Positions 1 through 64,000 of a DNA stretch of 64,000 nucleotides are shown here, one piece after another. The notes under the pieces were generated by a model, which saw only the letters and a list, made by a program, of their open reading frames with translations, made no database searches and was not told where the DNA came from. Source of the stretch: a virus. The position numbers were made by a program, and so were the translations under genes. The stretch spans positions 32,001-96,000 of IMG/VR virus record IMGVR_UViG_3300043772_001024. One strand, written 5' to 3'. Within the stretch, counting starts at the first letter, position 1, and each line of letters begins with the position of its first letter.

Positions 1-3000
1 CTTAAGATAATCCTCTAATCTCATGTTTGGATCAGTTACCTTTTCAAGTATCTCATTCTTAGTATCTTCAGTAAGAACATTATCAAAAGCTGTAAAGTTT
101 TCACCAGCCATGGTACCATCAGGCATCTTTCTATTATAGCCGGCATACTTTTTAAACAGATCTTTGTTAGTTTTAAACTTGTTTATCCTTTCTAACTCTG
201 CAGCTATATAAGGAATCATATGAGTTTTAGTAACATAGTTGTTAGCTGTACCAATTGCAAACTTATCTAAATCTACCCAAAGTCTTGTGTCTGATCCTTT
301 ACCTACACCACCTGGAATACCACCTTCTATTCTTGCACCAAATGAAGAAGACTTAGAAGCATGTCTCATGAATTCTTGAACACCACCTTTTAGTAAACTG
401 TGTAGTTCTTGCAAGAACTTACCATGTACATCTAATGAAGTTGTGTTAGTTCCTTCACCATTTTCTAACTGAGTTCCAGAGTTAACAAACATCTGTAAGG
501 ATCTACCAACTCTTTTTTCCATATCTGATGCAATATCAAATAAGGAATTCAAAGTTTGTGATCTGTTTGTAAATGAGTTTATCTTTGGATCAAGATAGCT
601 TAAGTATTCAAACTCACTACCTGCATTCCACAACTCTTTCATATTAGAAGCTTTGTTTAAAGCATATATAATCATACTTACAGAGTGATCTTCTATATGT
701 TCAAACACAAGATTTCTTTCAGCATTAAGCACTGCAAAGTTTGAAGAGTCAATACCATACTTAGCTTGAAGACCAAGTATCTTATCAATTTTATTTTTCT
801 GAGATACTTCTTTACCTAAGACTGATGCAGGAATACCTTTCATCAACCCTTGTAATGGATTCATTCTGAAATTGGTTATAGCTTCACTAGCCTCCGAAGT
901 TAAGTTTTGTTTTTTACTGGCTTTATTTATTTCAACTATAGTTTTAAATATATATGGTAAACCATATTCTTGTATAGCTCTTTGATCTTTCTTAAGTTCA
1001 TTTTTTATAACTCTTAAGTCATCTATATACAAACCAATTGCTCTTGCAAAATTAAATGATTTATCAATTATAAGATTACCATCTTTACCAAAATCTTCAA
1101 TGATCTTATCCATGTCAAGCATTGGTATATTATTCTCAAGAGATCTTATTACATAGTCATTTGTTAAGTCTCCTTTAAACTTAGCCTGAAACTTATTTGC
1201 AAGACTTGCTGTTTCTATTGAAGCTTTAGTAACTTCAGCTATACCATTTTCAAATATAGTAGTTTGTAAATATGTAGCTCTTGTTTTCTGAACATCTTGC
1301 CAAAAGTTAGTAAGCAATCTATTTTGAGATATTTTATCATTTATATTATCTGCTTGCACTACTTGTGATGGACTTGGAAGCTTGCTGTTTATCAACTGTT
1401 TAAACTCAGGATAGACTTCAGCAGCTGCTTGCTTTATATTATCATATATCTGCTCTGGATTTTTTTCTCCATTTACAGCACGCATTAAGTTGTTCCATGA
1501 TTCAGTAAAGTTTGCAAGCTCTTTATAGCCTAACTCATTGTAAACAGCTTTACCATTTTCAAGTTTGTGAAGACTCTTAAGAATGTATACTGTTTCTTTA
1601 CTAGCTAAGTCTAACAAAGATTTCTTACCAACCTTACTATCTTTTATCTGTTCACCAGATTTACTTTCCTCTACTCCTTCTGCTTTAGCACTTGATTCTT
1701 CTGTTTCAGTTTGTTCTTCTACATCAGTTTGATCTTCTTCTACTTCAATGTATTTTTGTCTTAGTAAATTAAATGTAGTATTTTCTAAATGATACTTTAC
1801 AAGACCACCTTTTGCATCACCAAAGTTATCTAATGCAGATTGAAAGATTCTTATCTTGTTTAACAGCTTTGCAGCTTCCATAGCTTTATCAGGATCATTT
1901 TCAATCTCTGTATAACTAGTTCTAGCATTAGCAAGTTTAGTTTCAAAATCTTTTCTTACTCTGGTGTAGAATGCTTTCTTATTATTATCACCAAGTAACA
2001 TAGATATGCTACCACTCTTATTACCTTTAAACTTTGCAGCTGCATCAATTATTTCAGATATATATGAGTCAATACTCTCACTTACCAGTTTAGCATCCTG
2101 TCTATTGAGTGCATCAATAGTTGGGTCTGTTAAACTTACTACACCTCTGTTGAGTTGTTTAAAAGATGTGGTATCAATATTTGGTGAGTATTTTTTTAAG
2201 AACTTAGGATTACTTTTTGCAAAGTATAGTTCTTTAAACAACTTATCTTTAGTACTCTTTGAAGAGAACAAGTTTTTGATAAAGTTTAATATTTTTCTAA
2301 ACAGAGTGTTTCTTGTTGTTTGACCTTTTTTAGCTGATTGATCAATACCATAAGATCTAAAATCTTCAGCTAAGTATTCTTCTAACTGTAAATAGTTAGC
2401 ATCCTTAAATGCTACTGTAGTACCATCTAGTAATGTAAAGCTTCCCGGTTGTTTAGCTACTTCTTTATATAACTTTTCTCTTTGTTCTTTAGTCAAGAAT
2501 ATTTGGGAGAATGCATGCCATGCTTCATGGTATACATCTACCATTGTACCTCTTTCACCTATCTCTATTTTACCAAACTTACCATTAAGTACAGAAGCAT
2601 AACCTATAAATCTAGCATATACATCAGAGTTAACTATGTTTACCATAGTTTTAAAGTCTATGTATTTAGATAATGGAGAATCATTCCACCATTGCTCAGC
2701 ATTTTTTATTTGCTCTTCTGTAACTCCATTTAAATCTGCACCCTTTCTAAACATAAAATCACTGAAGTCATCAGCTGGATCAGTTGTATTCTCTGGTGCT
2801 ATTGCATTGTTAATAGATTGCTGTTGAGTAATACCACCAATAGAGTCAGCAATAGCTTGTCTAACTTGATTTACAACTTTAGTAGTAGCTTTTCCTTCTT
2901 TATCTGTTCTCCCATTATCATGTTTAATAGATTTAAGCTTTTCACTAAAAGTATCTTTATTAAATCCTTCAGGAACAGTTAAGTTAATATAAGTTCCTCC

Positions 3001-5235
3001 ACCAGTTCTACCTACAAAGTCTTCAGATGGTATTCTAATTCTTAGAATATTACCATCAATCATGAAGCTATTATTTTTATCATCAGAGAGTCTTCTTATT
3101 ATATAAGACTCATCTTTCTTTTCTATTGTAGAATTTTCATTTATAAAATCTTTTAACCCATCTGTTGTTGATTCAACATTTAGTTTTAAATCAACAGCTG
3201 GTGTAGGTTGAACTTGAGCAGGAGTACCTAATGCAGCTAGTTCTGCATTTTTTTCTTTTTCCCACTGATCAAAATCTCCAACTTCTTTTATATACCATGC
3301 CTGCTTATCTTTCCACTTCTTTTCTATATCAGCTCTCTGAGCTTCTATATCAGTTTCAGTATTTGTAGTAGTAGGTTGAACAGGTTGTGATACATTAATA
3401 GGGTCTGGATTTTTAAAGTCCTCTTGTAGCTCTTTAATAAACTCAGTAGGTATACTAAATACCATGTGTGAATTAAAGAATCCCGGATCTGTTTCTTGAG
3501 ATATCTTTACTCTTGTGTTTGGTAATGTTTCAAGAAGAGGTATGTATGGAGTAAACTCATCATTGATTGTGTTTGTTTCTAAATCATAATCTTGGTAACG
3601 GTTATTGTTTAATGCTTTGTCATTATAAGTCATCTTAGCACTATAGTAGTTACCTTTATCATCAGTAGCTGCATTTAGCAAAACATCTTCAATAATACTT
3701 TCTTTACCAATAAGTTCTTCATTTATAAGTGGTATCTCTTTTCCACCACCCTGCTTATATGTTTTTTCATTATACTTGAAAATTAAAGTATTGGTACCCG
3801 GATCATAACTTAACTCATGTCTTCTAGTAGAAGGAGATGCTTTATCTGATAAGAACTGAGAAACAAAATTATATTTCTCTGCATTAGATATATTTGGATT
3901 AGCTAATGCAGCTGCAATCTTTCTAATTAAAGGACTTGCTTGTCTTTTATTATTAGCAAATTCAATAGGTAAGTTAGGTCTATCTAATGAATATTCTTTA
4001 CCATTCAAAGTAATCTTAGCTGCTTCTCTAGTACCACCAATCATTACCGGAGTAATAGTTCTGAATGTAGCATTGTTTACAAATGGAAGTTTTCTTAAGT
4101 TTCTTAAGTCAACATAGGGTTGGGCTATACTTTCTTTTACACCAGGAGTTAAACTAGTTAAATCAAGTAAAGGTCCATCACCTTTTAATGTAGCTTCTTT
4201 AACTTTATACAGCTCTTTAAACTCTTCTTGTTGTAACTTTCTAGCTTCTTCTTCTGTGATACCCATTTGTGCAGCAATATCAGCAGGAGTTTTAACACTA
4301 GTTTCAGTCCCATACATATTAGTCAATCTGTACACACCATTACCAGTTCTTACATCTCTCATGAACTGATACACAATGCCACCACCTTCTTCTTGAGTAA
4401 CTATCTTACCTTCTTGATTGAAGTAAAGATAATTACCGTCTGCATCTGTAAGCACTAATGCAATTCTTTTTAAACCTTCAACACCTTCTTTATTAGTTTC
4501 TTGAGCTTTAATTGCACCAGCTCTTATGAGTTCATTAAGAGTTGTTTTATCTAACTGAGCTTCATGAGTTTTTCTTAACTCTGTTAACAGTATTGGTTTT
4601 AACTTTAGTGTTCTACCTTGATATGTAATTCCAGCTAGAGGGTCTGTTGAATCAGAAAGTTCTACATCAGCTCTTATAGCTTCCATTGCAGAGAATATTC
4701 TCTGTTTAGCCGGATCTACTTTTTCTTCAAGTATTGGTTTATTTGTAACAGGATTAATTGGAATTAATTGCTGCATAGTAGATACAGTAGAACTAAAAGG
4801 TCTAAGTCTTACCGGATCTTTTATTTCAGATGTTTGATCTACTTGCTCAGTAAGCAATGCCTCATTTTGTTTAGTTTTAATCAAAGCCAACTTTGCTCTC
4901 TCAGATACTTGTGGTTTAAAGTATTTTTGTACTTCATTAAAACCTTCAACCTCATTCTTAAACTTAAGACTCAACTCTTTAATTGGATCTAACTTAATAT
5001 CTAAGTTGTCAAAAGCAGGTTTAGCTGCTATTGTTCTTATAATAGAGGGAACCTGTTGAAGAAACTTAACTGCTGTATCTTCATCTTTTTTGTCCGCAAT
5101 CTTATCAAAAAGATCAGCCATATATTGCTCAGGACTAAATGTCTCTCCAGCTTTTATTGCTTCAGTTAAAGATTTGTATATGGTTTTATATAATTTTTCA
5201 GATTGACTCTGGCTTAAGGCACAAGTAATTTTCAT
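1..5235 (-). CDS. Giant virion cargo protein (>1745 aa, 3'-truncated by window edge) with zincin metallopeptidase motif; probable virion RNA polymerase polyprotein
   Basis: Absent from the ORF track, consistent with no stop before the edge. ATG at 5235 (MKITCALSQSQSEKLYK...); spot-checked in frame to base 1 (...DPNMRLEDYLK). HEAWH at 2515-2529 plus QLEEYLAEDF at about 2359-2388. It is last in the cargo block, where crAss-like phages carry giant RNAP/zincin proteins. No DxDxD RNAP motif was noticed in the window. Confidence 0.75.
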   Translation of the reverse strand, partial: MKITCALSQSQSEKLYKTIYKSLTEAIKAGETFSPEQYMADLFDKIADKKDEDTAVKFLQQVPSIIRTIAAKPAFDNLDIKLDPIKELSLKFKNEVEGFNEVQKYFKPQVSERAKLALIKTKQNEALLTEQVDQTSEIKDPVRLRPFSSTVSTMQQLIPINPVTNKPILEEKVDPAKQRIFSAMEAIRADVELSDSTDPLAGITYQGRTLKLKPILLTELRKTHEAQLDKTTLNELIRAGAIKAQETNKEGVEGLKRIALVLTDADGNYLYFNQEGKIVTQEEGGGIVYQFMRDVRTGNGVYRLTNMYGTETSVKTPADIAAQMGITEEEARKLQQEEFKELYKVKEATLKGDGPLLDLTSLTPGVKESIAQPYVDLRNLRKLPFVNNATFRTITPVMIGGTREAAKITLNGKEYSLDRPNLPIEFANNKRQASPLIRKIAAALANPNISNAEKYNFVSQFLSDKASPSTRRHELSYDPGTNTLIFKYNEKTYKQGGGKEIPLINEELIGKESIIEDVLLNAATDDKGNYYSAKMTYNDKALNNNRYQDYDLETNTINDEFTPYIPLLETLPNTRVKISQETDPGFFNSHMVFSIPTEFIKELQEDFKNPDPINVSQPVQPTTTNTETDIEAQRADIEKKWKDKQAWYIKEVGDFDQWEKEKNAELAALGTPAQVQPTPAVDLKLNVESTTDGLKDFINENSTIEKKDESYIIRRLSDDKNNSFMIDGNILRIRIPSEDFVGRTGGGTYINLTVPEGFNKDTFSEKLKSIKHDNGRTDKEGKATTKVVNQVRQAIADSIGGITQQQSINNAIAPENTTDPADDFSDFMFRKGADLNGVTEEQIKNAEQWWNDSPLSKYIDFKTMVNIVNSDVYARFIGYASVLNGKFGKIEIGERGTMVDVYHEAWHAFSQIFLTKEQREKLYKEVAKQPGSFTLLDGTTVAFKDANYLQLEEYLAEDFRSYGIDQSAKKGQTTRNTLFRKILNFIKNLFSSKSTKDKLFKELYFAKSNPKFLKKYSPNIDTTSFKQLNRGVVSLTDPTIDALNRQDAKLVSESIDSYISEIIDAAAKFKGNKSGSISMLLGDNNKKAFYTRVRKDFETKLANARTSYTEIENDPDKAMEAAKLLNKIRIFQSALDNFGDAKGGLVKYHLENTTFNLLRQKYIEVEEDQTDVEEQTETEESSAKAEGVEESKSGEQIKDSKVGKKSLLDLASKETVYILKSLHKLENGKAVYNELGYKELANFTESWNNLMRAVNGEKNPEQIYDNIKQAAAEVYPEFKQLINSKLPSPSQVVQADNINDKISQNRLLTNFWQDVQKTRATYLQTTIFENGIAEVTKASIETASLANKFQAKFKGDLTNDYVIRSLENNIPMLDMDKIIEDFGKDGNLIIDKSFNFARAIGLYIDDLRVIKNELKKDQRAIQEYGLPYIFKTIVEINKASKKQNLTSEASEAITNFRMNPLQGLMKGIPASVLGKEVSQKNKIDKILGLQAKYGIDSSNFAVLNAERNLVFEHIEDHSVSMIIYALNKASNMKELWNAGSEFEYLSYLDPKINSFTNRSQTLNSLFDIASDMEKRVGRSLQMFVNSGTQLENGEGTNTTSLDVHGKFLQELHSLLKGGVQEFMRHASKSSSFGARIEGGIPGGVGKGSDTRLWVDLDKFAIGTANNYVTKTHMIPYIAAELERINKFKTNKDLFKKYAGYNRKMPDGTMAGENFTAFDNVLTEDTKNEILEKVTDPNMRLEDYLK

Positions 5236-5239
5236 ATCA

Positions 5240-8200
5240 TTAACATTCTAGATCATCTAACAAAGCATTAACTGTCTCATCTACTGTGATATTTTTATCT
5301 GCAACTTCTTGTTCTAAAGCTGTCTGTGCTGTAACATCATTAAGCAATGTAGATACAACATCAGTTGACTCTTTAGATAGATTTTGAAGATCTTTATCAG
5401 CCGGCTGAGTTGTTGGTGCCTCACCTTCAGTAAATAGATCACTATTTAATTTAAACATTTTATTTAACATATCAATAGAAATTGTCTTTTGATTTTTCTT
5501 ACCATATGGTTTTATTGTAACTGTACCTTTAACTATATCAATACTGCTAATAACTGCTGTCTCAAATGGCTCTAAAAATACTTCACCTCTATTCTTACCT
5601 TTGTCTGCAAATATAGTACTTTCACTGTGAACTTGGTTTCCGATACTCCAAGATTTTTCTTGCGTTGCAGCTTTTCCCCCTGAAAGTAAGTTACTCCTTT
5701 TTTGTTCTAACATTTGCTGCACTTGGAACAACTCATCAGCTGTCATGTCAAGAGAGTTCATACCAAGTTGAAGTTCAATAAAGTCTAACTGATCTGTGTC
5801 TTTAGCTTTGTTTATTCTATCCTCATACTCTTTAACTTTTGCAGAAGTATCAGTTGGAGTTCCTGTTGGTACACCACTACCTTCTTCATAGTCAGTAGGT
5901 TCTACTTGTTCTCCCTCAGCTTTATTTACTATGTTAGATACACTTGGAGAAACAGGTACACTACTAACAGTAGGTTTAGACTTCAATGGTATGATACTGT
6001 CTATTTGAGCCTGCATTTCTGGAGAAACAGGTAGGTCAATAAGTATCTTACCTGCTTTAAGTGCATTGGCTGAACTTGGTCTTGAAGCTTTTAATATCTT
6101 ACCTGTGTTTCTATCTATTTGAGTTTCAACTGGTAATATTTTTGGAATAGCTTTAACACCAATCATATTGTATAACAAGTTTACATAAGATGCTTGTTGC
6201 AATGTATTAGATACTTTGCTTGAATAATATTCACTATTAGGATCATTATACTTATCCCACTTATCTTGCTTACCTGTTTTTAAATCTACTATGTAAAAGT
6301 TTTTACCATCAGATAGTAGGAAGTCAATCTCCCCGGCAACATTTGCATCCTTGTCATACACAACAAGACCTCTGGATACTATAATTAATTTATTAGTATC
6401 CATCCATTGTTTCATAATCTGGAATAAACCATTTTCACCAAATAGGTTTTCATAAGCTTCCTCACTAATTTTATCTGCTTCAAATTTTGGTTTTCTACCT
6501 GCAAGAAACTCTTTAGATAAGTCATCTATGTATGTTCCTGCATCTGTCTCTTCATTGTATGTTTTTTCTGTTACTGCTCTTTCTACACTTTCTAAAAGTG
6601 TATCTGGAGTTTGTTGAGCTTTTTTAACCTCAGAAGGTGTGACATCTGGAAGCCCGGCAGACAATTGTAACAACATATTAGACTGGGCATCACTCATTTC
6701 ATTAGGGTATCCCTGGTACCCTGAAGTATCATTCCAATCAGCAATTATCTTATTCAGCTCTTCTTTAGATTTTATTTGACCTGACTTGATAGCATTTTGC
6801 AAATTACCAAAGAATATAAATGATAAGTTAGGACCTGTAATACCTATTTGGTTTCTTGAAGTAGCAACTAACTCTTCATAAGTTACAGGAGTTTCAACAG
6901 GAACTTCTTCTTCAATTTGGCTCTCAATTGCAGCTATCTGATTTCTTATTTCCTGAGCTAATTCAGGATTACCAAACTCACCTTCTTCTACTTTAAGATC
7001 TTCTCTTAAACTATTAAGTTGAAGTTTAAGTACATCTTGATCTGCAGAAGTTATAGTCATTAACTCTTTTATTTCTTCTGCAAGAGCTTCATATGTTTTT
7101 TCACTGAATCCAGGAAGCTTGGCCTCTCTTAATTGATTTATAAAAGCATCTACACCTTTACCTTGACCAATTGTCATGTTAAATGCAACTCTAACATCTT
7201 CCATTTTCTTGTAAGCATATTTCTCACCTTTAAGGCTTTCAATAACATTACTTACTCTTCTTAAAATATCACCCTCTACATCATAGCCGGTTTTCATTGC
7301 TTTAATCTTCTCTTGTTCCTTAAGCAGTAAATCTATTTTAGCTTTAGCTGCTTGGAGCTCAGGACTCATCTCACCAATTCTTTTGTTCTCTATATATGTA
7401 GAAAGTATGTTAGCTTTACTTTTATAAATAGCCAAGTTCTTTCTCTCTTCATCTGTAAGTTGATCGGCAGGTTTTGCACCCAACTCAGCAATTAAAAATC
7501 TATATCTCTGTAGTGTAGTATCTAATATAGCATCAGTAGCATCATCTGCAGATATTACTTCTCCATTAGGTAAAGTAATAGATGGTACAACCACTTCTCC
7601 AGCAGGTGTTGTTGCTGCTTGTAGCTTTTTATCTTTTACATATTTCTCAATTATCTCTAATGCTTCTGACTCAGATTTAATAAATGTTGCAAACTTGTTT
7701 TGTAAATCTTCTTCAGTGAGATTATCCGGAAACATACTTTTATTTTCTGGTCTTGCTCTGTACTCATCATATGCATCAACAAGCTGTTGTTTTAATTCTG
7801 GAGGCATTGCTTCTATTGGGGTATCAGCATTGATTGCATCTAACTCAGCTATTTGTTCTGCTGTGAATGGTTTAATACCTTCTTCAATAGCTTTTTCTGC
7901 AGCCTCAGCTCTTAAAGCATCATATGTCTTTTTTACTTCTGCTACATCTTCATCAGTTGGTCTGTTTAATATTTCAAATATTTCACCACTGTTAAACTTG
8001 ATATCTAATTTTAAGTCAACAGCTTCCCCTTCTGCATTATCATATTTTAATACACCAGCCTGATCTTTAAAAAACACAGCTGTTTTTTGTACTCCATCTT
8101 CTTCATAAGTAACATCAACACTTTGACCATTAGATAATTGATCATTAATAACATTTATGCTGAAATCTTTTTTGTTATCTATTTTTCTTACAACTACTTT

Positions 8201-11200
8201 AGTAGGTACTTTAGGTAATTTATTTATTTCAGATAACTCTTCTGCATCAAGTCTTGCTAATTCTTCTTTTTGTTTTTCACTAGCAGGTTTATTAGCTTCA
8301 AGTATTTGTTGCATAACAGATAAGCCCATGAATCTATTAGCTACTTCCTCATATATAGGACTACCTTTTTTTATTACTCTTTTGTTTACATCATCAAAAA
8401 ATTCAGTAGGTATCACTCCTGTTTCTTTAAATTCTGCAAATGCCTCTAAGTCAACATAAATACCAATAACAGCCATATCATTAAGAAGCTGATTAAACTT
8501 AAGTGTCTCAAGTTGCTTATTAATGTTTTCCCGGATATAGTCTTCTCTGTTGTTCCACATTTCATACATCCAGTCATATGTTCTATCCACATGCTCCATG
8601 AAACCTTCTGGATCATTCATCATGTTTATAGCATCAGATAACTTGTTTGCTTCTTTACCAAGCTTATAGTAATCCACTAATTTTTCAAAAGCATCATCAA
8701 TACTATCATTTAATATAATGTCATCACTTTGTTTAGCTAATGACTTCATGTATTTTTTAAATGAAGACTCTAGTTTATTTATAACTTGATCATCTAGCTC
8801 TAACCTCTTAGCTTTTTCTTCTTCATTACCCGGTTCAACCATGCCTTCTTCAAAGAAATGGGACATAAAGTTTTCATAGTCTTTCTGATACTCTTTTAAA
8901 ACACCTAGTGTATTCTCAGTCTCTTTAAGTTTTCTTTTAGATACTGGATCAGTCATTCCTTTTAAACCTTCAACTTCACTTTCAAGAATCTGTATTTCAC
9001 CCAGTATTCTATCATCTTTTAATAAAGCTTGAACTCTATTAGGATCTATCTTACCAAGTAATTCTTCTTGAGCAATAGCTTGGTAAATACTTTGCATCCT
9101 AGTTACAGTATCCTTATAATTCTCATGATAGAAAATTAAATTCTTTTTACCCTCCTCCCATGCTGCATGATATACAGAAGCTTTCTCATACTCTTTAGTT
9201 CCTTCCTCATAGTCATTAAGATCTATAGGACTAGGGAATTTTTCATTGTATTGTTTATATGTTTTCTCTATCTCTTTGGCTCTATTGATTACCCTATCTA
9301 GTTTTTCAACATGACCTTCTGCTTGCTCAACAGTAATACCAACAGCTTCAGCATACTCTTCAGTAGTCAATTCTTTTAAAGATTCCATATAGTCAGTCCA
9401 TATTTCAAGACTGTCCATTTTAATTAAGTCTGTTACATTTTTAATAACTGCTTCTTCTTTAGCATCTTTTTCTACTTTAGTATCTCCTGTATCTATAACA
9501 TTAGCTAATTCAGTTTGTGTACCTAAAGTAAATACTTTTGACTGAAGAAAATCAAGAGGATTTTTAGCCATGGTATTATTAACTGACTTAGTCATTCTAT
9601 CTACATACCCATCAATCTTAGCTTTATGTGCTTTATACATGTCATTTTTAAAAACTTGCATGTATTTTTCTTGAGCAAAAGGAATAGCTCTATTTAACGG
9701 ATAAGCAAAAGCACCCATCACAAAACCAGATGCAAATGTCTCAAGACCTTGAGCACTAGCTTGTTTACTAAAACCTTCACCTAATATTTCACCAAATGTT
9801 TTATCAGTTTTAAGTTCAGCTAACTGAGCTTTAGTATAATAATAAGATGAAGCAGGTTGAGAATAAAATGCTTGTAAGTGGTAGTTTTTAGATGTATCAG
9901 CAATAACTTCTTGTAGTACTTCTTGAGCACCTTCCATTAAGTTAGCTTTAGTATAACCTATAGCAGCTTTAACTGTTTTTTGAAGACCTTGTTTCTTAGC
10001 TGTTGCCCACGCACCTTTTACAGTAGTTAACTTTGGAGTAAGTAACTCTTTACCAGACTTTAATGTTTTCTTTGTAAACTCTCTCACAGTTGACTGACCT
10101 GCCATCTTTTGAACTTCAGCAACTTTTTTTGAAAGCATTCTAGACAAACCAGATTTAGGATTAAGTACATTACCAAATGTAACTTTATTACTTGCATAAA
10201 TAAGCAGTGTGTTGGCAAGCATTGAATCTTTAGAAGCTTTTTCTGCTTCTGCCATCATAGCATCTCTTAATGCTTGTGGTGGCATCTTACCATTGTTTCT
10301 AGATCTATAATCTTTAACTAATTGGTCATATGTATCATTTCTTGCAAATCCACCCTCAAGTCTAGCTTCAGATAAAGCCATATTTATATTACGGGCATCT
10401 CTGTATAAAGCCCCTGCAGTTTTAAATGCTGCATTATTAAATCTGTTCCAACCTTGTAATTGTTTTACATTTTTAGCAATGTCTATTCCTGTCTCTAATA
10501 AATTTTCAGCAGGGTTGGCAAGCTTTGCAAGACGACCGGCTGCTCTACCAACTTTATTGTCTAAAATATCACCTATCTTAGCAGCATTAAAAAACTCTCT
10601 AGCTTTATGTACATTAGTTAAAGACTTTACAGATCCAGCTACAGATTTACCTAATGTAGCTGTCATATCTGCAACAGTACTAACTCCTTTAATACCCCGC
10701 ATTCCTCTGCCAATTTTAGTTGCTAATCTTCCAAGGTTCGCAATACCACCAACACCACCAGTAAGAGCACTAATTGCCAACTCTTCTGTAAGAGCCTCTC
10801 CAATTATACCTGAAGTATAACCAAAGTTCATTAAACTATTATTAAAGAATGCACCTACTCCACCTGATGTATCTTGTGCAATAGCAGCAGCTTCAGCATA
10901 CTTTCTTGCATCTTCTGGATCATCACCAAAATCTCCTTGCACCATTCTTAATAAACTTTTGGGTCCGGATACAAAACCTCTTGCAAATAAAGGAGCAAAC
11001 CCATGTACTAATGTTCTTTGTGCTCTATCAAAAAAATTTGTTTGAGCATTAAAAGCAGCATCATTATCTTTAAATGGACTAAATCCAATTTTATCAAATG
11101 TCTCTTGACCAAATGCATGATATGTTTTATAGAAAGAACGTCCATCTGCACCAGCATTATAAGTGTATGGTTTTATTTGTTCATTATTAGTATGCAACTG

Positions 11201-11380
11201 CATACCTTTTTCTAAACCTTTAAGTGCTCTAGCTTGAGCTAAATCTTTTAATGATTGTGGTTGACCTTGATTTATATTTAATTTTTTTTCAAAATCATTA
11301 TTTAAGTATGGAGGTGGTGTACCTTTATTACTTTCTGGTGTAACACCGGCTGCAGCTAATAACTCATTACTAAATGGCAT
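5240..11380 (-). CDS. Large virion cargo/ejection protein (2046 aa) with C-terminal PD-(D/E)xK nuclease-like domain
   Basis: Gly/Ala-rich hydrophobic N-terminal segments, EGAQEVLQE motif and long helical middle. AGEIDFLL...IVDLKTG...LQQASY near the C-terminus. Located in the cargo block. Confidence 0.7.
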   Translation of the reverse strand: MPFSNELLAAAGVTPESNKGTPPPYLNNDFEKKLNINQGQPQSLKDLAQARALKGLEKGMQLHTNNEQIKPYTYNAGADGRSFYKTYHAFGQETFDKIGFSPFKDNDAAFNAQTNFFDRAQRTLVHGFAPLFARGFVSGPKSLLRMVQGDFGDDPEDARKYAEAAAIAQDTSGGVGAFFNNSLMNFGYTSGIIGEALTEELAISALTGGVGGIANLGRLATKIGRGMRGIKGVSTVADMTATLGKSVAGSVKSLTNVHKAREFFNAAKIGDILDNKVGRAAGRLAKLANPAENLLETGIDIAKNVKQLQGWNRFNNAAFKTAGALYRDARNINMALSEARLEGGFARNDTYDQLVKDYRSRNNGKMPPQALRDAMMAEAEKASKDSMLANTLLIYASNKVTFGNVLNPKSGLSRMLSKKVAEVQKMAGQSTVREFTKKTLKSGKELLTPKLTTVKGAWATAKKQGLQKTVKAAIGYTKANLMEGAQEVLQEVIADTSKNYHLQAFYSQPASSYYYTKAQLAELKTDKTFGEILGEGFSKQASAQGLETFASGFVMGAFAYPLNRAIPFAQEKYMQVFKNDMYKAHKAKIDGYVDRMTKSVNNTMAKNPLDFLQSKVFTLGTQTELANVIDTGDTKVEKDAKEEAVIKNVTDLIKMDSLEIWTDYMESLKELTTEEYAEAVGITVEQAEGHVEKLDRVINRAKEIEKTYKQYNEKFPSPIDLNDYEEGTKEYEKASVYHAAWEEGKKNLIFYHENYKDTVTRMQSIYQAIAQEELLGKIDPNRVQALLKDDRILGEIQILESEVEGLKGMTDPVSKRKLKETENTLGVLKEYQKDYENFMSHFFEEGMVEPGNEEEKAKRLELDDQVINKLESSFKKYMKSLAKQSDDIILNDSIDDAFEKLVDYYKLGKEANKLSDAINMMNDPEGFMEHVDRTYDWMYEMWNNREDYIRENINKQLETLKFNQLLNDMAVIGIYVDLEAFAEFKETGVIPTEFFDDVNKRVIKKGSPIYEEVANRFMGLSVMQQILEANKPASEKQKEELARLDAEELSEINKLPKVPTKVVVRKIDNKKDFSINVINDQLSNGQSVDVTYEEDGVQKTAVFFKDQAGVLKYDNAEGEAVDLKLDIKFNSGEIFEILNRPTDEDVAEVKKTYDALRAEAAEKAIEEGIKPFTAEQIAELDAINADTPIEAMPPELKQQLVDAYDEYRARPENKSMFPDNLTEEDLQNKFATFIKSESEALEIIEKYVKDKKLQAATTPAGEVVVPSITLPNGEVISADDATDAILDTTLQRYRFLIAELGAKPADQLTDEERKNLAIYKSKANILSTYIENKRIGEMSPELQAAKAKIDLLLKEQEKIKAMKTGYDVEGDILRRVSNVIESLKGEKYAYKKMEDVRVAFNMTIGQGKGVDAFINQLREAKLPGFSEKTYEALAEEIKELMTITSADQDVLKLQLNSLREDLKVEEGEFGNPELAQEIRNQIAAIESQIEEEVPVETPVTYEELVATSRNQIGITGPNLSFIFFGNLQNAIKSGQIKSKEELNKIIADWNDTSGYQGYPNEMSDAQSNMLLQLSAGLPDVTPSEVKKAQQTPDTLLESVERAVTEKTYNEETDAGTYIDDLSKEFLAGRKPKFEADKISEEAYENLFGENGLFQIMKQWMDTNKLIIVSRGLVVYDKDANVAGEIDFLLSDGKNFYIVDLKTGKQDKWDKYNDPNSEYYSSKVSNTLQQASYVNLLYNMIGVKAIPKILPVETQIDRNTGKILKASRPSSANALKAGKILIDLPVSPEMQAQIDSIIPLKSKPTVSSVPVSPSVSNIVNKAEGEQVEPTDYEEGSGVPTGTPTDTSAKVKEYEDRINKAKDTDQLDFIELQLGMNSLDMTADELFQVQQMLEQKRSNLLSGGKAATQEKSWSIGNQVHSESTIFADKGKNRGEVFLEPFETAVISSIDIVKGTVTIKPYGKKNQKTISIDMLNKMFKLNSDLFTEGEAPTTQPADKDLQNLSKESTDVVSTLLNDVTAQTALEQEVADKNITVDETVNALLDDLEC

Positions 11381-11391
11381 ATCTTAAAATA

Positions 11392-14300
11392 TTAATTATT
11401 TACTGCATTCCCTGAAGACTGCATTTGAATATTTTTTTGTTGTTGACTAAACTTTTTTAAATCATCATACACCCAACCATTTAAGTCATCAATTCCAGAA
11501 CCTAATGCACTTTCTAAATTTGGACCAAATGTGGTACTTCTATTTACTACACTTTCAATTATCTCTCCGTTATAGTCTTTGTATGTAGTTTCTGTAATAT
11601 AATCAGGATCACTAGGATCACCCTTTCTAATTGTAAATGATCCAAGACCACTTGGATGATTCCAAGTATATTTATCATTATATTCAACATGAGATTGTAA
11701 AGCACCCATTGTTGAATTATGCAATGAATTATTAAACTTAGTGTTTGGTGCAATAACAGTTAATCCATTTTGTATAAGTTTATCATAATCAGTTTGCTCA
11801 ATATAACCATTTGGATTTTTTTCTTCATCCAAAAGCATTTCTTTTAAGAACTTCTCTGGAAACTTAATTTTCATAGAACCTTTTGTCATATCTTCAGCAG
11901 CCACTCTTTGAGCTATCATGTCAAATGCATTAGCTTTAGTGCCATGTTCTTTAGTCCACTCCATATAATCATCAAGTAGTCTTTTACCAAGTGCAGAACT
12001 TGTTTCATCATAACTTCTATCAAAGAAGCTTGTTCCAAATATACCTGATTCTATCTTACCTGATTTATACCCAGTAGGACTTGCACCTTCAAAAGATATT
12101 ACATTTTCAAGTCCATCTATTGAGTTTCTTAAGTTAGCCCAATCTTTAGTAAATTCCCAAAATGTAATAGCACCTAATGAATTAGGTTTGCTTAAATCTA
12201 TTCTGGATGAAAGAGCTCTCATACCAAAACCACTACCACCTTCTTCATTAAGTTTTACATAACCAGGTACTTCTCCAATTATGTGTCTATCACCAACATC
12301 TGAATAAATATCTCTTGCACTTTTTGTAAATTGATTCATTATTCTTGCTGATAATATATTGTTTACATCTTCAATTGAATTAGCAACTCTTTCTCTATCT
12401 TCTCCAATTCCTAATTGATACTTAGTAACAGGATTATTACTTTCCATTTTTTCTTTATACTTGTATGTTTCAGGTCTATCTTCATATAGGCCGCTTAGCA
12501 CAGCATTTTGTGCAAACTCAGGAAGCATTTTAAAGGTTGGATCATTCCGCATTTTTTGTTCCTTGTCTTTAGCTTCAATGATAAAGTTAGTTTTTAGTTT
12601 ATAGTTAGAATTAAGATTACCAGACTGATCATACATGTTACCTAACTCTTCTCTTAATCTGGACATGTCAGTACTTAGATACTTACCATTTTTATCAAAC
12701 TTAGCTGTACCAAACTCTTTTATCATAGTAGGATCATTCTTAAGAGAATTATAAACATCATCTGCAACTAACTCTCTTGTTTCATATCTCCATTTTCTTG
12801 AGTCTTGTACATTTTTACTTATAGTATTTGCTATTGCTAGTTCAGTATCTAAGCCTTGTCTCATTGCAGATTTTACTGTTGTAAGGTTAGAATTTTTAGT
12901 TAACCAACTAGTTCCATTAGCAAGAAAAGAAGCCATGTAGTTATCTTTTATATTGTCTGAATACTTTACAGTACCTTCTTTATAACCAGCAAATTTCTTT
13001 TGTTCTATATCCATGGCATCACGGACTTTTTCCCCTTTGTAATTTTTAATGTAAACATCCTGTTTTTCTTTATTAGTATGCTTTAAAAGAAAGTCAACTC
13101 CTTCTGATTCAATTTTTTTCATCAATGCTTTGGGGTCTGTGAATTCATACTCAGGACCACGGCCGGGTTTATAAACACTCCAACCCACAGAACTTTCTGC
13201 AGCTCCAGCAGGTTTAACTAAATCATAAAATTGTTGTTGAGTCATTTCATCATTTTGTATAGCTTGATCATAAACCTTAAGAAGACCCATTATACCAGTT
13301 TTACCTTTTTGATCAAATAAAGTTCCTATACTTTGTTTTTCAACTTTTGATACATCTTGCCCTTTTAAAAAGCCACCCTCTGGATCAAGAAGTTTAAATG
13401 CATCAAAAACATTAAACTCTTGTTGTTCTTCATGTTTTTTTAATGTTGCTTTAGCTTCTGTGATTGCTTGTTGATTTGCTAATGGATTATTAAGAATTTC
13501 TTGTGCCTTAGCTACTTGATCATCACTTACTTTTTTACCTGAGCCTGATCCTGATTTTGAACCACCAGAACTTTTAGGTGCTTTAGGTTCACCGCTATAA
13601 CTAAACTCATCATAATAAGCTTTTGCTTGTATTGCCTCTAGTCTGTTCTGTCCTCTTAATTGTTCTGTTTGATATCTCCAAGAACCAGCTGCATTTATTT
13701 CAGATAGTTGGTGAGCATGTTTAACATCAAGAACAGCATATGGGTTTTCTTTAAAGTCTTCTTTGGCATCCGTGTATGCAAATCTTGTAGCTGCACCCAT
13801 AAGATCTTCATTCATCAACATGTTAGCCATGTTACCGTCCACTACATTTCTAAGTTGATTTATATCTTTGTATGGATTTTGAAATTGTCCAGTACTTGTG
13901 TTACCGCTACTAGAGTATGAGCTGTTAAATTGATTTAATTGTTCATCTAATTTACCCAATATCTCATCATTAACACCTTTTGCTTCTTGGTATTGTTGGA
14001 GTTGTCTTTCTAGTAATGGATCTGAGCCTTGCTCTTTTATTTGCTTTTGTATATCTGCAATTTGTGCATCATACATTTTAGTGTTTGCTTGTTTATCTGC
14101 ATGTCTGCTTTCAGTAAGTTTTTTCATCTTACCATAAGCATCCTTCATATATTCCATTTCTGCTTGTGCCTCTCCTCCATATTTATCAGCTTCACCTTTT
14201 GCAAAGTCTTTACGGTTTACATAAGCTTGTGTTTTATATACAGCTTGTATAGCTGGGTCTCTTCCAAGTTCAGCTTCAAATAAACTTGACAAAGGTTCAA

Positions 14301-14931
14301 TAAGAAGTTGTCCATTTTTATTTTTCATTATCCATTTACCATCTGGACTTAAGCTGGTTTTCTCATATGATAAACCAGCACTCTTTGCTAACTCTCTTGT
14401 TTTCTCAGCTACATTTACATATGGTGTATATACAACATTACCAAACCCCATAGCTTCATCAGCACTGGCATTTTTAAATTCTTCTCTTCTATATTGTAAT
14501 TCTTTTATACCATCACCCCAATATTGTTTTCTAGCTTTTTCATCATCACTTTTATTCAAACCTTCAGCAGCACCATAAGTGTTGTTAAAGTTTTTAGTCC
14601 AAGCCATGTCTTTCATCAAAGCACCATCTTCATAGAAAGGCTTAAATATCTGAGAAGCTTGTTGTACATTTTGTTCTAAAGAAAGATCTAAACCAGCAAT
14701 TCTTTTTAAATCCATATCAATTTGCTGTACTGTAGCATCTCTTTTTTGGATATTGTCATCTCTTGTAAGATCAGCATAATAAAACTGACCATACATTTTA
14801 TTTAACTGCTTGTAATTTGAATCATATTGAGTTTGCTTAAGCTGCAATAAATTAGCAACCATATTCAATCCAGTATCATGTGGTTGAATAGATGGTATTA
14901 TTGACTGAACTCCTTGTAAATAGGTACCCAT
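11392..14931 (-). CDS. Putative virion cargo/ejection protein (1179 aa)
   Basis: Helical/coiled-coil N-terminal half; downstream of the muzzle gene, matching crAss-like cargo synteny. Confidence 0.6.
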   Translation of the reverse strand: MGTYLQGVQSIIPSIQPHDTGLNMVANLLQLKQTQYDSNYKQLNKMYGQFYYADLTRDDNIQKRDATVQQIDMDLKRIAGLDLSLEQNVQQASQIFKPFYEDGALMKDMAWTKNFNNTYGAAEGLNKSDDEKARKQYWGDGIKELQYRREEFKNASADEAMGFGNVVYTPYVNVAEKTRELAKSAGLSYEKTSLSPDGKWIMKNKNGQLLIEPLSSLFEAELGRDPAIQAVYKTQAYVNRKDFAKGEADKYGGEAQAEMEYMKDAYGKMKKLTESRHADKQANTKMYDAQIADIQKQIKEQGSDPLLERQLQQYQEAKGVNDEILGKLDEQLNQFNSSYSSSGNTSTGQFQNPYKDINQLRNVVDGNMANMLMNEDLMGAATRFAYTDAKEDFKENPYAVLDVKHAHQLSEINAAGSWRYQTEQLRGQNRLEAIQAKAYYDEFSYSGEPKAPKSSGGSKSGSGSGKKVSDDQVAKAQEILNNPLANQQAITEAKATLKKHEEQQEFNVFDAFKLLDPEGGFLKGQDVSKVEKQSIGTLFDQKGKTGIMGLLKVYDQAIQNDEMTQQQFYDLVKPAGAAESSVGWSVYKPGRGPEYEFTDPKALMKKIESEGVDFLLKHTNKEKQDVYIKNYKGEKVRDAMDIEQKKFAGYKEGTVKYSDNIKDNYMASFLANGTSWLTKNSNLTTVKSAMRQGLDTELAIANTISKNVQDSRKWRYETRELVADDVYNSLKNDPTMIKEFGTAKFDKNGKYLSTDMSRLREELGNMYDQSGNLNSNYKLKTNFIIEAKDKEQKMRNDPTFKMLPEFAQNAVLSGLYEDRPETYKYKEKMESNNPVTKYQLGIGEDRERVANSIEDVNNILSARIMNQFTKSARDIYSDVGDRHIIGEVPGYVKLNEEGGSGFGMRALSSRIDLSKPNSLGAITFWEFTKDWANLRNSIDGLENVISFEGASPTGYKSGKIESGIFGTSFFDRSYDETSSALGKRLLDDYMEWTKEHGTKANAFDMIAQRVAAEDMTKGSMKIKFPEKFLKEMLLDEEKNPNGYIEQTDYDKLIQNGLTVIAPNTKFNNSLHNSTMGALQSHVEYNDKYTWNHPSGLGSFTIRKGDPSDPDYITETTYKDYNGEIIESVVNRSTTFGPNLESALGSGIDDLNGWVYDDLKKFSQQQKNIQMQSSGNAVNN

Positions 14932-14951
14932 ATTATAATCTTTCTATATTG

Positions 14952-14984
14952 TAAAACTATTAAAATTTTATAAGTTTAATAAAC
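14952..14984 (-). promoter_or_regulatory. Putative promoter GTTTAT-N19-TAGTTTTA
   Basis: Intergenic, just upstream of the 1179-aa gene; same upstream hexamer and spacing as the 21704 site. Confidence 0.4.
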
Positions 14985-14996
14985 CTCTTAAGTTTA

Positions 14997-17654
14997 TTAC
15001 ATTAAAAATGGCCATAACATGTCAGCATATATATAACCTCCTTTCTTATATGCAGCACCACCATATCTACTAATGTTCATTTTTCTTTCAAGATCCATTG
15101 CCTTTAAAACATCTGAGTTATCAGTAATACCCATATTTTTAAATCTAGCCATTTTAGTTGCAAAATCTTCTGCAGGTTTTTCTGGAGTGATCGCTTTATT
15201 GTTTGTATTAACATAATACTCATCACCAGTAACAGGATCAATATTCCACTTCATACCTTGAGCTTGATTTACAGCAGCAAGTGTTCTTGCATTACCTTTC
15301 ATTTTAGCAAACTTATCTCCTACATTAGCCCAGTAATTATTATAGTCTTGAGCTTTATTACTTTGCCAAGTTGCATTTCTTTGATTGTAAACATCAGATG
15401 CATCTTTATCCATCAGTAATTGGTTGTACTGATGTTGAGTATTAGCTTTATTAAGTGCTGTTGCTCTATCTGCATTCTGCGCATTTACTTGAGAAGCTAA
15501 GTTAATTATATCACCTTGAGATCCTCTTTGTGCCGCAAACATAGCAGCAATAGCTCCACCAGGATTATTAGCAGCAGTTTTTTGAATAGCATTTATTGTA
15601 CCTTGTGTCATACCTTTTGCTAATTCAGCTTGAGCTATATAATCAGCTCTTTGTGCTTGTTCTCTTACAGCTGGTGCTTTACCATGTATAGTAGGAACAT
15701 TAACATTTCTTTGAGCCATTGCAATACCAAGATTTAATTTATCTTCTGGAAGATATTGTAAACTTTGAGGTAGGTTTTGTTGAATTGGTTGCATTTGTTC
15801 CATTTCATATCCTTCACAAGGAGGACACGTACCATCAGCATTTTTAGGGAACACTGCTTCGTCACCTGTCATAGGATCAGTACATACACACTCTTCTTCT
15901 TCAGTACCTGTTGTTGTTGTAGTTATTGGTTCTTGAGGTATTATGTGTTCTGCTTCTTCAAATGATGTATTTACTTTATTTATACAATCTTTATAAGTTT
16001 GACCTTCTGGAGAACTGTATATAATTTCTAATGCTTTTGCTTTAGATTCTTCCCAATTTGGATCTCCTGGTCTTGCACCCTTTAACCATTTTGGAAAAGC
16101 TTCAACTAACATTTGGTCTATATTTCCTGATTTAGTAATTTTATCACATAAGCCACCAGCTACACCTTTAGGATCTGCTTTACCACTTCCAGCACCTTTA
16201 TAATATTTTACATCTTCTCCCTTTCTTCTTCTGTATTGACCTTCATATCCACTTGATGATTTACCTTTGGTCCAGTCAGTACCGGATGAAAATGTGCCAA
16301 CTTTTTTTGACTTTATTCCTCCAACAGTTTCACCATTATCAGCTTTACGTAAAGGAACACCACCATAAGCCATCTGATTAGGATTGTTATAGAATGGCAT
16401 TCCATAACCACCCATAGACATACCATACATAGCCATAGGAGCTTGTTGCATTTGTTGTTGTGGCATTTGTTGTGCCATAGCCATCATCTGTTCAGGAGAA
16501 GGTTGTCCTTGTGGAGGAGCTTGCATTCCTGGTTGAGCTCCTTGTTGTTGCTGAGCCATCATCTGCCTTTGTTGTGCAGCTTGTTGTTGCAAGTTATTAA
16601 GAGCATCTGTAACCATTTCTTTTGCCTTCATTTCCGGAATAGCAAGATTACCAAGAACTGTAATTATATCTTCAGGAGTTATTCTGCTTTGCAATAAGTT
16701 TAGAAGAATCTCATCCATTTCTTTTCCTTGATCAACTGCACTTTTTACATCTGCTGTAATTTTATTTAATGCAACTTCTAAACCTTTATCAGCATGTCTC
16801 AACATTCCACCATGTCTCATACCTGGTTGCATTGGAGGTTGTTCCATTCCTTGTTCTTCAGGCATAGCTACAGGAGAACCGTCAGGCATTGTTGGAGGCT
16901 CATTAGCTTCAATAGCTTGTTGAGGTGCTCCTTCTGCCATTGCTTGACCCATATCAATTGCCTGACCTGCTTGTGCTGGTGATTCTTGTTCTGGTTGATC
17001 CGGTAGTATGTCTTGTTCAGAGATACCATTAGCTTCCATATATTGTTTAGCCACAGATGGAATTCCTTGTGGAAAACCTTTCTTAGCTTCTTGAGCTAAA
17101 GCTAATGCACCTAGTTTAATGATCATTTTCTTTATCATTAACTCTGCAGTTTTTATTTGCACTTTATCTGAACTAGGATCTTGCATTGTTGCTCTATACT
17201 TATTTAATGCAATAAACTGTTTAGATAAATCTGCCGGGGTATATCCTCCTTTCTTAGCTGCTTTATTAAACATCTTAAGAATAGCAGGATCTTTGATCAT
17301 CATCTCCTTAGTATCACTAAAGATAAAACTATCATCCGGAAGATTTAATGGTACACCATTAGCACTATGTCTAGGTCCTTTAATTTCATAAAACAAAGGA
17401 TATCCAGAAGGATCAAATGTTAATACAGTTTCTCCACCTTCAGCTTCTAGGTTAGCTTCCTCTCTAGGTACTTTTGTTATTGTAGTTCTAGATACTGCTT
17501 TAGGTTCTGTAAGTTTTAAGTTACCACCACCAAATGCTGAAAGATCATTTGCTAATGATCCTTCTACCTGATATCCAGTCTTAGCTTTTGGAGGCTGAGT
17601 TATTTTTACTTTAAATAATTCAGGAGCTTCTGCTATTTTAACTCTGTATCTCAT
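14997..17654 (-). CDS. Putative cargo protein 1-like (885 aa)
   Basis: N-terminal NLEAEGGETV...GPRHSANGV...FIFSD resembles the conserved crAss-like cargo N-domain; Q/M/P-rich linkers; several [YM]xxGG motifs. Confidence 0.6.
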   Translation of the reverse strand: MRYRVKIAEAPELFKVKITQPPKAKTGYQVEGSLANDLSAFGGGNLKLTEPKAVSRTTITKVPREEANLEAEGGETVLTFDPSGYPLFYEIKGPRHSANGVPLNLPDDSFIFSDTKEMMIKDPAILKMFNKAAKKGGYTPADLSKQFIALNKYRATMQDPSSDKVQIKTAELMIKKMIIKLGALALAQEAKKGFPQGIPSVAKQYMEANGISEQDILPDQPEQESPAQAGQAIDMGQAMAEGAPQQAIEANEPPTMPDGSPVAMPEEQGMEQPPMQPGMRHGGMLRHADKGLEVALNKITADVKSAVDQGKEMDEILLNLLQSRITPEDIITVLGNLAIPEMKAKEMVTDALNNLQQQAAQQRQMMAQQQQGAQPGMQAPPQGQPSPEQMMAMAQQMPQQQMQQAPMAMYGMSMGGYGMPFYNNPNQMAYGGVPLRKADNGETVGGIKSKKVGTFSSGTDWTKGKSSSGYEGQYRRRKGEDVKYYKGAGSGKADPKGVAGGLCDKITKSGNIDQMLVEAFPKWLKGARPGDPNWEESKAKALEIIYSSPEGQTYKDCINKVNTSFEEAEHIIPQEPITTTTTGTEEEECVCTDPMTGDEAVFPKNADGTCPPCEGYEMEQMQPIQQNLPQSLQYLPEDKLNLGIAMAQRNVNVPTIHGKAPAVREQAQRADYIAQAELAKGMTQGTINAIQKTAANNPGGAIAAMFAAQRGSQGDIINLASQVNAQNADRATALNKANTQHQYNQLLMDKDASDVYNQRNATWQSNKAQDYNNYWANVGDKFAKMKGNARTLAAVNQAQGMKWNIDPVTGDEYYVNTNNKAITPEKPAEDFATKMARFKNMGITDNSDVLKAMDLERKMNISRYGGAAYKKGGYIYADMLWPFLM

Positions 17655-17659
17655 GTTGA

Positions 17660-20600
17660 TTATTTTATATATTCTACTTTACCTCCGGCAGCTTCAATAG
17701 CTTTTATTTGATCCATAGTTAAACTATAAACTTTACCTTTAGCATATTGTGAATTCATTTGTCCACCTTTCTTACCATACAGACCACCTTCATAACCTTG
17801 TTTACCAGGAGTGCTTCCATATTGAGTTTCATTACCACTTGCCATCAAGTCTGAACCTTTTCTTTCTGCAGAACCAAAACCTGATTGACCTGTATTAGCA
17901 GTAGCAGCATCAGATGTTCTTGATCTTTGTGCAGCTAAATCCATTTTTCTACCCTCATCTCTAGCATTTAAAAATCCAGTAGTCAGTCCTGTTAAACTTG
18001 TTGGACCACTAAATAAATCTGTAGCAAGTTGTCCTGGATTAAATGTATAAGCAGATTGTTCTACTGTTCTACCTATAAGATTAGGATCATTAAACTCTGC
18101 TTTATCTACAGTGATACCAGGTTTAGCTTTTGGTAAATATCCACCGTAAGCCATGTATTCAGGTACATAACCACCATAAGCCATATAACCACCATAAGCC
18201 ATTGGTAATTCATCTAAACCATCTTCTCCAGTATAAGCTGGATTAGATCCGCTTGATGGAGGTGGTACTCCAGGATTATAATCTTGTGGAGTTGGAACAA
18301 ACTTTGGATCAGCCATAGGGTTGTCTTCACCAGGTGCAGAATATGAAGGACTAGATGCTGCTGGTCTACCCATATTAGTATTTCCAGTTACACCTGTACT
18401 TGCAGTACCAAATGCATTACCTCCAAAAGGATTTGAAGAAACATTAGATTGTCCAGACATTGAAAAATTATTTGGACTTTCTGCATATTTTAAATTACCT
18501 GATGGTTGAACACCTGTGCTAGCAGATCCAAATTGATTTCCACCAAATGCATCTCCAGTAAATGGATTACTTGATGATACAGCAGATTCACCTTGAGATT
18601 GCATTGTTTCAGGAGCAGTTCCAGATAATTTACTAGGAATTTGAGAAGCACCTCTTGTAGGCATACTGCTTGGAGGAGTAATAGATTCAGCATCTGCATT
18701 TACAAGTCTACCTTTACTATCAATACCCATTGGGTTTCCTTCAACATCCACATTAGTCATCAGCATTTCATTTTTGCCAAGCTTCATTCCTTTTGCAGTT
18801 CTTGTATCTGTTGTTTCTTCATCATCTTCTCCACCAGTAGTTGTTGTTCCTGCATTAATATTAGTACCAGAACCTTGTTTGTTTATCAAATCATCTGCAG
18901 CCCCATCTTCAGGATCAGCATACCATTCTCTTACTCTTTTAGTATCAAATGGGTTATACCACTTACCTCTATCTTTGTATGCTACTTCTCTAATCTTTTT
19001 AGTTCCTTCAGGTACTTGCCAATTAACCGGAGAAAAAGCATTGCTATAATTAAAATCTCTTGTAAGTCCAAAACCTAATCTTTGAGGTCTACCTACTGAG
19101 AATTGACCTTGACCCATTCCTTGTTGTCCCTGCATCATTTGCATCATTTGCATATATTGAGCCATTTGGTTTTGATTACCCATAGAACCATAATTATCTC
19201 TATTTTGATTAAATGTAATTTGATCACCTACTTTATATCCACCACTTTGAGGACCTTGATTTTTTGTAAGATCAAAGTTTCTACCACTTGTTGTTCCTGT
19301 ATTAGGTTGACCAGTTGGTTGGAATCTATTACCTACAGTACCAGAAGGTTGCATACCTGTAGTAGCTTTACCAAATGCATTACCAGCAAATGGGTTTACA
19401 TCTACTGGATTTTTACTACCCATTTGATCTATTCTGTTTTTGGTAGCATTCATTTGTTTTTGAAAGTTGGTAATATAACCATCATATGCTTTATGTAAAA
19501 CATCTCCACCATATGCATACTCATCACCTCCATAGATAAACTTCTGAAGATTACCATATTCATCAGGTTCTACACCAGATATTGGACCTCCCATTTGGTA
19601 GTAGTCATAATATTTTGTTGCTAGTGGGTTTAAAGACAGTCTTCTTTTTCTTTCATTTATTTCTTTTTCTGTTGTTTCTGCAGCTGTGTCTTTGATAAAG
19701 CTACCATCTGGCTTAACAATATCATAACCATTAGCTTTATTAATTTCTTTATACTTTTTTGCTCTAACATCTTTTGGTATACGTGCTAGATAATTAAATT
19801 TCTGGTCAAAAGCTTCTTGATTAGCCTCCTCTGCTTTAGTACGTTTATCAGACCAAGGAGAAAATTCTGAACTTACCGCAGACCAACCCATATGAGAATC
19901 AGAGTCACCCAGTTGACTACTTTGTGTACCATCTGGATTTGTAACTATATAACTTTCATCAAGGCCATATTTGCTAGGATCAGCATTATATTCTTTTTGA
20001 CTTACTGGATTACTCCAAACTAATGATTCATCTACATTAGTATTGTCATCATCATATTGACCAGACCATACTAAACCTCTTTGATCAACATCATTTCCTT
20101 TTGGATTTTTAATTACTTCTCCTGTTGCAGGATCTATCATATAACCATACTGAGAAGGATCTTTTGCTTGATTATAAAGAGAGTCTGTAAACTTATCAGA
20201 ATCAGCTTTTTGTTTAGATAATTTTGCAAAATCACCTGCCCAGTCTTGACCATAATCTATAAGACCAGGTATATTAGTTTGTTGACTTTGTAAAGGTGCA
20301 CCCCCTACAGATTGAGCTTGTGTAGATTGAGAAGCTGCAGTAGAACTTGCACTAGATGAAGGTCCTGTAGCTTTCATAGTCTTTTTACCATTCAGCATTC
20401 TTGCATTTGGATTCTCAAAAGGATTACCCAATAGCTCTTCCGGATCTGGTAGATCAACTATAGATCTTACTCTGTTACCATCTTGATCTGCACAGTATCC
20501 TAAGTTAGGGTCATATACAGATCCTGGAGGACATTTAATCTCATTCTTTTTACTTGACTTATTATTTTGTGCAGCAGTGGAATTTGGATTTTGTTTTGCT

Positions 20601-21688
20601 ACTTCATCTAAAGCAGCATTGTTTATAGTGCTGATAGTTTTCTTTCTTACTTGTGCTGGGTAGCTTACTTTTTTATAAGACATCATACCTGGCCCCATCA
20701 TACCAGGAAACATTCCAGGCATCATATTCATTGCACCAGGAAGCATTTTAGCTAAATCTCCAATAGCATCTAAATCCCATGTAGCTTCAGCTTTTCTTAA
20801 ACCACCTAATGGTCCAAACTCATAATTAACATTTGCACCAGGTATTGCTGTTGGTGTTCCAAATAAAGCTCTGTTAGCTCTTGCAATTTTTCTATTTCTT
20901 CCACCAAATAGAAACTTACCATTAAAATTATCTCCCATTGTAGATTCTTGATATTGTTGATATTCATTTTCTGCTGTTTCTTTCATCTTAGCTTCATTAG
21001 CAGTTTGCTTAATTATGGCAGCTAAGTTTTTTTCAGGAGGTGTAAATCCAGAAGGACTATCTATTGTTCCTCTTGGAGATATGTTAGTTTCATTGTTTTT
21101 TACTTCTTCCCCTTGAGCAGCTTTTCTTAATTCTTTAATTCTCTTTTTTACATAAGCACCTTTGGTTAAACCACCAAACTTATAAGCATTGTCATAAGGC
21201 TCTGCATCCATTCCGATATAATATGGTTGCTTAGGTTTAGGTACTATACTGCCTGGGGCAAACTGTCCACCTTCTGCATATTGACCACCATATCTTGCCA
21301 TATCTTCATCATCATCTTCATCCGCACCTTCATTAACAACGGCAAGTCCTTGATTGTCACCTCCATAGTAATCATAAATAGCAGCATTATCAGGCTCCTC
21401 TTCTTCTATTACTTCTGTTGTTTCTTCTTGTACTGGTGTATCATATGGAGCAGATGCTTCATCCTCATCATACTCATCATCTCCTAGAAGATCATATTGT
21501 TTGTAAACCTTATCTCTTGCTTGATCTCTTGATAAACCAAACTCAGCCATCTCATAGATAATAATTTCAGGATCTTTACCTTCTGCAATCTTTTTATTTA
21601 TTTCTTTATCTATGTTAACAGCCATACCATCCTTGGCTTTTACCAGCTTACCTTTCCCATCCGGAGCTTTATATAATCTAACTTTCAT
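17660..21688 (-). CDS. Low-complexity putative internal virion/cargo protein (1342 aa)
   Basis: Largely G/N/Q/S/M-rich and disorder-like; about 10 [YFM]xxGG motifs; NPF-xG-xAFG repeats; cargo block position. Confidence 0.55.
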   Translation of the reverse strand: MKVRLYKAPDGKGKLVKAKDGMAVNIDKEINKKIAEGKDPEIIIYEMAEFGLSRDQARDKVYKQYDLLGDDEYDEDEASAPYDTPVQEETTEVIEEEEPDNAAIYDYYGGDNQGLAVVNEGADEDDDEDMARYGGQYAEGGQFAPGSIVPKPKQPYYIGMDAEPYDNAYKFGGLTKGAYVKKRIKELRKAAQGEEVKNNETNISPRGTIDSPSGFTPPEKNLAAIIKQTANEAKMKETAENEYQQYQESTMGDNFNGKFLFGGRNRKIARANRALFGTPTAIPGANVNYEFGPLGGLRKAEATWDLDAIGDLAKMLPGAMNMMPGMFPGMMGPGMMSYKKVSYPAQVRKKTISTINNAALDEVAKQNPNSTAAQNNKSSKKNEIKCPPGSVYDPNLGYCADQDGNRVRSIVDLPDPEELLGNPFENPNARMLNGKKTMKATGPSSSASSTAASQSTQAQSVGGAPLQSQQTNIPGLIDYGQDWAGDFAKLSKQKADSDKFTDSLYNQAKDPSQYGYMIDPATGEVIKNPKGNDVDQRGLVWSGQYDDDNTNVDESLVWSNPVSQKEYNADPSKYGLDESYIVTNPDGTQSSQLGDSDSHMGWSAVSSEFSPWSDKRTKAEEANQEAFDQKFNYLARIPKDVRAKKYKEINKANGYDIVKPDGSFIKDTAAETTEKEINERKRRLSLNPLATKYYDYYQMGGPISGVEPDEYGNLQKFIYGGDEYAYGGDVLHKAYDGYITNFQKQMNATKNRIDQMGSKNPVDVNPFAGNAFGKATTGMQPSGTVGNRFQPTGQPNTGTTSGRNFDLTKNQGPQSGGYKVGDQITFNQNRDNYGSMGNQNQMAQYMQMMQMMQGQQGMGQGQFSVGRPQRLGFGLTRDFNYSNAFSPVNWQVPEGTKKIREVAYKDRGKWYNPFDTKRVREWYADPEDGAADDLINKQGSGTNINAGTTTTGGEDDEETTDTRTAKGMKLGKNEMLMTNVDVEGNPMGIDSKGRLVNADAESITPPSSMPTRGASQIPSKLSGTAPETMQSQGESAVSSSNPFTGDAFGGNQFGSASTGVQPSGNLKYAESPNNFSMSGQSNVSSNPFGGNAFGTASTGVTGNTNMGRPAASSPSYSAPGEDNPMADPKFVPTPQDYNPGVPPPSSGSNPAYTGEDGLDELPMAYGGYMAYGGYVPEYMAYGGYLPKAKPGITVDKAEFNDPNLIGRTVEQSAYTFNPGQLATDLFSGPTSLTGLTTGFLNARDEGRKMDLAAQRSRTSDAATANTGQSGFGSAERKGSDLMASGNETQYGSTPGKQGYEGGLYGKKGGQMNSQYAKGKVYSLTMDQIKAIEAAGGKVEYIK
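18140..18202 (-). repeat. Tandem coding repeat encoding MAYGG x3
   Basis: CCACC(A/G)TAAGCCAT occurs three times on the + strand. Confidence 0.85.
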
Positions 21689-21703
21689 GTTATTCTTTAT
21701 AAT

Positions 21704-21737
21704 TAAATATACTAAATTTTAATTTAACTGATAAACT
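21704..21737 (-). promoter_or_regulatory. Putative late promoter GTTTAT-N19-TATATTTA
   Basis: Copy of the recurrent GTATATT intergenic motif upstream of the 1342-aa gene. Confidence 0.55.
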
Positions 21738-22692
21738 TTTTAAGTTTACTTACTGGTTCTACTATGTATCCTTGGTCTATATATTTCTGTATTTCTTTTT
21801 CTGGTATATCTATTTCTATATAGTCATTAGTTGATCCACCCTTTCTTTTTTGATTTAGGTTATCACTATCAATATCTTCACCTGTATCACCAATATTTAT
21901 AACTTGTTGCCAAGGAATAGTTTTATATAAAGTTTTAATTGAACTAGGATCTAAATATTTAAGTTTACCAAACTTACCTAATGCTGGTACTGCACCAAAC
22001 ATATCAGCAGCTTGTCTCCATGTAGGTAAATCCATTCCACTTTCTTGCCAATCAGAGTATGCATTTTTTGCATCTCCCCAAGAAAGATATCCAGTTGGAT
22101 CAAAAAATTCTGCTACATTTTCTCCAAAAGATTCTGGCATATGTCCAGTTTTAGTTCCTGTAATTGTTACTTCAGGAAAAGTTTTTTGTAAAACTGTATC
22201 TTTATTTCTTTTTTGTTTGATCTCTTTGTTTAATAAAGCCTTATTACTAAAAGAATTATTTACAGGTTGTTTAGATCCTTTTCTAGTTAATGAGGGTACT
22301 GGTTTTTTGCTTTGATTACCTTGTCTCATTCTAGACATTAAACCTTGCATAAAAGGATCTTCAACACACTTTTTACCATTCCACTTATATCCTGGAAGAC
22401 AGTCTGTTGAACCCCCATCTATAAATCTATTTAATGTGGGTATAGAAGGATCACTTACTTCTTCTACTATATAACCACCATCAATATACTTTTGTACATC
22501 TTCTTCAGATAAATCTAATTTAATATAGTCTTTTTCACCACCATCTTCATATTTAAATTTAGCTGTAGGATTGTAAACTCCCGGAGCCCTTTTCTTTTTT
22601 CTTTTTTTAAATAACTTGTTTTTTACAAATAGTCTGTTGGTAGCAAATATGTTACTATTCTGCAATGGCCCACCTTTTTTAAAATCAGTCAT
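21724..22692 (-). CDS. Putative internal virion protein (322 aa) with duplicated DYIxxDxxExxxQKYIDxGYIVExVS module
   Basis: Directly after the muzzle gene; FKKGG/YEDGG/FIDGG/KRKGG motifs; internal 26-aa repeat. Confidence 0.55.
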   Translation of the reverse strand: MTDFKKGGPLQNSNIFATNRLFVKNKLFKKRKKKRAPGVYNPTAKFKYEDGGEKDYIKLDLSEEDVQKYIDGGYIVEEVSDPSIPTLNRFIDGGSTDCLPGYKWNGKKCVEDPFMQGLMSRMRQGNQSKKPVPSLTRKGSKQPVNNSFSNKALLNKEIKQKRNKDTVLQKTFPEVTITGTKTGHMPESFGENVAEFFDPTGYLSWGDAKNAYSDWQESGMDLPTWRQAADMFGAVPALGKFGKLKYLDPSSIKTLYKTIPWQQVINIGDTGEDIDSDNLNQKRKGGSTNDYIEIDIPEKEIQKYIDQGYIVEPVSKLKKFIS

Positions 22693-25600
22693 TATCTTAA
22701 AGAGTATTGGTTCTTACTATTAAATAATTTAAGGATCATGTTAGTATCCCTTGAGTCAGCTTTACTAAGATACATGAAGTTAACCATGTGTCTGAATTTT
22801 TTTCTTTGTAACAAAGATTTATTATAGTCTACAGCTTGAGGGTTAATAGCTTTTTTATAACCATTAGCTTCTGTAATCCACAACATGTTCTCTGGATAGT
22901 TTCCTAATAAAGTTGTAGTACCTGGAATAAGCTGTCCAGATGGTGGATAACCTGATCCATTAGGGAATTCTCCACGGTCTTTAGTAATATCCCAAAACTG
23001 GTTAACTCTGTATTTGTTCTCTTCTTTAGAAAACAAGATATCATATGAGTTATTGTTTATATTAAGTTGTGGATACAATAATGATAATGCTATATTATTC
23101 TTAGGGAATACATTAAGATTCAAGTATCCTGATATTTGTTCTGAGTTATGTATAACTAGTCTATCAAAGTTATAATCCAATATATGGAACTGATCACTGC
23201 AGAATCTTCTTTCTCTTCTATAACACTCAAGTACATACTCTATACTTTTTACTGTTGTAACAGATTGACCGGTAGTTATTGGGAACTCAATTTCAAAAGG
23301 ATACTGCACACCATAAAAATTACAGTAATCATTACAGTTAGCACCATGTTTATAAAACTTATTTGTCTGTGTAGTTATAAAACTATCTTTAGTAGGCATA
23401 ACAAGATCTGGATGCCAATCATGGAAGCTTATCCAAAACTGAGACTTAGGGTCATAACTTACTGTCCATGAGGCATCTTCAAATATTCTAGGATCTCCAA
23501 GTGCTAGTTTAATAGGTGTATTTGAAGGTTTACCATCTACATAAGGATAATAATTAAAATAACTTTCTTTACCTGAATTTATATTAATTACTCTTCCTGC
23601 TAATGGAAAACCATCAGGACCAATTTCTTTTAACTTATAATCTTTTTTACAAAAGTAAAGTACAGAGTTATAGTTATCATATACTGCTTGTGTTCCAACA
23701 CCTGCTACTGGATTATCCTGATATGGATAATCAGGAAAATCCTCAAGTAATTTACACGGCAAGAAATAATCAAACCACCATTTCATACCAGCTTGAGATA
23801 CTTCTTGAAGACCTTCACCATATGAGAATACTTTACCTTGATCTTGTGATATATAATATAGTCCCGCTGGAGTTGATATTACTGACAATCTTCCTTGAGA
23901 TGACCCATACATGTATGGTTTATCTGCTACTACAATATTTTGAGGTTCTCTTGCAAATACACCTCCGTCACCTATAATGACTTTTGTTCCTGATCCATCC
24001 ATCTCAAGTGTATCAACACCTTGGAATACTATTGGACTATCATTCTTAAATGTAACAAAGGCTCCAGTTTTAGCAAAGTTTTTAACTCCACTAATCTGAC
24101 TAACAAATTCTTTTCTGTTTAACGGTAAGAATATAAACCAATTATCAGTAGATGATGTTTGTGAAACAGGTAATGAATATGTAATAGTATTTGGATAATA
24201 AGTATAACATAACTCAGCAACCTCAGGATTATAGTACACACTCTGTAAAAATCCAAATGATGTATATCTGTTTGTAAGCCTTGTTATACTTAATGAATAA
24301 TCATATAGATAAAAGTTACCTTCTGTTGCAGTTATCTTATCCATTCTGAACATAGTCTCTAAGTCTGTATACCTATATGGGTTATAAGCCTTTTCATAAT
24401 CAAAGACACCAACTTCTCTAAAGTCATTTATTACATCAGACTCTACAAAAAAGTCTCTTACTCCAGATGCTGATAAATAGAAATATGCATTCTTAACATT
24501 TGTAAACCCGTCATATGAAACTGGTGGAATTATGCTCCAAGCTTTATCAGTTCCTCTATTATAACCTTTATGATCAAGATTAAAATAATCATTTGGTAAA
24601 AATCCGTCACCTGTTGTTCCATTATAAAAGTCATTTATCCATTGTGTCCAAGTTCCAGGGTTGGCTATATTAAGCTGGGATGCATCATACTTTTCACTAT
24701 TAGCCCAATACCTAGGTTCAGGAATCATCTGACTATTAAAGTAATTATACTCATAACCATTGGGTTCTGTATATAACCAATTATAGAAAAAGAACATTGG
24801 ATTCTTTTCTGTAAATCTTGTTATGTAAGTATCACCACCAAATATTACAGGAGTTTGGTTAATTGTTTTTAATGTAACAGATTTATTTGTAGGAGCTGGT
24901 AAATTATTAGTTGTATATGGTAATGTTGCATAATCAAACTTTTGCTCACATGGTGTTATTGGAAACTGAGTAATACTTTTTAACTGTCCATATTGGTCAT
25001 CATTGTCTATTTTCATAGCACTATAATGACTACCAATTCTTGTAGTAAATTCTATGCTCTTTTTCTTTTCAGTAAACTTTGGACCAGCTGCACCTAAAGC
25101 ATCATCAAACATACCAAGACTACCTAGTGATTGATCTAGCCCACTGGTACCTGTTATTAATAATTTAGGACCATCTGTAGTTGGAGTATTAGCTCTCTCA
25201 GTTCTCAACATTAATAACTGACTTCTCTTGTAGTTATTAATAGTGTATTTTTGAAATTGATTCATGGTAATAGTATCATCATAATCATCTATCTCAAATG
25301 AGATATTTTTAAATATATATGATGAGTCTGCAATTTTAAATCTCTTTGTATCATTTATATTAAATGGTTTAAATGCATCATATAAACCATGACCAATAAG
25401 TTGTAAAGCATATTGTCTATATGGTGCTAAGGCATATATTAAATCTGCTGCAGCATTAACACCTTCCATAAAGTATTGTGATATTTGAGTTACACCACCT
25501 AATGCACTAAACAACCCTTGTGTCCATGAAGGTAACATAGCATTTCCTGATAGCTCATTAGTATAACTATTTGTATTAAATATACCTCCTTCAAATAGTG

Positions 25601-28259
25601 ATTGACGATTATTATTTCTAGCAGCACTACCAAAACCATCAGTAGAGGCATTACCCAATGGGTTAAAAGCATCTGTAAGAAATCCGCCAGTAATACCATT
25701 TGCATAATTAAAAAAAGTTTGTCTACTTGTGAAAGTATTAAAATCCCAGTCAAAATCATGAAAATTTAATGCACCTCCTGTTATATTTTTACCAGCATAT
25801 GGTGTTGGTAATGTTGCACCTGGTCCACCATTACCACCTCCAGCAAGTAACCAATCCATAGCATATTGATTTTCAAAACTACCTAATGGATAATTAATTT
25901 GTTTTTTACCCATTCTTCTTAGAAGTGCATCTCCTATACCTGAAATGATTATGACCCACAATGCATCATTACTCATAAGTTTAAACTTAGGATGACCCTG
26001 TGGCTCTATAAATCTTTGTATAGCATTACCTTCAAGATGCCCGTATAGTTTTAATTCTATTGGGGCCAAGTAAGGATTTCTAAAACTAGTATCTGGTGAA
26101 TGAAAACTTGTTATGTTTACAGGAACATCTTGATTTAAAAAGTTATTATTACTATCAACAGACTTTATAAATGGATCATTGTAATACTGATCATTACCTG
26201 ATGCATTATTTCCTATTGGTATAATTGTATTATAAGGATAGTTAGCATAAAGACCCGTTCTGTTATTAGCAGGAACACCAACTCTATTATATGTTCTAAA
26301 GTTATTCAGCATACCTTTGGCAATAATACTTCTATTACCATCTCTAGATCCTCTCAATATTTCATATCCTACTATTCCCGGTATATCAAAACCATCATTG
26401 TCTTTTGGATATATAATATTCTTAAATTGCACTGACATCATTCTGATGAATAATGCATTTGTTGCAGGATCTCTTCTAAAATGATAAGCAGCATCAGATG
26501 ATGTTAACTGTCCTGTGGCTTCATTATAAATTACATTCTCAGGAAACTTATGATGTCTAATAGGTAGTCCACATAAATCATATGAAGCACTTGGTATAGG
26601 TAATCCTGTTACAGAACTCCATGTACCTGTCCAAAAATGTTGACTAGCATTCCATATGTCAGGTCTATTATCTGGATACTTTTCTGTAGACTGCCAATAA
26701 CCCATCTTACCCGCAGCAATTACTCTACCACCATCAGGCAGTGTATAAGGATAAAAGTTAGGTGATGGTGGCTGATTCAGTCTTGCTGTATTTATAGTTT
26801 GGAATAACAAGGTATCTCCAGGAAAACTATCTGAGTTTGAATAAGGTAAATCTTCACGAATACCTGGTGCAGGTCCCCAATTTTCAGCAGCTCTTCCTGG
26901 AATATGATATGATGCAGACTTATCTCCTGTGTTGTATACCCATCTTATAAAAAAAGTATATACCTCATCTCTCATAAAATTAGTCTTTGAGCCTCCTCTA
27001 AAATAATAATTGGAAGGGTACTCTACTGAAACCCATTCGGTTTCAATTAAATTTGCTAAGGGTTGATAGTTAAAATCAAACTTTGATGTTGGCCCTACTC
27101 TAAGCAAATAAGTATTTAACTGAGCCATTTGATCTGACTTCTCAAATACAGGAGTCATCAAAGGTATGAGTGTAATATCTATAGATTCAAAGCTAGGTTT
27201 GTACTGGTCTATAAATATGTTTCTAGTATTTGTAGAATAGTATCCAATTACTCTAGCAACAGTATTCTCATTTATGTTTGCAACAAGTACAAGTTGGAAC
27301 TCATCAAAATTTTCTGTGTCAGCTTCTACTTCTAATTGTAATGAACCTTGTGTAGAATTAACAGTATAAACAGGTTGTACATTACTAGCTGTAAAATAAT
27401 CTGATATCTTTTCTCCTTTTATTGTATATGCAATAACTGCATAGTAACTACCATTTTCTAATGAACCTGAACCATCACCAAGTCTTAAATTAAGACAAGG
27501 TGTATCCATCAATCTTGCTAATCTTGTTTTTTCACAATCAAGTGTATTAATAGAATTACAAGTAATACAACCGTCTATAGGATGTCCTGCTGGCCATACA
27601 CCAGGTTGAGTCTGACTTGTATTAGATGAGTCAGTACATATTTGATTCCATTCTACACCTGGCCAAAGAATGTTTGTACCATTACCATTTGAGTAAAAGT
27701 TAACAGTTGTGGATCCTGAACCACCACCTAACCAAACATAATCAGAACTAGGCCAAGTTTTTGGATCACCAACATTTAAATATCTATCTGGATTTTTACC
27801 ATCAGCCCAATATACCTGCCAAGAACAATCTTCTTTTTCTCTTGCTGCTCCAGATATTAAATGTGCTTTACTAAAACCTAAACATGCATCTTGAACAATT
27901 GGTCTATATGTACATGAGGCTTCTTCAAACAAACCTATTTCAGATACTCTTGGTAAAATCTCAACAGCACTTGCATGAGAAGCTGTAAACACAATCCATT
28001 TATCACTAAACATGTGTATCATTCCTATAACATATCTGAATGAAAAAGCACTATTAATTGTTGCTCCAGCTGTTGCACAAAGTATATTTGAAACTTCATT
28101 GGATATTGTACCTACATCACCTTCAATAGTGTTGTTAACCACATTCCTTGCATAACTCCACATACCTTCTTGAATAAATGCGGGGTCACTATCTTTATGA
28201 AGACCCTTTATAAAGGTATTAGTCTTACTAGTATTTAAGTTTCCTTTTTCTTCTGCCAT
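22692..28259 (-). CDS. Tail muzzle / stabilization protein (P22 gp10-like, crAss-like muzzle), 1855 aa
   Basis: N-terminal NTFIKGLHKD...YARNV, FMRDEVYTFFIRW...SYHIPGR, IRHHKFP, C-terminal WTVSYDP..WISFHDWHP; size and synteny. Confidence 0.85.
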   Translation of the reverse strand: MAEEKGNLNTSKTNTFIKGLHKDSDPAFIQEGMWSYARNVVNNTIEGDVGTISNEVSNILCATAGATINSAFSFRYVIGMIHMFSDKWIVFTASHASAVEILPRVSEIGLFEEASCTYRPIVQDACLGFSKAHLISGAAREKEDCSWQVYWADGKNPDRYLNVGDPKTWPSSDYVWLGGGSGSTTVNFYSNGNGTNILWPGVEWNQICTDSSNTSQTQPGVWPAGHPIDGCITCNSINTLDCEKTRLARLMDTPCLNLRLGDGSGSLENGSYYAVIAYTIKGEKISDYFTASNVQPVYTVNSTQGSLQLEVEADTENFDEFQLVLVANINENTVARVIGYYSTNTRNIFIDQYKPSFESIDITLIPLMTPVFEKSDQMAQLNTYLLRVGPTSKFDFNYQPLANLIETEWVSVEYPSNYYFRGGSKTNFMRDEVYTFFIRWVYNTGDKSASYHIPGRAAENWGPAPGIREDLPYSNSDSFPGDTLLFQTINTARLNQPPSPNFYPYTLPDGGRVIAAGKMGYWQSTEKYPDNRPDIWNASQHFWTGTWSSVTGLPIPSASYDLCGLPIRHHKFPENVIYNEATGQLTSSDAAYHFRRDPATNALFIRMMSVQFKNIIYPKDNDGFDIPGIVGYEILRGSRDGNRSIIAKGMLNNFRTYNRVGVPANNRTGLYANYPYNTIIPIGNNASGNDQYYNDPFIKSVDSNNNFLNQDVPVNITSFHSPDTSFRNPYLAPIELKLYGHLEGNAIQRFIEPQGHPKFKLMSNDALWVIIISGIGDALLRRMGKKQINYPLGSFENQYAMDWLLAGGGNGGPGATLPTPYAGKNITGGALNFHDFDWDFNTFTSRQTFFNYANGITGGFLTDAFNPLGNASTDGFGSAARNNNRQSLFEGGIFNTNSYTNELSGNAMLPSWTQGLFSALGGVTQISQYFMEGVNAAADLIYALAPYRQYALQLIGHGLYDAFKPFNINDTKRFKIADSSYIFKNISFEIDDYDDTITMNQFQKYTINNYKRSQLLMLRTERANTPTTDGPKLLITGTSGLDQSLGSLGMFDDALGAAGPKFTEKKKSIEFTTRIGSHYSAMKIDNDDQYGQLKSITQFPITPCEQKFDYATLPYTTNNLPAPTNKSVTLKTINQTPVIFGGDTYITRFTEKNPMFFFYNWLYTEPNGYEYNYFNSQMIPEPRYWANSEKYDASQLNIANPGTWTQWINDFYNGTTGDGFLPNDYFNLDHKGYNRGTDKAWSIIPPVSYDGFTNVKNAYFYLSASGVRDFFVESDVINDFREVGVFDYEKAYNPYRYTDLETMFRMDKITATEGNFYLYDYSLSITRLTNRYTSFGFLQSVYYNPEVAELCYTYYPNTITYSLPVSQTSSTDNWFIFLPLNRKEFVSQISGVKNFAKTGAFVTFKNDSPIVFQGVDTLEMDGSGTKVIIGDGGVFAREPQNIVVADKPYMYGSSQGRLSVISTPAGLYYISQDQGKVFSYGEGLQEVSQAGMKWWFDYFLPCKLLEDFPDYPYQDNPVAGVGTQAVYDNYNSVLYFCKKDYKLKEIGPDGFPLAGRVININSGKESYFNYYPYVDGKPSNTPIKLALGDPRIFEDASWTVSYDPKSQFWISFHDWHPDLVMPTKDSFITTQTNKFYKHGANCNDYCNFYGVQYPFEIEFPITTGQSVTTVKSIEYVLECYRRERRFCSDQFHILDYNFDRLVIHNSEQISGYLNLNVFPKNNIALSLLYPQLNINNNSYDILFSKEENKYRVNQFWDITKDRGEFPNGSGYPPSGQLIPGTTTLLGNYPENMLWITEANGYKKAINPQAVDYNKSLLQRKKFRHMVNFMYLSKADSRDTNMILKLFNSKNQYSLR

Positions 28260-28261
28260 GA

Positions 28262-29305
28262 TTATAGTACTCTAGATACACCATTAATTCCGTAAAATGC
28301 TCTATTTGGAGAATAGCTTTTAAACATGTCATAGTATTTACTATACATAGCTTTTCTATTTGTCCACCACATTTGTTCTAGTTCTTTAAAGTTTGGAGTG
28401 TTAACTAAACTCAAAGCTTGGTTTCTTGCAGCTCTAAGCTTTTGTTCTACAAGTTGTAATCTTGCAGATACATCTTCTCCATTCATAAATAAGTTTTCAA
28501 GCAGCCTTTGTTTTATTGCATACTCATAATAATCATTAAGCAAGTCATGATCAGGTACAAGTAAATTACCTGCTTCATCTTCCATAGCTCCTTGGTAATT
28601 AAGATATACCTTACCTGTCTCAAATGTTGTAAATAAAAATCCATCTTTTATCCAACCTTGATTAGCAGTATCATAATATAAGTTAGGACAATCACATTCT
28701 ATTTCCTGACTCTGTTTCATTCTTAATGGAATTAATCTAGAATATTTTCTTGTGGCTCCTGTATTTAATATTTGAATCAACTCATACTTTTCACCTTTGC
28801 AATTCATAAATACCCGTGGAGGTACACATGTATTACCATATGGATTATCAGGATCATACTCAGTTGGTATTGGATCTACTATAGGATGATTAAGATCACA
28901 AGCTGCAGTATGTTTACATGGATTAGCATTACATGATCTGCAGTTAACACTTGGTGGTGCACATTGATTTACTGTTGATGGTACTTCATGATAAGGTACT
29001 TCTTGTATATTAGTTCCACCGGACATTCCACCATAACCAACATGGTCTTCATACTCTCCACAGATAAAAGCAAAATTAAATGTATAAAAATTATCAGGTA
29101 ACTTTACTTTATTATGACAAACCTCAAGTACAACTTCTCTTGTTTGATTTATCCTTAGACCAAGATCATAGTTTATTCTTTTAGCAACTTTAATTAATTG
29201 CTGAGGCTCTATCATATTTTCTAGAGCAAGAGTATTCATGTCTATTGATACATCTTCTAAGAGTTGATCAAAAGGTCTGTAACGGAGAGTGTAATTGAAA
29301 TCCAT
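28262..29305 (-). CDS. Tail ring/tubular protein (P22 gp4-like)
   Basis: TFETGKVYLNYQGAMEDEAGNLLVPD...YYEYAIK pattern; immediately upstream of the muzzle gene. Confidence 0.75.
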   Translation of the reverse strand: MDFNYTLRYRPFDQLLEDVSIDMNTLALENMIEPQQLIKVAKRINYDLGLRINQTREVVLEVCHNKVKLPDNFYTFNFAFICGEYEDHVGYGGMSGGTNIQEVPYHEVPSTVNQCAPPSVNCRSCNANPCKHTAACDLNHPIVDPIPTEYDPDNPYGNTCVPPRVFMNCKGEKYELIQILNTGATRKYSRLIPLRMKQSQEIECDCPNLYYDTANQGWIKDGFLFTTFETGKVYLNYQGAMEDEAGNLLVPDHDLLNDYYEYAIKQRLLENLFMNGEDVSARLQLVEQKLRAARNQALSLVNTPNFKELEQMWWTNRKAMYSKYYDMFKSYSPNRAFYGINGVSRVL

Positions 29306-29967
29306 TATCTTAATGAGTTTTGACTATCATCTGCACCATCAGCTGGCATCTGTGTAATAGTAGTTAATTCTTTTAATACAAACTGTTCAGCTTCTGAAAA
29401 TAAATAATCAGGAATTGCTAAAGGTTCATCCTGTTTTATTTGACAATCATCAGTATCACATGTTTCTACTTTGTTTTCAAATATGGCTTCCATTCTTATA
29501 GCATCCCAGTCTATGTTAGGACAGTATACATAACCATTAAGATACCAGAAATATGGTCTCTTGTTATATTTGAATGTGCTAGATTTAGTTATAGACACCC
29601 ATGTTCCAGGGTCTGTTCTAAACATTTCTATAGATCCATCTATAGAAGATGTAGTACGGATAATTGGTCCAAACATACCATCTAATATACTTGGTAATTT
29701 ATCTTTAGATCTTTTAAAATAACATTCTGAATATACACCAATACAACCAGCCTCTACTCTATCAACATCTATAAGTTCAATATATGGTAGAACTTGAAAG
29801 ATCTGACTCATCTTCATTAACCTGAACTGATTGTCTTCTCTTTTAATTAATGTCTTTGCATATTTACTAAGAGCAAAATAGATTGTCCTATCAGTTAAGA
29901 AAGCATCTTCCTTAACAGCTTTAAGAGCATTTCTTACTCTTGATATGGCTTCTCCTATTGTTGTCAT
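29305..29967 (-). CDS. Tail ring protein
   Basis: MTTIGEAISRVRN...LTDRTIY, YFWYLNGYVY, LAIPDYL pattern; between IHF-like and tubular genes as in crAss-like phages. Confidence 0.7.
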   Translation of the reverse strand: MTTIGEAISRVRNALKAVKEDAFLTDRTIYFALSKYAKTLIKREDNQFRLMKMSQIFQVLPYIELIDVDRVEAGCIGVYSECYFKRSKDKLPSILDGMFGPIIRTTSSIDGSIEMFRTDPGTWVSITKSSTFKYNKRPYFWYLNGYVYCPNIDWDAIRMEAIFENKVETCDTDDCQIKQDEPLAIPDYLFSEAEQFVLKELTTITQMPADGADDSQNSLR

Positions 29968-30545
29968 ATGTCAAATTCATTATATGTTTTCAATTCCTTT
30001 TTCTGTTTCTTGACAAGCATATCTATATATGTTGCCTTTTGGTAGATCAGTCTAAGTTTTGCAGTAGGATCTACTACCACATACATATTCCAATTTTCAG
30101 GATAACTCTTAGCAACTTTTCTTTTAAAGTCCCTACATGCAACAAAACTCCAAAACTCTCTGTTTTTCATTTTATGTTTTAGTGCATGACTGGTAAAAAA
30201 GATTTTAGCTAACTTTCCATCTGTATCCCAATTTCTGTTTGTTACTGTCATCCCATATTTATGAGACTTTACAAAGTCAATATTTTTTTTCTTACTTTCT
30301 TGACATGTTCCAATGAACAACCAACCTATTTGCTCTGGGAGCTGGACACCATCTCTTTTATCAATCACTGTTTGATAAACTGTAGTGTTAAACTTCTTAA
30401 CTATAGTTTTTAATACAGTGTTATCAATATCCTTATACTTTGAATATTTTTTCTTAAACTTTTCAAAGAACTCTTTATTTAGAACATTGTGTACATCTGG
30501 TCTAAATCTTGGAGCTTTTACATCTGGCTTATTAAATTCCTTCAT
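29964..30545 (-). CDS. IHF/HU-like DNA-binding protein
   Basis: Basic; helix followed by DGVQLPEQIGWLFIG beta segment; conserved crAss-like position before the ring genes. Confidence 0.6.
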   Translation of the reverse strand: MKEFNKPDVKAPRFRPDVHNVLNKEFFEKFKKKYSKYKDIDNTVLKTIVKKFNTTVYQTVIDKRDGVQLPEQIGWLFIGTCQESKKKNIDFVKSHKYGMTVTNRNWDTDGKLAKIFFTSHALKHKMKNREFWSFVACRDFKRKVAKSYPENWNMYVVVDPTAKLRLIYQKATYIDMLVKKQKKELKTYNEFDI

Positions 30546-30555
30546 GCTATTACTA

Positions 30556-30587
30556 TTAATATACTAAAAATAAATGAGACTAACAAA
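30556..30587 (-). promoter_or_regulatory. Putative late promoter TTTG-N20-TATATTAA
   Basis: Matches Bacteroidota -33 TTTG / -7 TAnnTTTG spacing; nearly identical to the 56099 site. Confidence 0.65.
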
Positions 30588-30593
30588 TGTAAC

Positions 30594-30627
30594 TAAAAAA
30601 CAAAACCCCCACAAGTGTGAGGGTTTG
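30594..30627 (-). terminator. Intrinsic terminator
   Basis: Minus strand AAACCCTCAC-ACTT-GTGGGGGTTT stem-loop followed by TGTTTTTT. Confidence 0.8.
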
Positions 30628-30663
30628 TCTTGTTGTCACAGAAACCAACAACCTGTAACTTCT

Positions 30664-30909
30664 TTAAGGATTACACAACTGAGCTACTATACTTTGTAAA
30701 GCTGTAGCTAAGTTTGTGTTTGTTGCTATTAATATTGTTTCACCACACATAATATTTGGACCAGTATATATAATACACTGAGCATCCATTATCTCAGAAC
30801 ATGGTTCTGGATTAGGACATCCAATTGGAGTTGGACATGGTGCAGGACTTGGCATGAAGCTATCTTCACATCCGCATTTCTTACATGTATTTGTTGTTGT
30901 AGTTGTCAT
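30664..30909 (-). CDS. Small Cys-rich protein (81 aa) sharing the N-domain of the adjacent fibre
   Basis: PCSEIMDAQCIIYTGPNIMC resembles PCSPISSNCVIWQGPDIPC in the 559-aa ORF. Confidence 0.6.
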   Translation of the reverse strand: MTTTTTNTCKKCGCEDSFMPSPAPCPTPIGCPNPEPCSEIMDAQCIIYTGPNIMCGETILIATNTNLATALQSIVAQLCNP

Positions 30910-30919
30910 TACTTAATAT

Positions 30920-32599
30920 TTAAGGACAAGAATAATTTTTAATATCTGTTGTACATGGATCTAAATATGCAATAAGCCCATCAAGTTGTACCCAACCAAA
31001 TCCACCAACATTAGTTTCATTATTAGCATCACAACTAAATGGATATGTTAATGTTGCATCGTAGTCTAATGTAACTGCTTGAGCACCTGATGCTGGTGAA
31101 CTATTCATTACACTAGATGCACTCTGATATAATGGAACATATTCTCCAGATCTTACATGTGATATAACATTATTTGCAATAGATGTGCTATATGGATTAC
31201 CTATAGTCCCACCTGTTCCTGCTGATTCTTCATAATCTTTTATTAATGTTAATATTAATGTTTTATTTGAAGTAATGATTGGTTTTACTAAAGTAGTTAG
31301 CATACCACTGTATAATGGTACAGAACTTATGTTTATAAATCTATAAGCTAATGTATAATTTAGAAAATAACTATTATCAAAATTAGTTCCTGCATCAACT
31401 ATAGAAGTTGGTATAACTGACAAACCTTGATTAAATGTAATTGAACCACCAGAGTTTAATACTACTGATCCAGGACCAGCTTGTGATGGAGCTACTGTTG
31501 TGTTTAAGAAATAAGTATCAGTTAGTGGTGCTGATCCATTATAATCCCATATCAATGGTTGATTACTATTTAAAGGATCTTGTAAAGGAATCATTACAAC
31601 CCCTCTAAAATGAACAGCATTTCCTATTCTTCTACATTGAGGTACTTTTTTATTTGCAATATTAAATGTCCCATACCATGCAAATCCATCTAGATCCACC
31701 CAACCTGTATCTTGTATATTTGCAGTTAATACTCCGGCAGTCAAATCTAAATTTACACTGCTTGTATTACTTGTGCTTACAAGTCCAGTACTAACTGCAG
31801 CATATACATCACATATTACAATCCAAGCATTAGTAATGCTTTCTGCAAGAGTTGCTGGAACAGGAGTCCAATTTGGATCTGTAGTTACATCTGTTCCAAA
31901 AGCACATGCTGGAACTAATGCATTACCAATATCTGCTGGAGTACCTAATACACCTAACAAAGAACAATAACCACCAGCTACACTATTTATTAATTGATCT
32001 AATACATTATCAATAGCATATGTATTTCCTGCAATCAATGTACCAATATTACATCCAACTATAATTGTTGGTGTAGGTGTTACTGGTGGAGGTGTATTTT
32101 CTATTGCAGTTACTCTAACTAATAAATCTGTAATTTGAATCTGTAAGTTTAAAATCTCATCTATTATAGATGTGATCTTTTGACCAATCATTAATACATA
32201 ATCTACTAACTGCATAGTAGTTTGTGTACCTACAACAAAAGGTTCTGCTACAGTCACAACACAGTCAGGACATGTTGATGTTGATCTTAATCCTCTTGTA
32301 CCACCAGCTAACTCTGTTTCATTAATATTTTCAAGAGCACATACTCTGTCAATAAGCAACTGAATTAGTTTTTGAAAATCATCTGGAGGACATGCTATTA
32401 AATTAAAACATGATAAATCATAGTTTGTAATTTTAAGAGTGTCCATTATAGCACACAGTTCTGTAGCTAATTTTTCTATTACATCAGATACAGTATCTCC
32501 TGTACATAATTTAATACAAGGAATATCTGGACCTTGCCATATCACACAATTACTTGATATTGGGCTACATGGTCTATTATCTAAGTTTAATGGTTTCAT
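30920..32599 (-). CDS. Putative tail fibre (559 aa) with Cys-rich N-terminal attachment domain
   Basis: Cys-rich N-terminus, coiled coil, then DTGWVDL...PQCRRIGNAVHFRG (fibre tip-like beta domain). Confidence 0.6.
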   Translation of the reverse strand: MKPLNLDNRPCSPISSNCVIWQGPDIPCIKLCTGDTVSDVIEKLATELCAIMDTLKITNYDLSCFNLIACPPDDFQKLIQLLIDRVCALENINETELAGGTRGLRSTSTCPDCVVTVAEPFVVGTQTTMQLVDYVLMIGQKITSIIDEILNLQIQITDLLVRVTAIENTPPPVTPTPTIIVGCNIGTLIAGNTYAIDNVLDQLINSVAGGYCSLLGVLGTPADIGNALVPACAFGTDVTTDPNWTPVPATLAESITNAWIVICDVYAAVSTGLVSTSNTSSVNLDLTAGVLTANIQDTGWVDLDGFAWYGTFNIANKKVPQCRRIGNAVHFRGVVMIPLQDPLNSNQPLIWDYNGSAPLTDTYFLNTTVAPSQAGPGSVVLNSGGSITFNQGLSVIPTSIVDAGTNFDNSYFLNYTLAYRFINISSVPLYSGMLTTLVKPIITSNKTLILTLIKDYEESAGTGGTIGNPYSTSIANNVISHVRSGEYVPLYQSASSVMNSSPASGAQAVTLDYDATLTYPFSCDANNETNVGGFGWVQLDGLIAYLDPCTTDIKNYSCP

Positions 32600-32603
32600 A
32601 TAT

Positions 32604-32634
32604 ATAATATACTAATTATTATTGAGAATTACAA
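32604..32634 (-). promoter_or_regulatory. Putative late promoter TTG-N20-TATATTAT
   Basis: Recurrent motif just upstream of the 559-aa start. Confidence 0.55.
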
Positions 32635-34637
32635 GTTTTTAATGTGGTGTTGCATCCACATCCACATGTAGGTGTATTATTACAACATGTCTGAACAGGT
32701 TTGCAGATATAGTCAGGGTCAACTAAAGCAGCCAAATCTATTAGCTCTTTTTTGATTAACCACTTTTCATCATCTTCAGGACAACAATTGCTTAGCCCAT
32801 ATCTAAGTCTCATGACTTCTTTATATAGTATCTCTGATGCTCTACAAGTAATCTTTTCCCATTTATCTATATCACATGTTGGTACAGAGTATCCAGGTTT
32901 AATTTTTCTTTTAGGAGTTATAATTGGACATACAAGTGTTGGTGTGTAACATACTGTAGTTTTTTCAAACTGAATGCTCCCTGTTCCTACAATATATATG
33001 TTACTTGATGTTTGATTATCAACACCACAAATTGTTATTATGTATGGACTCTTTTGTGTTATTGTTTGTTGAGACTCAACATTACCACTACAATTTTTAT
33101 AATAAAGTGTTGCAGTTGTATCAGAACCAATAGTAATATTATATTCATAACAAAAATCACCACCAAGAACACAGTCTCCAAATATCTCTAGATTATCTGT
33201 CTCAGGATAATCAGTTACCCATCTCTTAAGACAAATTTTTCCACTAGTTGCCCCTGCAGTTAATCTTAATGATACACTGTTATCATCACAATCTATATAC
33301 TCATATTCTTTCTCTTCAGTGCTATAGTTTGTTATTCTGTTGCATAGACATGGTAGTGGAGGAGTACAACTTGGACAATCAACATAAGTATTAGTTACTG
33401 TAACAGGTACAGGATTTATTGGTACTTCAACTTCTGTTATACTCCAACAACCCTCGCACCCTTGTACATTAACTATATCATCAAGATATGCAGAAAGATC
33501 AGAACCTGTATATATAGGATCAAGTATCTCATTACAATCTTCTAATATGTAATACTGAGTTAAACATTCAACACATGAGTTAAATGAAGTTAGTATAACT
33601 ACAGTAGTTTCACTTGGTGGTTGATAATTAATAAGCTCTACAAAAAAACAACCACAATCTTCTAGTTTAACATATTGTCCTACATAGTCTGCTAGGTCTT
33701 GATATGTGTATTTAATATCATTAGCATTTTCACAACTAGTTAACTTGTAAGCAATGATTGGTAAACATTCTGAACAAGATCCGTATTCTTGAGTTACTAT
33801 GACATTAACTGTACAATCACAAATTTCTTCAGACTCAGCAACAGACCAGCATCCATCATAACCCGCTATTTGTACTACAGTGTTTGTATCAACATATTGA
33901 GACAGACTTTGCAGTGTAGAATATATTATTTCTTTTGTATCACAGTTAGTAAGTTCATAGCACTCCGTAGGGCATTGTCCATCAATACATAATCCATTAT
34001 CAGTAACCTGATAGTTAGGTAGTTTACCATTTACTATTGGTCTTATTTGTGAACAAAAACCTAATGTCTCACCAATGGTTTCCTGTAAAACTCCATCACA
34101 GTCTATATATGTAAGTAACTTAAATTGGCCAGTTACATCATAACATTTACAAGGACATGGTTCAGGACCAACATCATCTAGTATAAAATCATTAAATGGA
34201 CTATTGCAATAACCTGCATTTTCTAATACAAACCATGTTGAATTTTCACCATCAGCTACTATAACAACATATTGACCTACAACACTTTCTAAATCTGGAT
34301 TTGTACTATTAAAAAATTGACCATCACAGTTATATAATGTGTAACACGTTGTTTGACAGTCTGGACATTCTTCTGTATAATCAGTACACTTTGCTTCAGG
34401 ATCTAATGTTACTATTGTAAAATAAGCTAAGGATGGTGCTGGATTTAATCCAGACCAATCACCAGTTAAGTATGTAGTTACTCTGTAACATGAATCTGAA
34501 AATCCTGGAAATAGTGTAGTAGGTTTTACAAGTGTTCCATAGTCTGTTGTACCATCATATAGAAATTCTAAAAAGACAGTTTCATCACAACAACTTGTGA
34601 ACCTTATTACAATACGTTCAAATGTTACAGCAGCCAT
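32619..34637 (-). CDS. Cys-rich repeat structural protein (672 aa), putative tail hub/appendage
   Basis: Tandem ~65-aa YxLxxC...GCW/F...CxxC repeats; helical C-terminus LYKEVMRLRYGLSNCC; tail block position. Confidence 0.55.
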   Translation of the reverse strand: MAAVTFERIVIRFTSCCDETVFLEFLYDGTTDYGTLVKPTTLFPGFSDSCYRVTTYLTGDWSGLNPAPSLAYFTIVTLDPEAKCTDYTEECPDCQTTCYTLYNCDGQFFNSTNPDLESVVGQYVVIVADGENSTWFVLENAGYCNSPFNDFILDDVGPEPCPCKCYDVTGQFKLLTYIDCDGVLQETIGETLGFCSQIRPIVNGKLPNYQVTDNGLCIDGQCPTECYELTNCDTKEIIYSTLQSLSQYVDTNTVVQIAGYDGCWSVAESEEICDCTVNVIVTQEYGSCSECLPIIAYKLTSCENANDIKYTYQDLADYVGQYVKLEDCGCFFVELINYQPPSETTVVILTSFNSCVECLTQYYILEDCNEILDPIYTGSDLSAYLDDIVNVQGCEGCWSITEVEVPINPVPVTVTNTYVDCPSCTPPLPCLCNRITNYSTEEKEYEYIDCDDNSVSLRLTAGATSGKICLKRWVTDYPETDNLEIFGDCVLGGDFCYEYNITIGSDTTATLYYKNCSGNVESQQTITQKSPYIITICGVDNQTSSNIYIVGTGSIQFEKTTVCYTPTLVCPIITPKRKIKPGYSVPTCDIDKWEKITCRASEILYKEVMRLRYGLSNCCPEDDEKWLIKKELIDLAALVDPDYICKPVQTCCNNTPTCGCGCNTTLKTCNSQ

Positions 34638-34638
34638 T

Positions 34639-34830
34639 TTATTTGGTAAATTTCTTCAGGTTTAAATATCTATTTGGTCCCCAAGTATTTGTGGTTGTAA
34701 CAGGTTTAGCTGGAGTAACAGTTTGAGCTACTTTGGTAGCACAGCTACTACATCCTTGCTTTCCATTTGAAAGTGTTCTCTTCTGACATCCACAACTTAA
34801 TTTGGCTCCACAATTAGGACAACTACTCAT
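34639..34830 (-). CDS. Small zinc-finger-like protein (63 aa)
   Basis: CPNCGAKLSCGC...GCSSC; co-oriented; AAACCAACA leader. Confidence 0.6.
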   Translation of the reverse strand: MSSCPNCGAKLSCGCQKRTLSNGKQGCSSCATKVAQTVTPAKPVTTTNTWGPNRYLNLKKFTK

Positions 34831-34849
34831 TTTGTTGGTTTTTATTGGT

Positions 34850-35392
34850 TTAACAATTAGTACAAGTTAATTTATTTAAAAGCTTAAGTGCATAATTGTA
34901 CAAGCTCATTCCTTTCTGAGGCTCATGACAATATTCTACTTTTGCTTTTGCAGCTTGAAGATACATATTAATTAATCTTAAAGCTTCTAATTTCTTTTTG
35001 ACTGCTGCTGGCGGATCACATGCTGCAGCATCTACATCACACAATACTTTATTGTACTTTATTAAAGCTTGTGTAATTCTCATATGGTTGTACTCTACAT
35101 ATACTTGATCATTAGGAGATACACTATACTTAATGATGTATATACCATCAGGTATATCATAGTTAATTGTACCGCAATCTACAGTTTGTAACTGAAGGTC
35201 ACATGCAGTTATTGTCTCCGCAAAGTTTTCAGTAGTATCTAGCTGTACTGAATATCCAAATCCAGGTACAGTAATGTTTAATGTAGGACAAGATACCGGA
35301 AGTAATGGTGTATAAACACTTGTATCAAATAACTTCATGATACATGAGTTCATCACAGTAGGTACTTCTAAACTTAATACATGATTTGCCAT
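34850..35392 (-). CDS. Putative tail hub/structural protein (180 aa)
   Basis: IPDGIYIIKYSVSP beta motif and helical C-terminus; follows the auxiliary capsid gene as in crAss-like phages. Confidence 0.55.
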   Translation of the reverse strand: MANHVLSLEVPTVMNSCIMKLFDTSVYTPLLPVSCPTLNITVPGFGYSVQLDTTENFAETITACDLQLQTVDCGTINYDIPDGIYIIKYSVSPNDQVYVEYNHMRITQALIKYNKVLCDVDAAACDPPAAVKKKLEALRLINMYLQAAKAKVEYCHEPQKGMSLYNYALKLLNKLTCTNC

Positions 35393-35404
35393 GATATTTA
35401 TAAT

Positions 35405-35439
35405 AAAAAAGGGGAGGAGTTTGAAACTCTTCTCCCCTT
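35405..35439 (-). terminator. Intrinsic terminator after auxiliary capsid gene
   Basis: Minus strand GGGGAG(AA)GAGTT-TCA-AACTCCTCCCC followed by TTTTTT. Confidence 0.8.
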
Positions 35440-35463
35440 ATTGTTTATAGTTAACTTATTGTC

Positions 35464-37269
35464 TTAAACACAAACTGTAGGACCAGTAGGTGTTGTAGGT
35501 GGGAAGTTATAAAGTGGAACACATGCTGTTTCAACACATCCTTCCAATTCTAAACCTACACAGTCTGAACAATTTGACAACCAAGCATTTACAAATGTTT
35601 CAAATGTAGCTTCTGGACCACAAGTAATAACTTCTAACAAGTACTGATCATTATCAAATGTGCTAGATGGGTTATTGAAACGTGGAACATTGTGCTGTAA
35701 GAAATATCTTGTATACAACTTGTTACGGTCAATATAATCAAACACACTGTATCCTTGAGTAATCTCACGAATCCTGAAATCACTAGAGAAGAAGTTTTGT
35801 CTGTATTGCTCAGATAAGATAGCATCTCTTGCAACTGATTCACCAAGACCCATTACTTGTCTTCCTTCACACTCAGTAATAACACATACTCCATCAAACA
35901 AACATGGATCACCATTTAAGTCTACTTCAGAAGCATACAATCTTACTGGCTCAACTTCATAGAAGTCAGAGATTTGGAATGTACAATTTTGGAATTTAGT
36001 ATCAACATAAGCTCCATTAAGAACCATACCAGCACAGTCATTAAGTATATATCCTGGAGATACATATTGATCCCAAGTTTTTGCACCTGGTACTGTTGCT
36101 AGGAATGCAGCTGATGTTCCTGGTGCATACAATGGAACACCACTTTGATCAACTACAACAATTTGCATAAATGGAGATATAACAGGATATCTTGTAATTG
36201 CTTCAGCCCATTGGATAAAAATTAAAGTTGAATCAATTTCTACTGGAGCAATAGCACCATCAGGACAACATCCACCGTATGCAGAAGCAATGATGTAAGA
36301 GTTGTGATTTAATAATCTTAATGCAGGAGAACCTTTAACATCAACACGTAATGTATAAGTTTCACCACAATAGAATTTTTTACAACAGTTAGCACCTATT
36401 CCAGCATCTACTGTAAATGTAGGAGAGGTGATTGAACCTGATCCATCCCAAGGTAAGTAAAAACCTGTGATTGCAATTGGACCTGCAACAGTTTGTGAAA
36501 TACTAACTTCATAAGTACCAGCACCACCAGTAGTTCCTGTTAATTGTGAAAGTATAGTTGTACCAGCTGTAACACCTGTACCTTGAATTACCATACCTGG
36601 TTGGAAAGAACCACCGTTTGCTGCCATAGCTGCAATTGTCATTGTAGTACCTGAAATGCTACTACCTGCTGAAGATATACCTGTTTCAGGTTGAACTATG
36701 TCACCATCAACCCATCCTGAACCACCATTAGCAATTTCTACAAATGTAACTACTCCACCTACTACAGTGATATCAGCAAGTAATCCAGAACCTGTTGGTG
36801 AAGATAAATCTACTAATGGGATATTATTATAAACACCATCAGCAATATTAGCACCAGCATTTGTGATTGCTAAACTTAAAGCTACATCATCTGTGTAAGC
36901 TGTGTTACCAATATGGATAACATTATTTTGTGGTAAACATGGATCTACACGGTAGAATTTGTTTACATATTTAGGATTAATTTCCTTAGACTTGTTAGAC
37001 TCTTGGTATCCACCATGGAAAGGACCAATTTTATCATTCTGATAAATTGAACCTGCAGCAAGGATAAGATTACAACATCCTATTGTTGTTGCACTATATG
37101 TTGTTGGAACAACAGTCCAGGTTTTAGGGTTTACAAATCCAAAAGATCCTCCAGGAAAAATATTCCCTGTAGTACCAAGTTGGCCACCATTTAATCCTGT
37201 ATAACCTCCACCACCTGCCAAGGTAGTACCAATGAAGGTTTTTCTAAAGGCATGATTAAAATAACTCAT
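35464..37269 (-). CDS. Putative auxiliary capsid/decoration protein (601 aa) with inserted beta domains
   Basis: Own promoter and terminator; CGT Arg codons as in the MCP gene; [18 protein letters not shown] and [16 protein letters not shown] core; crAss-like synteny. Confidence 0.6.
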
Positions 37270-37300
37270 TGTTTTTTGTTTTAGTTAATAAATATATACT

Positions 37301-37331
37301 ATAATATAGTAAAAGTTTTTGAAATAACAAA
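37301..37331 (-). promoter_or_regulatory. Putative late promoter TTTG-N19-TATATTAT
   Basis: Recurrent motif; about 45 bp nearly identical to the 63565 site. Confidence 0.65.
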
Positions 37332-37332
37332 A

Positions 37333-37845
37333 TTATTTTAAGAAAAGTAATTTATATTTAGTAGAATTAATTGCATCCTTTACTAAATCTAAGTTGTTTA
37401 CTATCTCAGAATAAGGTAACATCCCTTGGAGTTTGTTTACCATAGCATAAATATCTCTAAGATATGATACACCATCTGCTACAGTATCTAAGGTTCTTGG
37501 TGTTACTTCAGAATACTTTAATAGTTTTTCTGCAGCTCCCTGATATCCTTCAACTAAGGTATCTGCAAAATCAGGTATAGCATCATATAACTCATTAAGA
37601 GCTTTGTGTGCTGCATAAGATCCATCACCTGTTACTTTAAGATGTAGCTTATGAAAACTTGTTCTTGCATTCATAAGTTCTGAAGCACATGCAGATACCA
37701 TAGTATCTAATGAACTACCACCAACTCCTGTATCTGGAGTAGGTTGTGGTTTAGCTGGTTCTTCTTTTGGTTGAGTAACTGTAACTTGTGGTCTAGCAAT
37801 TGTTTTTGCTGGCTCCGGATTTCTTTTTAATAATCTTGTTGACAT
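37333..37845 (-). CDS. Dps/ferritin-like protein (DUF5856-like)
   Basis: FHKLHLKVTG..SYAAHKALNELYD..PDFADTLVEGYQG...KYKLLFLK four-helix ferritin-fold signature. Confidence 0.75.
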   Translation of the reverse strand: MSTRLLKRNPEPAKTIARPQVTVTQPKEEPAKPQPTPDTGVGGSSLDTMVSACASELMNARTSFHKLHLKVTGDGSYAAHKALNELYDAIPDFADTLVEGYQGAAEKLLKYSEVTPRTLDTVADGVSYLRDIYAMVNKLQGMLPYSEIVNNLDLVKDAINSTKYKLLFLK

Positions 37846-37850
37846 TGCTT

Positions 37851-38549
37851 TTAGTTGTTACGTTCTGCAGTTTCTGTACCTCTGGAGAATTGGTTAGTTG
37901 ACTCAATATCTCCTGCAAGTATACTCACTGCTTCATCTATTATTAATTCTATTATATCATCTTTAAACTCACATAGTACTTCAGTTGTAGAAGCAACATT
38001 AGTATAAGGGTCCACACATCCTTGGATTTGTATTTTAATAGGTTGTCTATAATATACTAAGTCAGCTTTTTCTATATGAAATGCATTGTTAGTATAAACA
38101 TTTACTTTGTTACCTTTTAGAGTAGCAAAGGTTTCTGCCCATTCAAAACTAGGTTTCTTAGCATCATCTCTAAGTAACTGATTTAAGTTACCTTCTTCAG
38201 CAAGATACACAGTCATCCTTCTTTTATCACAGCATTCTTTGTTAGCAAAGACATCTACTCTTTTCCACTGCAGATACTCAAGAGGTAGTGTGGCTTCATA
38301 GTATATTTCCTTATCAGTAAGAGATAGATCATATGTAGACAATAGTACTTGAAGATCATCTTTTCTTCTAGTAGATTGCTCATCACCTTCTTTAACTAAG
38401 TTGATACCATGTAGCTGTCTTCTTACCCACTCCACCTGAGCTTTATTAAAACCCTCAACAATTTGCCAACACTCAAGATTATCATAATCCTGAGAATCAA
38501 GCTTGTTGATCCTTTGTTTTATCTTTATGGTAATAGTACTATTAAGCAT
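37851..38549 (-). CDS. Head-tail adaptor/ring protein
   Basis: INKLDSQDY...FNKAQ...EQSTRRKDDLQVL...YYRQP...CEF..ELIIDEAV pattern of crAss-like ring proteins. Confidence 0.7.
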   Translation of the reverse strand: MLNSTITIKIKQRINKLDSQDYDNLECWQIVEGFNKAQVEWVRRQLHGINLVKEGDEQSTRRKDDLQVLLSTYDLSLTDKEIYYEATLPLEYLQWKRVDVFANKECCDKRRMTVYLAEEGNLNQLLRDDAKKPSFEWAETFATLKGNKVNVYTNNAFHIEKADLVYYRQPIKIQIQGCVDPYTNVASTTEVLCEFKDDIIELIIDEAVSILAGDIESTNQFSRGTETAERNN

Positions 38550-38552
38550 GTC

Positions 38553-39065
38553 TTATTTTTTTCTTTTTACAGAGCCGCCTTTTTTAAAAGCTTCTTTATA
38601 ATCTCTATCTAATATTTTTTTTCTATGTGTTCCTTCTTCTGAATTCCAATCAATATTATTCATATTGTTCATTTCATTAAGTTGGGCATTTTTATTATAT
38701 TTTTGATTCCAGATTCCTTCTTTGTTTAAACCTGTTCCTAATCTTTTATTATTAACACCAACTGCAGGAGATCTTAAATAATTTTCAAAAGCAGATCTAT
38801 CTTCTTTTTCTATTTGTCTATATTGATCTTCAGTACCATAACCCATATTTGGTTTTGCTGGTGCAAATGGTGTATTAGGTGTAGTTGTAGATGGAAAAGC
38901 TTGATCAAGTCTTTTAGTATCTGATTCTGTTAAAGGTCCAGCATATGTATTTTTAAAAGACATACCATCTTGAGCTTTCTTAATAGACTTTTTTACTGAA
39001 GCTTGTCTAGCTTCATTAGCTTTTCTAAAGAATGTAATTGGATTTTCTTTTTTAGTTTTTTTCAT
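38553..39065 (-). CDS. Basic hypothetical protein (170 aa)
   Basis: KAQDG and terminal FKKGGSVKRKK motifs. Confidence 0.6.
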   Translation of the reverse strand: MKKTKKENPITFFRKANEARQASVKKSIKKAQDGMSFKNTYAGPLTESDTKRLDQAFPSTTTPNTPFAPAKPNMGYGTEDQYRQIEKEDRSAFENYLRSPAVGVNNKRLGTGLNKEGIWNQKYNKNAQLNEMNNMNNIDWNSEEGTHRKKILDRDYKEAFKKGGSVKRKK

Positions 39066-39066
39066 C

Positions 39067-39234
39067 TTATTTCTTTTTAGCTTTTGCCATTTTCTTAAAA
39101 GTAAGAGCTAATGTTTTAGCTTTACCTGTACAACCTGGTTTAGTAATTGGAGTACATTTACCTTCAGTACCTCTACGTTTAATAGAGGCTGAAACTTTTT
39201 GCATCCATTTTTTGTCAGACTTTTTAGTAGGCAT
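39067..39234 (-). CDS. Small basic protein (55 aa), missed by ORF track
   Basis: Manual translation MPTKKSDKKWMQKVSASIKRRGTEGKCTPITKPGCTGKAKTLALTFKKMAKAKKK*; fills the gap between neighbours exactly. Confidence 0.75.
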   Translation of the reverse strand: MPTKKSDKKWMQKVSASIKRRGTEGKCTPITKPGCTGKAKTLALTFKKMAKAKKK

Positions 39235-39236
39235 GG

Positions 39237-39881
39237 TTATCTTTTTTTAGCTCCGCCCATTTTTTTAATAACACCTCTACCTTTTAAGATATCAGCTCTA
39301 GTAACTTTACCATCTTTGTTTAAATCTGGAAAACCACCTTTTTTAAATCTAGGTCTTTCACTAACACATTTTCCAGAAGCATCTTTCACCATACCTCCAC
39401 GGCAACCAGGTGACACAGCTCTATTAGTAGTAGAACCACCTTTCTTAAGGATACGTCCTTGTTCAGATCTTGGATTACTACTATACATTGGCATACCCAT
39501 CATTGGTAAAGTTGCACCACCCATAGCATATTTTTTCTTAGCACCACCAAGTTTCTTTTCTTCTGTAGGTTCATTTAATTTTTTTCTAGCTTCTTTTCTA
39601 GTCATTCCGGGATTAGCTTTTTTAATCTCTGATACTGCTTTTCTTTTTTTACTAGCATCAGCAATCATTTTTCCAGCAACAGCAGCTGAGCCACCAATGC
39701 TACTTACAAGACCAGCAATTAAACCAGCACCACAAGGTCCACAACCAACTTTTTTTCCACCAACAGATATTGGACACTTTCCAGGAGGGCATTCTCCAGG
39801 ACCACTTTTAGCCATTTTCTTAACAGCAGTAACCTTACCACCATCTTTCATTTTACCACAACCGTATTTACAAGTTTTCAT
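39237..39881 (-). CDS. Lys/Gly-rich protein (214 aa) with six xxxGG motifs and one hydrophobic segment
   Basis: MKDGG, KKLGG, YAMGG, LKKGG, FKKGG, KKMGG; FPDLNKDGKVTRADILKGRG (EF-hand-like loop). Confidence 0.65.
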   Translation of the reverse strand: MKTCKYGCGKMKDGGKVTAVKKMAKSGPGECPPGKCPISVGGKKVGCGPCGAGLIAGLVSSIGGSAAVAGKMIADASKKRKAVSEIKKANPGMTRKEARKKLNEPTEEKKLGGAKKKYAMGGATLPMMGMPMYSSNPRSEQGRILKKGGSTTNRAVSPGCRGGMVKDASGKCVSERPRFKKGGFPDLNKDGKVTRADILKGRGVIKKMGGAKKR

Positions 39882-39894
39882 TTTATATATAGTT

Positions 39895-40176
39895 TTAACA
39901 ATTCCACTTTCTTAAAGACTTATTGATCCTTGAATCAGGATCATTAGCTGTCTTAGAGCTTGTTAGTTTTTTCTTCATCCCACTCATCCTAGCACAGAAA
40001 CTTTTTCTTCTCTTAGCAGACTTGCTATCTGGATCAAGCTTTGATGGTTTAGTAGTCACAGCTGTCTTAAGTTTACTACCAGGATTAGCTGCCCTATAGC
40101 TTGCTACACCTTTAGCATTAAGCCCACCTTCTGGATTCTTACCTGCTTTTCTTTGCCATGCTGGTGACTTAGCCAT
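39895..40176 (-). CDS. Small basic phage protein (DUF6321-like)
   Basis: WQRKAGKNPEGGLNAKG...RRKSFCARM...SRINKSLRKWNC recognised as a widespread aquatic-phage family. Confidence 0.7.
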   Translation of the reverse strand: MAKSPAWQRKAGKNPEGGLNAKGVASYRAANPGSKLKTAVTTKPSKLDPDSKSAKRRKSFCARMSGMKKKLTSSKTANDPDSRINKSLRKWNC

Positions 40177-40178
40177 GA

Positions 40179-40421
40179 TTATATTTTTTTACCACCAGCA
40201 AGATTGGTAAACATCTTTGCTTGTTCTAATGCAGCTTTCTTTACTTCCGCCATCATCTTAGCATCCTTTTGAATTTCTGCTGCTCTCTTTAATGTGGACA
40301 TAGCAGATTCAATTTCCCATTTTCTCATCTCAGCTTTATTACTACCAAGTCCAATTGATATACTTGTTGTACTTGCTTTTTTAGCTGGTGCTTTTTTAGT
40401 TGTTGTTTTTTTAATTGCCAT
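40179..40421 (-). CDS. Small basic hypothetical protein (80 aa)
   Basis: Histone-like KKAPAKK N-tail, helical WEIESAMSTLKRAAEIQKD. Confidence 0.65.
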   Translation of the reverse strand: MAIKKTTTKKAPAKKASTTSISIGLGSNKAEMRKWEIESAMSTLKRAAEIQKDAKMMAEVKKAALEQAKMFTNLAGGKKI

Positions 40422-40426
40422 GACTA

Positions 40427-40735
40427 TTAATGTTTTTTAGATGTTCTCAATCCTTTAGAAGAAGCTTGTCTTCTTAATGAATTTCCTTTTATTGTTGCTC
40501 CACCTTTTTTATACAATTTTGCAGCCTTTTCACGTCTTTCTTTTCTTCCTTCTGGTGTATTCTCATATTTAGCTTGACTGCCTATCTTTTCCAGTACATT
40601 TGCAGGCTTAGGTCTAATTCCAATTGTATCCCCTCTATTATTATCAGTATTGATTGATATTGATCTTTTACATTTACATGCAGTAGAATCCCATTTCTGC
40701 ATTGGTGGGCATTGTTTTGGTTTACAAGGTTCCAT
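40427..40735 (-). CDS. Small basic protein (102 aa)
   Basis: CPPMQKWDSTACKC hairpin and YKKGG. Confidence 0.6.
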   Translation of the reverse strand: MEPCKPKQCPPMQKWDSTACKCKRSISINTDNNRGDTIGIRPKPANVLEKIGSQAKYENTPEGRKERREKAAKLYKKGGATIKGNSLRRQASSKGLRTSKKH

Positions 40736-40752
40736 TTTAATTAATTTAATGA

Positions 40753-41091
40753 TTATACTTTTTTAACCCTTCTTCCCATACCTACTCTAGACTTCTCAGC
40801 TTTTTTAGCAGCTAGTTTAGAAGGAGTTAATTCATACTTTGTTTTAGGTGTATCTTTAGATACTTTTTTTGTAGGCCGGCAGTATTCATTTTTACCACCG
40901 GCACCACAAGGTTTTCCTGATTTAGTATCTTGCCATTTCTCTGCTTGCCATCTTTTGAGGTTTGAACCCTCTTTAGTTTTTCTCACAGTACCTGATCCTT
41001 TCCTACATTTAGCAATAGCTTGAGAAGCTCTTGCTGAAGGAAACACAGCATACTGTGCTTTTACTCTATGATAGCATGCATCTTTTGGCAT
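40753..41091 (-). CDS. Small basic Cys-containing phage protein (DUF5872-like)
   Basis: KDACYHRVK...PSARAS..KCRK and LKRWQAEKW..KPCG..YCRPTKKVSKDTPKT resemble a family found in aquatic viruses. Confidence 0.65.
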   Translation of the reverse strand: MPKDACYHRVKAQYAVFPSARASQAIAKCRKGSGTVRKTKEGSNLKRWQAEKWQDTKSGKPCGAGGKNEYCRPTKKVSKDTPKTKYELTPSKLAAKKAEKSRVGMGRRVKKV

Positions 41092-41094
41092 AAC

Positions 41095-41475
41095 TTATCC
41101 TCTTCCAGGTGTAGCTTTTTTAGGAGCTTTACTTCTTGGTTTAGAAGGTTTCTTAGCTGTGTTAGAAGCAGCAGCTTTAGGATTAACACCAGATTTAACA
41201 CCTTTGCTACCTGCAGATTTAGTTGCTACTAAATTAGCATTAGCATTCACCATACCACCTGTTTTCATTTTTTTAGAAATACCTTTACCATATAGTTTAT
41301 TAGATCCTGTAGGTGGAGTATCAGATTGAACTTTTTGTTCTTCTGGTGCAGATGAGGGTGTTGCCATAGTAGCTGGAGAATTACTTTTAGTTGTTGGTCC
41401 ACCTACTCCATATTTTTTAGTACCACCTTTTTTCATCATTGTTTTACCATACATAGCTTTAGATAACTTTTTCAT
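41095..41475 (-). CDS. Disordered Lys-rich protein (126 aa)
   Basis: MKKGG, YGVGG, MKTGG motifs; histone-H1-like tail. Confidence 0.6.
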   Translation of the reverse strand: MKKLSKAMYGKTMMKKGGTKKYGVGGPTTKSNSPATMATPSSAPEEQKVQSDTPPTGSNKLYGKGISKKMKTGGMVNANANLVATKSAGSKGVKSGVNPKAAASNTAKKPSKPRSKAPKKATPGRG

Positions 41476-41487
41476 TTTATTTTTATT

Positions 41488-42504
41488 TTATGAGTTCCAA
41501 TACTTTTCACAGGCAAGGTTAAGATCTTTCAAAAGGTCCTCATTTAAAGGGTTTTTCATGAACTCAACTACATCAGAAACATTTCTACCAAGTAAAGCAC
41601 TTGACTTAGCATGGTAAATATATCCATCTGCCTTATTTATAATATACTTAAAAAAAACGGAATCTCTAACAATTGATTTAATTTTTAGTGTTTCCATATC
41701 TAAAGTTGCAGTCTCCATGAAGGATTTTGCAGCTCTTTCTTTGTTGGTTTCTCCACCTTCACCATTGATATGTCTATCCATATTCTCATAGATAATGTCT
41801 AATGGTGTTGATCTCTTATATTGTGTACTGTTGATATCTACTACTTTTGCAATGTAGAATAGCTTAGTACTGTTTTTGTCAAATAATTTTTGTAGTTCAG
41901 ACAATGCTTTATTACGGAGTTTTTTGTACTCTGTTCTATACATTACAGTTTCTTCTTCTTTATCTAAGTAAAACTTAGGAGGAACTGCTTTGGATCTAGC
42001 ATCATCAAAACTTTTTGCTACAATAGAAAAACCACCTGCCTCAATAGCATGTAATTTAATTCTATCATAAGGATCTCTTGGGTCTAAGAATAAAGGATCA
42101 TTACTACAAGATATAGATATCTTGTTCCAGAACTCTGCATTATCTGGTTTAAGTAATTTTACTTTATTCCAAAACTGAGGATCATCAAGTTCAATAACAT
42201 TTGCAGCTAGTTCTTTTTCAAGTTCAACTATTGCAGATCTTATTTCTCTCACTCTAGCTTCTCTATCTTCTTGATTAAGTAATTTAATCTCTGGAGCAAA
42301 TTCATTTAGACCAGTGATGTATCTTACTACACCATTATTTTCTAAACAAGCAAGTTGCTCATTATGAGTTACTCCATCAAATAGAGAGATACCATATTCT
42401 TCTAATCCCATGTTAGAAGCTGAATTGTCAAAGAACGGGCGGACAGCAATTGTTGTTTGTTTAACTGTTCCTTTACCTGTTTCCACCATTGTGAAATTTT
42501 CCAT
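41488..42504 (-). CDS. Conserved crAss-like protein downstream of MCP (338 aa)
   Basis: Synteny; YITGLNEFAPE, FW..ISI..LFLDPRDP, C-terminal LGRNVSDVVEFMKNP. Confidence 0.65.
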   Translation of the reverse strand: MENFTMVETGKGTVKQTTIAVRPFFDNSASNMGLEEYGISLFDGVTHNEQLACLENNGVVRYITGLNEFAPEIKLLNQEDREARVREIRSAIVELEKELAANVIELDDPQFWNKVKLLKPDNAEFWNKISISCSNDPLFLDPRDPYDRIKLHAIEAGGFSIVAKSFDDARSKAVPPKFYLDKEEETVMYRTEYKKLRNKALSELQKLFDKNSTKLFYIAKVVDINSTQYKRSTPLDIIYENMDRHINGEGGETNKERAAKSFMETATLDMETLKIKSIVRDSVFFKYIINKADGYIYHAKSSALLGRNVSDVVEFMKNPLNEDLLKDLNLACEKYWNS

Positions 42505-42538
42505 GTTTGTTGGTTTTATATTGTTGGTTATTAAATCT

Positions 42539-42569
42539 TAAAAAAAAGGGAGGAGTTTCCCCCTCCCTT
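42539..42569 (-). terminator. Intrinsic terminator after MCP
   Basis: Minus strand AAGGGAGGGG-GAAA-CTCCTCCCTT with GNRA loop, followed by a T tract. Confidence 0.85.
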
Positions 42570-42585
42570 GTATATATAGAGTGGA

Positions 42586-44202
42586 TTAGAATGATCCACC
42601 TGTGATTGGGTTTCTCATGACTATCTTCAACACCTTGGTCGGATCCTTAACCCAGATAGCCGGCATTGTTTGGCTCATCATTACACGGTATCCATTGAAT
42701 TGTCCAGAAGACTGGAATCCTTGGCTACGTCCCATGTAATCCATAGTACCATTTTGATACCACCATTTCAATTGATTATCCCAAGACAATTTCAATAAGA
42801 AGATATTGTCATTAGTGTTATCAGTGATGTCAAAGATAATGAATGAATAAGAACTTAATGGGAAACCATCAATGATTGGGTTCTCAATGTCATTAGTATG
42901 AACATTGTCAAATGCTGGGTTCAATACAAACTTAACATTTGCCAAGAATGGAATTACATAAGAAGTGTAAGCAAATCCAAAGTTCAAGTCCATACCTTTA
43001 CCAGTGATTGCACCAATATCAGCAGCCTGAATTAATAAACCTGAAGATACTGCTTCACGTTTGATAGCTTCATTTACCATTCTCATTCCACCCATACCTG
43101 TTTGTACAACTAGTGAACGCTTAGGATCTGGACCTTGGAATTCAACTTTACCATTGAAGAAGTTGTAGATCTCTCCACGGAACAAATCAAGTGTAAAGTT
43201 ATTTTTGTTGTATACTCTTTTGAATGAGTTATCCAACTGTTTCCAAAGACCCACTGATAATCTTAGATCATCTGGACCATCTTGACGTACTCTACCTCCT
43301 TGTCCCCACATTAAGTAAGTCTCAATATCAGAAGCAATTTTAGTTAAGTGAGCAGCTTCCATTGTAGTTAAGAAAGTACGTGATAAGTCTCCGTTATCAA
43401 ATGCTTTTTTAACTTTGTCTTTACCCATAACTTTAACCATATCTTCTAAAGATGTGATTGATGGATCTACAGATTTGTCAAATGTTCTCCAGATCTCAGT
43501 TACAGGAACTGTACCATCTGCATTCATACCACCTTTGATCATCAAGTCAGCACGGCTAGAGATAGAATAATGTACGTGAGCTTCAGCACCACCAACAAAG
43601 TTATAGAATTCACGGAATCCTGTTCTTGTTGTGATGTCAGAGAATCTCTCACCATACTCACCTCTTGCAGAACCTTTACGGAAAACTTTAGTACCATTAG
43701 CTAAGTACTTGTTATCCAAATATTTGAAGTTGTCATTGTTTACTAACTGTACAGTATAGATATAAGCATCTCCTAAAGGAAGGATGTCTTCTGCAGTTAT
43801 GTACATCTCAACACCATTGTATTTGTCATAAGTGATGATATCACCATGTCCAAACTCACGTCTGCTAAGTTTGATACGGAAGGTTGAGCCTTCAATACCT
43901 TTAAAGTTGTTTTCTGGTTCAATATCCTCAAGGATGTAAGGTAAGTCTACAGACACAGGAGTCTGCCACTTATACTCACCACGAGCATTATCAACCATAA
44001 TTACATTTTTACCACCAAAGCTAGACATTTGGTAAAGAGGCATTTCTACCTTCTGAGCCATAGCCCAAAGGTCCACTGGACCTAAATCCATTGGTTCTGC
44101 ATCCTTTAACATGTTAACCAAGTGATAAGAGTCTACATGTGACGTAGCATTGTACGCGGTATCCCGTAGAAATATACCATTGTTTAAAACTGGAGTTGCC
44201 AT
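42586..44202 (-). CDS. Major capsid protein (crAss-like, HK97 fold)
   Basis: 538 aa; order TerL-portal-scaffold-MCP; EYKWQ, ETYLMWG, SVGLWKQL, VVQTGMGG motifs; high-expression codon bias; strong terminator. Confidence 0.9.
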   Translation of the reverse strand: MATPVLNNGIFLRDTAYNATSHVDSYHLVNMLKDAEPMDLGPVDLWAMAQKVEMPLYQMSSFGGKNVIMVDNARGEYKWQTPVSVDLPYILEDIEPENNFKGIEGSTFRIKLSRREFGHGDIITYDKYNGVEMYITAEDILPLGDAYIYTVQLVNNDNFKYLDNKYLANGTKVFRKGSARGEYGERFSDITTRTGFREFYNFVGGAEAHVHYSISSRADLMIKGGMNADGTVPVTEIWRTFDKSVDPSITSLEDMVKVMGKDKVKKAFDNGDLSRTFLTTMEAAHLTKIASDIETYLMWGQGGRVRQDGPDDLRLSVGLWKQLDNSFKRVYNKNNFTLDLFRGEIYNFFNGKVEFQGPDPKRSLVVQTGMGGMRMVNEAIKREAVSSGLLIQAADIGAITGKGMDLNFGFAYTSYVIPFLANVKFVLNPAFDNVHTNDIENPIIDGFPLSSYSFIIFDITDNTNDNIFLLKLSWDNQLKWWYQNGTMDYMGRSQGFQSSGQFNGYRVMMSQTMPAIWVKDPTKVLKIVMRNPITGGSF

Positions 44203-44227
44203 TTTATATTTGTTTATTTGTTACTAA

Positions 44228-45490
44228 TTAAAATCTCTTAAACATGTTTGCTCTTGAGATGGTTTTTTGTGGAGCCCTAGTAGTTGTATTTCTTCTCTCA
44301 GGTTCTTCATACTGAGTAGATGCTGTACTTCTTCTAGCCTCTTCTGTTTTCAATTGTCTTACTACTTTTTCTGTAGCTTGTCTTCCACCTTGATCTCTTA
44401 CTCTATTTTTGTATCCATTAGGATCAGCAAGTAACCATAGTGCTTCAGCAATAAGATCATGTCTTGGTTCTACAAACTGATACTTCTCAAGTAAGTGTCC
44501 AAGTAAATTTGTAGGTTTACCAGAAATTGAAGGGTAATTAGGTTGTACTAATCCTGAATAAAGTAACCCTTGAGTTTTTTTATCAAGTTTAATTCCACCT
44601 AGATCACCTCCAGCAAGAGTGCTGTATACATTATCTGTATAAGCTTTTGCTGCAGCTTGCTGTTGATCTTTTTTCTCTTCTTGCTCTGCTAGTTGTCTTG
44701 CAATAATTTCTTCTTGCATTCTATCTAACTTAGGTTTGAACTGGTTAGCTTTTTGCTCAAGCTTATCCATGTCTTGCCAATCTTGGATTTCTGATTCTAT
44801 TTCTTCAGCTGTTCCAAAGTTTGTAGCATAAAGATATTGTCTTGCAATCTCAGCTTGATCATATTCATCAGATGGATCAAGTTGTCTCATTTCCTCTACA
44901 TGTGCCAAGGTTCTAAATAAACCTTTAAGATCTTGACCACCATCAGCTACATATTTAGCTGCATACTGTAGTTCTTCAGGAAGTGAATTGAAAAATTCTT
45001 TAGGTACATTATTTCTTACTTTGTCTTCTCTTTCTTGGAAGTTAGCTTCAAATAACTCTCTAAAGTCTTTAGTGGTATATTCTTCTAATGGTTTGTCATC
45101 ATCAAAACCAATAAGAGTACCTTCTTCAATCATTTTAGCTGCAAGTTCAGCAAGACCAGATTTATCAACCTTTGGTCTTCCTTTATTACCAGCCTCTTCT
45201 TCTTGTGCAATTAGACCATCAAGCTCAGCAATGGTTTCATCAACTTCTGCTTTCTTTTCAGCTGCTTCCTCTTTTTCTTTTGGAGAAGCAGGTGAGTTGT
45301 CAAGGAACGTGGTGTCTACATTTTCTTTTGAAAATAAAGACTTTGGTTTATCATCTTCTTTACCATCTTCAGGAAGCATTACACTTTCTGCTCCAGGTAT
45401 TCCAAAGATCTCATCAATATTTACATCTACTTGACCTACCGTTGTAGTGTCTAATGTCTGGGTTTCCCCAGTTTGGTTTGTGTTTTCCAT
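44228..45490 (-). CDS. Putative scaffolding/prohead assembly protein (420 aa)
   Basis: Acidic disordered N-terminus, coiled coils, basic C-tail; between portal and MCP. Confidence 0.65.
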   Translation of the reverse strand: MENTNQTGETQTLDTTTVGQVDVNIDEIFGIPGAESVMLPEDGKEDDKPKSLFSKENVDTTFLDNSPASPKEKEEAAEKKAEVDETIAELDGLIAQEEEAGNKGRPKVDKSGLAELAAKMIEEGTLIGFDDDKPLEEYTTKDFRELFEANFQEREDKVRNNVPKEFFNSLPEELQYAAKYVADGGQDLKGLFRTLAHVEEMRQLDPSDEYDQAEIARQYLYATNFGTAEEIESEIQDWQDMDKLEQKANQFKPKLDRMQEEIIARQLAEQEEKKDQQQAAAKAYTDNVYSTLAGGDLGGIKLDKKTQGLLYSGLVQPNYPSISGKPTNLLGHLLEKYQFVEPRHDLIAEALWLLADPNGYKNRVRDQGGRQATEKVVRQLKTEEARRSTASTQYEEPERRNTTTRAPQKTISRANMFKRF

Positions 45491-45515
45491 AAGTGTTGGT
45501 TTTTTATGTTATACT

Positions 45516-45548
45516 TCAATATACAAAATAAACTTGATAAATTTAAAA
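45516..45548 (-). promoter_or_regulatory. Putative late promoter (TTTTGTATATTGA) for scaffold-MCP
   Basis: Recurrent motif in the portal/scaffold intergenic space. Confidence 0.55.
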
Positions 45549-45582
45549 CAGAAGAAAAGTTTTTCTGCACTATATGGCTATA

Positions 45583-48333
45583 CTACTTTTTATTTTTCAC
45601 TGAACCACCTTTATCATATTTGTTTTTATTCACTCTTGCTACTTGAAGTTGTTTATCAGCTATCTCTCTTTGAACTTGTAGCTTCTCTCTTTCAATAGCA
45701 TTCTTATCTCTATCTAACATAGTTCTGGTAGCTTCTTTATCTCTTTGCAATTGATTTTGCATTTGATATTGCTCACTTTGTCTTATATCTTTTAAAGCAT
45801 CTTGGTAATCAGATATCTGATTCTGATTAATATCAGCCATAGATCCATAACCAGCAGCTCTAATTTCAGCAATAAGTATTTCAGTTTGTCTATCTTTCTC
45901 TTTCTCAGCAGCAGTAGCATCAATCTTCATCTTCTCAATCTCTTGTTGTTTCTGAAGTTGTTGTTCTTGCATTTGCTGTTGTTGTTGCATTTCTTCTTGT
46001 TTTTGCTGCTGTTGTTTTTGCTCAGAAGATTTAAGAGCACTGTTAAGTTCAGCAATAGAATCAGATTGAACAATTTTACCAAGATCATAGATAGAAGCTC
46101 CTGTAGTATTATTCTGCATAGCCATTTGTTTTAACTGTTCTAAAACAGCTCTGTGGTTTGCGGTTGTACTACAGAATATATTAAGATCTCTCATCAATAA
46201 GTCAGTACCATTTATTTCAAAGTTTACTTTCTCATCTGCTGTAGTAATATAACTTAATCTGCTTGATGGTTTTGTAGAGTGATAATACTGCGCTAAGTCA
46301 GTTCTCATCTGGTGAACTCTTGGCATTAAGTAATCACAGTGCTGAACAAAGAACATTTCTGTTTGAGCATATGAAGAAGCAGCAGCTTGTTCTACTCCGG
46401 TAGCAGTCATTTGAGCTATTTGTTGTCCCATCCTTTGTGGAGTTACACCTATTACTTCATAAGCTTGTTGCTTGAAGTGATTAGCTAACTGTATCCTTGA
46501 CATTAATCTCTCTGTCTGAGATAGATCTAGTTTTTGGAAATGCTGGAAGTTTAATGCATTCTCTGTATTTGTGATAGATGTATCTAGAGGTAGCATCTGG
46601 AAGTTCTTCATTGCTACATATGCTTTAGCATAATTACCTTTCCCCCAGTCTTCTCCTAATGAGTGTCTTGGTAAAGTATTCTGGTCAAGCATGATAATAG
46701 TTCCTAGTTCATCTACTAATATATCTGCAATCTGATTGTTAACTATATTATATCCAATCTGGTATGGTTTCATTAAGTCAATAAGTGCAGTAGACTTAGT
46801 ATTTCTATCTGAGAATACAGATCCTTCTACTGGAAGTTTACATCCATACAAGCTATTATCACCTTTAAACTGAAATCTTAGTGGTCCTATCTTAGGTTTA
46901 TCAACTCCAATATACATAGGAGTAAATCCTCCCGGATTATTCATACCCCAGAAAGAAGGTATGTTTGGCCCTATCTTTATACCACCCCATACTTCATTGA
47001 TCCATATCCAGTCAATATGTTCACCGTAAACTAAGTTATCTTTAGTTTTGTTTTTCATCAATCTGGTATCATAAATTGGTTTAGTAGATATTGTGTAATC
47101 TTCATCTACTATATCCATCTCTACTTTACCATTATCATCTATACTTATTAGATGCCCTATTTTTCTCTGAGACTTCCAATATATAGTTGATACCCTTAAT
47201 AAGTATGCTGTACCTTGATCATAGTAATCCTCACCTTCAGATAGTATTTGAGTAATGATATCCCCGCCTTCTAATACAGTACCACCCATTGCAGTTGTAT
47301 ACTGTCTATATGCTAATGAGGGCATATTAGTATTCCAATCATGTGATTTGGTACCGTCATAAAAACTACCATCATTTTGAAGACCACCAATTGTGTATCC
47401 GGCAGATCTGATTGGGTATACTGCTTCTAAAGCTCTTAATTGTTCTTCATCCATCAGATATCCATATCTATCAATAACATCAGCAGGAGTCATCATATCT
47501 GTCTTACCGGCCCAGTTAGCTTGAGATATATATCTAGCATCTGGAGATTTATGATAAAATGAAATAGCTGGATTCCATAACTCTACTTCATAATCATCTT
47601 CCATCATGCGGAAATGCCAGAACTCTCTATCTGTAATTAACATGTCACGGAAGCCTCTTTCTTCAAGTTCATCCATTCTGAATCTTTCTACATCCACTTT
47701 ATGTTGATGTGTAGCCCACTCTTCTACCATTGACCTGTAATCTTTTCTAAAGTACATTTCAATTTCAGGAAGGGATTTTAATTTCTCTGGTGATGTCTCT
47801 TGTTGGAATTCTTCTGAATCAGGCTGAAGTCCTTTATCCATAAGTGCAGAAGATACTTTAAGTCTTGCATCTTGTAATAGAACATCTTCAACCATTTGTC
47901 TTTTCTGCTCTATCATCTCATTGTATGAATGTTCATCAACAGCTCTATAAGTCAGCTTAGTTGATCTTTTAGCAAATTCAGCCACCAGAACATTAATAAC
48001 ATTTGGTATAATTGGATAGAACTTTAACTCTAATGCAGAAACATCTTCTTTAGTTAAAAGATCCACAATGTCTCTGTAATCATTATTTTCTTCTACTATG
48101 TAGTCTGACTTATCTATAATACCTTTTGCAAGTTTATAGTTCTTCATCAGTCTTCTAGCATTTCTCCGGATTTGTTTTAAGCCTTGCCACTCCAACCAGT
48201 CTAAATTCCATGCTGCCCACTTCTCATCCTTTTCTTTTTTTGTAATAAACTGTAATGGTTGGGTGATACTACCCATTCTATTATTTTCAGTTGTGGCTCC
48301 TCCTTTTGCTTGTAAAGCATTTATTATCTTCAT
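45583..48333 (-). CDS. Portal protein
   Basis: 916 aa after TerL; YPIIPNVINVLVAE, WINEVWGG, SLIDLMKPYQ-like and GVTPQRMGQ motifs; C-terminal Q-rich coiled barrel. Confidence 0.9.
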   Translation of the reverse strand: MKIINALQAKGGATTENNRMGSITQPLQFITKKEKDEKWAAWNLDWLEWQGLKQIRRNARRLMKNYKLAKGIIDKSDYIVEENNDYRDIVDLLTKEDVSALELKFYPIIPNVINVLVAEFAKRSTKLTYRAVDEHSYNEMIEQKRQMVEDVLLQDARLKVSSALMDKGLQPDSEEFQQETSPEKLKSLPEIEMYFRKDYRSMVEEWATHQHKVDVERFRMDELEERGFRDMLITDREFWHFRMMEDDYEVELWNPAISFYHKSPDARYISQANWAGKTDMMTPADVIDRYGYLMDEEQLRALEAVYPIRSAGYTIGGLQNDGSFYDGTKSHDWNTNMPSLAYRQYTTAMGGTVLEGGDIITQILSEGEDYYDQGTAYLLRVSTIYWKSQRKIGHLISIDDNGKVEMDIVDEDYTISTKPIYDTRLMKNKTKDNLVYGEHIDWIWINEVWGGIKIGPNIPSFWGMNNPGGFTPMYIGVDKPKIGPLRFQFKGDNSLYGCKLPVEGSVFSDRNTKSTALIDLMKPYQIGYNIVNNQIADILVDELGTIIMLDQNTLPRHSLGEDWGKGNYAKAYVAMKNFQMLPLDTSITNTENALNFQHFQKLDLSQTERLMSRIQLANHFKQQAYEVIGVTPQRMGQQIAQMTATGVEQAAASSYAQTEMFFVQHCDYLMPRVHQMRTDLAQYYHSTKPSSRLSYITTADEKVNFEINGTDLLMRDLNIFCSTTANHRAVLEQLKQMAMQNNTTGASIYDLGKIVQSDSIAELNSALKSSEQKQQQQKQEEMQQQQQMQEQQLQKQQEIEKMKIDATAAEKEKDRQTEILIAEIRAAGYGSMADINQNQISDYQDALKDIRQSEQYQMQNQLQRDKEATRTMLDRDKNAIEREKLQVQREIADKQLQVARVNKNKYDKGGSVKNKK

Positions 48334-48338
48334 AGTAC

Positions 48339-50546
48339 CTATTTAATGTTTTTAAATGGAGATCTTGTTATTCCTTTTGCTAATGAATTACCAGAACCTC
48401 CCATATGTCTAAATGGACTTCTATTTAATTTAAACAAATTTTCTGACTTTTGCAAGTTTTTGGCCATATCATCCATGATTGTTCTTGTTGCAAACCCTCT
48501 ATTTGATTCTTGAATTCTCATGAATGCAACCAGAGCAGCAAAAGAAACTAGTCTATCCACATTGACTCCATCTGCATATTCTCTCATTTCTTTAATTAGC
48601 ATGGGGTCAGGAATCCTTTCTATACCATATTTTGTTCTAACAATAGTACCATCAGGTTTTGTTTCCACATCTATTTCTTCCTTACAATATTCTATGGCAT
48701 AACTAAGAAGATGGGCCTTGAAAAGAGTACCTGTATTTTTCCAACCATACTCCTGAAATACATTGGCATTAGAACCAAGGTCTTTTAGAAACATGATCTG
48801 ACCTTTAGGTACTAGATACTTTTGTTTTTTTCTAGATATCATATACTGGATAAACAAAGATATGTTATTCTCTATAAGTGTCCAGGCATTGTACCACTCT
48901 ATAATTAGTTCTAGTTTCTGGTGGGTTTTGTTTATGTCATCAAATCTGCCACACCATGCAGCTACTATTTTACCTTGTTCTATATATGTCTCTGTTTCAA
49001 CACCAGTAACTTTAGTTACTTGAAGTGGAGCTTTCATTACATATATGGAACATAGTGATTCTGAGGTAGTTGTCTTTCCTTCAGATACAGGGTCAATAGA
49101 TGCATAATATGTTTGACCAAACTGTGCATCTTTGATGGGTCTTTCCCACACTACTAATACACCTGTTTTATCTTCAGTTTTTTTAGATATAGGAAACTCA
49201 GATATAGGTCTTTTGTTTGTAGGCATTACAGCCGGTTTACCATTCTCATCCGTGCTTATGTCTAAGAACTCATAACCATATGTCTTTTCCTCTATTCTTC
49301 TTTCTTGTGCTGCAAGTAAATGTGTTGGGAATACAGATACAGTTCTATGGTCAAATGCTTCTTTTATATTCCTTGGATGCTGAGATATCCTAAGCTGATA
49401 ATCTTCAGCACTTAGTTCTTTCTTCCATTTCTCAAATTGTTCATCCAATGCTTTTAATGCAGCTTCTACAAGTGAATTACCATATTCATCTATATGTGGT
49501 GGCATAGACCATTGTTCAGGAATAAATAAACCTGACATACCTATAGTACCTTTATCATCTATCAGATTTGTTTCTACAGCATATATATCTTTAGATAAAG
49601 GATTAAGAATCATATCTCTCAATGGATTACACTGAGACAAATCACCCACAGATCCAGCAGCTATAAACATTCCTGTAGTCATAAGACCAGATCTCATGGC
49701 TGGGCGCATGTACTCATATGTCTGATCCATCTTAGGAGCAATTCCAGCCTCCTCATGAAAGAAGTATTTAACTGGACCCCCTACACCATTTGTTGGATCT
49801 TTCTCAAATGACATACCTTGTATAGTACCTTTAAGACCCACTTCTGTATTTCTATCTCCTCTTCTTACTTGGATCTTTTGTTGCCACATCATCACTTTAT
49901 CTGGTGACATAGGTCTATACCATGCAGTATGCTCATTTAAGAATGCTGCATATTCCTGTAAGAATTTCCAGGATCCTTTCTCATTGATGTAGTCTTTAAG
50001 ACTAGCTCCCATCTTAAGAGTAACCCCGGCTTCAAACCATTGCTGGTTTATAAACTTACCCATATGATAATAAGAAGAAGCTATCTGCCGTTTCTTTAGT
50101 ATAGCTGAGTGTTTATAGTTTAGTTCTGCTAACAACTCATATAAGGCCATATGATACTGAGCATCCCTAATTTTAGCAAAGCCAAACTGCTGAATCTCTT
50201 TATCAAAGATAGGTAAGAAGTTTAGCCACATGTAGTATTCTCTTGCAAGAAACCATGTGTTATCTCCATCTTTTACTATAATACCTTTACGGCATTTTGT
50301 TTTTTGATCATCCCAGTAGCTTATAAAGTCTTTGGATTTAAATGGAGCTGTAGTGTATACTCCATCTTTTTTAAATTTGACTGACTCAGATATGAAAACT
50401 CTATTGGTAGTTTCATTGAAGTTGTACTTACCTGGTTCCTTAAATAGTTCAAAGATAAAGTTACTGAACTCTTCTCTGGAGTCAAAACTTGTTGTTGTCC
50501 AGTTTCCATTGTCATAGGTTGGTATGTCTTGATAAATTTCACTCAT
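48339..50546 (-). CDS. terL: Terminase large subunit
   Basis: LKKRQIASSY Walker-A-like, FFHEEAG Walker B, nuclease YASIDPV and VDRLV, LIENN; no intein. Confidence 0.92.
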   Translation of the reverse strand: MSEIYQDIPTYDNGNWTTTSFDSREEFSNFIFELFKEPGKYNFNETTNRVFISESVKFKKDGVYTTAPFKSKDFISYWDDQKTKCRKGIIVKDGDNTWFLAREYYMWLNFLPIFDKEIQQFGFAKIRDAQYHMALYELLAELNYKHSAILKKRQIASSYYHMGKFINQQWFEAGVTLKMGASLKDYINEKGSWKFLQEYAAFLNEHTAWYRPMSPDKVMMWQQKIQVRRGDRNTEVGLKGTIQGMSFEKDPTNGVGGPVKYFFHEEAGIAPKMDQTYEYMRPAMRSGLMTTGMFIAAGSVGDLSQCNPLRDMILNPLSKDIYAVETNLIDDKGTIGMSGLFIPEQWSMPPHIDEYGNSLVEAALKALDEQFEKWKKELSAEDYQLRISQHPRNIKEAFDHRTVSVFPTHLLAAQERRIEEKTYGYEFLDISTDENGKPAVMPTNKRPISEFPISKKTEDKTGVLVVWERPIKDAQFGQTYYASIDPVSEGKTTTSESLCSIYVMKAPLQVTKVTGVETETYIEQGKIVAAWCGRFDDINKTHQKLELIIEWYNAWTLIENNISLFIQYMISRKKQKYLVPKGQIMFLKDLGSNANVFQEYGWKNTGTLFKAHLLSYAIEYCKEEIDVETKPDGTIVRTKYGIERIPDPMLIKEMREYADGVNVDRLVSFAALVAFMRIQESNRGFATRTIMDDMAKNLQKSENLFKLNRSPFRHMGGSGNSLAKGITRSPFKNIK

Positions 50547-50548
50547 AA

Positions 50549-51064
50549 TTATTGGTCATATGCCACACCAATACCACCTCTAACTCTACTTGATTGTTCT
50601 TCTTGAAGATCTTTATAAGCTCCTTTGAAAGACTGTCTGATAGCTTCATAGTTTTTAGCTGCACTAATAAGTGAGTTTATATTCCCGTCCCTACCTGCAG
50701 TTATAGTTGTTACTTCCATATATCTTGCTAATCTATCTAACATGGATGCAATACCTTTATATGCTCTGGATGTTGGGGTTTCATACATTCTTTGACAGAA
50801 CTGTAAAGCTGTGAATACAGCATCATCTTCTGTTGAGAATTCACCTTCTATCTGTTGCATTATTAGATTCTCTTTATCTATATCTGGTGTATAGAAAAAT
50901 GGATTCATATCCGGATTGGGACATGTCATGTAGAAAAGATATTGGTATATTTTTAGGTAATCATCCGGATACTCTTCCATTATATCTTTAAGAGCTTTTA
51001 GTGTATAACAGTGTTCTGTTGGTACCACAATATTATTCTGTACATCAAAGAGTTTGATTAACAT
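50549..51064 (-). CDS. Conserved protein upstream of TerL (possible terminase small subunit)
   Basis: Helical, ends RVRGG; immediately upstream of TerL. Confidence 0.5.
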   Translation of the reverse strand: MLIKLFDVQNNIVVPTEHCYTLKALKDIMEEYPDDYLKIYQYLFYMTCPNPDMNPFFYTPDIDKENLIMQQIEGEFSTEDDAVFTALQFCQRMYETPTSRAYKGIASMLDRLARYMEVTTITAGRDGNINSLISAAKNYEAIRQSFKGAYKDLQEEQSSRVRGGIGVAYDQ

Positions 51065-51066
51065 AT

Positions 51067-51897
51067 TTATTTCTTTTTAATTGGGTTATCTTTCATATAA
51101 TGTATAACTGCCTGCACTTCATCTACCAAGTAAGGTATAGAGATTGGTATAACTTCTTTTATTACAGGTTCCCCTCTCTCATCTTTCTTTGTAATAGGAT
51201 AGCCCCAGTTATCTTCTCTTTCAACTTCAAATGTTATATGATGAACAAATATTCTTCCTGGTTTTAGTTTGGGGTTATGCTTCAATATAATATACATATA
51301 AATACTCAATTGTAAAGCATAGTGATTAAAGTGGCAGTCATCTAAACTATCTACCGGTGATAACATCTTATCAGTTACACCTTCCCAGTTAGTGAAACCT
51401 TCCATCTTAATTTCTTTATTAGTCTTGTAGTCAATAATATTTACTTTACCATTGACTACTTCAACTAAATCTGACTGGCCACATAAGCCTGCTGACTTAA
51501 GATAGACCATATGTTCTGGATACACGCCTGGTTCTAGTTTTTGATTTGGTGCCACCCTGATACCATTATTTTCACCGGATGGGCTAAATACAGGTACAGT
51601 AACACCTTCTCTCTCTAATGAAGCTAAAGAACATAAATCATCCTCTCTTTGGTTATGATACCATGTACCAAGGGTGGTAGACCTATCAGCTTCATTTTTC
51701 CAAATCTCTTGTATAATAACAGGATCTACACCATACCATTTAGATGTCTTTTTCTTGCTCACCTTCTCTGCAGTTTTCTTTGCATCAAATGGTTTTTTTA
51801 AAGCAGATATTACTGTAGTTACACTAGTCCAGTTTATCTTCTCTTCAGGATTTAAACTCTTATAGCTATGGTCCTCAGCTGTAAATATTATACTCAT
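51067..51897 (-). CDS. PD-(D/E)xK nuclease (Cas4/RecB-like exonuclease)
   Basis: SVTTVI, LGTWYH, CGQSDLV, IIDYKT, HYALQLSIY. Confidence 0.85.
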   Translation of the reverse strand: MSIIFTAEDHSYKSLNPEEKINWTSVTTVISALKKPFDAKKTAEKVSKKKTSKWYGVDPVIIQEIWKNEADRSTTLGTWYHNQREDDLCSLASLEREGVTVPVFSPSGENNGIRVAPNQKLEPGVYPEHMVYLKSAGLCGQSDLVEVVNGKVNIIDYKTNKEIKMEGFTNWEGVTDKMLSPVDSLDDCHFNHYALQLSIYMYIILKHNPKLKPGRIFVHHITFEVEREDNWGYPITKKDERGEPVIKEVIPISIPYLVDEVQAVIHYMKDNPIKKK

Positions 51898-52145
51898 TTT
51901 TTCAATTGTTCTAAAGCAAGTATTGCTATGTTAAAGTTATCTATATCCTCAGACATAAGCATTGTCTTTAAGTTCTTTACCACATCTGGTTCAATATTTT
52001 TATTTTCTTCCATCCATTCTAGATAGTCAATAGTATTTCTAACTGCTAATGCATGGTTTATCATACTACCAGTTGTAATAGATATTTGTCTCCCTTGGGG
52101 AGCAATACCATCAGTCATGAAGGATTCTAGTTCTACCCATTTCAT
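51894..52145 (-). CDS. Hypothetical protein (83 aa)
   Basis: Overlapping start/stop with neighbours; C-terminal NLKTMLMSED shared with the next gene. Confidence 0.65.
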   Translation of the reverse strand: MKWVELESFMTDGIAPQGRQISITTGSMINHALAVRNTIDYLEWMEENKNIEPDVVKNLKTMLMSEDIDNFNIAILALEQLKK

Positions 52146-52477
52146 GCATTTTCTATAATTGTGTTAGCTAATAAAACTGATGCATCATCTTCAGACATAA
52201 GCATCTTCCTGATATTACTTACTTCTTCTTGAGTAAACTTCCCTTCCATACAAGCTATCTTAAGTCTTAGAAACTTATTCTCAAGTTCTAATCTTTCTAG
52301 TCTACCTAGAATTTCTGATAATGTACTTGTTGATGTAACTGAAGGTGGTATACTCTGTAGTTGCTCCCATATACCATTTGTATTTATATTTGTGTTCCCA
52401 GGAATTGTATTAATAGTCTTATTAGGATCACTAACATATATACCTGCATTATGCAATCTATCTGTAAACTTTGACAT
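52142..52477 (-). CDS. Hypothetical protein (111 aa)
   Basis: Coiled coil; C-terminal NIRKMLMSED. Confidence 0.65.
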   Translation of the reverse strand: MSKFTDRLHNAGIYVSDPNKTINTIPGNTNINTNGIWEQLQSIPPSVTSTSTLSEILGRLERLELENKFLRLKIACMEGKFTQEEVSNIRKMLMSEDDASVLLANTIIENA

Positions 52478-52481
52478 ATTA

Positions 52482-52781
52482 TTAATCTTTAAGATTATCT
52501 AATGCATCTTCTTCCTCTTCTGTAGCAATTGCATCCCATTTATCTAATGGACATGATGATGATAGAGATCTAGTCTTGAAATTAAGTGAACATCCACATT
52601 CATTACAACATGGAGCAGTGCCCTTTACAGCACATTTTCTTCCTTTATGTTCACAGTCCTCACAGATAGAATATCTTAGTCTTGCTATTTCTTCTACTGT
52701 TTCATCCCGGATTACAGAGTTAGTTATACCTTCAATTATCTGATTCCGGTTTTGCCAAATTAGTTTTAGTGTGTTTTTCAT
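52482..52781 (-). CDS. Cys-rich metal-binding protein (DUF6171-like)
   Basis: RYSICEDC...CNECGC...KTRS..SSCPLDKW. Confidence 0.7.
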   Translation of the reverse strand: MKNTLKLIWQNRNQIIEGITNSVIRDETVEEIARLRYSICEDCEHKGRKCAVKGTAPCCNECGCSLNFKTRSLSSSCPLDKWDAIATEEEEDALDNLKD

Positions 52782-53164
52782 TGTTCATTCTTTTTAAGTT
52801 TATACTCTTCTTTCTTATTTAAAGTTTCCTGTTTTTTTAATGCCAGCTTGTCTAATTGCTTTTCTATATGATCTAAAGCTAATAGTTTTTTTTCCAACAT
52901 CATCTTGTGGTGATAAGCATTAAATGTAGATGTGTCATGGTTGGTAAGTGCTTTTTTATATCTAGGCACCATCTTTCTTACAAAGCTTTCTTTTATAACA
53001 AATTGACCCAGACCCTCTACATTTATTCTTAAATGTTTTAACCCAGTTATATTACTCTTTACTTCTTTATAATAGTACTCAATTAAATCCTCAACCAAAT
53101 TAATTGGGATATTTAATTCTTCAGCTACTTCTTTATACAAAGACTTTGACTTCTGTGGTATCAT
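52778..53164 (-). CDS. HU/IHF-like DNA-binding protein
   Basis: LYKEVAEELNIP..LVEDLI...RINVEGLGQFVIK HU fold signature. Confidence 0.7.
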   Translation of the reverse strand: MIPQKSKSLYKEVAEELNIPINLVEDLIEYYYKEVKSNITGLKHLRINVEGLGQFVIKESFVRKMVPRYKKALTNHDTSTFNAYHHKMMLEKKLLALDHIEKQLDKLALKKQETLNKKEEYKLKKNEQ

Positions 53165-53520
53165 TTACCTAAAAATTTAAAGTCTAAAAGTATGTCTCCT
53201 TCAGTCTGCACTTTTAAAGCTGGGTCAATAAACACAACTTTTTTATTTGCAGGATCTTTGCTTACTAAATTATTCTTCTCACATTTATTAATACAGTTTC
53301 TTACTGTTTGCTCTGACTTAAATATCTTATGTTCATCAGATGCTTCATAACAAAAATGAGAGAGTTCAATTGGACCAAGTAATGACAACAGAGTTAAACA
53401 TTCCAGATCAGACTCACTCATTGTTATACGGTTAATATAACAATGAGTTAAGATCTGAAACTTAATGACATCATTTCTTGACATCACTACTCTTTTCTGT
53501 ACCTGATTAACTAAAGCCAT
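53161..53520 (-). CDS. Putative winged helix-turn-helix protein
   Basis: SESDLECL...SEQTVRNCINKCEKNNLVSK wHTH pattern. Confidence 0.6.
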   Translation of the reverse strand: MALVNQVQKRVVMSRNDVIKFQILTHCYINRITMSESDLECLTLLSLLGPIELSHFCYEASDEHKIFKSEQTVRNCINKCEKNNLVSKDPANKKVVFIDPALKVQTEGDILLDFKFLGK

Positions 53521-53522
53521 GA

Positions 53523-53807
53523 TTAGTCTTTCTTAAGCTTTCTTTTTGGAGCTTCTGTTTCTGGATACTCTAAGTCATCTTCTTCTTCACCATTCTCAGC
53601 ATTCTTAGCTTCATTCATCATCATTGCATACTGCATCTGAAGACTCATTCTTTTAAACCTTGCTTCATCAATAGCTAGAAGTTTTTGTTCATACACTAGT
53701 TGGGCATCAAGATAAGGTACTGAATCTGTGTAAAATTCAAGCATAGAAGCCTTCTTTTCAGCTAGTTGCTCAGGAGTCAATTCCTCCTCAAAATGTTGGT
53801 TTTCCAT
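53523..53807 (-). CDS. Hypothetical acidic helical protein (94 aa)
   Basis: First gene after the canonical promoter at 53831. Confidence 0.65.
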   Translation of the reverse strand: MENQHFEEELTPEQLAEKKASMLEFYTDSVPYLDAQLVYEQKLLAIDEARFKRMSLQMQYAMMMNEAKNAENGEEEDDLEYPETEAPKRKLKKD

Positions 53808-53830
53808 TTTATATATTTTAAAAGTTTAAG

Positions 53831-53862
53831 CAAATATACAATTTTATGTTTAAACTAAATAT
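53831..53862 (-). promoter_or_regulatory. Promoter with canonical Bacteroidota -7 box TATATTTG
   Basis: Exact TAnnTTTG, directly after a terminator, upstream of the packaging operon. Confidence 0.7.
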
Positions 53863-53871
53863 ATTTAAAAC

Positions 53872-53902
53872 AAAAAATCCAGGCATACAAAGTACCTGGA
53901 TT
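53872..53902 (-). terminator. Intrinsic terminator ending lysis cassette
   Basis: Minus strand ATCCAGG...CCTGGAT stem followed by TTTTT. Confidence 0.75.
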
Positions 53903-53922
53903 AGTATGAGTAAAATTATAAT

Positions 53923-54213
53923 TTATTTTTCTCTTTGGTTTTTCATCCACAGTGCACCAGCTGTTCCTGCTAAGGCTGCACCTACAGTTCCTAATATCCC
54001 ACCTTTGCTATCTTTAGATTTACCTTTGCTTTTAAATTTTTGTCTACATCTTTTTTTTCCAGGACCTCCAGGGCCAGCGCATTCAGACATAACATCTGTT
54101 GCTCCACCAACTTCATAGCTTTTCATTGATCTTATCATTGGTGCAGGTCCACCTTTTTTCATTGACTTACAAAATACTGTAGCATCTGTAACTCCTTTTA
54201 GTCCATTTTTCAT
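53923..54213 (-). CDS. Small basic protein with MKKGG/YEVGG motifs and C-terminal hydrophobic helix
   Basis: GGILGTVGAALAGTAGALW putative TM segment. Confidence 0.6.
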   Translation of the reverse strand: MKNGLKGVTDATVFCKSMKKGGPAPMIRSMKSYEVGGATDVMSECAGPGGPGKKRCRQKFKSKGKSKDSKGGILGTVGAALAGTAGALWMKNQREK

Positions 54214-54215
54214 AG

Positions 54216-54374
54216 TTATCTATTTTTAAGTGTTAAGTTTAATATAGTAAAAGAATAGAAGTTTCTGTTTGGGTCTATCTCTATAGAGAACAGATCAAGC
54301 ATAGATACTCTAGCTCTAACGGTAATTGTTTTCCAATTAGGTTTGTGACTTTTCCAGTTGTTTCTAAACTTCAT
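54216..54374 (-). CDS. Small hypothetical protein (52 aa)
   Basis: Start at 54374 (MKFRNNW) avoids overlap with the amidase; preferred over the track start at 54398. Confidence 0.55.
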   Translation of the reverse strand: MKFRNNWKSHKPNWKTITVRARVSMLDLFSIEIDPNRNFYSFTILNLTLKNR

Positions 54375-54375
54375 A

Positions 54376-55254
54376 CTATAAGGATAATAACATATCAATT
54401 AATTCTTGCTGTGGAAACATATCCACTTTTCCTCTTATTATGTTAGTATGAGAATACATACCTGGAGTCTTGTTTGCTCTATCAAGATCTAATACATCAA
54501 ATCCATCAGCTCCTCTTGCTTTAACATATTCTACTAAACCTACTCTAGGGTCAATATCATATTTGTCAGCTACAAAAAGGATCCATTGCTTCAATGTTTC
54601 AATCTGAGCATCTGAGTATTTATGCCAGAACTGAAAACCACGGAATGGTTTAGCCAACTTAACTATCTGGTTAGGATCTGCTGGTGTACCAACATAAGTC
54701 TTTCCATTAACTATCTGACCCATACAACATACTTCAATAGCTACAGAGTTTCTATGCATAACAGAATTACCTGTACCTGTGTGCCACCCATATCCTCCTT
54801 CTGGAAAACATTGGATTAATTCACCGTCATACTTGGTATTACCATTTCTTACAGATTGACCACCTAATATAAATTCAGTAGCTACATTACCTCTGTTATC
54901 TCTAGCCCACATATCAGCAACTTGGTATGGATCTTCCCATCCTGCTGTGTGGTGTAAGAATATCCATTGTTTTTTTACAGGACCAGGGAAGTAAGTTCCT
55001 ACTGGCATATAATGTTTCTTAATCTCTAATGCTTTTTCTACTTCTAGATTCTCAGCATTGTCAGTATTAAGAATACCCATATGAGCCCAAGTCTTAGGAC
55101 CAACTACTCCATCAGGTACTAAACCATTTTTCTTTTGGTAAGATTTTACTGCTGATTCTGTTTTTGGACCAAAGATTCCGTCAGCTGTAAGTTTTAAAAA
55201 TTCTTGAAGAGTCACCACTGCTGGGCCCTTACTTCCTTTCTTTAAAACATCCAT
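54376..55254 (-). CDS. Endolysin: PG-binding domain plus N-acetylmuramoyl-L-alanine amidase (Amidase_2)
   Basis: LKKGSKG..V..LQ...DGIFGPKTESAVKSYQ..NGL..DGVVGPKTW; IFLHHTAG, WHTG, SVAIEVC, YSH...KVDMFP. Confidence 0.9.
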   Translation of the reverse strand: MDVLKKGSKGPAVVTLQEFLKLTADGIFGPKTESAVKSYQKKNGLVPDGVVGPKTWAHMGILNTDNAENLEVEKALEIKKHYMPVGTYFPGPVKKQWIFLHHTAGWEDPYQVADMWARDNRGNVATEFILGGQSVRNGNTKYDGELIQCFPEGGYGWHTGTGNSVMHRNSVAIEVCCMGQIVNGKTYVGTPADPNQIVKLAKPFRGFQFWHKYSDAQIETLKQWILFVADKYDIDPRVGLVEYVKARGADGFDVLDLDRANKTPGMYSHTNIIRGKVDMFPQQELIDMLLSL

Positions 55255-55559
55255 TATTTCTTACGGTTAAATTTTTTACTCATCATATGAGCAACCCATT
55301 TACCAACTCTTTGTAGTACTGGAGTCTCAGCTTCTACTTTAACTGTAGTGCCTTTATCTGTCTTAGTAACTTCTACATCTAATTTTCTAGAGTCTAGTAC
55401 AAACTTCTTTTCTTCTTCATCAGCTTTTACTGTAACATCTACTTTAGGTGTATCTACTACTACATCTAATTTTTTGTCTTTTTTCTTAACACTTACTCTG
55501 GTTTTCTTTACCTTAACTTCAGCATTAATTTCCACTGGTGTTTTTGCTTTCTTTGCCAT
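55254..55559 (-). CDS. Lys/Val-rich beta-repeat protein in lysis cassette
   Basis: KLDVVV / KVDVTV / KLDVEV repeats. Confidence 0.55.
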   Translation of the reverse strand: MAKKAKTPVEINAEVKVKKTRVSVKKKDKKLDVVVDTPKVDVTVKADEEEKKFVLDSRKLDVEVTKTDKGTTVKVEAETPVLQRVGKWVAHMMSKKFNRKK

Positions 55560-55803
55560 CTTTCTTTTTTTTATTGGTTATTGTTTTTTTATCTTGGTTA
55601 TCTTCAACAGTTAGTTGAGATAAAGTAGCTGCTACTGTTCCTGCAGTTACTAAATAACCAGCTACTGTAACTACTGCTGCTGGTAATGTTATTGGAGCTG
55701 CAACTATTACTCCTGCTGCTGCACCTACTGCAATAGCAATCTTCTGTACATTCTTCCAGAATTTAGGAGTAGAAGCATTCCATCTTTTTTTTATATTAGT
55801 CAT
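55525..55803 (-). CDS. Putative holin
   Basis: KRWNASTPKFWK followed by two hydrophobic segments, SQLT, and a charged tail; upstream of the endolysin. Confidence 0.65.
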   Translation of the reverse strand: MTNIKKRWNASTPKFWKNVQKIAIAVGAAAGVIVAAPITLPAAVVTVAGYLVTAGTVAATLSQLTVEDNQDKKTITNKKKKDGKESKNTSGN

Positions 55804-56071
55804 GTCTGCTATTTATTATGAATAACTTTACTGCATCTGACAATTCACTAACATTCTTTGCTAAGTTTTTAATTTCAAGCTGTGTCAGTTCTTGTAGTGC
55901 TTGATATTTTATTTGACTTTCTTGTTGTACTAGTTCTATTTTACCTTTTAATTTACCTTGTTCTTCTGTATTTTTTCTAACATCAGAGTGTATCATTTTT
56001 AAAAAGTATCCAAATATAGTAAAAATTAAACTAGCTATAAAAAGGATGAGTGTCATTAACCAGGTTTCCAT
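55796..56071 (-). CDS. Membrane-anchored coiled-coil protein (holin/lysis accessory-like)
   Basis: N-terminal TM helix then coiled coil; first gene of the lysis cassette. Confidence 0.55.
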   Translation of the reverse strand: METWLMTLILFIASLIFTIFGYFLKMIHSDVRKNTEEQGKLKGKIELVQQESQIKYQALQELTQLEIKNLAKNVSELSDAVKLFIINSRHD

Positions 56072-56098
56072 TGTTATTATGTTATAAATATATATATA

Positions 56099-56128
56099 AT
56101 AATATACAAAAAATAAATGAAACTACAA
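56099..56128 (-). promoter_or_regulatory. Putative late promoter TTG-N19-TATATTAT for lysis cassette
   Basis: Nearly identical to 30556-30587. Confidence 0.65.
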
Positions 56129-56154
56129 TAGGTTAATAGGTATTTTTACTTATA

Positions 56155-56466
56155 TTAAGCCATGTCAATGATTACTTCATACCCCATTTGCTCATAAGCT
56201 ATCTTAGCATATTTGTGAGCTGTCTCTAAAGATTGAGTTTCACCTGCCTCTAAATCAGATTTATAACTTCCAATAGGAACATCTGTATATAAAATTTTAC
56301 CTTCTTCAAATGTTGCTTTGTTTGCAAATGTTGCTACTTCACCTTCAATAGTGTTTCCTGGGAAATCACCTAAGAATCTGATTCTACCATAAACCTCTGG
56401 TAACTCAATACCTGTTCCTGAGATTGTAATCTTTTTTTCTTCTGTTGCTTTAATTAAAATTGCCAT
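56155..56466 (-). CDS. Putative fibre-associated/assembly protein (103 aa)
   Basis: Small gene directly following a fibre gene. Confidence 0.5.
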   Translation of the reverse strand: MAILIKATEEKKITISGTGIELPEVYGRIRFLGDFPGNTIEGEVATFANKATFEEGKILYTDVPIGSYKSDLEAGETQSLETAHKYAKIAYEQMGYEVIIDMA

Positions 56467-56492
56467 AATATATTTTTTTGTAAAGATAGTAA

Positions 56493-58193
56493 TTATCCTA
56501 ATAATCCTAAATTAGTTAATATAGTAACTAAGTCACCAACTGTTGCTATACCTGCACTTGATTGTTTATATAATTTAATTACATCTCCAACCTCTGTTCT
56601 AAAATGTGGTGCTGCATTACCTGCTGTTATGTCTGCTGAGTATTGTTGGAATGAATCAGTAATATTTGTAGATGGTACTGATGTATGATTTCTTACTACT
56701 AATGTATTTCCACCATCTCCCATAAATGTAGTTACATTGGCATCTGTTAATATAGTATTGTTTTTCCCACTTAATAATAAGCTACCATTACCTCTAAACA
56801 TTTGGCTTTGGCGATAATCATTAAAGAATACATTAAATACTTCATTTGCACTATAAGTTATAAAACCACCATTACCTGATCTTCCTAAATGAATTGAACT
56901 ATTACCACCATAAGTATCCTGAGAAGCATTACCAATTCTAATTGATGAGTCACCAGATGTTGTATTACCAATACCCATGACTATATTCCTCATCCCATTT
57001 ATAGAATTAGAAGAACCAACAACAACATAATTATCAACGGAACCACTTAAAGTATTTGAATTACCAAATACTGTATTTGTATAATTAGCAATGGATGTAT
57101 TTCCTGTTCCTACATACAACGAACCAAATGTATTTGTTTGTATAAAAGTTCCTGCTGTTGTATCTATTTTTGGATTAGATGGAATTACTATTGTGCCATT
57201 TCCTTGCACAGTTAAAATATTCGCACTATCAGCACTATTCCTAACTCTAAATGCTAAGTCAGTTGATAATGCACCTTGTGCTCTTACGTCAAGTCTTGCA
57301 CCTGGTGTTGATGCTTCTGTCCCAATTCCTACCGTACCACTACTATTTATTGTAAATATGGGATTAGTTGTTAAATTACCTGCATTATTACCATGAACAT
57401 TGAAAAAATTGACATTTGTACCTGCATTACCTATTCTTAAAGTTGCTTGAGCTCCTATCCCTGTAACATGAAAAACATTATGAAATTGATTTCTTATTTG
57501 TATATTATGAGTTTGTGTTCCTGATGAATACATGGCAACACCACCATTATTTCCAACCGTTAAGCTACTTCCTATTTGTATTGATTTAGTTCCTGCCGAC
57601 TCAGGAAATACAAAAACACCGCCTTCACTTAATGCTTGAAACCTTACTATTTCTATGTTACTGGTATTGTCATTTTTAAATAAGGAAAGTTCAGACCCTT
57701 TATTGAAAGTACCTACTGTAATTTTTCTTAATCTTGTATATCCAATTCCCGTTACATCATTATTCTCTATTTCTAACATACTGTTAGAAAAAGTTGTTTT
57801 TCCATCACCCTGAGCAGAAATAATATTCTGCGTACCAGCACTATTCTGAATTTGAAATGGTATATCAGTAGCAGCAGTACCTACAGCCTTTAATCCTAAT
57901 CTTTTTAATGTATTGTCATAAGTGAAGTTAGCATCTTGCTGAACTACTCCACCTGCTTGAAAGAATACTCTACCATCTGTTCCTGATGTTACAGCTGTTG
58001 TTCCTACTGTTATTCCACTTCCTGAGAATATTTCTTGGACAACTCCTGTAGAATCTTTATAGTGAACTAACTTATCTGCCTTATCATAGAAATAAGTACT
58101 GTTAGCTACAGATGCCCAATCTGCAGAAGTATCAGTAACTACTGTGTAGTTAATAGCTCCTGCCATTGTTGTTGTTACTGCTGTTACTGCCAT
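56493..58193 (-). CDS. Putative tail/head fibre (566 aa)
   Basis: G/T/N-rich; VGIGT..PGARLDVR fibre motif; YadA-head-like xxIGxxN repeats. Confidence 0.65.
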   Translation of the reverse strand: MAVTAVTTTMAGAINYTVVTDTSADWASVANSTYFYDKADKLVHYKDSTGVVQEIFSGSGITVGTTAVTSGTDGRVFFQAGGVVQQDANFTYDNTLKRLGLKAVGTAATDIPFQIQNSAGTQNIISAQGDGKTTFSNSMLEIENNDVTGIGYTRLRKITVGTFNKGSELSLFKNDNTSNIEIVRFQALSEGGVFVFPESAGTKSIQIGSSLTVGNNGGVAMYSSGTQTHNIQIRNQFHNVFHVTGIGAQATLRIGNAGTNVNFFNVHGNNAGNLTTNPIFTINSSGTVGIGTEASTPGARLDVRAQGALSTDLAFRVRNSADSANILTVQGNGTIVIPSNPKIDTTAGTFIQTNTFGSLYVGTGNTSIANYTNTVFGNSNTLSGSVDNYVVVGSSNSINGMRNIVMGIGNTTSGDSSIRIGNASQDTYGGNSSIHLGRSGNGGFITYSANEVFNVFFNDYRQSQMFRGNGSLLLSGKNNTILTDANVTTFMGDGGNTLVVRNHTSVPSTNITDSFQQYSADITAGNAAPHFRTEVGDVIKLYKQSSAGIATVGDLVTILTNLGLLG

Positions 58194-58504
58194 GATGTAA
58201 ATGTATTATAAAAGTTATCAAATATTAATTTTTCTGAATTAGACAGTGTATCATATTCAAATTCTTGCATAGACTTTACTTCTAATTTTTCAACCAATAA
58301 AAGAACATATCTTTTAACATCATCTTCTGTTACAAAAATTTGATTATATATATCTGTATTTTTGCTATTAGCTAAATTAATAAAATCTTGATAAGATAAG
58401 TTTTCATCTCCTGATAAATCACTTATAATATAAGTTTTTACTGCTGAATCAACAGTGCTTATTAGTTCATTATAGTCTAATAATATATCTACTTTAGTTA
58501 TCAT
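58184..58504 (-). CDS. Hypothetical acidic protein (106 aa), possible spike chaperone
   Basis: Follows the beta-helix gene with overlapping stop/start. Confidence 0.5.
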   Translation of the reverse strand: MITKVDILLDYNELISTVDSAVKTYIISDLSGDENLSYQDFINLANSKNTDIYNQIFVTEDDVKRYVLLLVEKLEVKSMQEFEYDTLSNSEKLIFDNFYNTFTSWQ

Positions 58505-59841
58505 AATAATATATTTCCTTGATTATCTTGTGTATTTATTAAGCCTTGTGTAATGTTAGCATTTACTGGTGTAGTTGCTGTTCTAAATGAAGTATTAGCA
58601 TATTTAACTGTAGCAGCAGCAGTTGAATTAATACAATTTGCAGATGTACTAGCTACATCAATAAGACAATTAGCTATTTCATTTAATGTTGCACCACTCA
58701 TTCTAACAGCATGACCTCCTGCATTACTCCAACCCGAAACTATGGTGCAATTTAATAATGAAATTGCTCCTGCGTTTGATACAATTGCTCCTGCTGAATA
58801 TAAGAAACAATTATAAAATTTATATCTTCCATCACCATAATTAAAGTGAAGTGCTATTGCATTTCCCGATGTAGAATATGCTTGGCAATTTTGAGCAATT
58901 GTGCTATAAAAACAAGTTCCCGAAACTGACCTTGCAATACAATTATAAATAGTTTGTGAGCCTAAAAGTTGCCCATCAAAACAAGCACCCGTATTAGTAG
59001 TTACTTGACAATTATAAGCACCATTAACAGCTTGAACTCCAATACCACTTGTTAAACAATTTATAACACATTCATAAATTGTGCTACTACTTCCTGATAT
59101 CCCCGTACCACTTTGAGTAATAATAATAGATTGTCTTGCAATTCCTGATGAAAATCCACCCGAAGTACCCGTACATTCAATATAGCAATTATTAATTGTA
59201 CTACCTGTATTACCACCAGCAATAGCAGTACCTCCACCATTTGTAATACAAGTTAAGTTGTTTGCTATAAAAGCATGTAAAGCATCACCTGACATAATAG
59301 GTGAATTTCCTGATGTAACAGTATATCTTACAACACAACCACTAAAATCAATTCTTGAAGAAATATATGCAGATGTACCAATGAATGCAAAAATTTGATT
59401 ACCTGCTGATGCTGTATTTGTTCTTGTAATGTTTATATTATAAAATGCAAATGTTCCTCCTACTGTTGAGTTATAAGAAAACATTACTCCAGAGTTGTTA
59501 GTATATGTATATGTATGACCATTACCATTTATAATAACTTCACTTTTCATAGCAATAGTAACATTTGCTGTTTCAGTAACGTCTGCAAATAATTCAATAG
59601 TCTGACCTGCAGTTGCAGCAGCCATTGCTAAAGTTAATGTAGCATAGTAAGTATAAACTCCACTAGCATTTGAAATACCCCAAACACCAGAAGATCCTGT
59701 TACATTCACAGTAACATTATTACCAGAAGTTGTAGCTGTTACACCTGTTCCTGTAAAGTCAATTTGAGCTACATCAGATGTAAGTGTAGAACCTTCATCT
59801 AATATTTTAATTGATTTTCCTATATTAATCCCTGTACTCAT
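58501..59841 (-). CDS. Putative right-handed beta-helix spike (pectin-lyase-like)
   Basis: YATLTLAMAAATAGQTIEL cap, INGNGHT, repeated xYNC/xxNC rungs. Confidence 0.7.
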   Translation of the reverse strand: MSTGINIGKSIKILDEGSTLTSDVAQIDFTGTGVTATTSGNNVTVNVTGSSGVWGISNASGVYTYYATLTLAMAAATAGQTIELFADVTETANVTIAMKSEVIINGNGHTYTYTNNSGVMFSYNSTVGGTFAFYNINITRTNTASAGNQIFAFIGTSAYISSRIDFSGCVVRYTVTSGNSPIMSGDALHAFIANNLTCITNGGGTAIAGGNTGSTINNCYIECTGTSGGFSSGIARQSIIITQSGTGISGSSSTIYECVINCLTSGIGVQAVNGAYNCQVTTNTGACFDGQLLGSQTIYNCIARSVSGTCFYSTIAQNCQAYSTSGNAIALHFNYGDGRYKFYNCFLYSAGAIVSNAGAISLLNCTIVSGWSNAGGHAVRMSGATLNEIANCLIDVASTSANCINSTAAATVKYANTSFRTATTPVNANITQGLINTQDNQGNILL

Positions 59842-59843
59842 TT

Positions 59844-60398
59844 TTAATATGTTTTATTTAATATGCAAATATCGCTATAAATACTATTACCTAAATTAGC
59901 AGCCCCCCATTGAACTGTAATATCTAAAGTATTAGCTATTGTTGTATCAAAGGTTGTGCTATTAACATCATTAAAAGCAAATCCTTCCGTAACACCATTT
60001 GATGTCTTAGTATAATGAAATGTACCTAATGTAACTATAGATGCTACACCTGACCCTCCTAATGCTCTTACAGTGAAATCTACATTCAAAGAGAATACAT
60101 TGTTTGTAATATTAGTTATTGCCTTAGCACCACTGTCAGCTAATATAGAAGTACCATCCTTTACTTTTACTCTTATGGTTTGGTTATTAGCTACATTTAG
60201 TACGCCAGCTATTATAGCTCTAAAGCTATCACCTACTTTAAAGAAGTTAGCAGGTACAGATAAACTACCTACACCACCATTTATTAATGATGTCTCTACA
60301 GCTGTATTAGTAATAGGAGTACTGTTTGCTGTTTGAGCAAATAACCCTCCTGTAATAGTATAAGGATTAGCAGATAATATATTTATCTGTGTACTCAT
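59844..60398 (-). CDS. Putative fibre/decoration beta-sandwich protein (184 aa)
   Basis: Beta-rich, DTTIANTLDITVQW; N-terminus MSTQINI resembles MSTGINI of the neighbour. Confidence 0.55.
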   Translation of the reverse strand: MSTQINILSANPYTITGGLFAQTANSTPITNTAVETSLINGGVGSLSVPANFFKVGDSFRAIIAGVLNVANNQTIRVKVKDGTSILADSGAKAITNITNNVFSLNVDFTVRALGGSGVASIVTLGTFHYTKTSNGVTEGFAFNDVNSTTFDTTIANTLDITVQWGAANLGNSIYSDICILNKTY

Positions 60399-60649
60399 GC
60401 TTCAAAAGGTGGTGGTGTTGGCTTCGGTTCGTATGGTATTAAGTCAAGGTCTTTTACCCAAAGATAATCAGGGTTTACACACTGCTTCATTTCTTCAACT
60501 GATATTACCCAGTTGTCATTCAAGTCCTGAATAGGATTAAAATAAGAGTCAGGTGCATACCATTGTCCTAATAATTCGTCTTTTTGTAGCTCAGTTAATA
60601 AACCTACATAGGTCAACTTTTGTTCTGCTGTTAGTTGTGTTAGTTTCAT
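60395..60649 (-). CDS. Small protein partnered with the duplicated-domain gene (84 aa)
   Basis: Translationally coupled to the 522-aa gene; same CpG-rich composition. Confidence 0.6.
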   Translation of the reverse strand: MKLTQLTAEQKLTYVGLLTELQKDELLGQWYAPDSYFNPIQDLNDNWVISVEEMKQCVNPDYLWVKDLDLIPYEPKPTPPPFEA

Positions 60650-62214
60650 ATATTTCTATTTAATGCTGTTTGGAATGTTGTTACGCGAGAATTTAGGTTG
60701 GTTGCATCAGTATCAGTTAAACCGTCACCTATTGAGGCAAAAGCGTAATTTCTTTGTGTATAGTATTGGGCTGTTCCAGTAACATTTAACGCTCCTAAAA
60801 ACATATTTAAATCGCCTCTTGCTCCATTTGCCCCTGTATAAGTGCTTCCTAATTGAGTATTATTTTTAAATAATTTTAAAACACTTGCACTTGTCCTTGT
60901 ACCAACATAAAACCCAGTTGAATTTGTGTTTCCAGTTAATACTCCTGAGCCTCCATTAATATAAGCATAAGCATTATTTGAAAATCTTGCATATAAACCA
61001 GTTACAGCTGACGCATTTAAACCTCCAAAATCCAAACCTCCTAAATCATTATTTGTTCTTGAATACAATGATAAATGCATTGAATCATTTGTGCTAAATG
61101 CTGTATTTGGATTTAATCCCGTATTTGCATATCCATTAACACCACTTGTGTAACCGTTGGAATTCCATGTTCCTCCACCACTAAATGATAATTGATATTG
61201 AGCTGTGTTTTTAAGGTTGTAAGAATTACTACTTGAAGACGAACCTACAAAAGGATAAACCGCTTTCATCTTAGTCCACAATCCATCAGCTTTCATTCCT
61301 ATTACAAGGTTGTTTATTGCATTAGCTTCTACTTGGTCTTGTATATCAGCATTTGTTACAAAAGCCTGTGCATCTGCATCACTTACTGTTTGAGTTCCTA
61401 TTGAGCGTCCTAAAGTTGTTTGAAATGCTTGTACGGCTGTGTAAAAGTTAGCTGCTTCGGTATCTGTTAAGCCGTCACCTATTGAAGCGAAGGCTGTTTC
61501 TTTAGCTGAATATAAATCAATTGCAACATTACGCCTAAATAAATTAAGAATATAAGTACTACCTCCTGTATAGGTATTATTTACAGAACTTGTACCTATT
61601 GTAATTCCATTTCTATAAGTTTCAAAATCATTATTGGCTCTACGTGAATTTAAAATTAAACCTCTTGCATTTACTGTTGAAGTTGTTACTCTTCCAGCTA
61701 TATTACTTCCTTGGTTGTTTAAATATTCATTCCCATTTCTTACTATAAAAACTTCATTTGTTCCAGCATTATCTCCGCTACCAAACTCGCAAGCTAAAGT
61801 AGTTGAGTTAGTTCTTATGTAAGTAGATATATGAGAATTTAAAACTGTTGTTGCATTAAAAGAAAAATAAGTATTACCCCATCCATTAATTCCACCAGGC
61901 AAAACTCCAGTACTTGAATGAGTTACACCGCCGTTCCAAAATATTCTAAACGCTGCATCCAAATCGCGTGGGTCTTTTAAGTTAAACTTATGACTTGTTG
62001 CCGTCCCACCAACAAATGGATACAAGGCTGAAAATTTTGACCATATAGAATACCCTTTCAAGTCAACTACCAAAGTATTGATAGCCGCTTGTTGTGTAGG
62101 GTCTGTTATTGCAGCCGCTGTAATGAATGCTTGTGCATCTGGGTCAACGGGAGGCACAGGCGGCACTAATGAAGCCAAATAAATACCAGTATTTCCACCT
62201 AAGATAACAGGCAT
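60646..62214 (-). CDS. Two-domain tandem-duplicated virion protein (ConA/LamG-like beta sandwiches suspected)
   Basis: Two ~250-aa copies: DxDAQAF..AINxLV..W.K..A.YPFVG ... AFASIGDGLTDT.A......FQT.L.R. Confidence 0.65.
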   Translation of the reverse strand: MPVILGGNTGIYLASLVPPVPPVDPDAQAFITAAAITDPTQQAAINTLVVDLKGYSIWSKFSALYPFVGGTATSHKFNLKDPRDLDAAFRIFWNGGVTHSSTGVLPGGINGWGNTYFSFNATTVLNSHISTYIRTNSTTLACEFGSGDNAGTNEVFIVRNGNEYLNNQGSNIAGRVTTSTVNARGLILNSRRANNDFETYRNGITIGTSSVNNTYTGGSTYILNLFRRNVAIDLYSAKETAFASIGDGLTDTEAANFYTAVQAFQTTLGRSIGTQTVSDADAQAFVTNADIQDQVEANAINNLVIGMKADGLWTKMKAVYPFVGSSSSSNSYNLKNTAQYQLSFSGGGTWNSNGYTSGVNGYANTGLNPNTAFSTNDSMHLSLYSRTNNDLGGLDFGGLNASAVTGLYARFSNNAYAYINGGSGVLTGNTNSTGFYVGTRTSASVLKLFKNNTQLGSTYTGANGARGDLNMFLGALNVTGTAQYYTQRNYAFASIGDGLTDTDATNLNSRVTTFQTALNRNI

Positions 62215-62216
62215 AA

Positions 62217-63008
62217 TTACGCTACATAAATGATTATAAACTCAGTTCCTGTTGCATCATAAGCAAAGGAAGTAAAATAGTTATTAATTGCATCAGCAGA
62301 GAAGTTTAATACTTCTCCTGGTTTGATAGTAGTTAATGAAGCTAACACAGTTCCATTACCAGCACCTACGTTAGCAACAGATACAGAATAAAAAGTAGCA
62401 GCAACAGAACTAACATTTCCTGATGTATTAGAAGGTCTCAACATTCCTGGTGTTCTAGCTAAACCAGTTCCACCATCTACAGTAATACTATTACCTCCAT
62501 CATTAATAGCTACAGCACCATTAGCATTTACAGCTACAGGTGAGTAATCACCATTAGCAGATGTCATAATTGCATTAGCATCATTTCTAACACCTAGTAC
62601 AAATGATCCTGTGTTACCAGATACATGGGCTGTATCTTCAGCAAATGTTGCAGGCATAGTTAATACATCCACCTGTAACTCACCATTAGCATCTACTTTG
62701 ATACCTGTAAATGTTGCTGGGTTAGCTGGATTTGTATAACCATAAATTCCTACTGAATCATTATCAGGATCTAGATTAACTTCTAATGTTACTCCACCTG
62801 CTATATTTACATTAAGAGCATCATCCCCGGCTATATTTGTAAAAGTAAATGCATCTATATTGTCATTACATATAGTTACTGAATCTTCTACACAAGTTAG
62901 TGGTTGAGCTACCTCATCTAAAATTGCTTGAAGTCCTTGAAGTACTCTCCACTGATATGGTAGGTTATTACCTTGGTTTCCACTATCTTTTAAATTTCCT
63001 ATTGACAT
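62217..63008 (-). CDS. Putative head/tail fibre protein (263 aa)
   Basis: AEDTAHVSG..G...LGVRND..GDYSP and NDGGNSITVDG fibre-type motifs. Confidence 0.55.
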   Translation of the reverse strand: MSIGNLKDSGNQGNNLPYQWRVLQGLQAILDEVAQPLTCVEDSVTICNDNIDAFTFTNIAGDDALNVNIAGGVTLEVNLDPDNDSVGIYGYTNPANPATFTGIKVDANGELQVDVLTMPATFAEDTAHVSGNTGSFVLGVRNDANAIMTSANGDYSPVAVNANGAVAINDGGNSITVDGGTGLARTPGMLRPSNTSGNVSSVAATFYSVSVANVGAGNGTVLASLTTIKPGEVLNFSADAINNYFTSFAYDATGTEFIIIYVA

Positions 63009-63059
63009 AGTGTTATGTTTTAAATAACTGAGGTATTTCTACCTCAGTAAATTGATAAT

Positions 63060-63536
63060 TTATGCAAGAATCAAAAAGTGAATTTTAACTACATTGTTTA
63101 GTGCTGCAGCTGAACCATTTGGATTTGATAATACAATTTTAAATGAACCTGTTGCAATATCTGAAACACTTGCTACAGGAAACCCTGTTGCAGCCTCATC
63201 ATATTGTACAGAAACTAAAATTCTTGATCCTGCAACAACATTAGTGTTGTTTACAGTAAAGAATGTTTTAGCATTTGCAGCTAATGTAGATGACACAGTA
63301 GTTACAACACCATTTAATGTGTTTGTAGTTACCGGTGTTGTAATACTAGTACCCTGAGTTACAGTGCCTGTATTATATAATGTCTGCAATGGAGCAGCAT
63401 TTACAGCTAATGGTAGCCACTTATCATCGCGAGATTGGTCTTGTGCACCTACTGCAATTAGAGTGTTAACATCTGTTGGGATTGTGGTTCTGTAATTACC
63501 AGCCTTGATCCAAGAAATAAGATTTAAGATATCCAT
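63060..63536 (-). CDS. Putative head fibre/decoration protein (158 aa)
   Basis: TVTQGTSITTPVT..NGVVTT...FTVNNTNV...ILVS beta domain; own promoter. Confidence 0.55.
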   Translation of the reverse strand: MDILNLISWIKAGNYRTTIPTDVNTLIAVGAQDQSRDDKWLPLAVNAAPLQTLYNTGTVTQGTSITTPVTTNTLNGVVTTVSSTLAANAKTFFTVNNTNVVAGSRILVSVQYDEAATGFPVASVSDIATGSFKIVLSNPNGSAAALNNVVKIHFLILA

Positions 63537-63564
63537 GATTATAAAGTTTTAATAAATATACACT

Positions 63565-63595
63565 ATAATATACAAAAAATTTTTGATATAAAAAA
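63565..63595 (-). promoter_or_regulatory. Putative late promoter (TTTTTTGTATATTAT) for fibre cassette
   Basis: About 45 bp nearly identical to the 37301 site; directly after a terminator. Confidence 0.6.
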
Positions 63596-63620
63596 ATCCC
63601 CAGCTAAAAAACTGAGGATC
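63590..63620 (-). terminator. Intrinsic terminator
   Basis: Minus strand ATCCTCAG...CTGGGGAT stem followed by a T tract. Confidence 0.7.
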
Positions 63621-63643
63621 TTTCTGTTTGGAGAGTATATAGG

Positions 63644-63841
63644 TTAAAACATCAAGCCCATAAAGAATGCTATAAAAAGCATTGCTATTAAAGTTATATT
63701 AGCATATTTCTTTCCTTCTGGATCTTCTTCCCAGACATTGTGCATCTTATTATATAGGGGTTTACTCATAGCATTGTTTACTAAAAACAAGAACCCTAAT
63801 ACTATTACACCAAATATAAACATGATTCCTTTTATAATCAT
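63644..63841 (-). CDS. Small two-TM membrane protein (65 aa)
   Basis: Two hydrophobic helices; ATGA overlap with the upstream gene. Confidence 0.65.
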   Translation of the reverse strand: MIIKGIMFIFGVIVLGFLFLVNNAMSKPLYNKMHNVWEEDPEGKKYANITLIAMLFIAFFMGLMF

Positions 63842-63999
63842 AGTGAGTCAATTCTTTTTTGTAAATATACTAAAGCTTTTTCTAAATCTTCTTTTTCTGT
63901 AGAAATATTTTTCTTACCAGCCCGGGCAACATACTTAATTACATTACCCAAGTAGAAGTCTCTGTCTAGTCCCCAGGCATCTAGCACTTGAAATACTTC
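63838..63999 (-). CDS. DUF3310 family protein (T7 gp1.7 nucleotide kinase-like), 5'-truncated
   Basis: Manual translation EVFQVLDAWGLDRDFYLGNVIKYVARAGKK..EKEDLEKALVYLQKRIDSL*. Confidence 0.85.
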   Translation of the reverse strand, partial: EVFQVLDAWGLDRDFYLGNVIKYVARAGKKNISTEKEDLEKALVYLQKRIDSL

Positions 64000-64000
64000 A

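Follow-up and report, generated by a model that had tools for sequence, protein, structure and literature searches.

Few known phages are as abundant as the crassviruses, which inject megadaltons of protein. No signal by which they choose the cargo to be packed is named in the structure paper on crAss001 (PMC10172136). A five-residue tag that predicted cargo, even among fast-evolving ORFs that defy annotation, would help to annotate thousands of genomes of uncultured phages and, in addition, provide a handle to load foreign proteins into crassvirus capsids. The locus analyzed here, a 64,000-nucleotide stretch (the window) of a 111.7-kb crAss-like phage genome, raises the question of what a short motif, [YFM]-x-x-G-G, does in a series of unrelated proteins. 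The initial annotation had proposed either a multivalent docking tag that loads cargo or a cleavage site.

Definition and enrichment of the motif

All the pentapeptides listed in the initial annotation were found, on the minus strand (Table 1). The strict motif occurs 43 times in the genome versus 18.3 ± 4.2 in 2000 within-protein shuffles that kept each protein's composition (shuffle maximum, 34), confirming the anticipated enrichment over the glycine background. The excess is confined to two gene sets, namely, the three genes that follow the muzzle gene (885, 1342, and 322 aa; 17 copies versus 3.1 expected) and a block of small basic proteins 3′ of the capsid genes (8 versus 0.9), the remaining proteome being at the expected level.

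The register is equally restricted. Y, F, or M is found at exactly position −3 of isolated GG pairs in 43% of cases in the cargo proteins and 42% in the small block, compared to 14% elsewhere. In an unbiased scan of the residues around GG (11 positions by 20 residues), the three top signals were Y(−3) (z 4.0), M(−3) (z 3.7), and T at +3. Position −2 was depleted in Y/F/M (2 to 7%) and occupied by K, Q, or A. The motif thus reads Tyr/Phe/Met, then Lys/Gln/Ala, one unconstrained residue, and an invariant Gly-Gly. Among the small basic proteins GG is usually followed by Ser or Thr, and the large cargo proteins have Tyr, Ser, or Asp there; in several copies, Pro comes after GG. Glycine codon usage within the motif is that of the genome, mostly GGT, and the motif is therefore not a DNA-level signal; a Shine-Dalgarno-like AAAGGAGG beneath K-K-G-G was ruled out on the same grounds.

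A second element, [KRH]-A-x-x-G, had been noted to follow the pentapeptide. This holds for the cargo of this genome (10 versus 2.3 expected; 4 combinations with the motif versus ~0), where some proteins carry a Leu-Pro/Arg-Lys-Ala-x-x-Gly element downstream of GG, but the element was not enriched in three of five relatives.

The motif is found in conserved islands predicted to be disordered, at N-termini, ahead of basic C-tails, in tandem arrays, and at module joints, and homology breakpoints are ~3-fold enriched within 5 to 15 residues of it. The nine named proteins show no mutual BLAST similarity, in line with the view of a tag common to nonhomologous proteins. It is a true short linear motif belonging to a protein set that evolves fast and, judging from gene position, is most likely carried inside the particle.

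Table 1. Features discussed in the text, with their positions in the window
Feature	Positions	Strand	Motif copies and remarks
885-aa cargo-position protein, third gene past muzzle	14997..17654	-	Four strict motifs
885-aa strict motifs	16806-16820, 16407-16421, 16359-16373, 15036-15050	-	MRHGG, MSMGG, MAYGG, YKKGG; SRYGG also present in the protein
1342-aa cargo-position protein	17660..21688	-	Nine strict motifs plus ARYGG
Three MAYGG copies in 1342-aa protein	18140-18202	-	In tandem
322-aa cargo-position protein, first gene past muzzle	21724..22692	-	Four strict motifs
Crassvirus muzzle protein	22692..28259	-	Pfam PF25731 crAss_MUZ, E 2e-28; context anchor
170-aa basic protein	38553..39065	-	Motif 38574-38588, 11 residues from C-terminus, then short Lys/Arg tail
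214-aa Gly-rich basic protein	39237..39881	-	Cys-rich N-terminus; three strict motifs
102-aa basic protein	40427..40735	-	One motif, 40499-40513
126-aa basic protein	41095..41475	-	Three motifs, third at 41254-41268
Portal-position protein, 916 aa	45583..48333	-	C-terminal motif copy, 45604-45618
96-aa basic protein	53923..54213	-	Two N-terminal motifs; C-terminal hydrophobic Gly-zipper segment
Amidase endolysin gene	54376-55254		

Cargo-position genes downstream of the muzzle gene

Identification of the muzzle gene places the next three genes in the cargo position. All three are motif rich and lie directly downstream of it, in the same order as in crAss001 and phi14:2; the muzzle gene of crAss001, gp44 (record name, "stabilization protein"), is followed by cargo genes gp45 and gp46 (PMC10172136).

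The first of the three products, the 322-aa protein, carries four motifs versus 0.27 expected from shuffles, including YIDGG, which the initial annotation had not listed. Two of them lie in or adjoin a helix-GG-strand mini-domain, recurring at the C-terminus, that is present in all six genomes; a search of the ESM Atlas gave no informative neighbor for this protein. The 1342-aa protein has 9 motifs versus 2.1 expected (P < 0.0005, shuffles), with a K-A-x-x-G element after the last MAYGG of its tandem, and had no match in Pfam, PHROG, PDB, or phage records. The three MAYGG tandem copies and the 322-aa protein repeats are intragenic duplicates.

The 885-aa protein belongs to a family with 1853 homologues, in which the conserved parts are an N-domain (residues 1 to 215), a Met/Tyr/Gly island (404 to 441), and a hydrophobic C-tail. 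In its AF2 model, all four strict motifs fall in segments with a pLDDT below 40, and a helical module (pLDDT 92 to 95) starts 3 residues past one motif copy. Within the family, an inserted helical module brings its own motif copy, and at one junction the number of copies varies from 2 to 4. Together with the clustering of breakpoints and the presence of copies near termini, these data bear out the early impression that the motif sits in disordered or near-terminal positions and brackets exchangeable segments. In tandem arrays, 3 to 11 residues separate the copies, and some copies stand 4 to 10 residues ahead of the C-terminus.

Small basic proteins and copies elsewhere

The small basic proteins encoded after the capsid genes are, from gene position, probably virion components. 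In the family of the 126-aa protein, the third motif opens the sole conserved domain, and [YFM]-K-T-G-G is found at the exact domain start in 126 of the 133 distinct homologues that have >8 upstream residues, the N-extension ranging from 9 to 372 residues. Loss of the motif in forms lacking the N-extension would have favored cleavage, but no such pattern emerged among 136 distinct sequences: the motif is retained in forms with only 9 to 20 upstream residues, and in the five degenerate forms the sequence differs both before and after it. In relatives, one module of the 170-aa protein turns up again within the N-extension of members of the 126-aa family. The six copies initially ascribed to the 214-aa protein are reached only under a loose definition allowing L or K at −3; three are strict, and homologues in relatives retain 1 to 5. 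Of the motif copies in the small proteins, only about one-third lie in the first 25 residues; the rest are internal, in tandem, or near the C-terminus.

Two proteins named in the initial annotation are better set apart. The 96-aa gene lies outside that block, next to the lysis genes and two genes after the amidase endolysin gene; its motif pair is retained in the homologues of G001-G003. At the portal C-terminus, an aromatic-Asp pair is conserved and GG is present in only ~7 of ~80 relatives, which rules out the portal as a member of the motif system; the resemblance of its C-terminus to that of the 170-aa protein is probably due to chance. The capsid protein has one motif copy in all six genomes. 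A scaffold bearing the same tag was also considered and rejected, as no copy is present in the 420-aa acidic helical protein whose gene lies between those of the portal and the capsid protein. PDB sequence searches with four neighboring structural ORFs gave no match.

Conservation across related genomes

Motif enrichment was observed in every one of six related whole genomes (z 4.2 to 5.8). Five relatives display the same motif pattern, with 2 to 9 copies in each of the syntenic cargo proteins, although these have little or no BLAST similarity and are mostly not alignable. In Cellulophaga phage phi14:2, the motif is nearly absent from cargo-position proteins proven to be in the virion, and it is thus not needed by all crassviruses.

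Docking, cleavage, or joint

Our tentative interpretation is that module joints carry the motif as a docking or cohesion tag that is not cut. It would work as a multivalent signal, joining unrelated cargo modules to one another and anchoring them on a conserved virion component close to the portal; tethering would happen during procapsid building, and any module bearing a copy would be packed. Both the binding function and the partner of the tag are our best reading of the sequence. The tandem spacing and the variable copy number fit avidity better than cutting, and the C-terminal copies argue against cutting since a cut there would free just a tiny basic peptide. Also in favor of an uncut tag are the mini-domain copies, the Pro after GG, and the lack of any recognizable prohead or cysteine protease among the ORFs scanned. 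The restriction of the enrichment to two gene sets in every genome tested and the maintenance of copies in nonalignable syntenic cargo point to docking as well. In crAss001 gp45, the excess of aromatic residues ahead of GG, the start of the virion-bound segments close to such sites, and one site that is uncut in the built chain point the same way. The small residues after GG and the copies lying 5 to 25 residues from N-termini would also fit a removed leader, and sequence cannot separate the docking and cleavage mechanisms.

The main rival, that the motif is instead a cleavage site, with precursors or small polyproteins being cut at or beside it by an unrecognized protease, appears somewhat unlikely. 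Cuts would free modules and strip off short leader and tail peptides, much as adenovirus core proteins mature or as T4 internal proteins are processed. The location of the motif at module boundaries with breakpoints nearby is consistent with this, as are the occurrence of the modules of motif bearers either fused or as separate genes, the short basic leaders ahead of N-terminal copies, and the small residues after GG in basic proteins. In addition, the cut in the tape-measure protein of phage T5 falls after R1127, three residues ahead of a GG (PMC10038345), and in a reanalysis of published MALDI peak lists (Shkoporov 2018), crAss001 gp45 could not be detected in any gel band at or above 58 kDa, while the portal, of equal copy number, was clearly detected. 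This absence would fit processing, but as evidence it is purely negative and comes only from those bands. Against cleavage, the gp45 site at residues 425 to 428 is continuous within the built cryo-EM chain, i.e., not cut there (PMC10172136). Copies 3 to 4 residues apart and copies within a mini-domain would be odd substrates, and other structural proteins, the capsid protein included, do not avoid the motif.

The search for an enzyme is a further argument. As the initial annotation had stated for prohead proteases, none was detected, nor was any cysteine, serine, or C39 protease, among the 50 ORFs scanned with Pfam; these comprised 44 of the 52 ORFs of ≥150 aa, with all the large ones and the giant cargo proteins included and eight ORFs of 158 to 601 aa left out, several of them no longer than 190 aa. 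A PHROGs scan covered 20 ORFs, leaving out the 735-aa, the 171-aa, and many small ORFs. The motif copies are not confined to leaders, as those of double-glycine type would be, and neither a C39 nor an ABC transporter domain appeared in any domain scan of the ORFs covered. The sole peptidase-like gene, encoding a DUF2201 zincin-VWA protein and adjoining a MoxR ATPase gene, lies outside the window in the replication block, ~35 kb from the motif genes; the two genes occupy genome positions 9068-11429. The pair is retained in relatives with an intact HExxH, which favors cleavage and makes it, along with a host enzyme, a candidate for the cut. A family search, made to see whether the motif and the DUF2201 zincin go together across phages, found no member in crAss001 or phi14:2 and also missed a known homologue in G005.

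A combination of both functions is unlikely: the motif would be the address-and-processing code of an unseen cargo system of environmental crAss-like phages, in which every module bearing [YFM]-[KQA]-x-G-G would undergo recruitment on the portal side followed by a Gly-Gly-directed cut. The enzyme would have to be nonclassical, the candidates being again the zincin-VWA/MoxR pair or a host protease. If true, this would be adenovirus-like core-protein maturation in a tailed phage.

Distinctly unlikely is a passive joint, i.e., a helix cap or turn plus a flexible Gly-Gly hinge between modules, with no specific reader, that lets unfolded cargo thread the portal and tail and recurs through repeated module shuffling via linkers. 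The motif does lie at predicted boundaries between order and disorder, as in the modeled helical module of the 885-aa protein, and in a helix-GG-strand context in the mini-domain, and ordered segments of crAss001 gp45 start or end near such sites. However, a generic hinge needs neither a bulky residue at exactly −3 nor a −2 position depleted of such residues and filled with Lys/Gln/Ala, and it would not demand near-invariance in the 126-aa family. Hinges elsewhere in the proteome are without the pattern, and the extreme-terminal copies link nothing.

It is improbable that the motif acts after ejection, as a contact site in the host envelope or cytoplasm or as an aid to membrane insertion, rather than as an assembly signal. 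Several bearers do have Gly-zipper hydrophobic segments resembling the predicted membrane helix of crAss001 gp45, and the 96-aa bearer adjoins lysis genes, but no host partner emerged from any search, the motif is shared by acidic proteins and by very basic ones that are probably DNA associated, and it shows no tie to membrane segments. Finally, a functionless by-product of Gly/aromatic-rich low-complexity composition and internal repeats can be dismissed as highly improbable despite the intragenic duplicates and the Gly-rich bearers, given that composition-keeping shuffles were exceeded in every genome, in one register only, and that the motif is conserved at orthologous positions without alignable sequence.

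Comparison with known systems

Adenovirus protease sites, (M/I/L)-X-G-G|X, occur in basic core-protein precursors. The likeness lies in the bulky residue before Gly-Gly, the small, very basic, probably DNA-associated proteins, and sites near both termini. The analogy with the adenovirus and ASFV proteases drawn in the initial annotation is nonetheless loose: here the bulky residue stands at −3 rather than −2, farther from GG by one position, and is Tyr/Phe/Met, not Met/Ile/Leu, and no adenain-like gene was found among the ORFs scanned. Encapsulin cargo-loading peptides, which are short, Gly containing, and terminal, address unrelated cargo into an HK97-fold shell and are not removed. They are single and have another consensus, whereas the present motif is often internal or in tandem.

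The T4 capsid targeting sequence and the phiKZ and SPN3US cleavage motifs are likewise one short signal on unrelated proteins that are packed in the head and ejected; they are N-terminal or stand ahead of the point at which a known, Glu-specific prohead protease cuts (PMC9026906, PMC10052503). The motif shares with a maturation-cleavage code its presence in unrelated, probable virion proteins. Unlike these signals, however, it is also internal, C-terminal, and in tandem, ends in Gly-Gly, comes with no prohead protease among the ORFs scanned, and does not form a single N-terminal leader (~10 to 20 residues) of the T4 type. Polyvalent proteins, found in phages and conjugative elements, are large, mosaic, fast evolving, and delivered with the DNA, and processing by embedded peptidases has been proposed for them (Iyer et al. 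2017, PMC5512222). No zincin or other polyvalent-protein signature domain was detected in the motif-bearing proteins, and that paper describes no glycine junction motif (PMC5512222). Full-text literature searches on the motif and its known analogues returned no description of it, and the crAss001 structure paper mentions neither the motif nor proteolysis (PMC10172136).

The nearest known cargo protein is C1 (gp45) of Bacteroides phage crAss001, which is encoded, as here, directly past the muzzle gene and is carried in the virion (Bayfield et al. 2023, PMC10172136). No homology to the 885-, 1342-, or 322-aa proteins was detectable in its sequence. The 885-aa protein in particular was rejected as a homologue (best BLASTP E value, 0.12; hhalign probability, 0.2%); it had no PDB (phmmer) or Pfam match, and its AF2 model had no Foldseek match, leaving gene position and composition as the grounds for the structural analogy. 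Like the proteins described here, gp45 is Gly rich, starts with a basic leader, and ends, past GG, in a basic tail; aromatic residues are in excess within 3 positions ahead of GG (9 versus 3.4 expected; P 0.0035), with aromatic-GG sites near residues 20, 209, 263, 332, 427, and 562. The aromatic residues are mostly at −1 or −2 and not at −3, and crAss001 is without the block of small basic motif-bearing proteins. The two gp45 segments seen in the virion, bound to the portal and tail rings, begin 2 to 4 residues from an aromatic-GG site (PMC10172136). With gp45 having a weaker form of the motif, whether it is bound or cut is a question that can be addressed in cultured crAss001.

Genomic context of the motif-bearing proteins

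The window covers positions 32001-96000 of a single phage contig of 111,742 bp, and nearly all of its genes are carried on the minus strand. A related capsid protein is encoded by more than 598 IMG/VR contigs (91 to 100% identity among the 80 matches listed). The gene order is that of the Crassvirales. In the cultured Bacteroides phage crAss001 (MH675552), the muzzle gene (gp44) is followed by the cargo genes gp45 and gp46 and then by those for the virion RNA polymerase proteins (PMC10172136). Because the crAss001 cargo genes come after the muzzle gene, we assign the 322-, 1342-, and 885-aa proteins to the cargo position.

Features of the window and their coordinates (window positions unless marked genome)
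Feature	Position	Strand	Remarks
885-aa protein	14997-17654	minus	third cargo-position protein
Hydrophobic tail of 885-aa protein	14997-15050		
1342-aa protein	17660-21688	minus	second cargo-position protein
Mini-domain sites	17660-17737, 21724-21825, 22438-22530		
FG-like units of 1342-aa protein	18380-18571, 19319-19411		
322-aa protein	21724-22692	minus	first cargo-position protein
Muzzle protein, 1855 aa	22692-28259	minus	crassvirus muzzle family PF25731, E 2e-28
347- and 220-aa proteins	before muzzle		match crassvirus tail ring proteins 1 and 2
IHF-like gene	37333-37845		
214-aa protein	39237-39881		small basic block
93-aa basic protein	39895-40176		
Capsid protein, 538 aa	42586-44202		major head protein PHROG match
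96-aa protein	53923-54213		
DUF2201 zincin-VWA gene with adjoining MoxR gene	genome 9068-11429		replication block, outside the window

Some of the small proteins have features of their own. The 93-aa protein matches, over its whole length, a domain found at the C terminus of much larger proteins in eight PHROG families (e.g., residues 849 to 928 of 928), and it is therefore a stand-alone version of a phage domain that is widespread but of unknown function. In the 214-aa family, which has homologues in all five related genomes (G001 to G005), a Cys-x(3-4)-Cys-Gly knuckle lies directly ahead of the first motif copy, and further Cys pairs are present. Several structural ORFs near this gene (63, 81, 559, and 672 aa) have Cys-rich ends.

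Enrichment of the motif in a single register

The [YFM]-x-x-G-G motif (Y, F, or M at position -3 before the GG pair) is real. Every pentapeptide listed in the initial annotation was found in the sequence, and genome-wide there are 43 copies versus 18.3 ± 4.2 expected upon within-protein residue shuffling with Gly content kept. This excess over the Gly background, proposed as a check in that annotation, recurs in all five related whole genomes (z 4.2 to 5.8). In the four genomes with automatically assignable gene position, 13 to 17 copies were observed in the three post-muzzle genes (2 to 3 expected), 3 to 8 in the small basic block lying between the 338-aa capsid-adjacent gene and the 232-aa gene (0.5 to 0.9 expected), and 16 to 22 in the remaining ~100 proteins (12 to 17 expected).

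The signal is bound to a single register. A pattern-free scan of all residues at eleven positions around GG returned Tyr(-3) (z 4.0), Met(-3) (z 3.7), and Thr(+3) as its top three signals. At isolated GG pairs, Y/F/M occupies -3 in 43% of cases in the cargo proteins and 42% in the small block versus 14% in the rest of the proteome, and -2 in 2 to 7%, most other offsets being near background. The -2 residue is Lys, Gln, or Ala. Directly after GG, small proteins mostly carry Ser or Thr and cargo proteins mostly Tyr, Ser, or Asp. Since Gly codon usage equals the genome's own, selection acts on the peptide.

Some of the proposed membership needs correction. The "six copies" of the 214-aa protein are reached only with L or K allowed at -3, and the companion Lys-Ala-x-x-Gly element is enriched in the present genome and G004 but not across all relatives. 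The portal C-terminal copy does not hold up as a member, the motif being found in only ~7 of ~80 relatives' portals, and the 96-aa protein is unsafe as part of the virion block: its gene lies two genes past the amidase endolysin gene and its product has a C-terminal hydrophobic segment. The 96-aa motif pair is kept in relatives.

Conservation of the motif at module joints and ends

The motif belongs specifically to the probable cargo set, stays conserved while sequences turn over rapidly, and is sited at module ends and joints. Each of the five relatives has two genes lying between those for the muzzle and the 885-aa homologue. These carry three to eight motif copies each, though most give no BLAST match, or just a short partial one, to the 322- and 1342-aa proteins; the relatives' small-protein block likewise keeps the motif despite little BLAST similarity. 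The sole conserved part of the 126-aa family is a basic C-terminal stretch of ~55 residues starting exactly at [YFM]-K-T-G-G, with the motif kept in 126 of the 133 distinct homologues having more than eight upstream residues. The N-terminal extension is unalignable, varies from 9 to 372 residues, and in other genomes can contain one module of the 170-aa protein.

The 885-aa family, with 1,853 detectable members, conserves an N-terminal domain (residues 1 to 215), a Met/Tyr/Gly-rich island (residues 404 to 441) with two motif copies and then Lys-Ala-x-x-Gly, and a hydrophobic C-tail after two GG pairs. Immediately past the island, where two to four tandem motif copies mark the junction, members switch among five or more unrelated continuations. 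An extra helical module (residues 286 to 372, pLDDT 92 to 95) has an additional motif plus Lys/His-Ala-x-x-Gly copy right before it, and members without the module are also without that copy. Internal BLAST alignment ends in the cargo families (non-independent pairs) are about threefold enriched, relative to random positions, within 5, 10, and 15 residues of a motif. The continuation switching, the helical-module copy, and the alignment ends, all near the motif, bear out the earlier suggestion that it brackets exchangeable segments. The C-tail itself, kept where the relatives' upstream sequence differs, consists of GG, a run in which aromatic and aliphatic residues alternate and which includes a Pro-Phe pair, and the C terminus.

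Across the six genomes, a mini-domain of ~25 residues (helix, GG, strand) with a motif copy before it usually ends the first two cargo proteins (one exception seen, G004), and the third ends in the hydrophobic tail, again with a motif copy before it. The mini-domain, also internal in the first cargo-position protein, opens with a strand, continues with an acidic helix whose end reads Y/L-x-x-x-G-G or G-Y, and closes with another strand (for example, Y-I-V-E). It may represent a further packaging or docking element, larger than the motif. The 1342-aa protein also has three copies of a ~20-residue unit rich in Asn-Pro-Phe, Ala-Phe-Gly, and Thr-Gly that resembles nucleoporin FG repeats, an analogy by which these units could confer cohesive, gel-like behavior on the cargo.

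Possible roles of the motif

We tentatively favor, with less than even confidence, a role in which the uncut motif would act as a multivalent docking or cohesion tag. Cleavage at the motif by an unrecognized enzyme is somewhat unlikely. Cutting at every copy is hard to reconcile with copies just 3 to 4 residues apart, within the mini-domain, 4 to 10 residues from C termini, or with Pro after GG. As in the initial annotation, no prohead protease was recognized, nor any cysteine, serine, or C39 protease, by Pfam searches of all large and most mid-sized ORFs, giant cargo proteins included (44 of the 52 ORFs of 150 aa or more, the other eight being of 158 to 601 aa), and a PHROG scan of 20 structural-block ORFs. 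The only peptidase-like gene among the scanned ORFs encodes a fusion of a DUF2201 zincin with a VWA-like domain. It adjoins a MoxR-type AAA ATPase gene, the pair being conserved in relatives. Five of the six genomes have an intact zincin HExxH (here HELLH, residue 72), and in G005 the zincin gene is split, its two ORFs lying ~1.1 kb apart. The capsid protein has a motif-like MIKGG at residue 221, kept in all six genomes and probably located within the fold, which bears on any model placing a GG-directed protease in the prohead.

The motif had also been placed in disordered segments, and all four strict (Y/F/M only) copies of the 885-aa protein are indeed at predicted pLDDT <40. That the motif is a passive hinge is unlikely, more so than cleavage. 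A role after ejection is improbable, and chance, set beside the enrichment in six genomes, is scarcely credible.

Comparison with other phages

No description of the motif emerged from full-text literature searches covering it or its analogues. In Cellulophaga phage phi14:2, the proteins at the cargo position, virion proven by mass spectrometry according to the record annotation, have almost no motif copies; the dense form is therefore lineage specific and not a trait of all crassviruses.

In crAss001, gp45 has nine GG pairs preceded within three positions by an aromatic residue, versus 3.4 expected (P = 0.0035). The virion structure resolves two gp45 segments, residues 214-245 on the tail rings and 425-552 on the portal (PMC10172136). 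They start 4 and 2 residues, respectively, from aromatic-GG sites, and the second ends 6 residues ahead of the next motif and 10 from the GG of that motif, a coincidence that is only suggestive (P = 0.04 to 0.07). The motif variant at 425-428 appears to be uncut because its residues lie within the built chain, and the structure paper (PMC10172136) contains no word in cleav-, proteol-, or protease.

Cleavage is kept alive by the MALDI peak lists that accompany the first paper on crAss001 (Shkoporov et al. 2018, PMC6235969) and that we reanalyzed by peptide mass fingerprinting. Muzzle gp44, possibly with ring protein gp34, was assigned to bands 1 and 2 (above 300 kDa), gp50 and gp47 to band 3, gp49 and gp44 to band 4, the portal to band 5, and four tail-fiber proteins to bands 6 to 9. 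The portal, present like gp45 in twelve copies per virion, gave 11 matches versus 2.6 for decoys, and gp45 (positions 41987-44515 of MH675552) exceeded the decoy level in none of bands 1 to 10 (≥58 kDa). This result is, however, a negative one confined to those bands, in which gp45 may co-migrate with the abundant fiber proteins. In phage T5, the tape-measure protein is cut after R1127 (PMC10038345), which in the local sequence lies three residues ahead of a GG; this is a single case, with Arg at -3 and not an aromatic residue as in the present motif.
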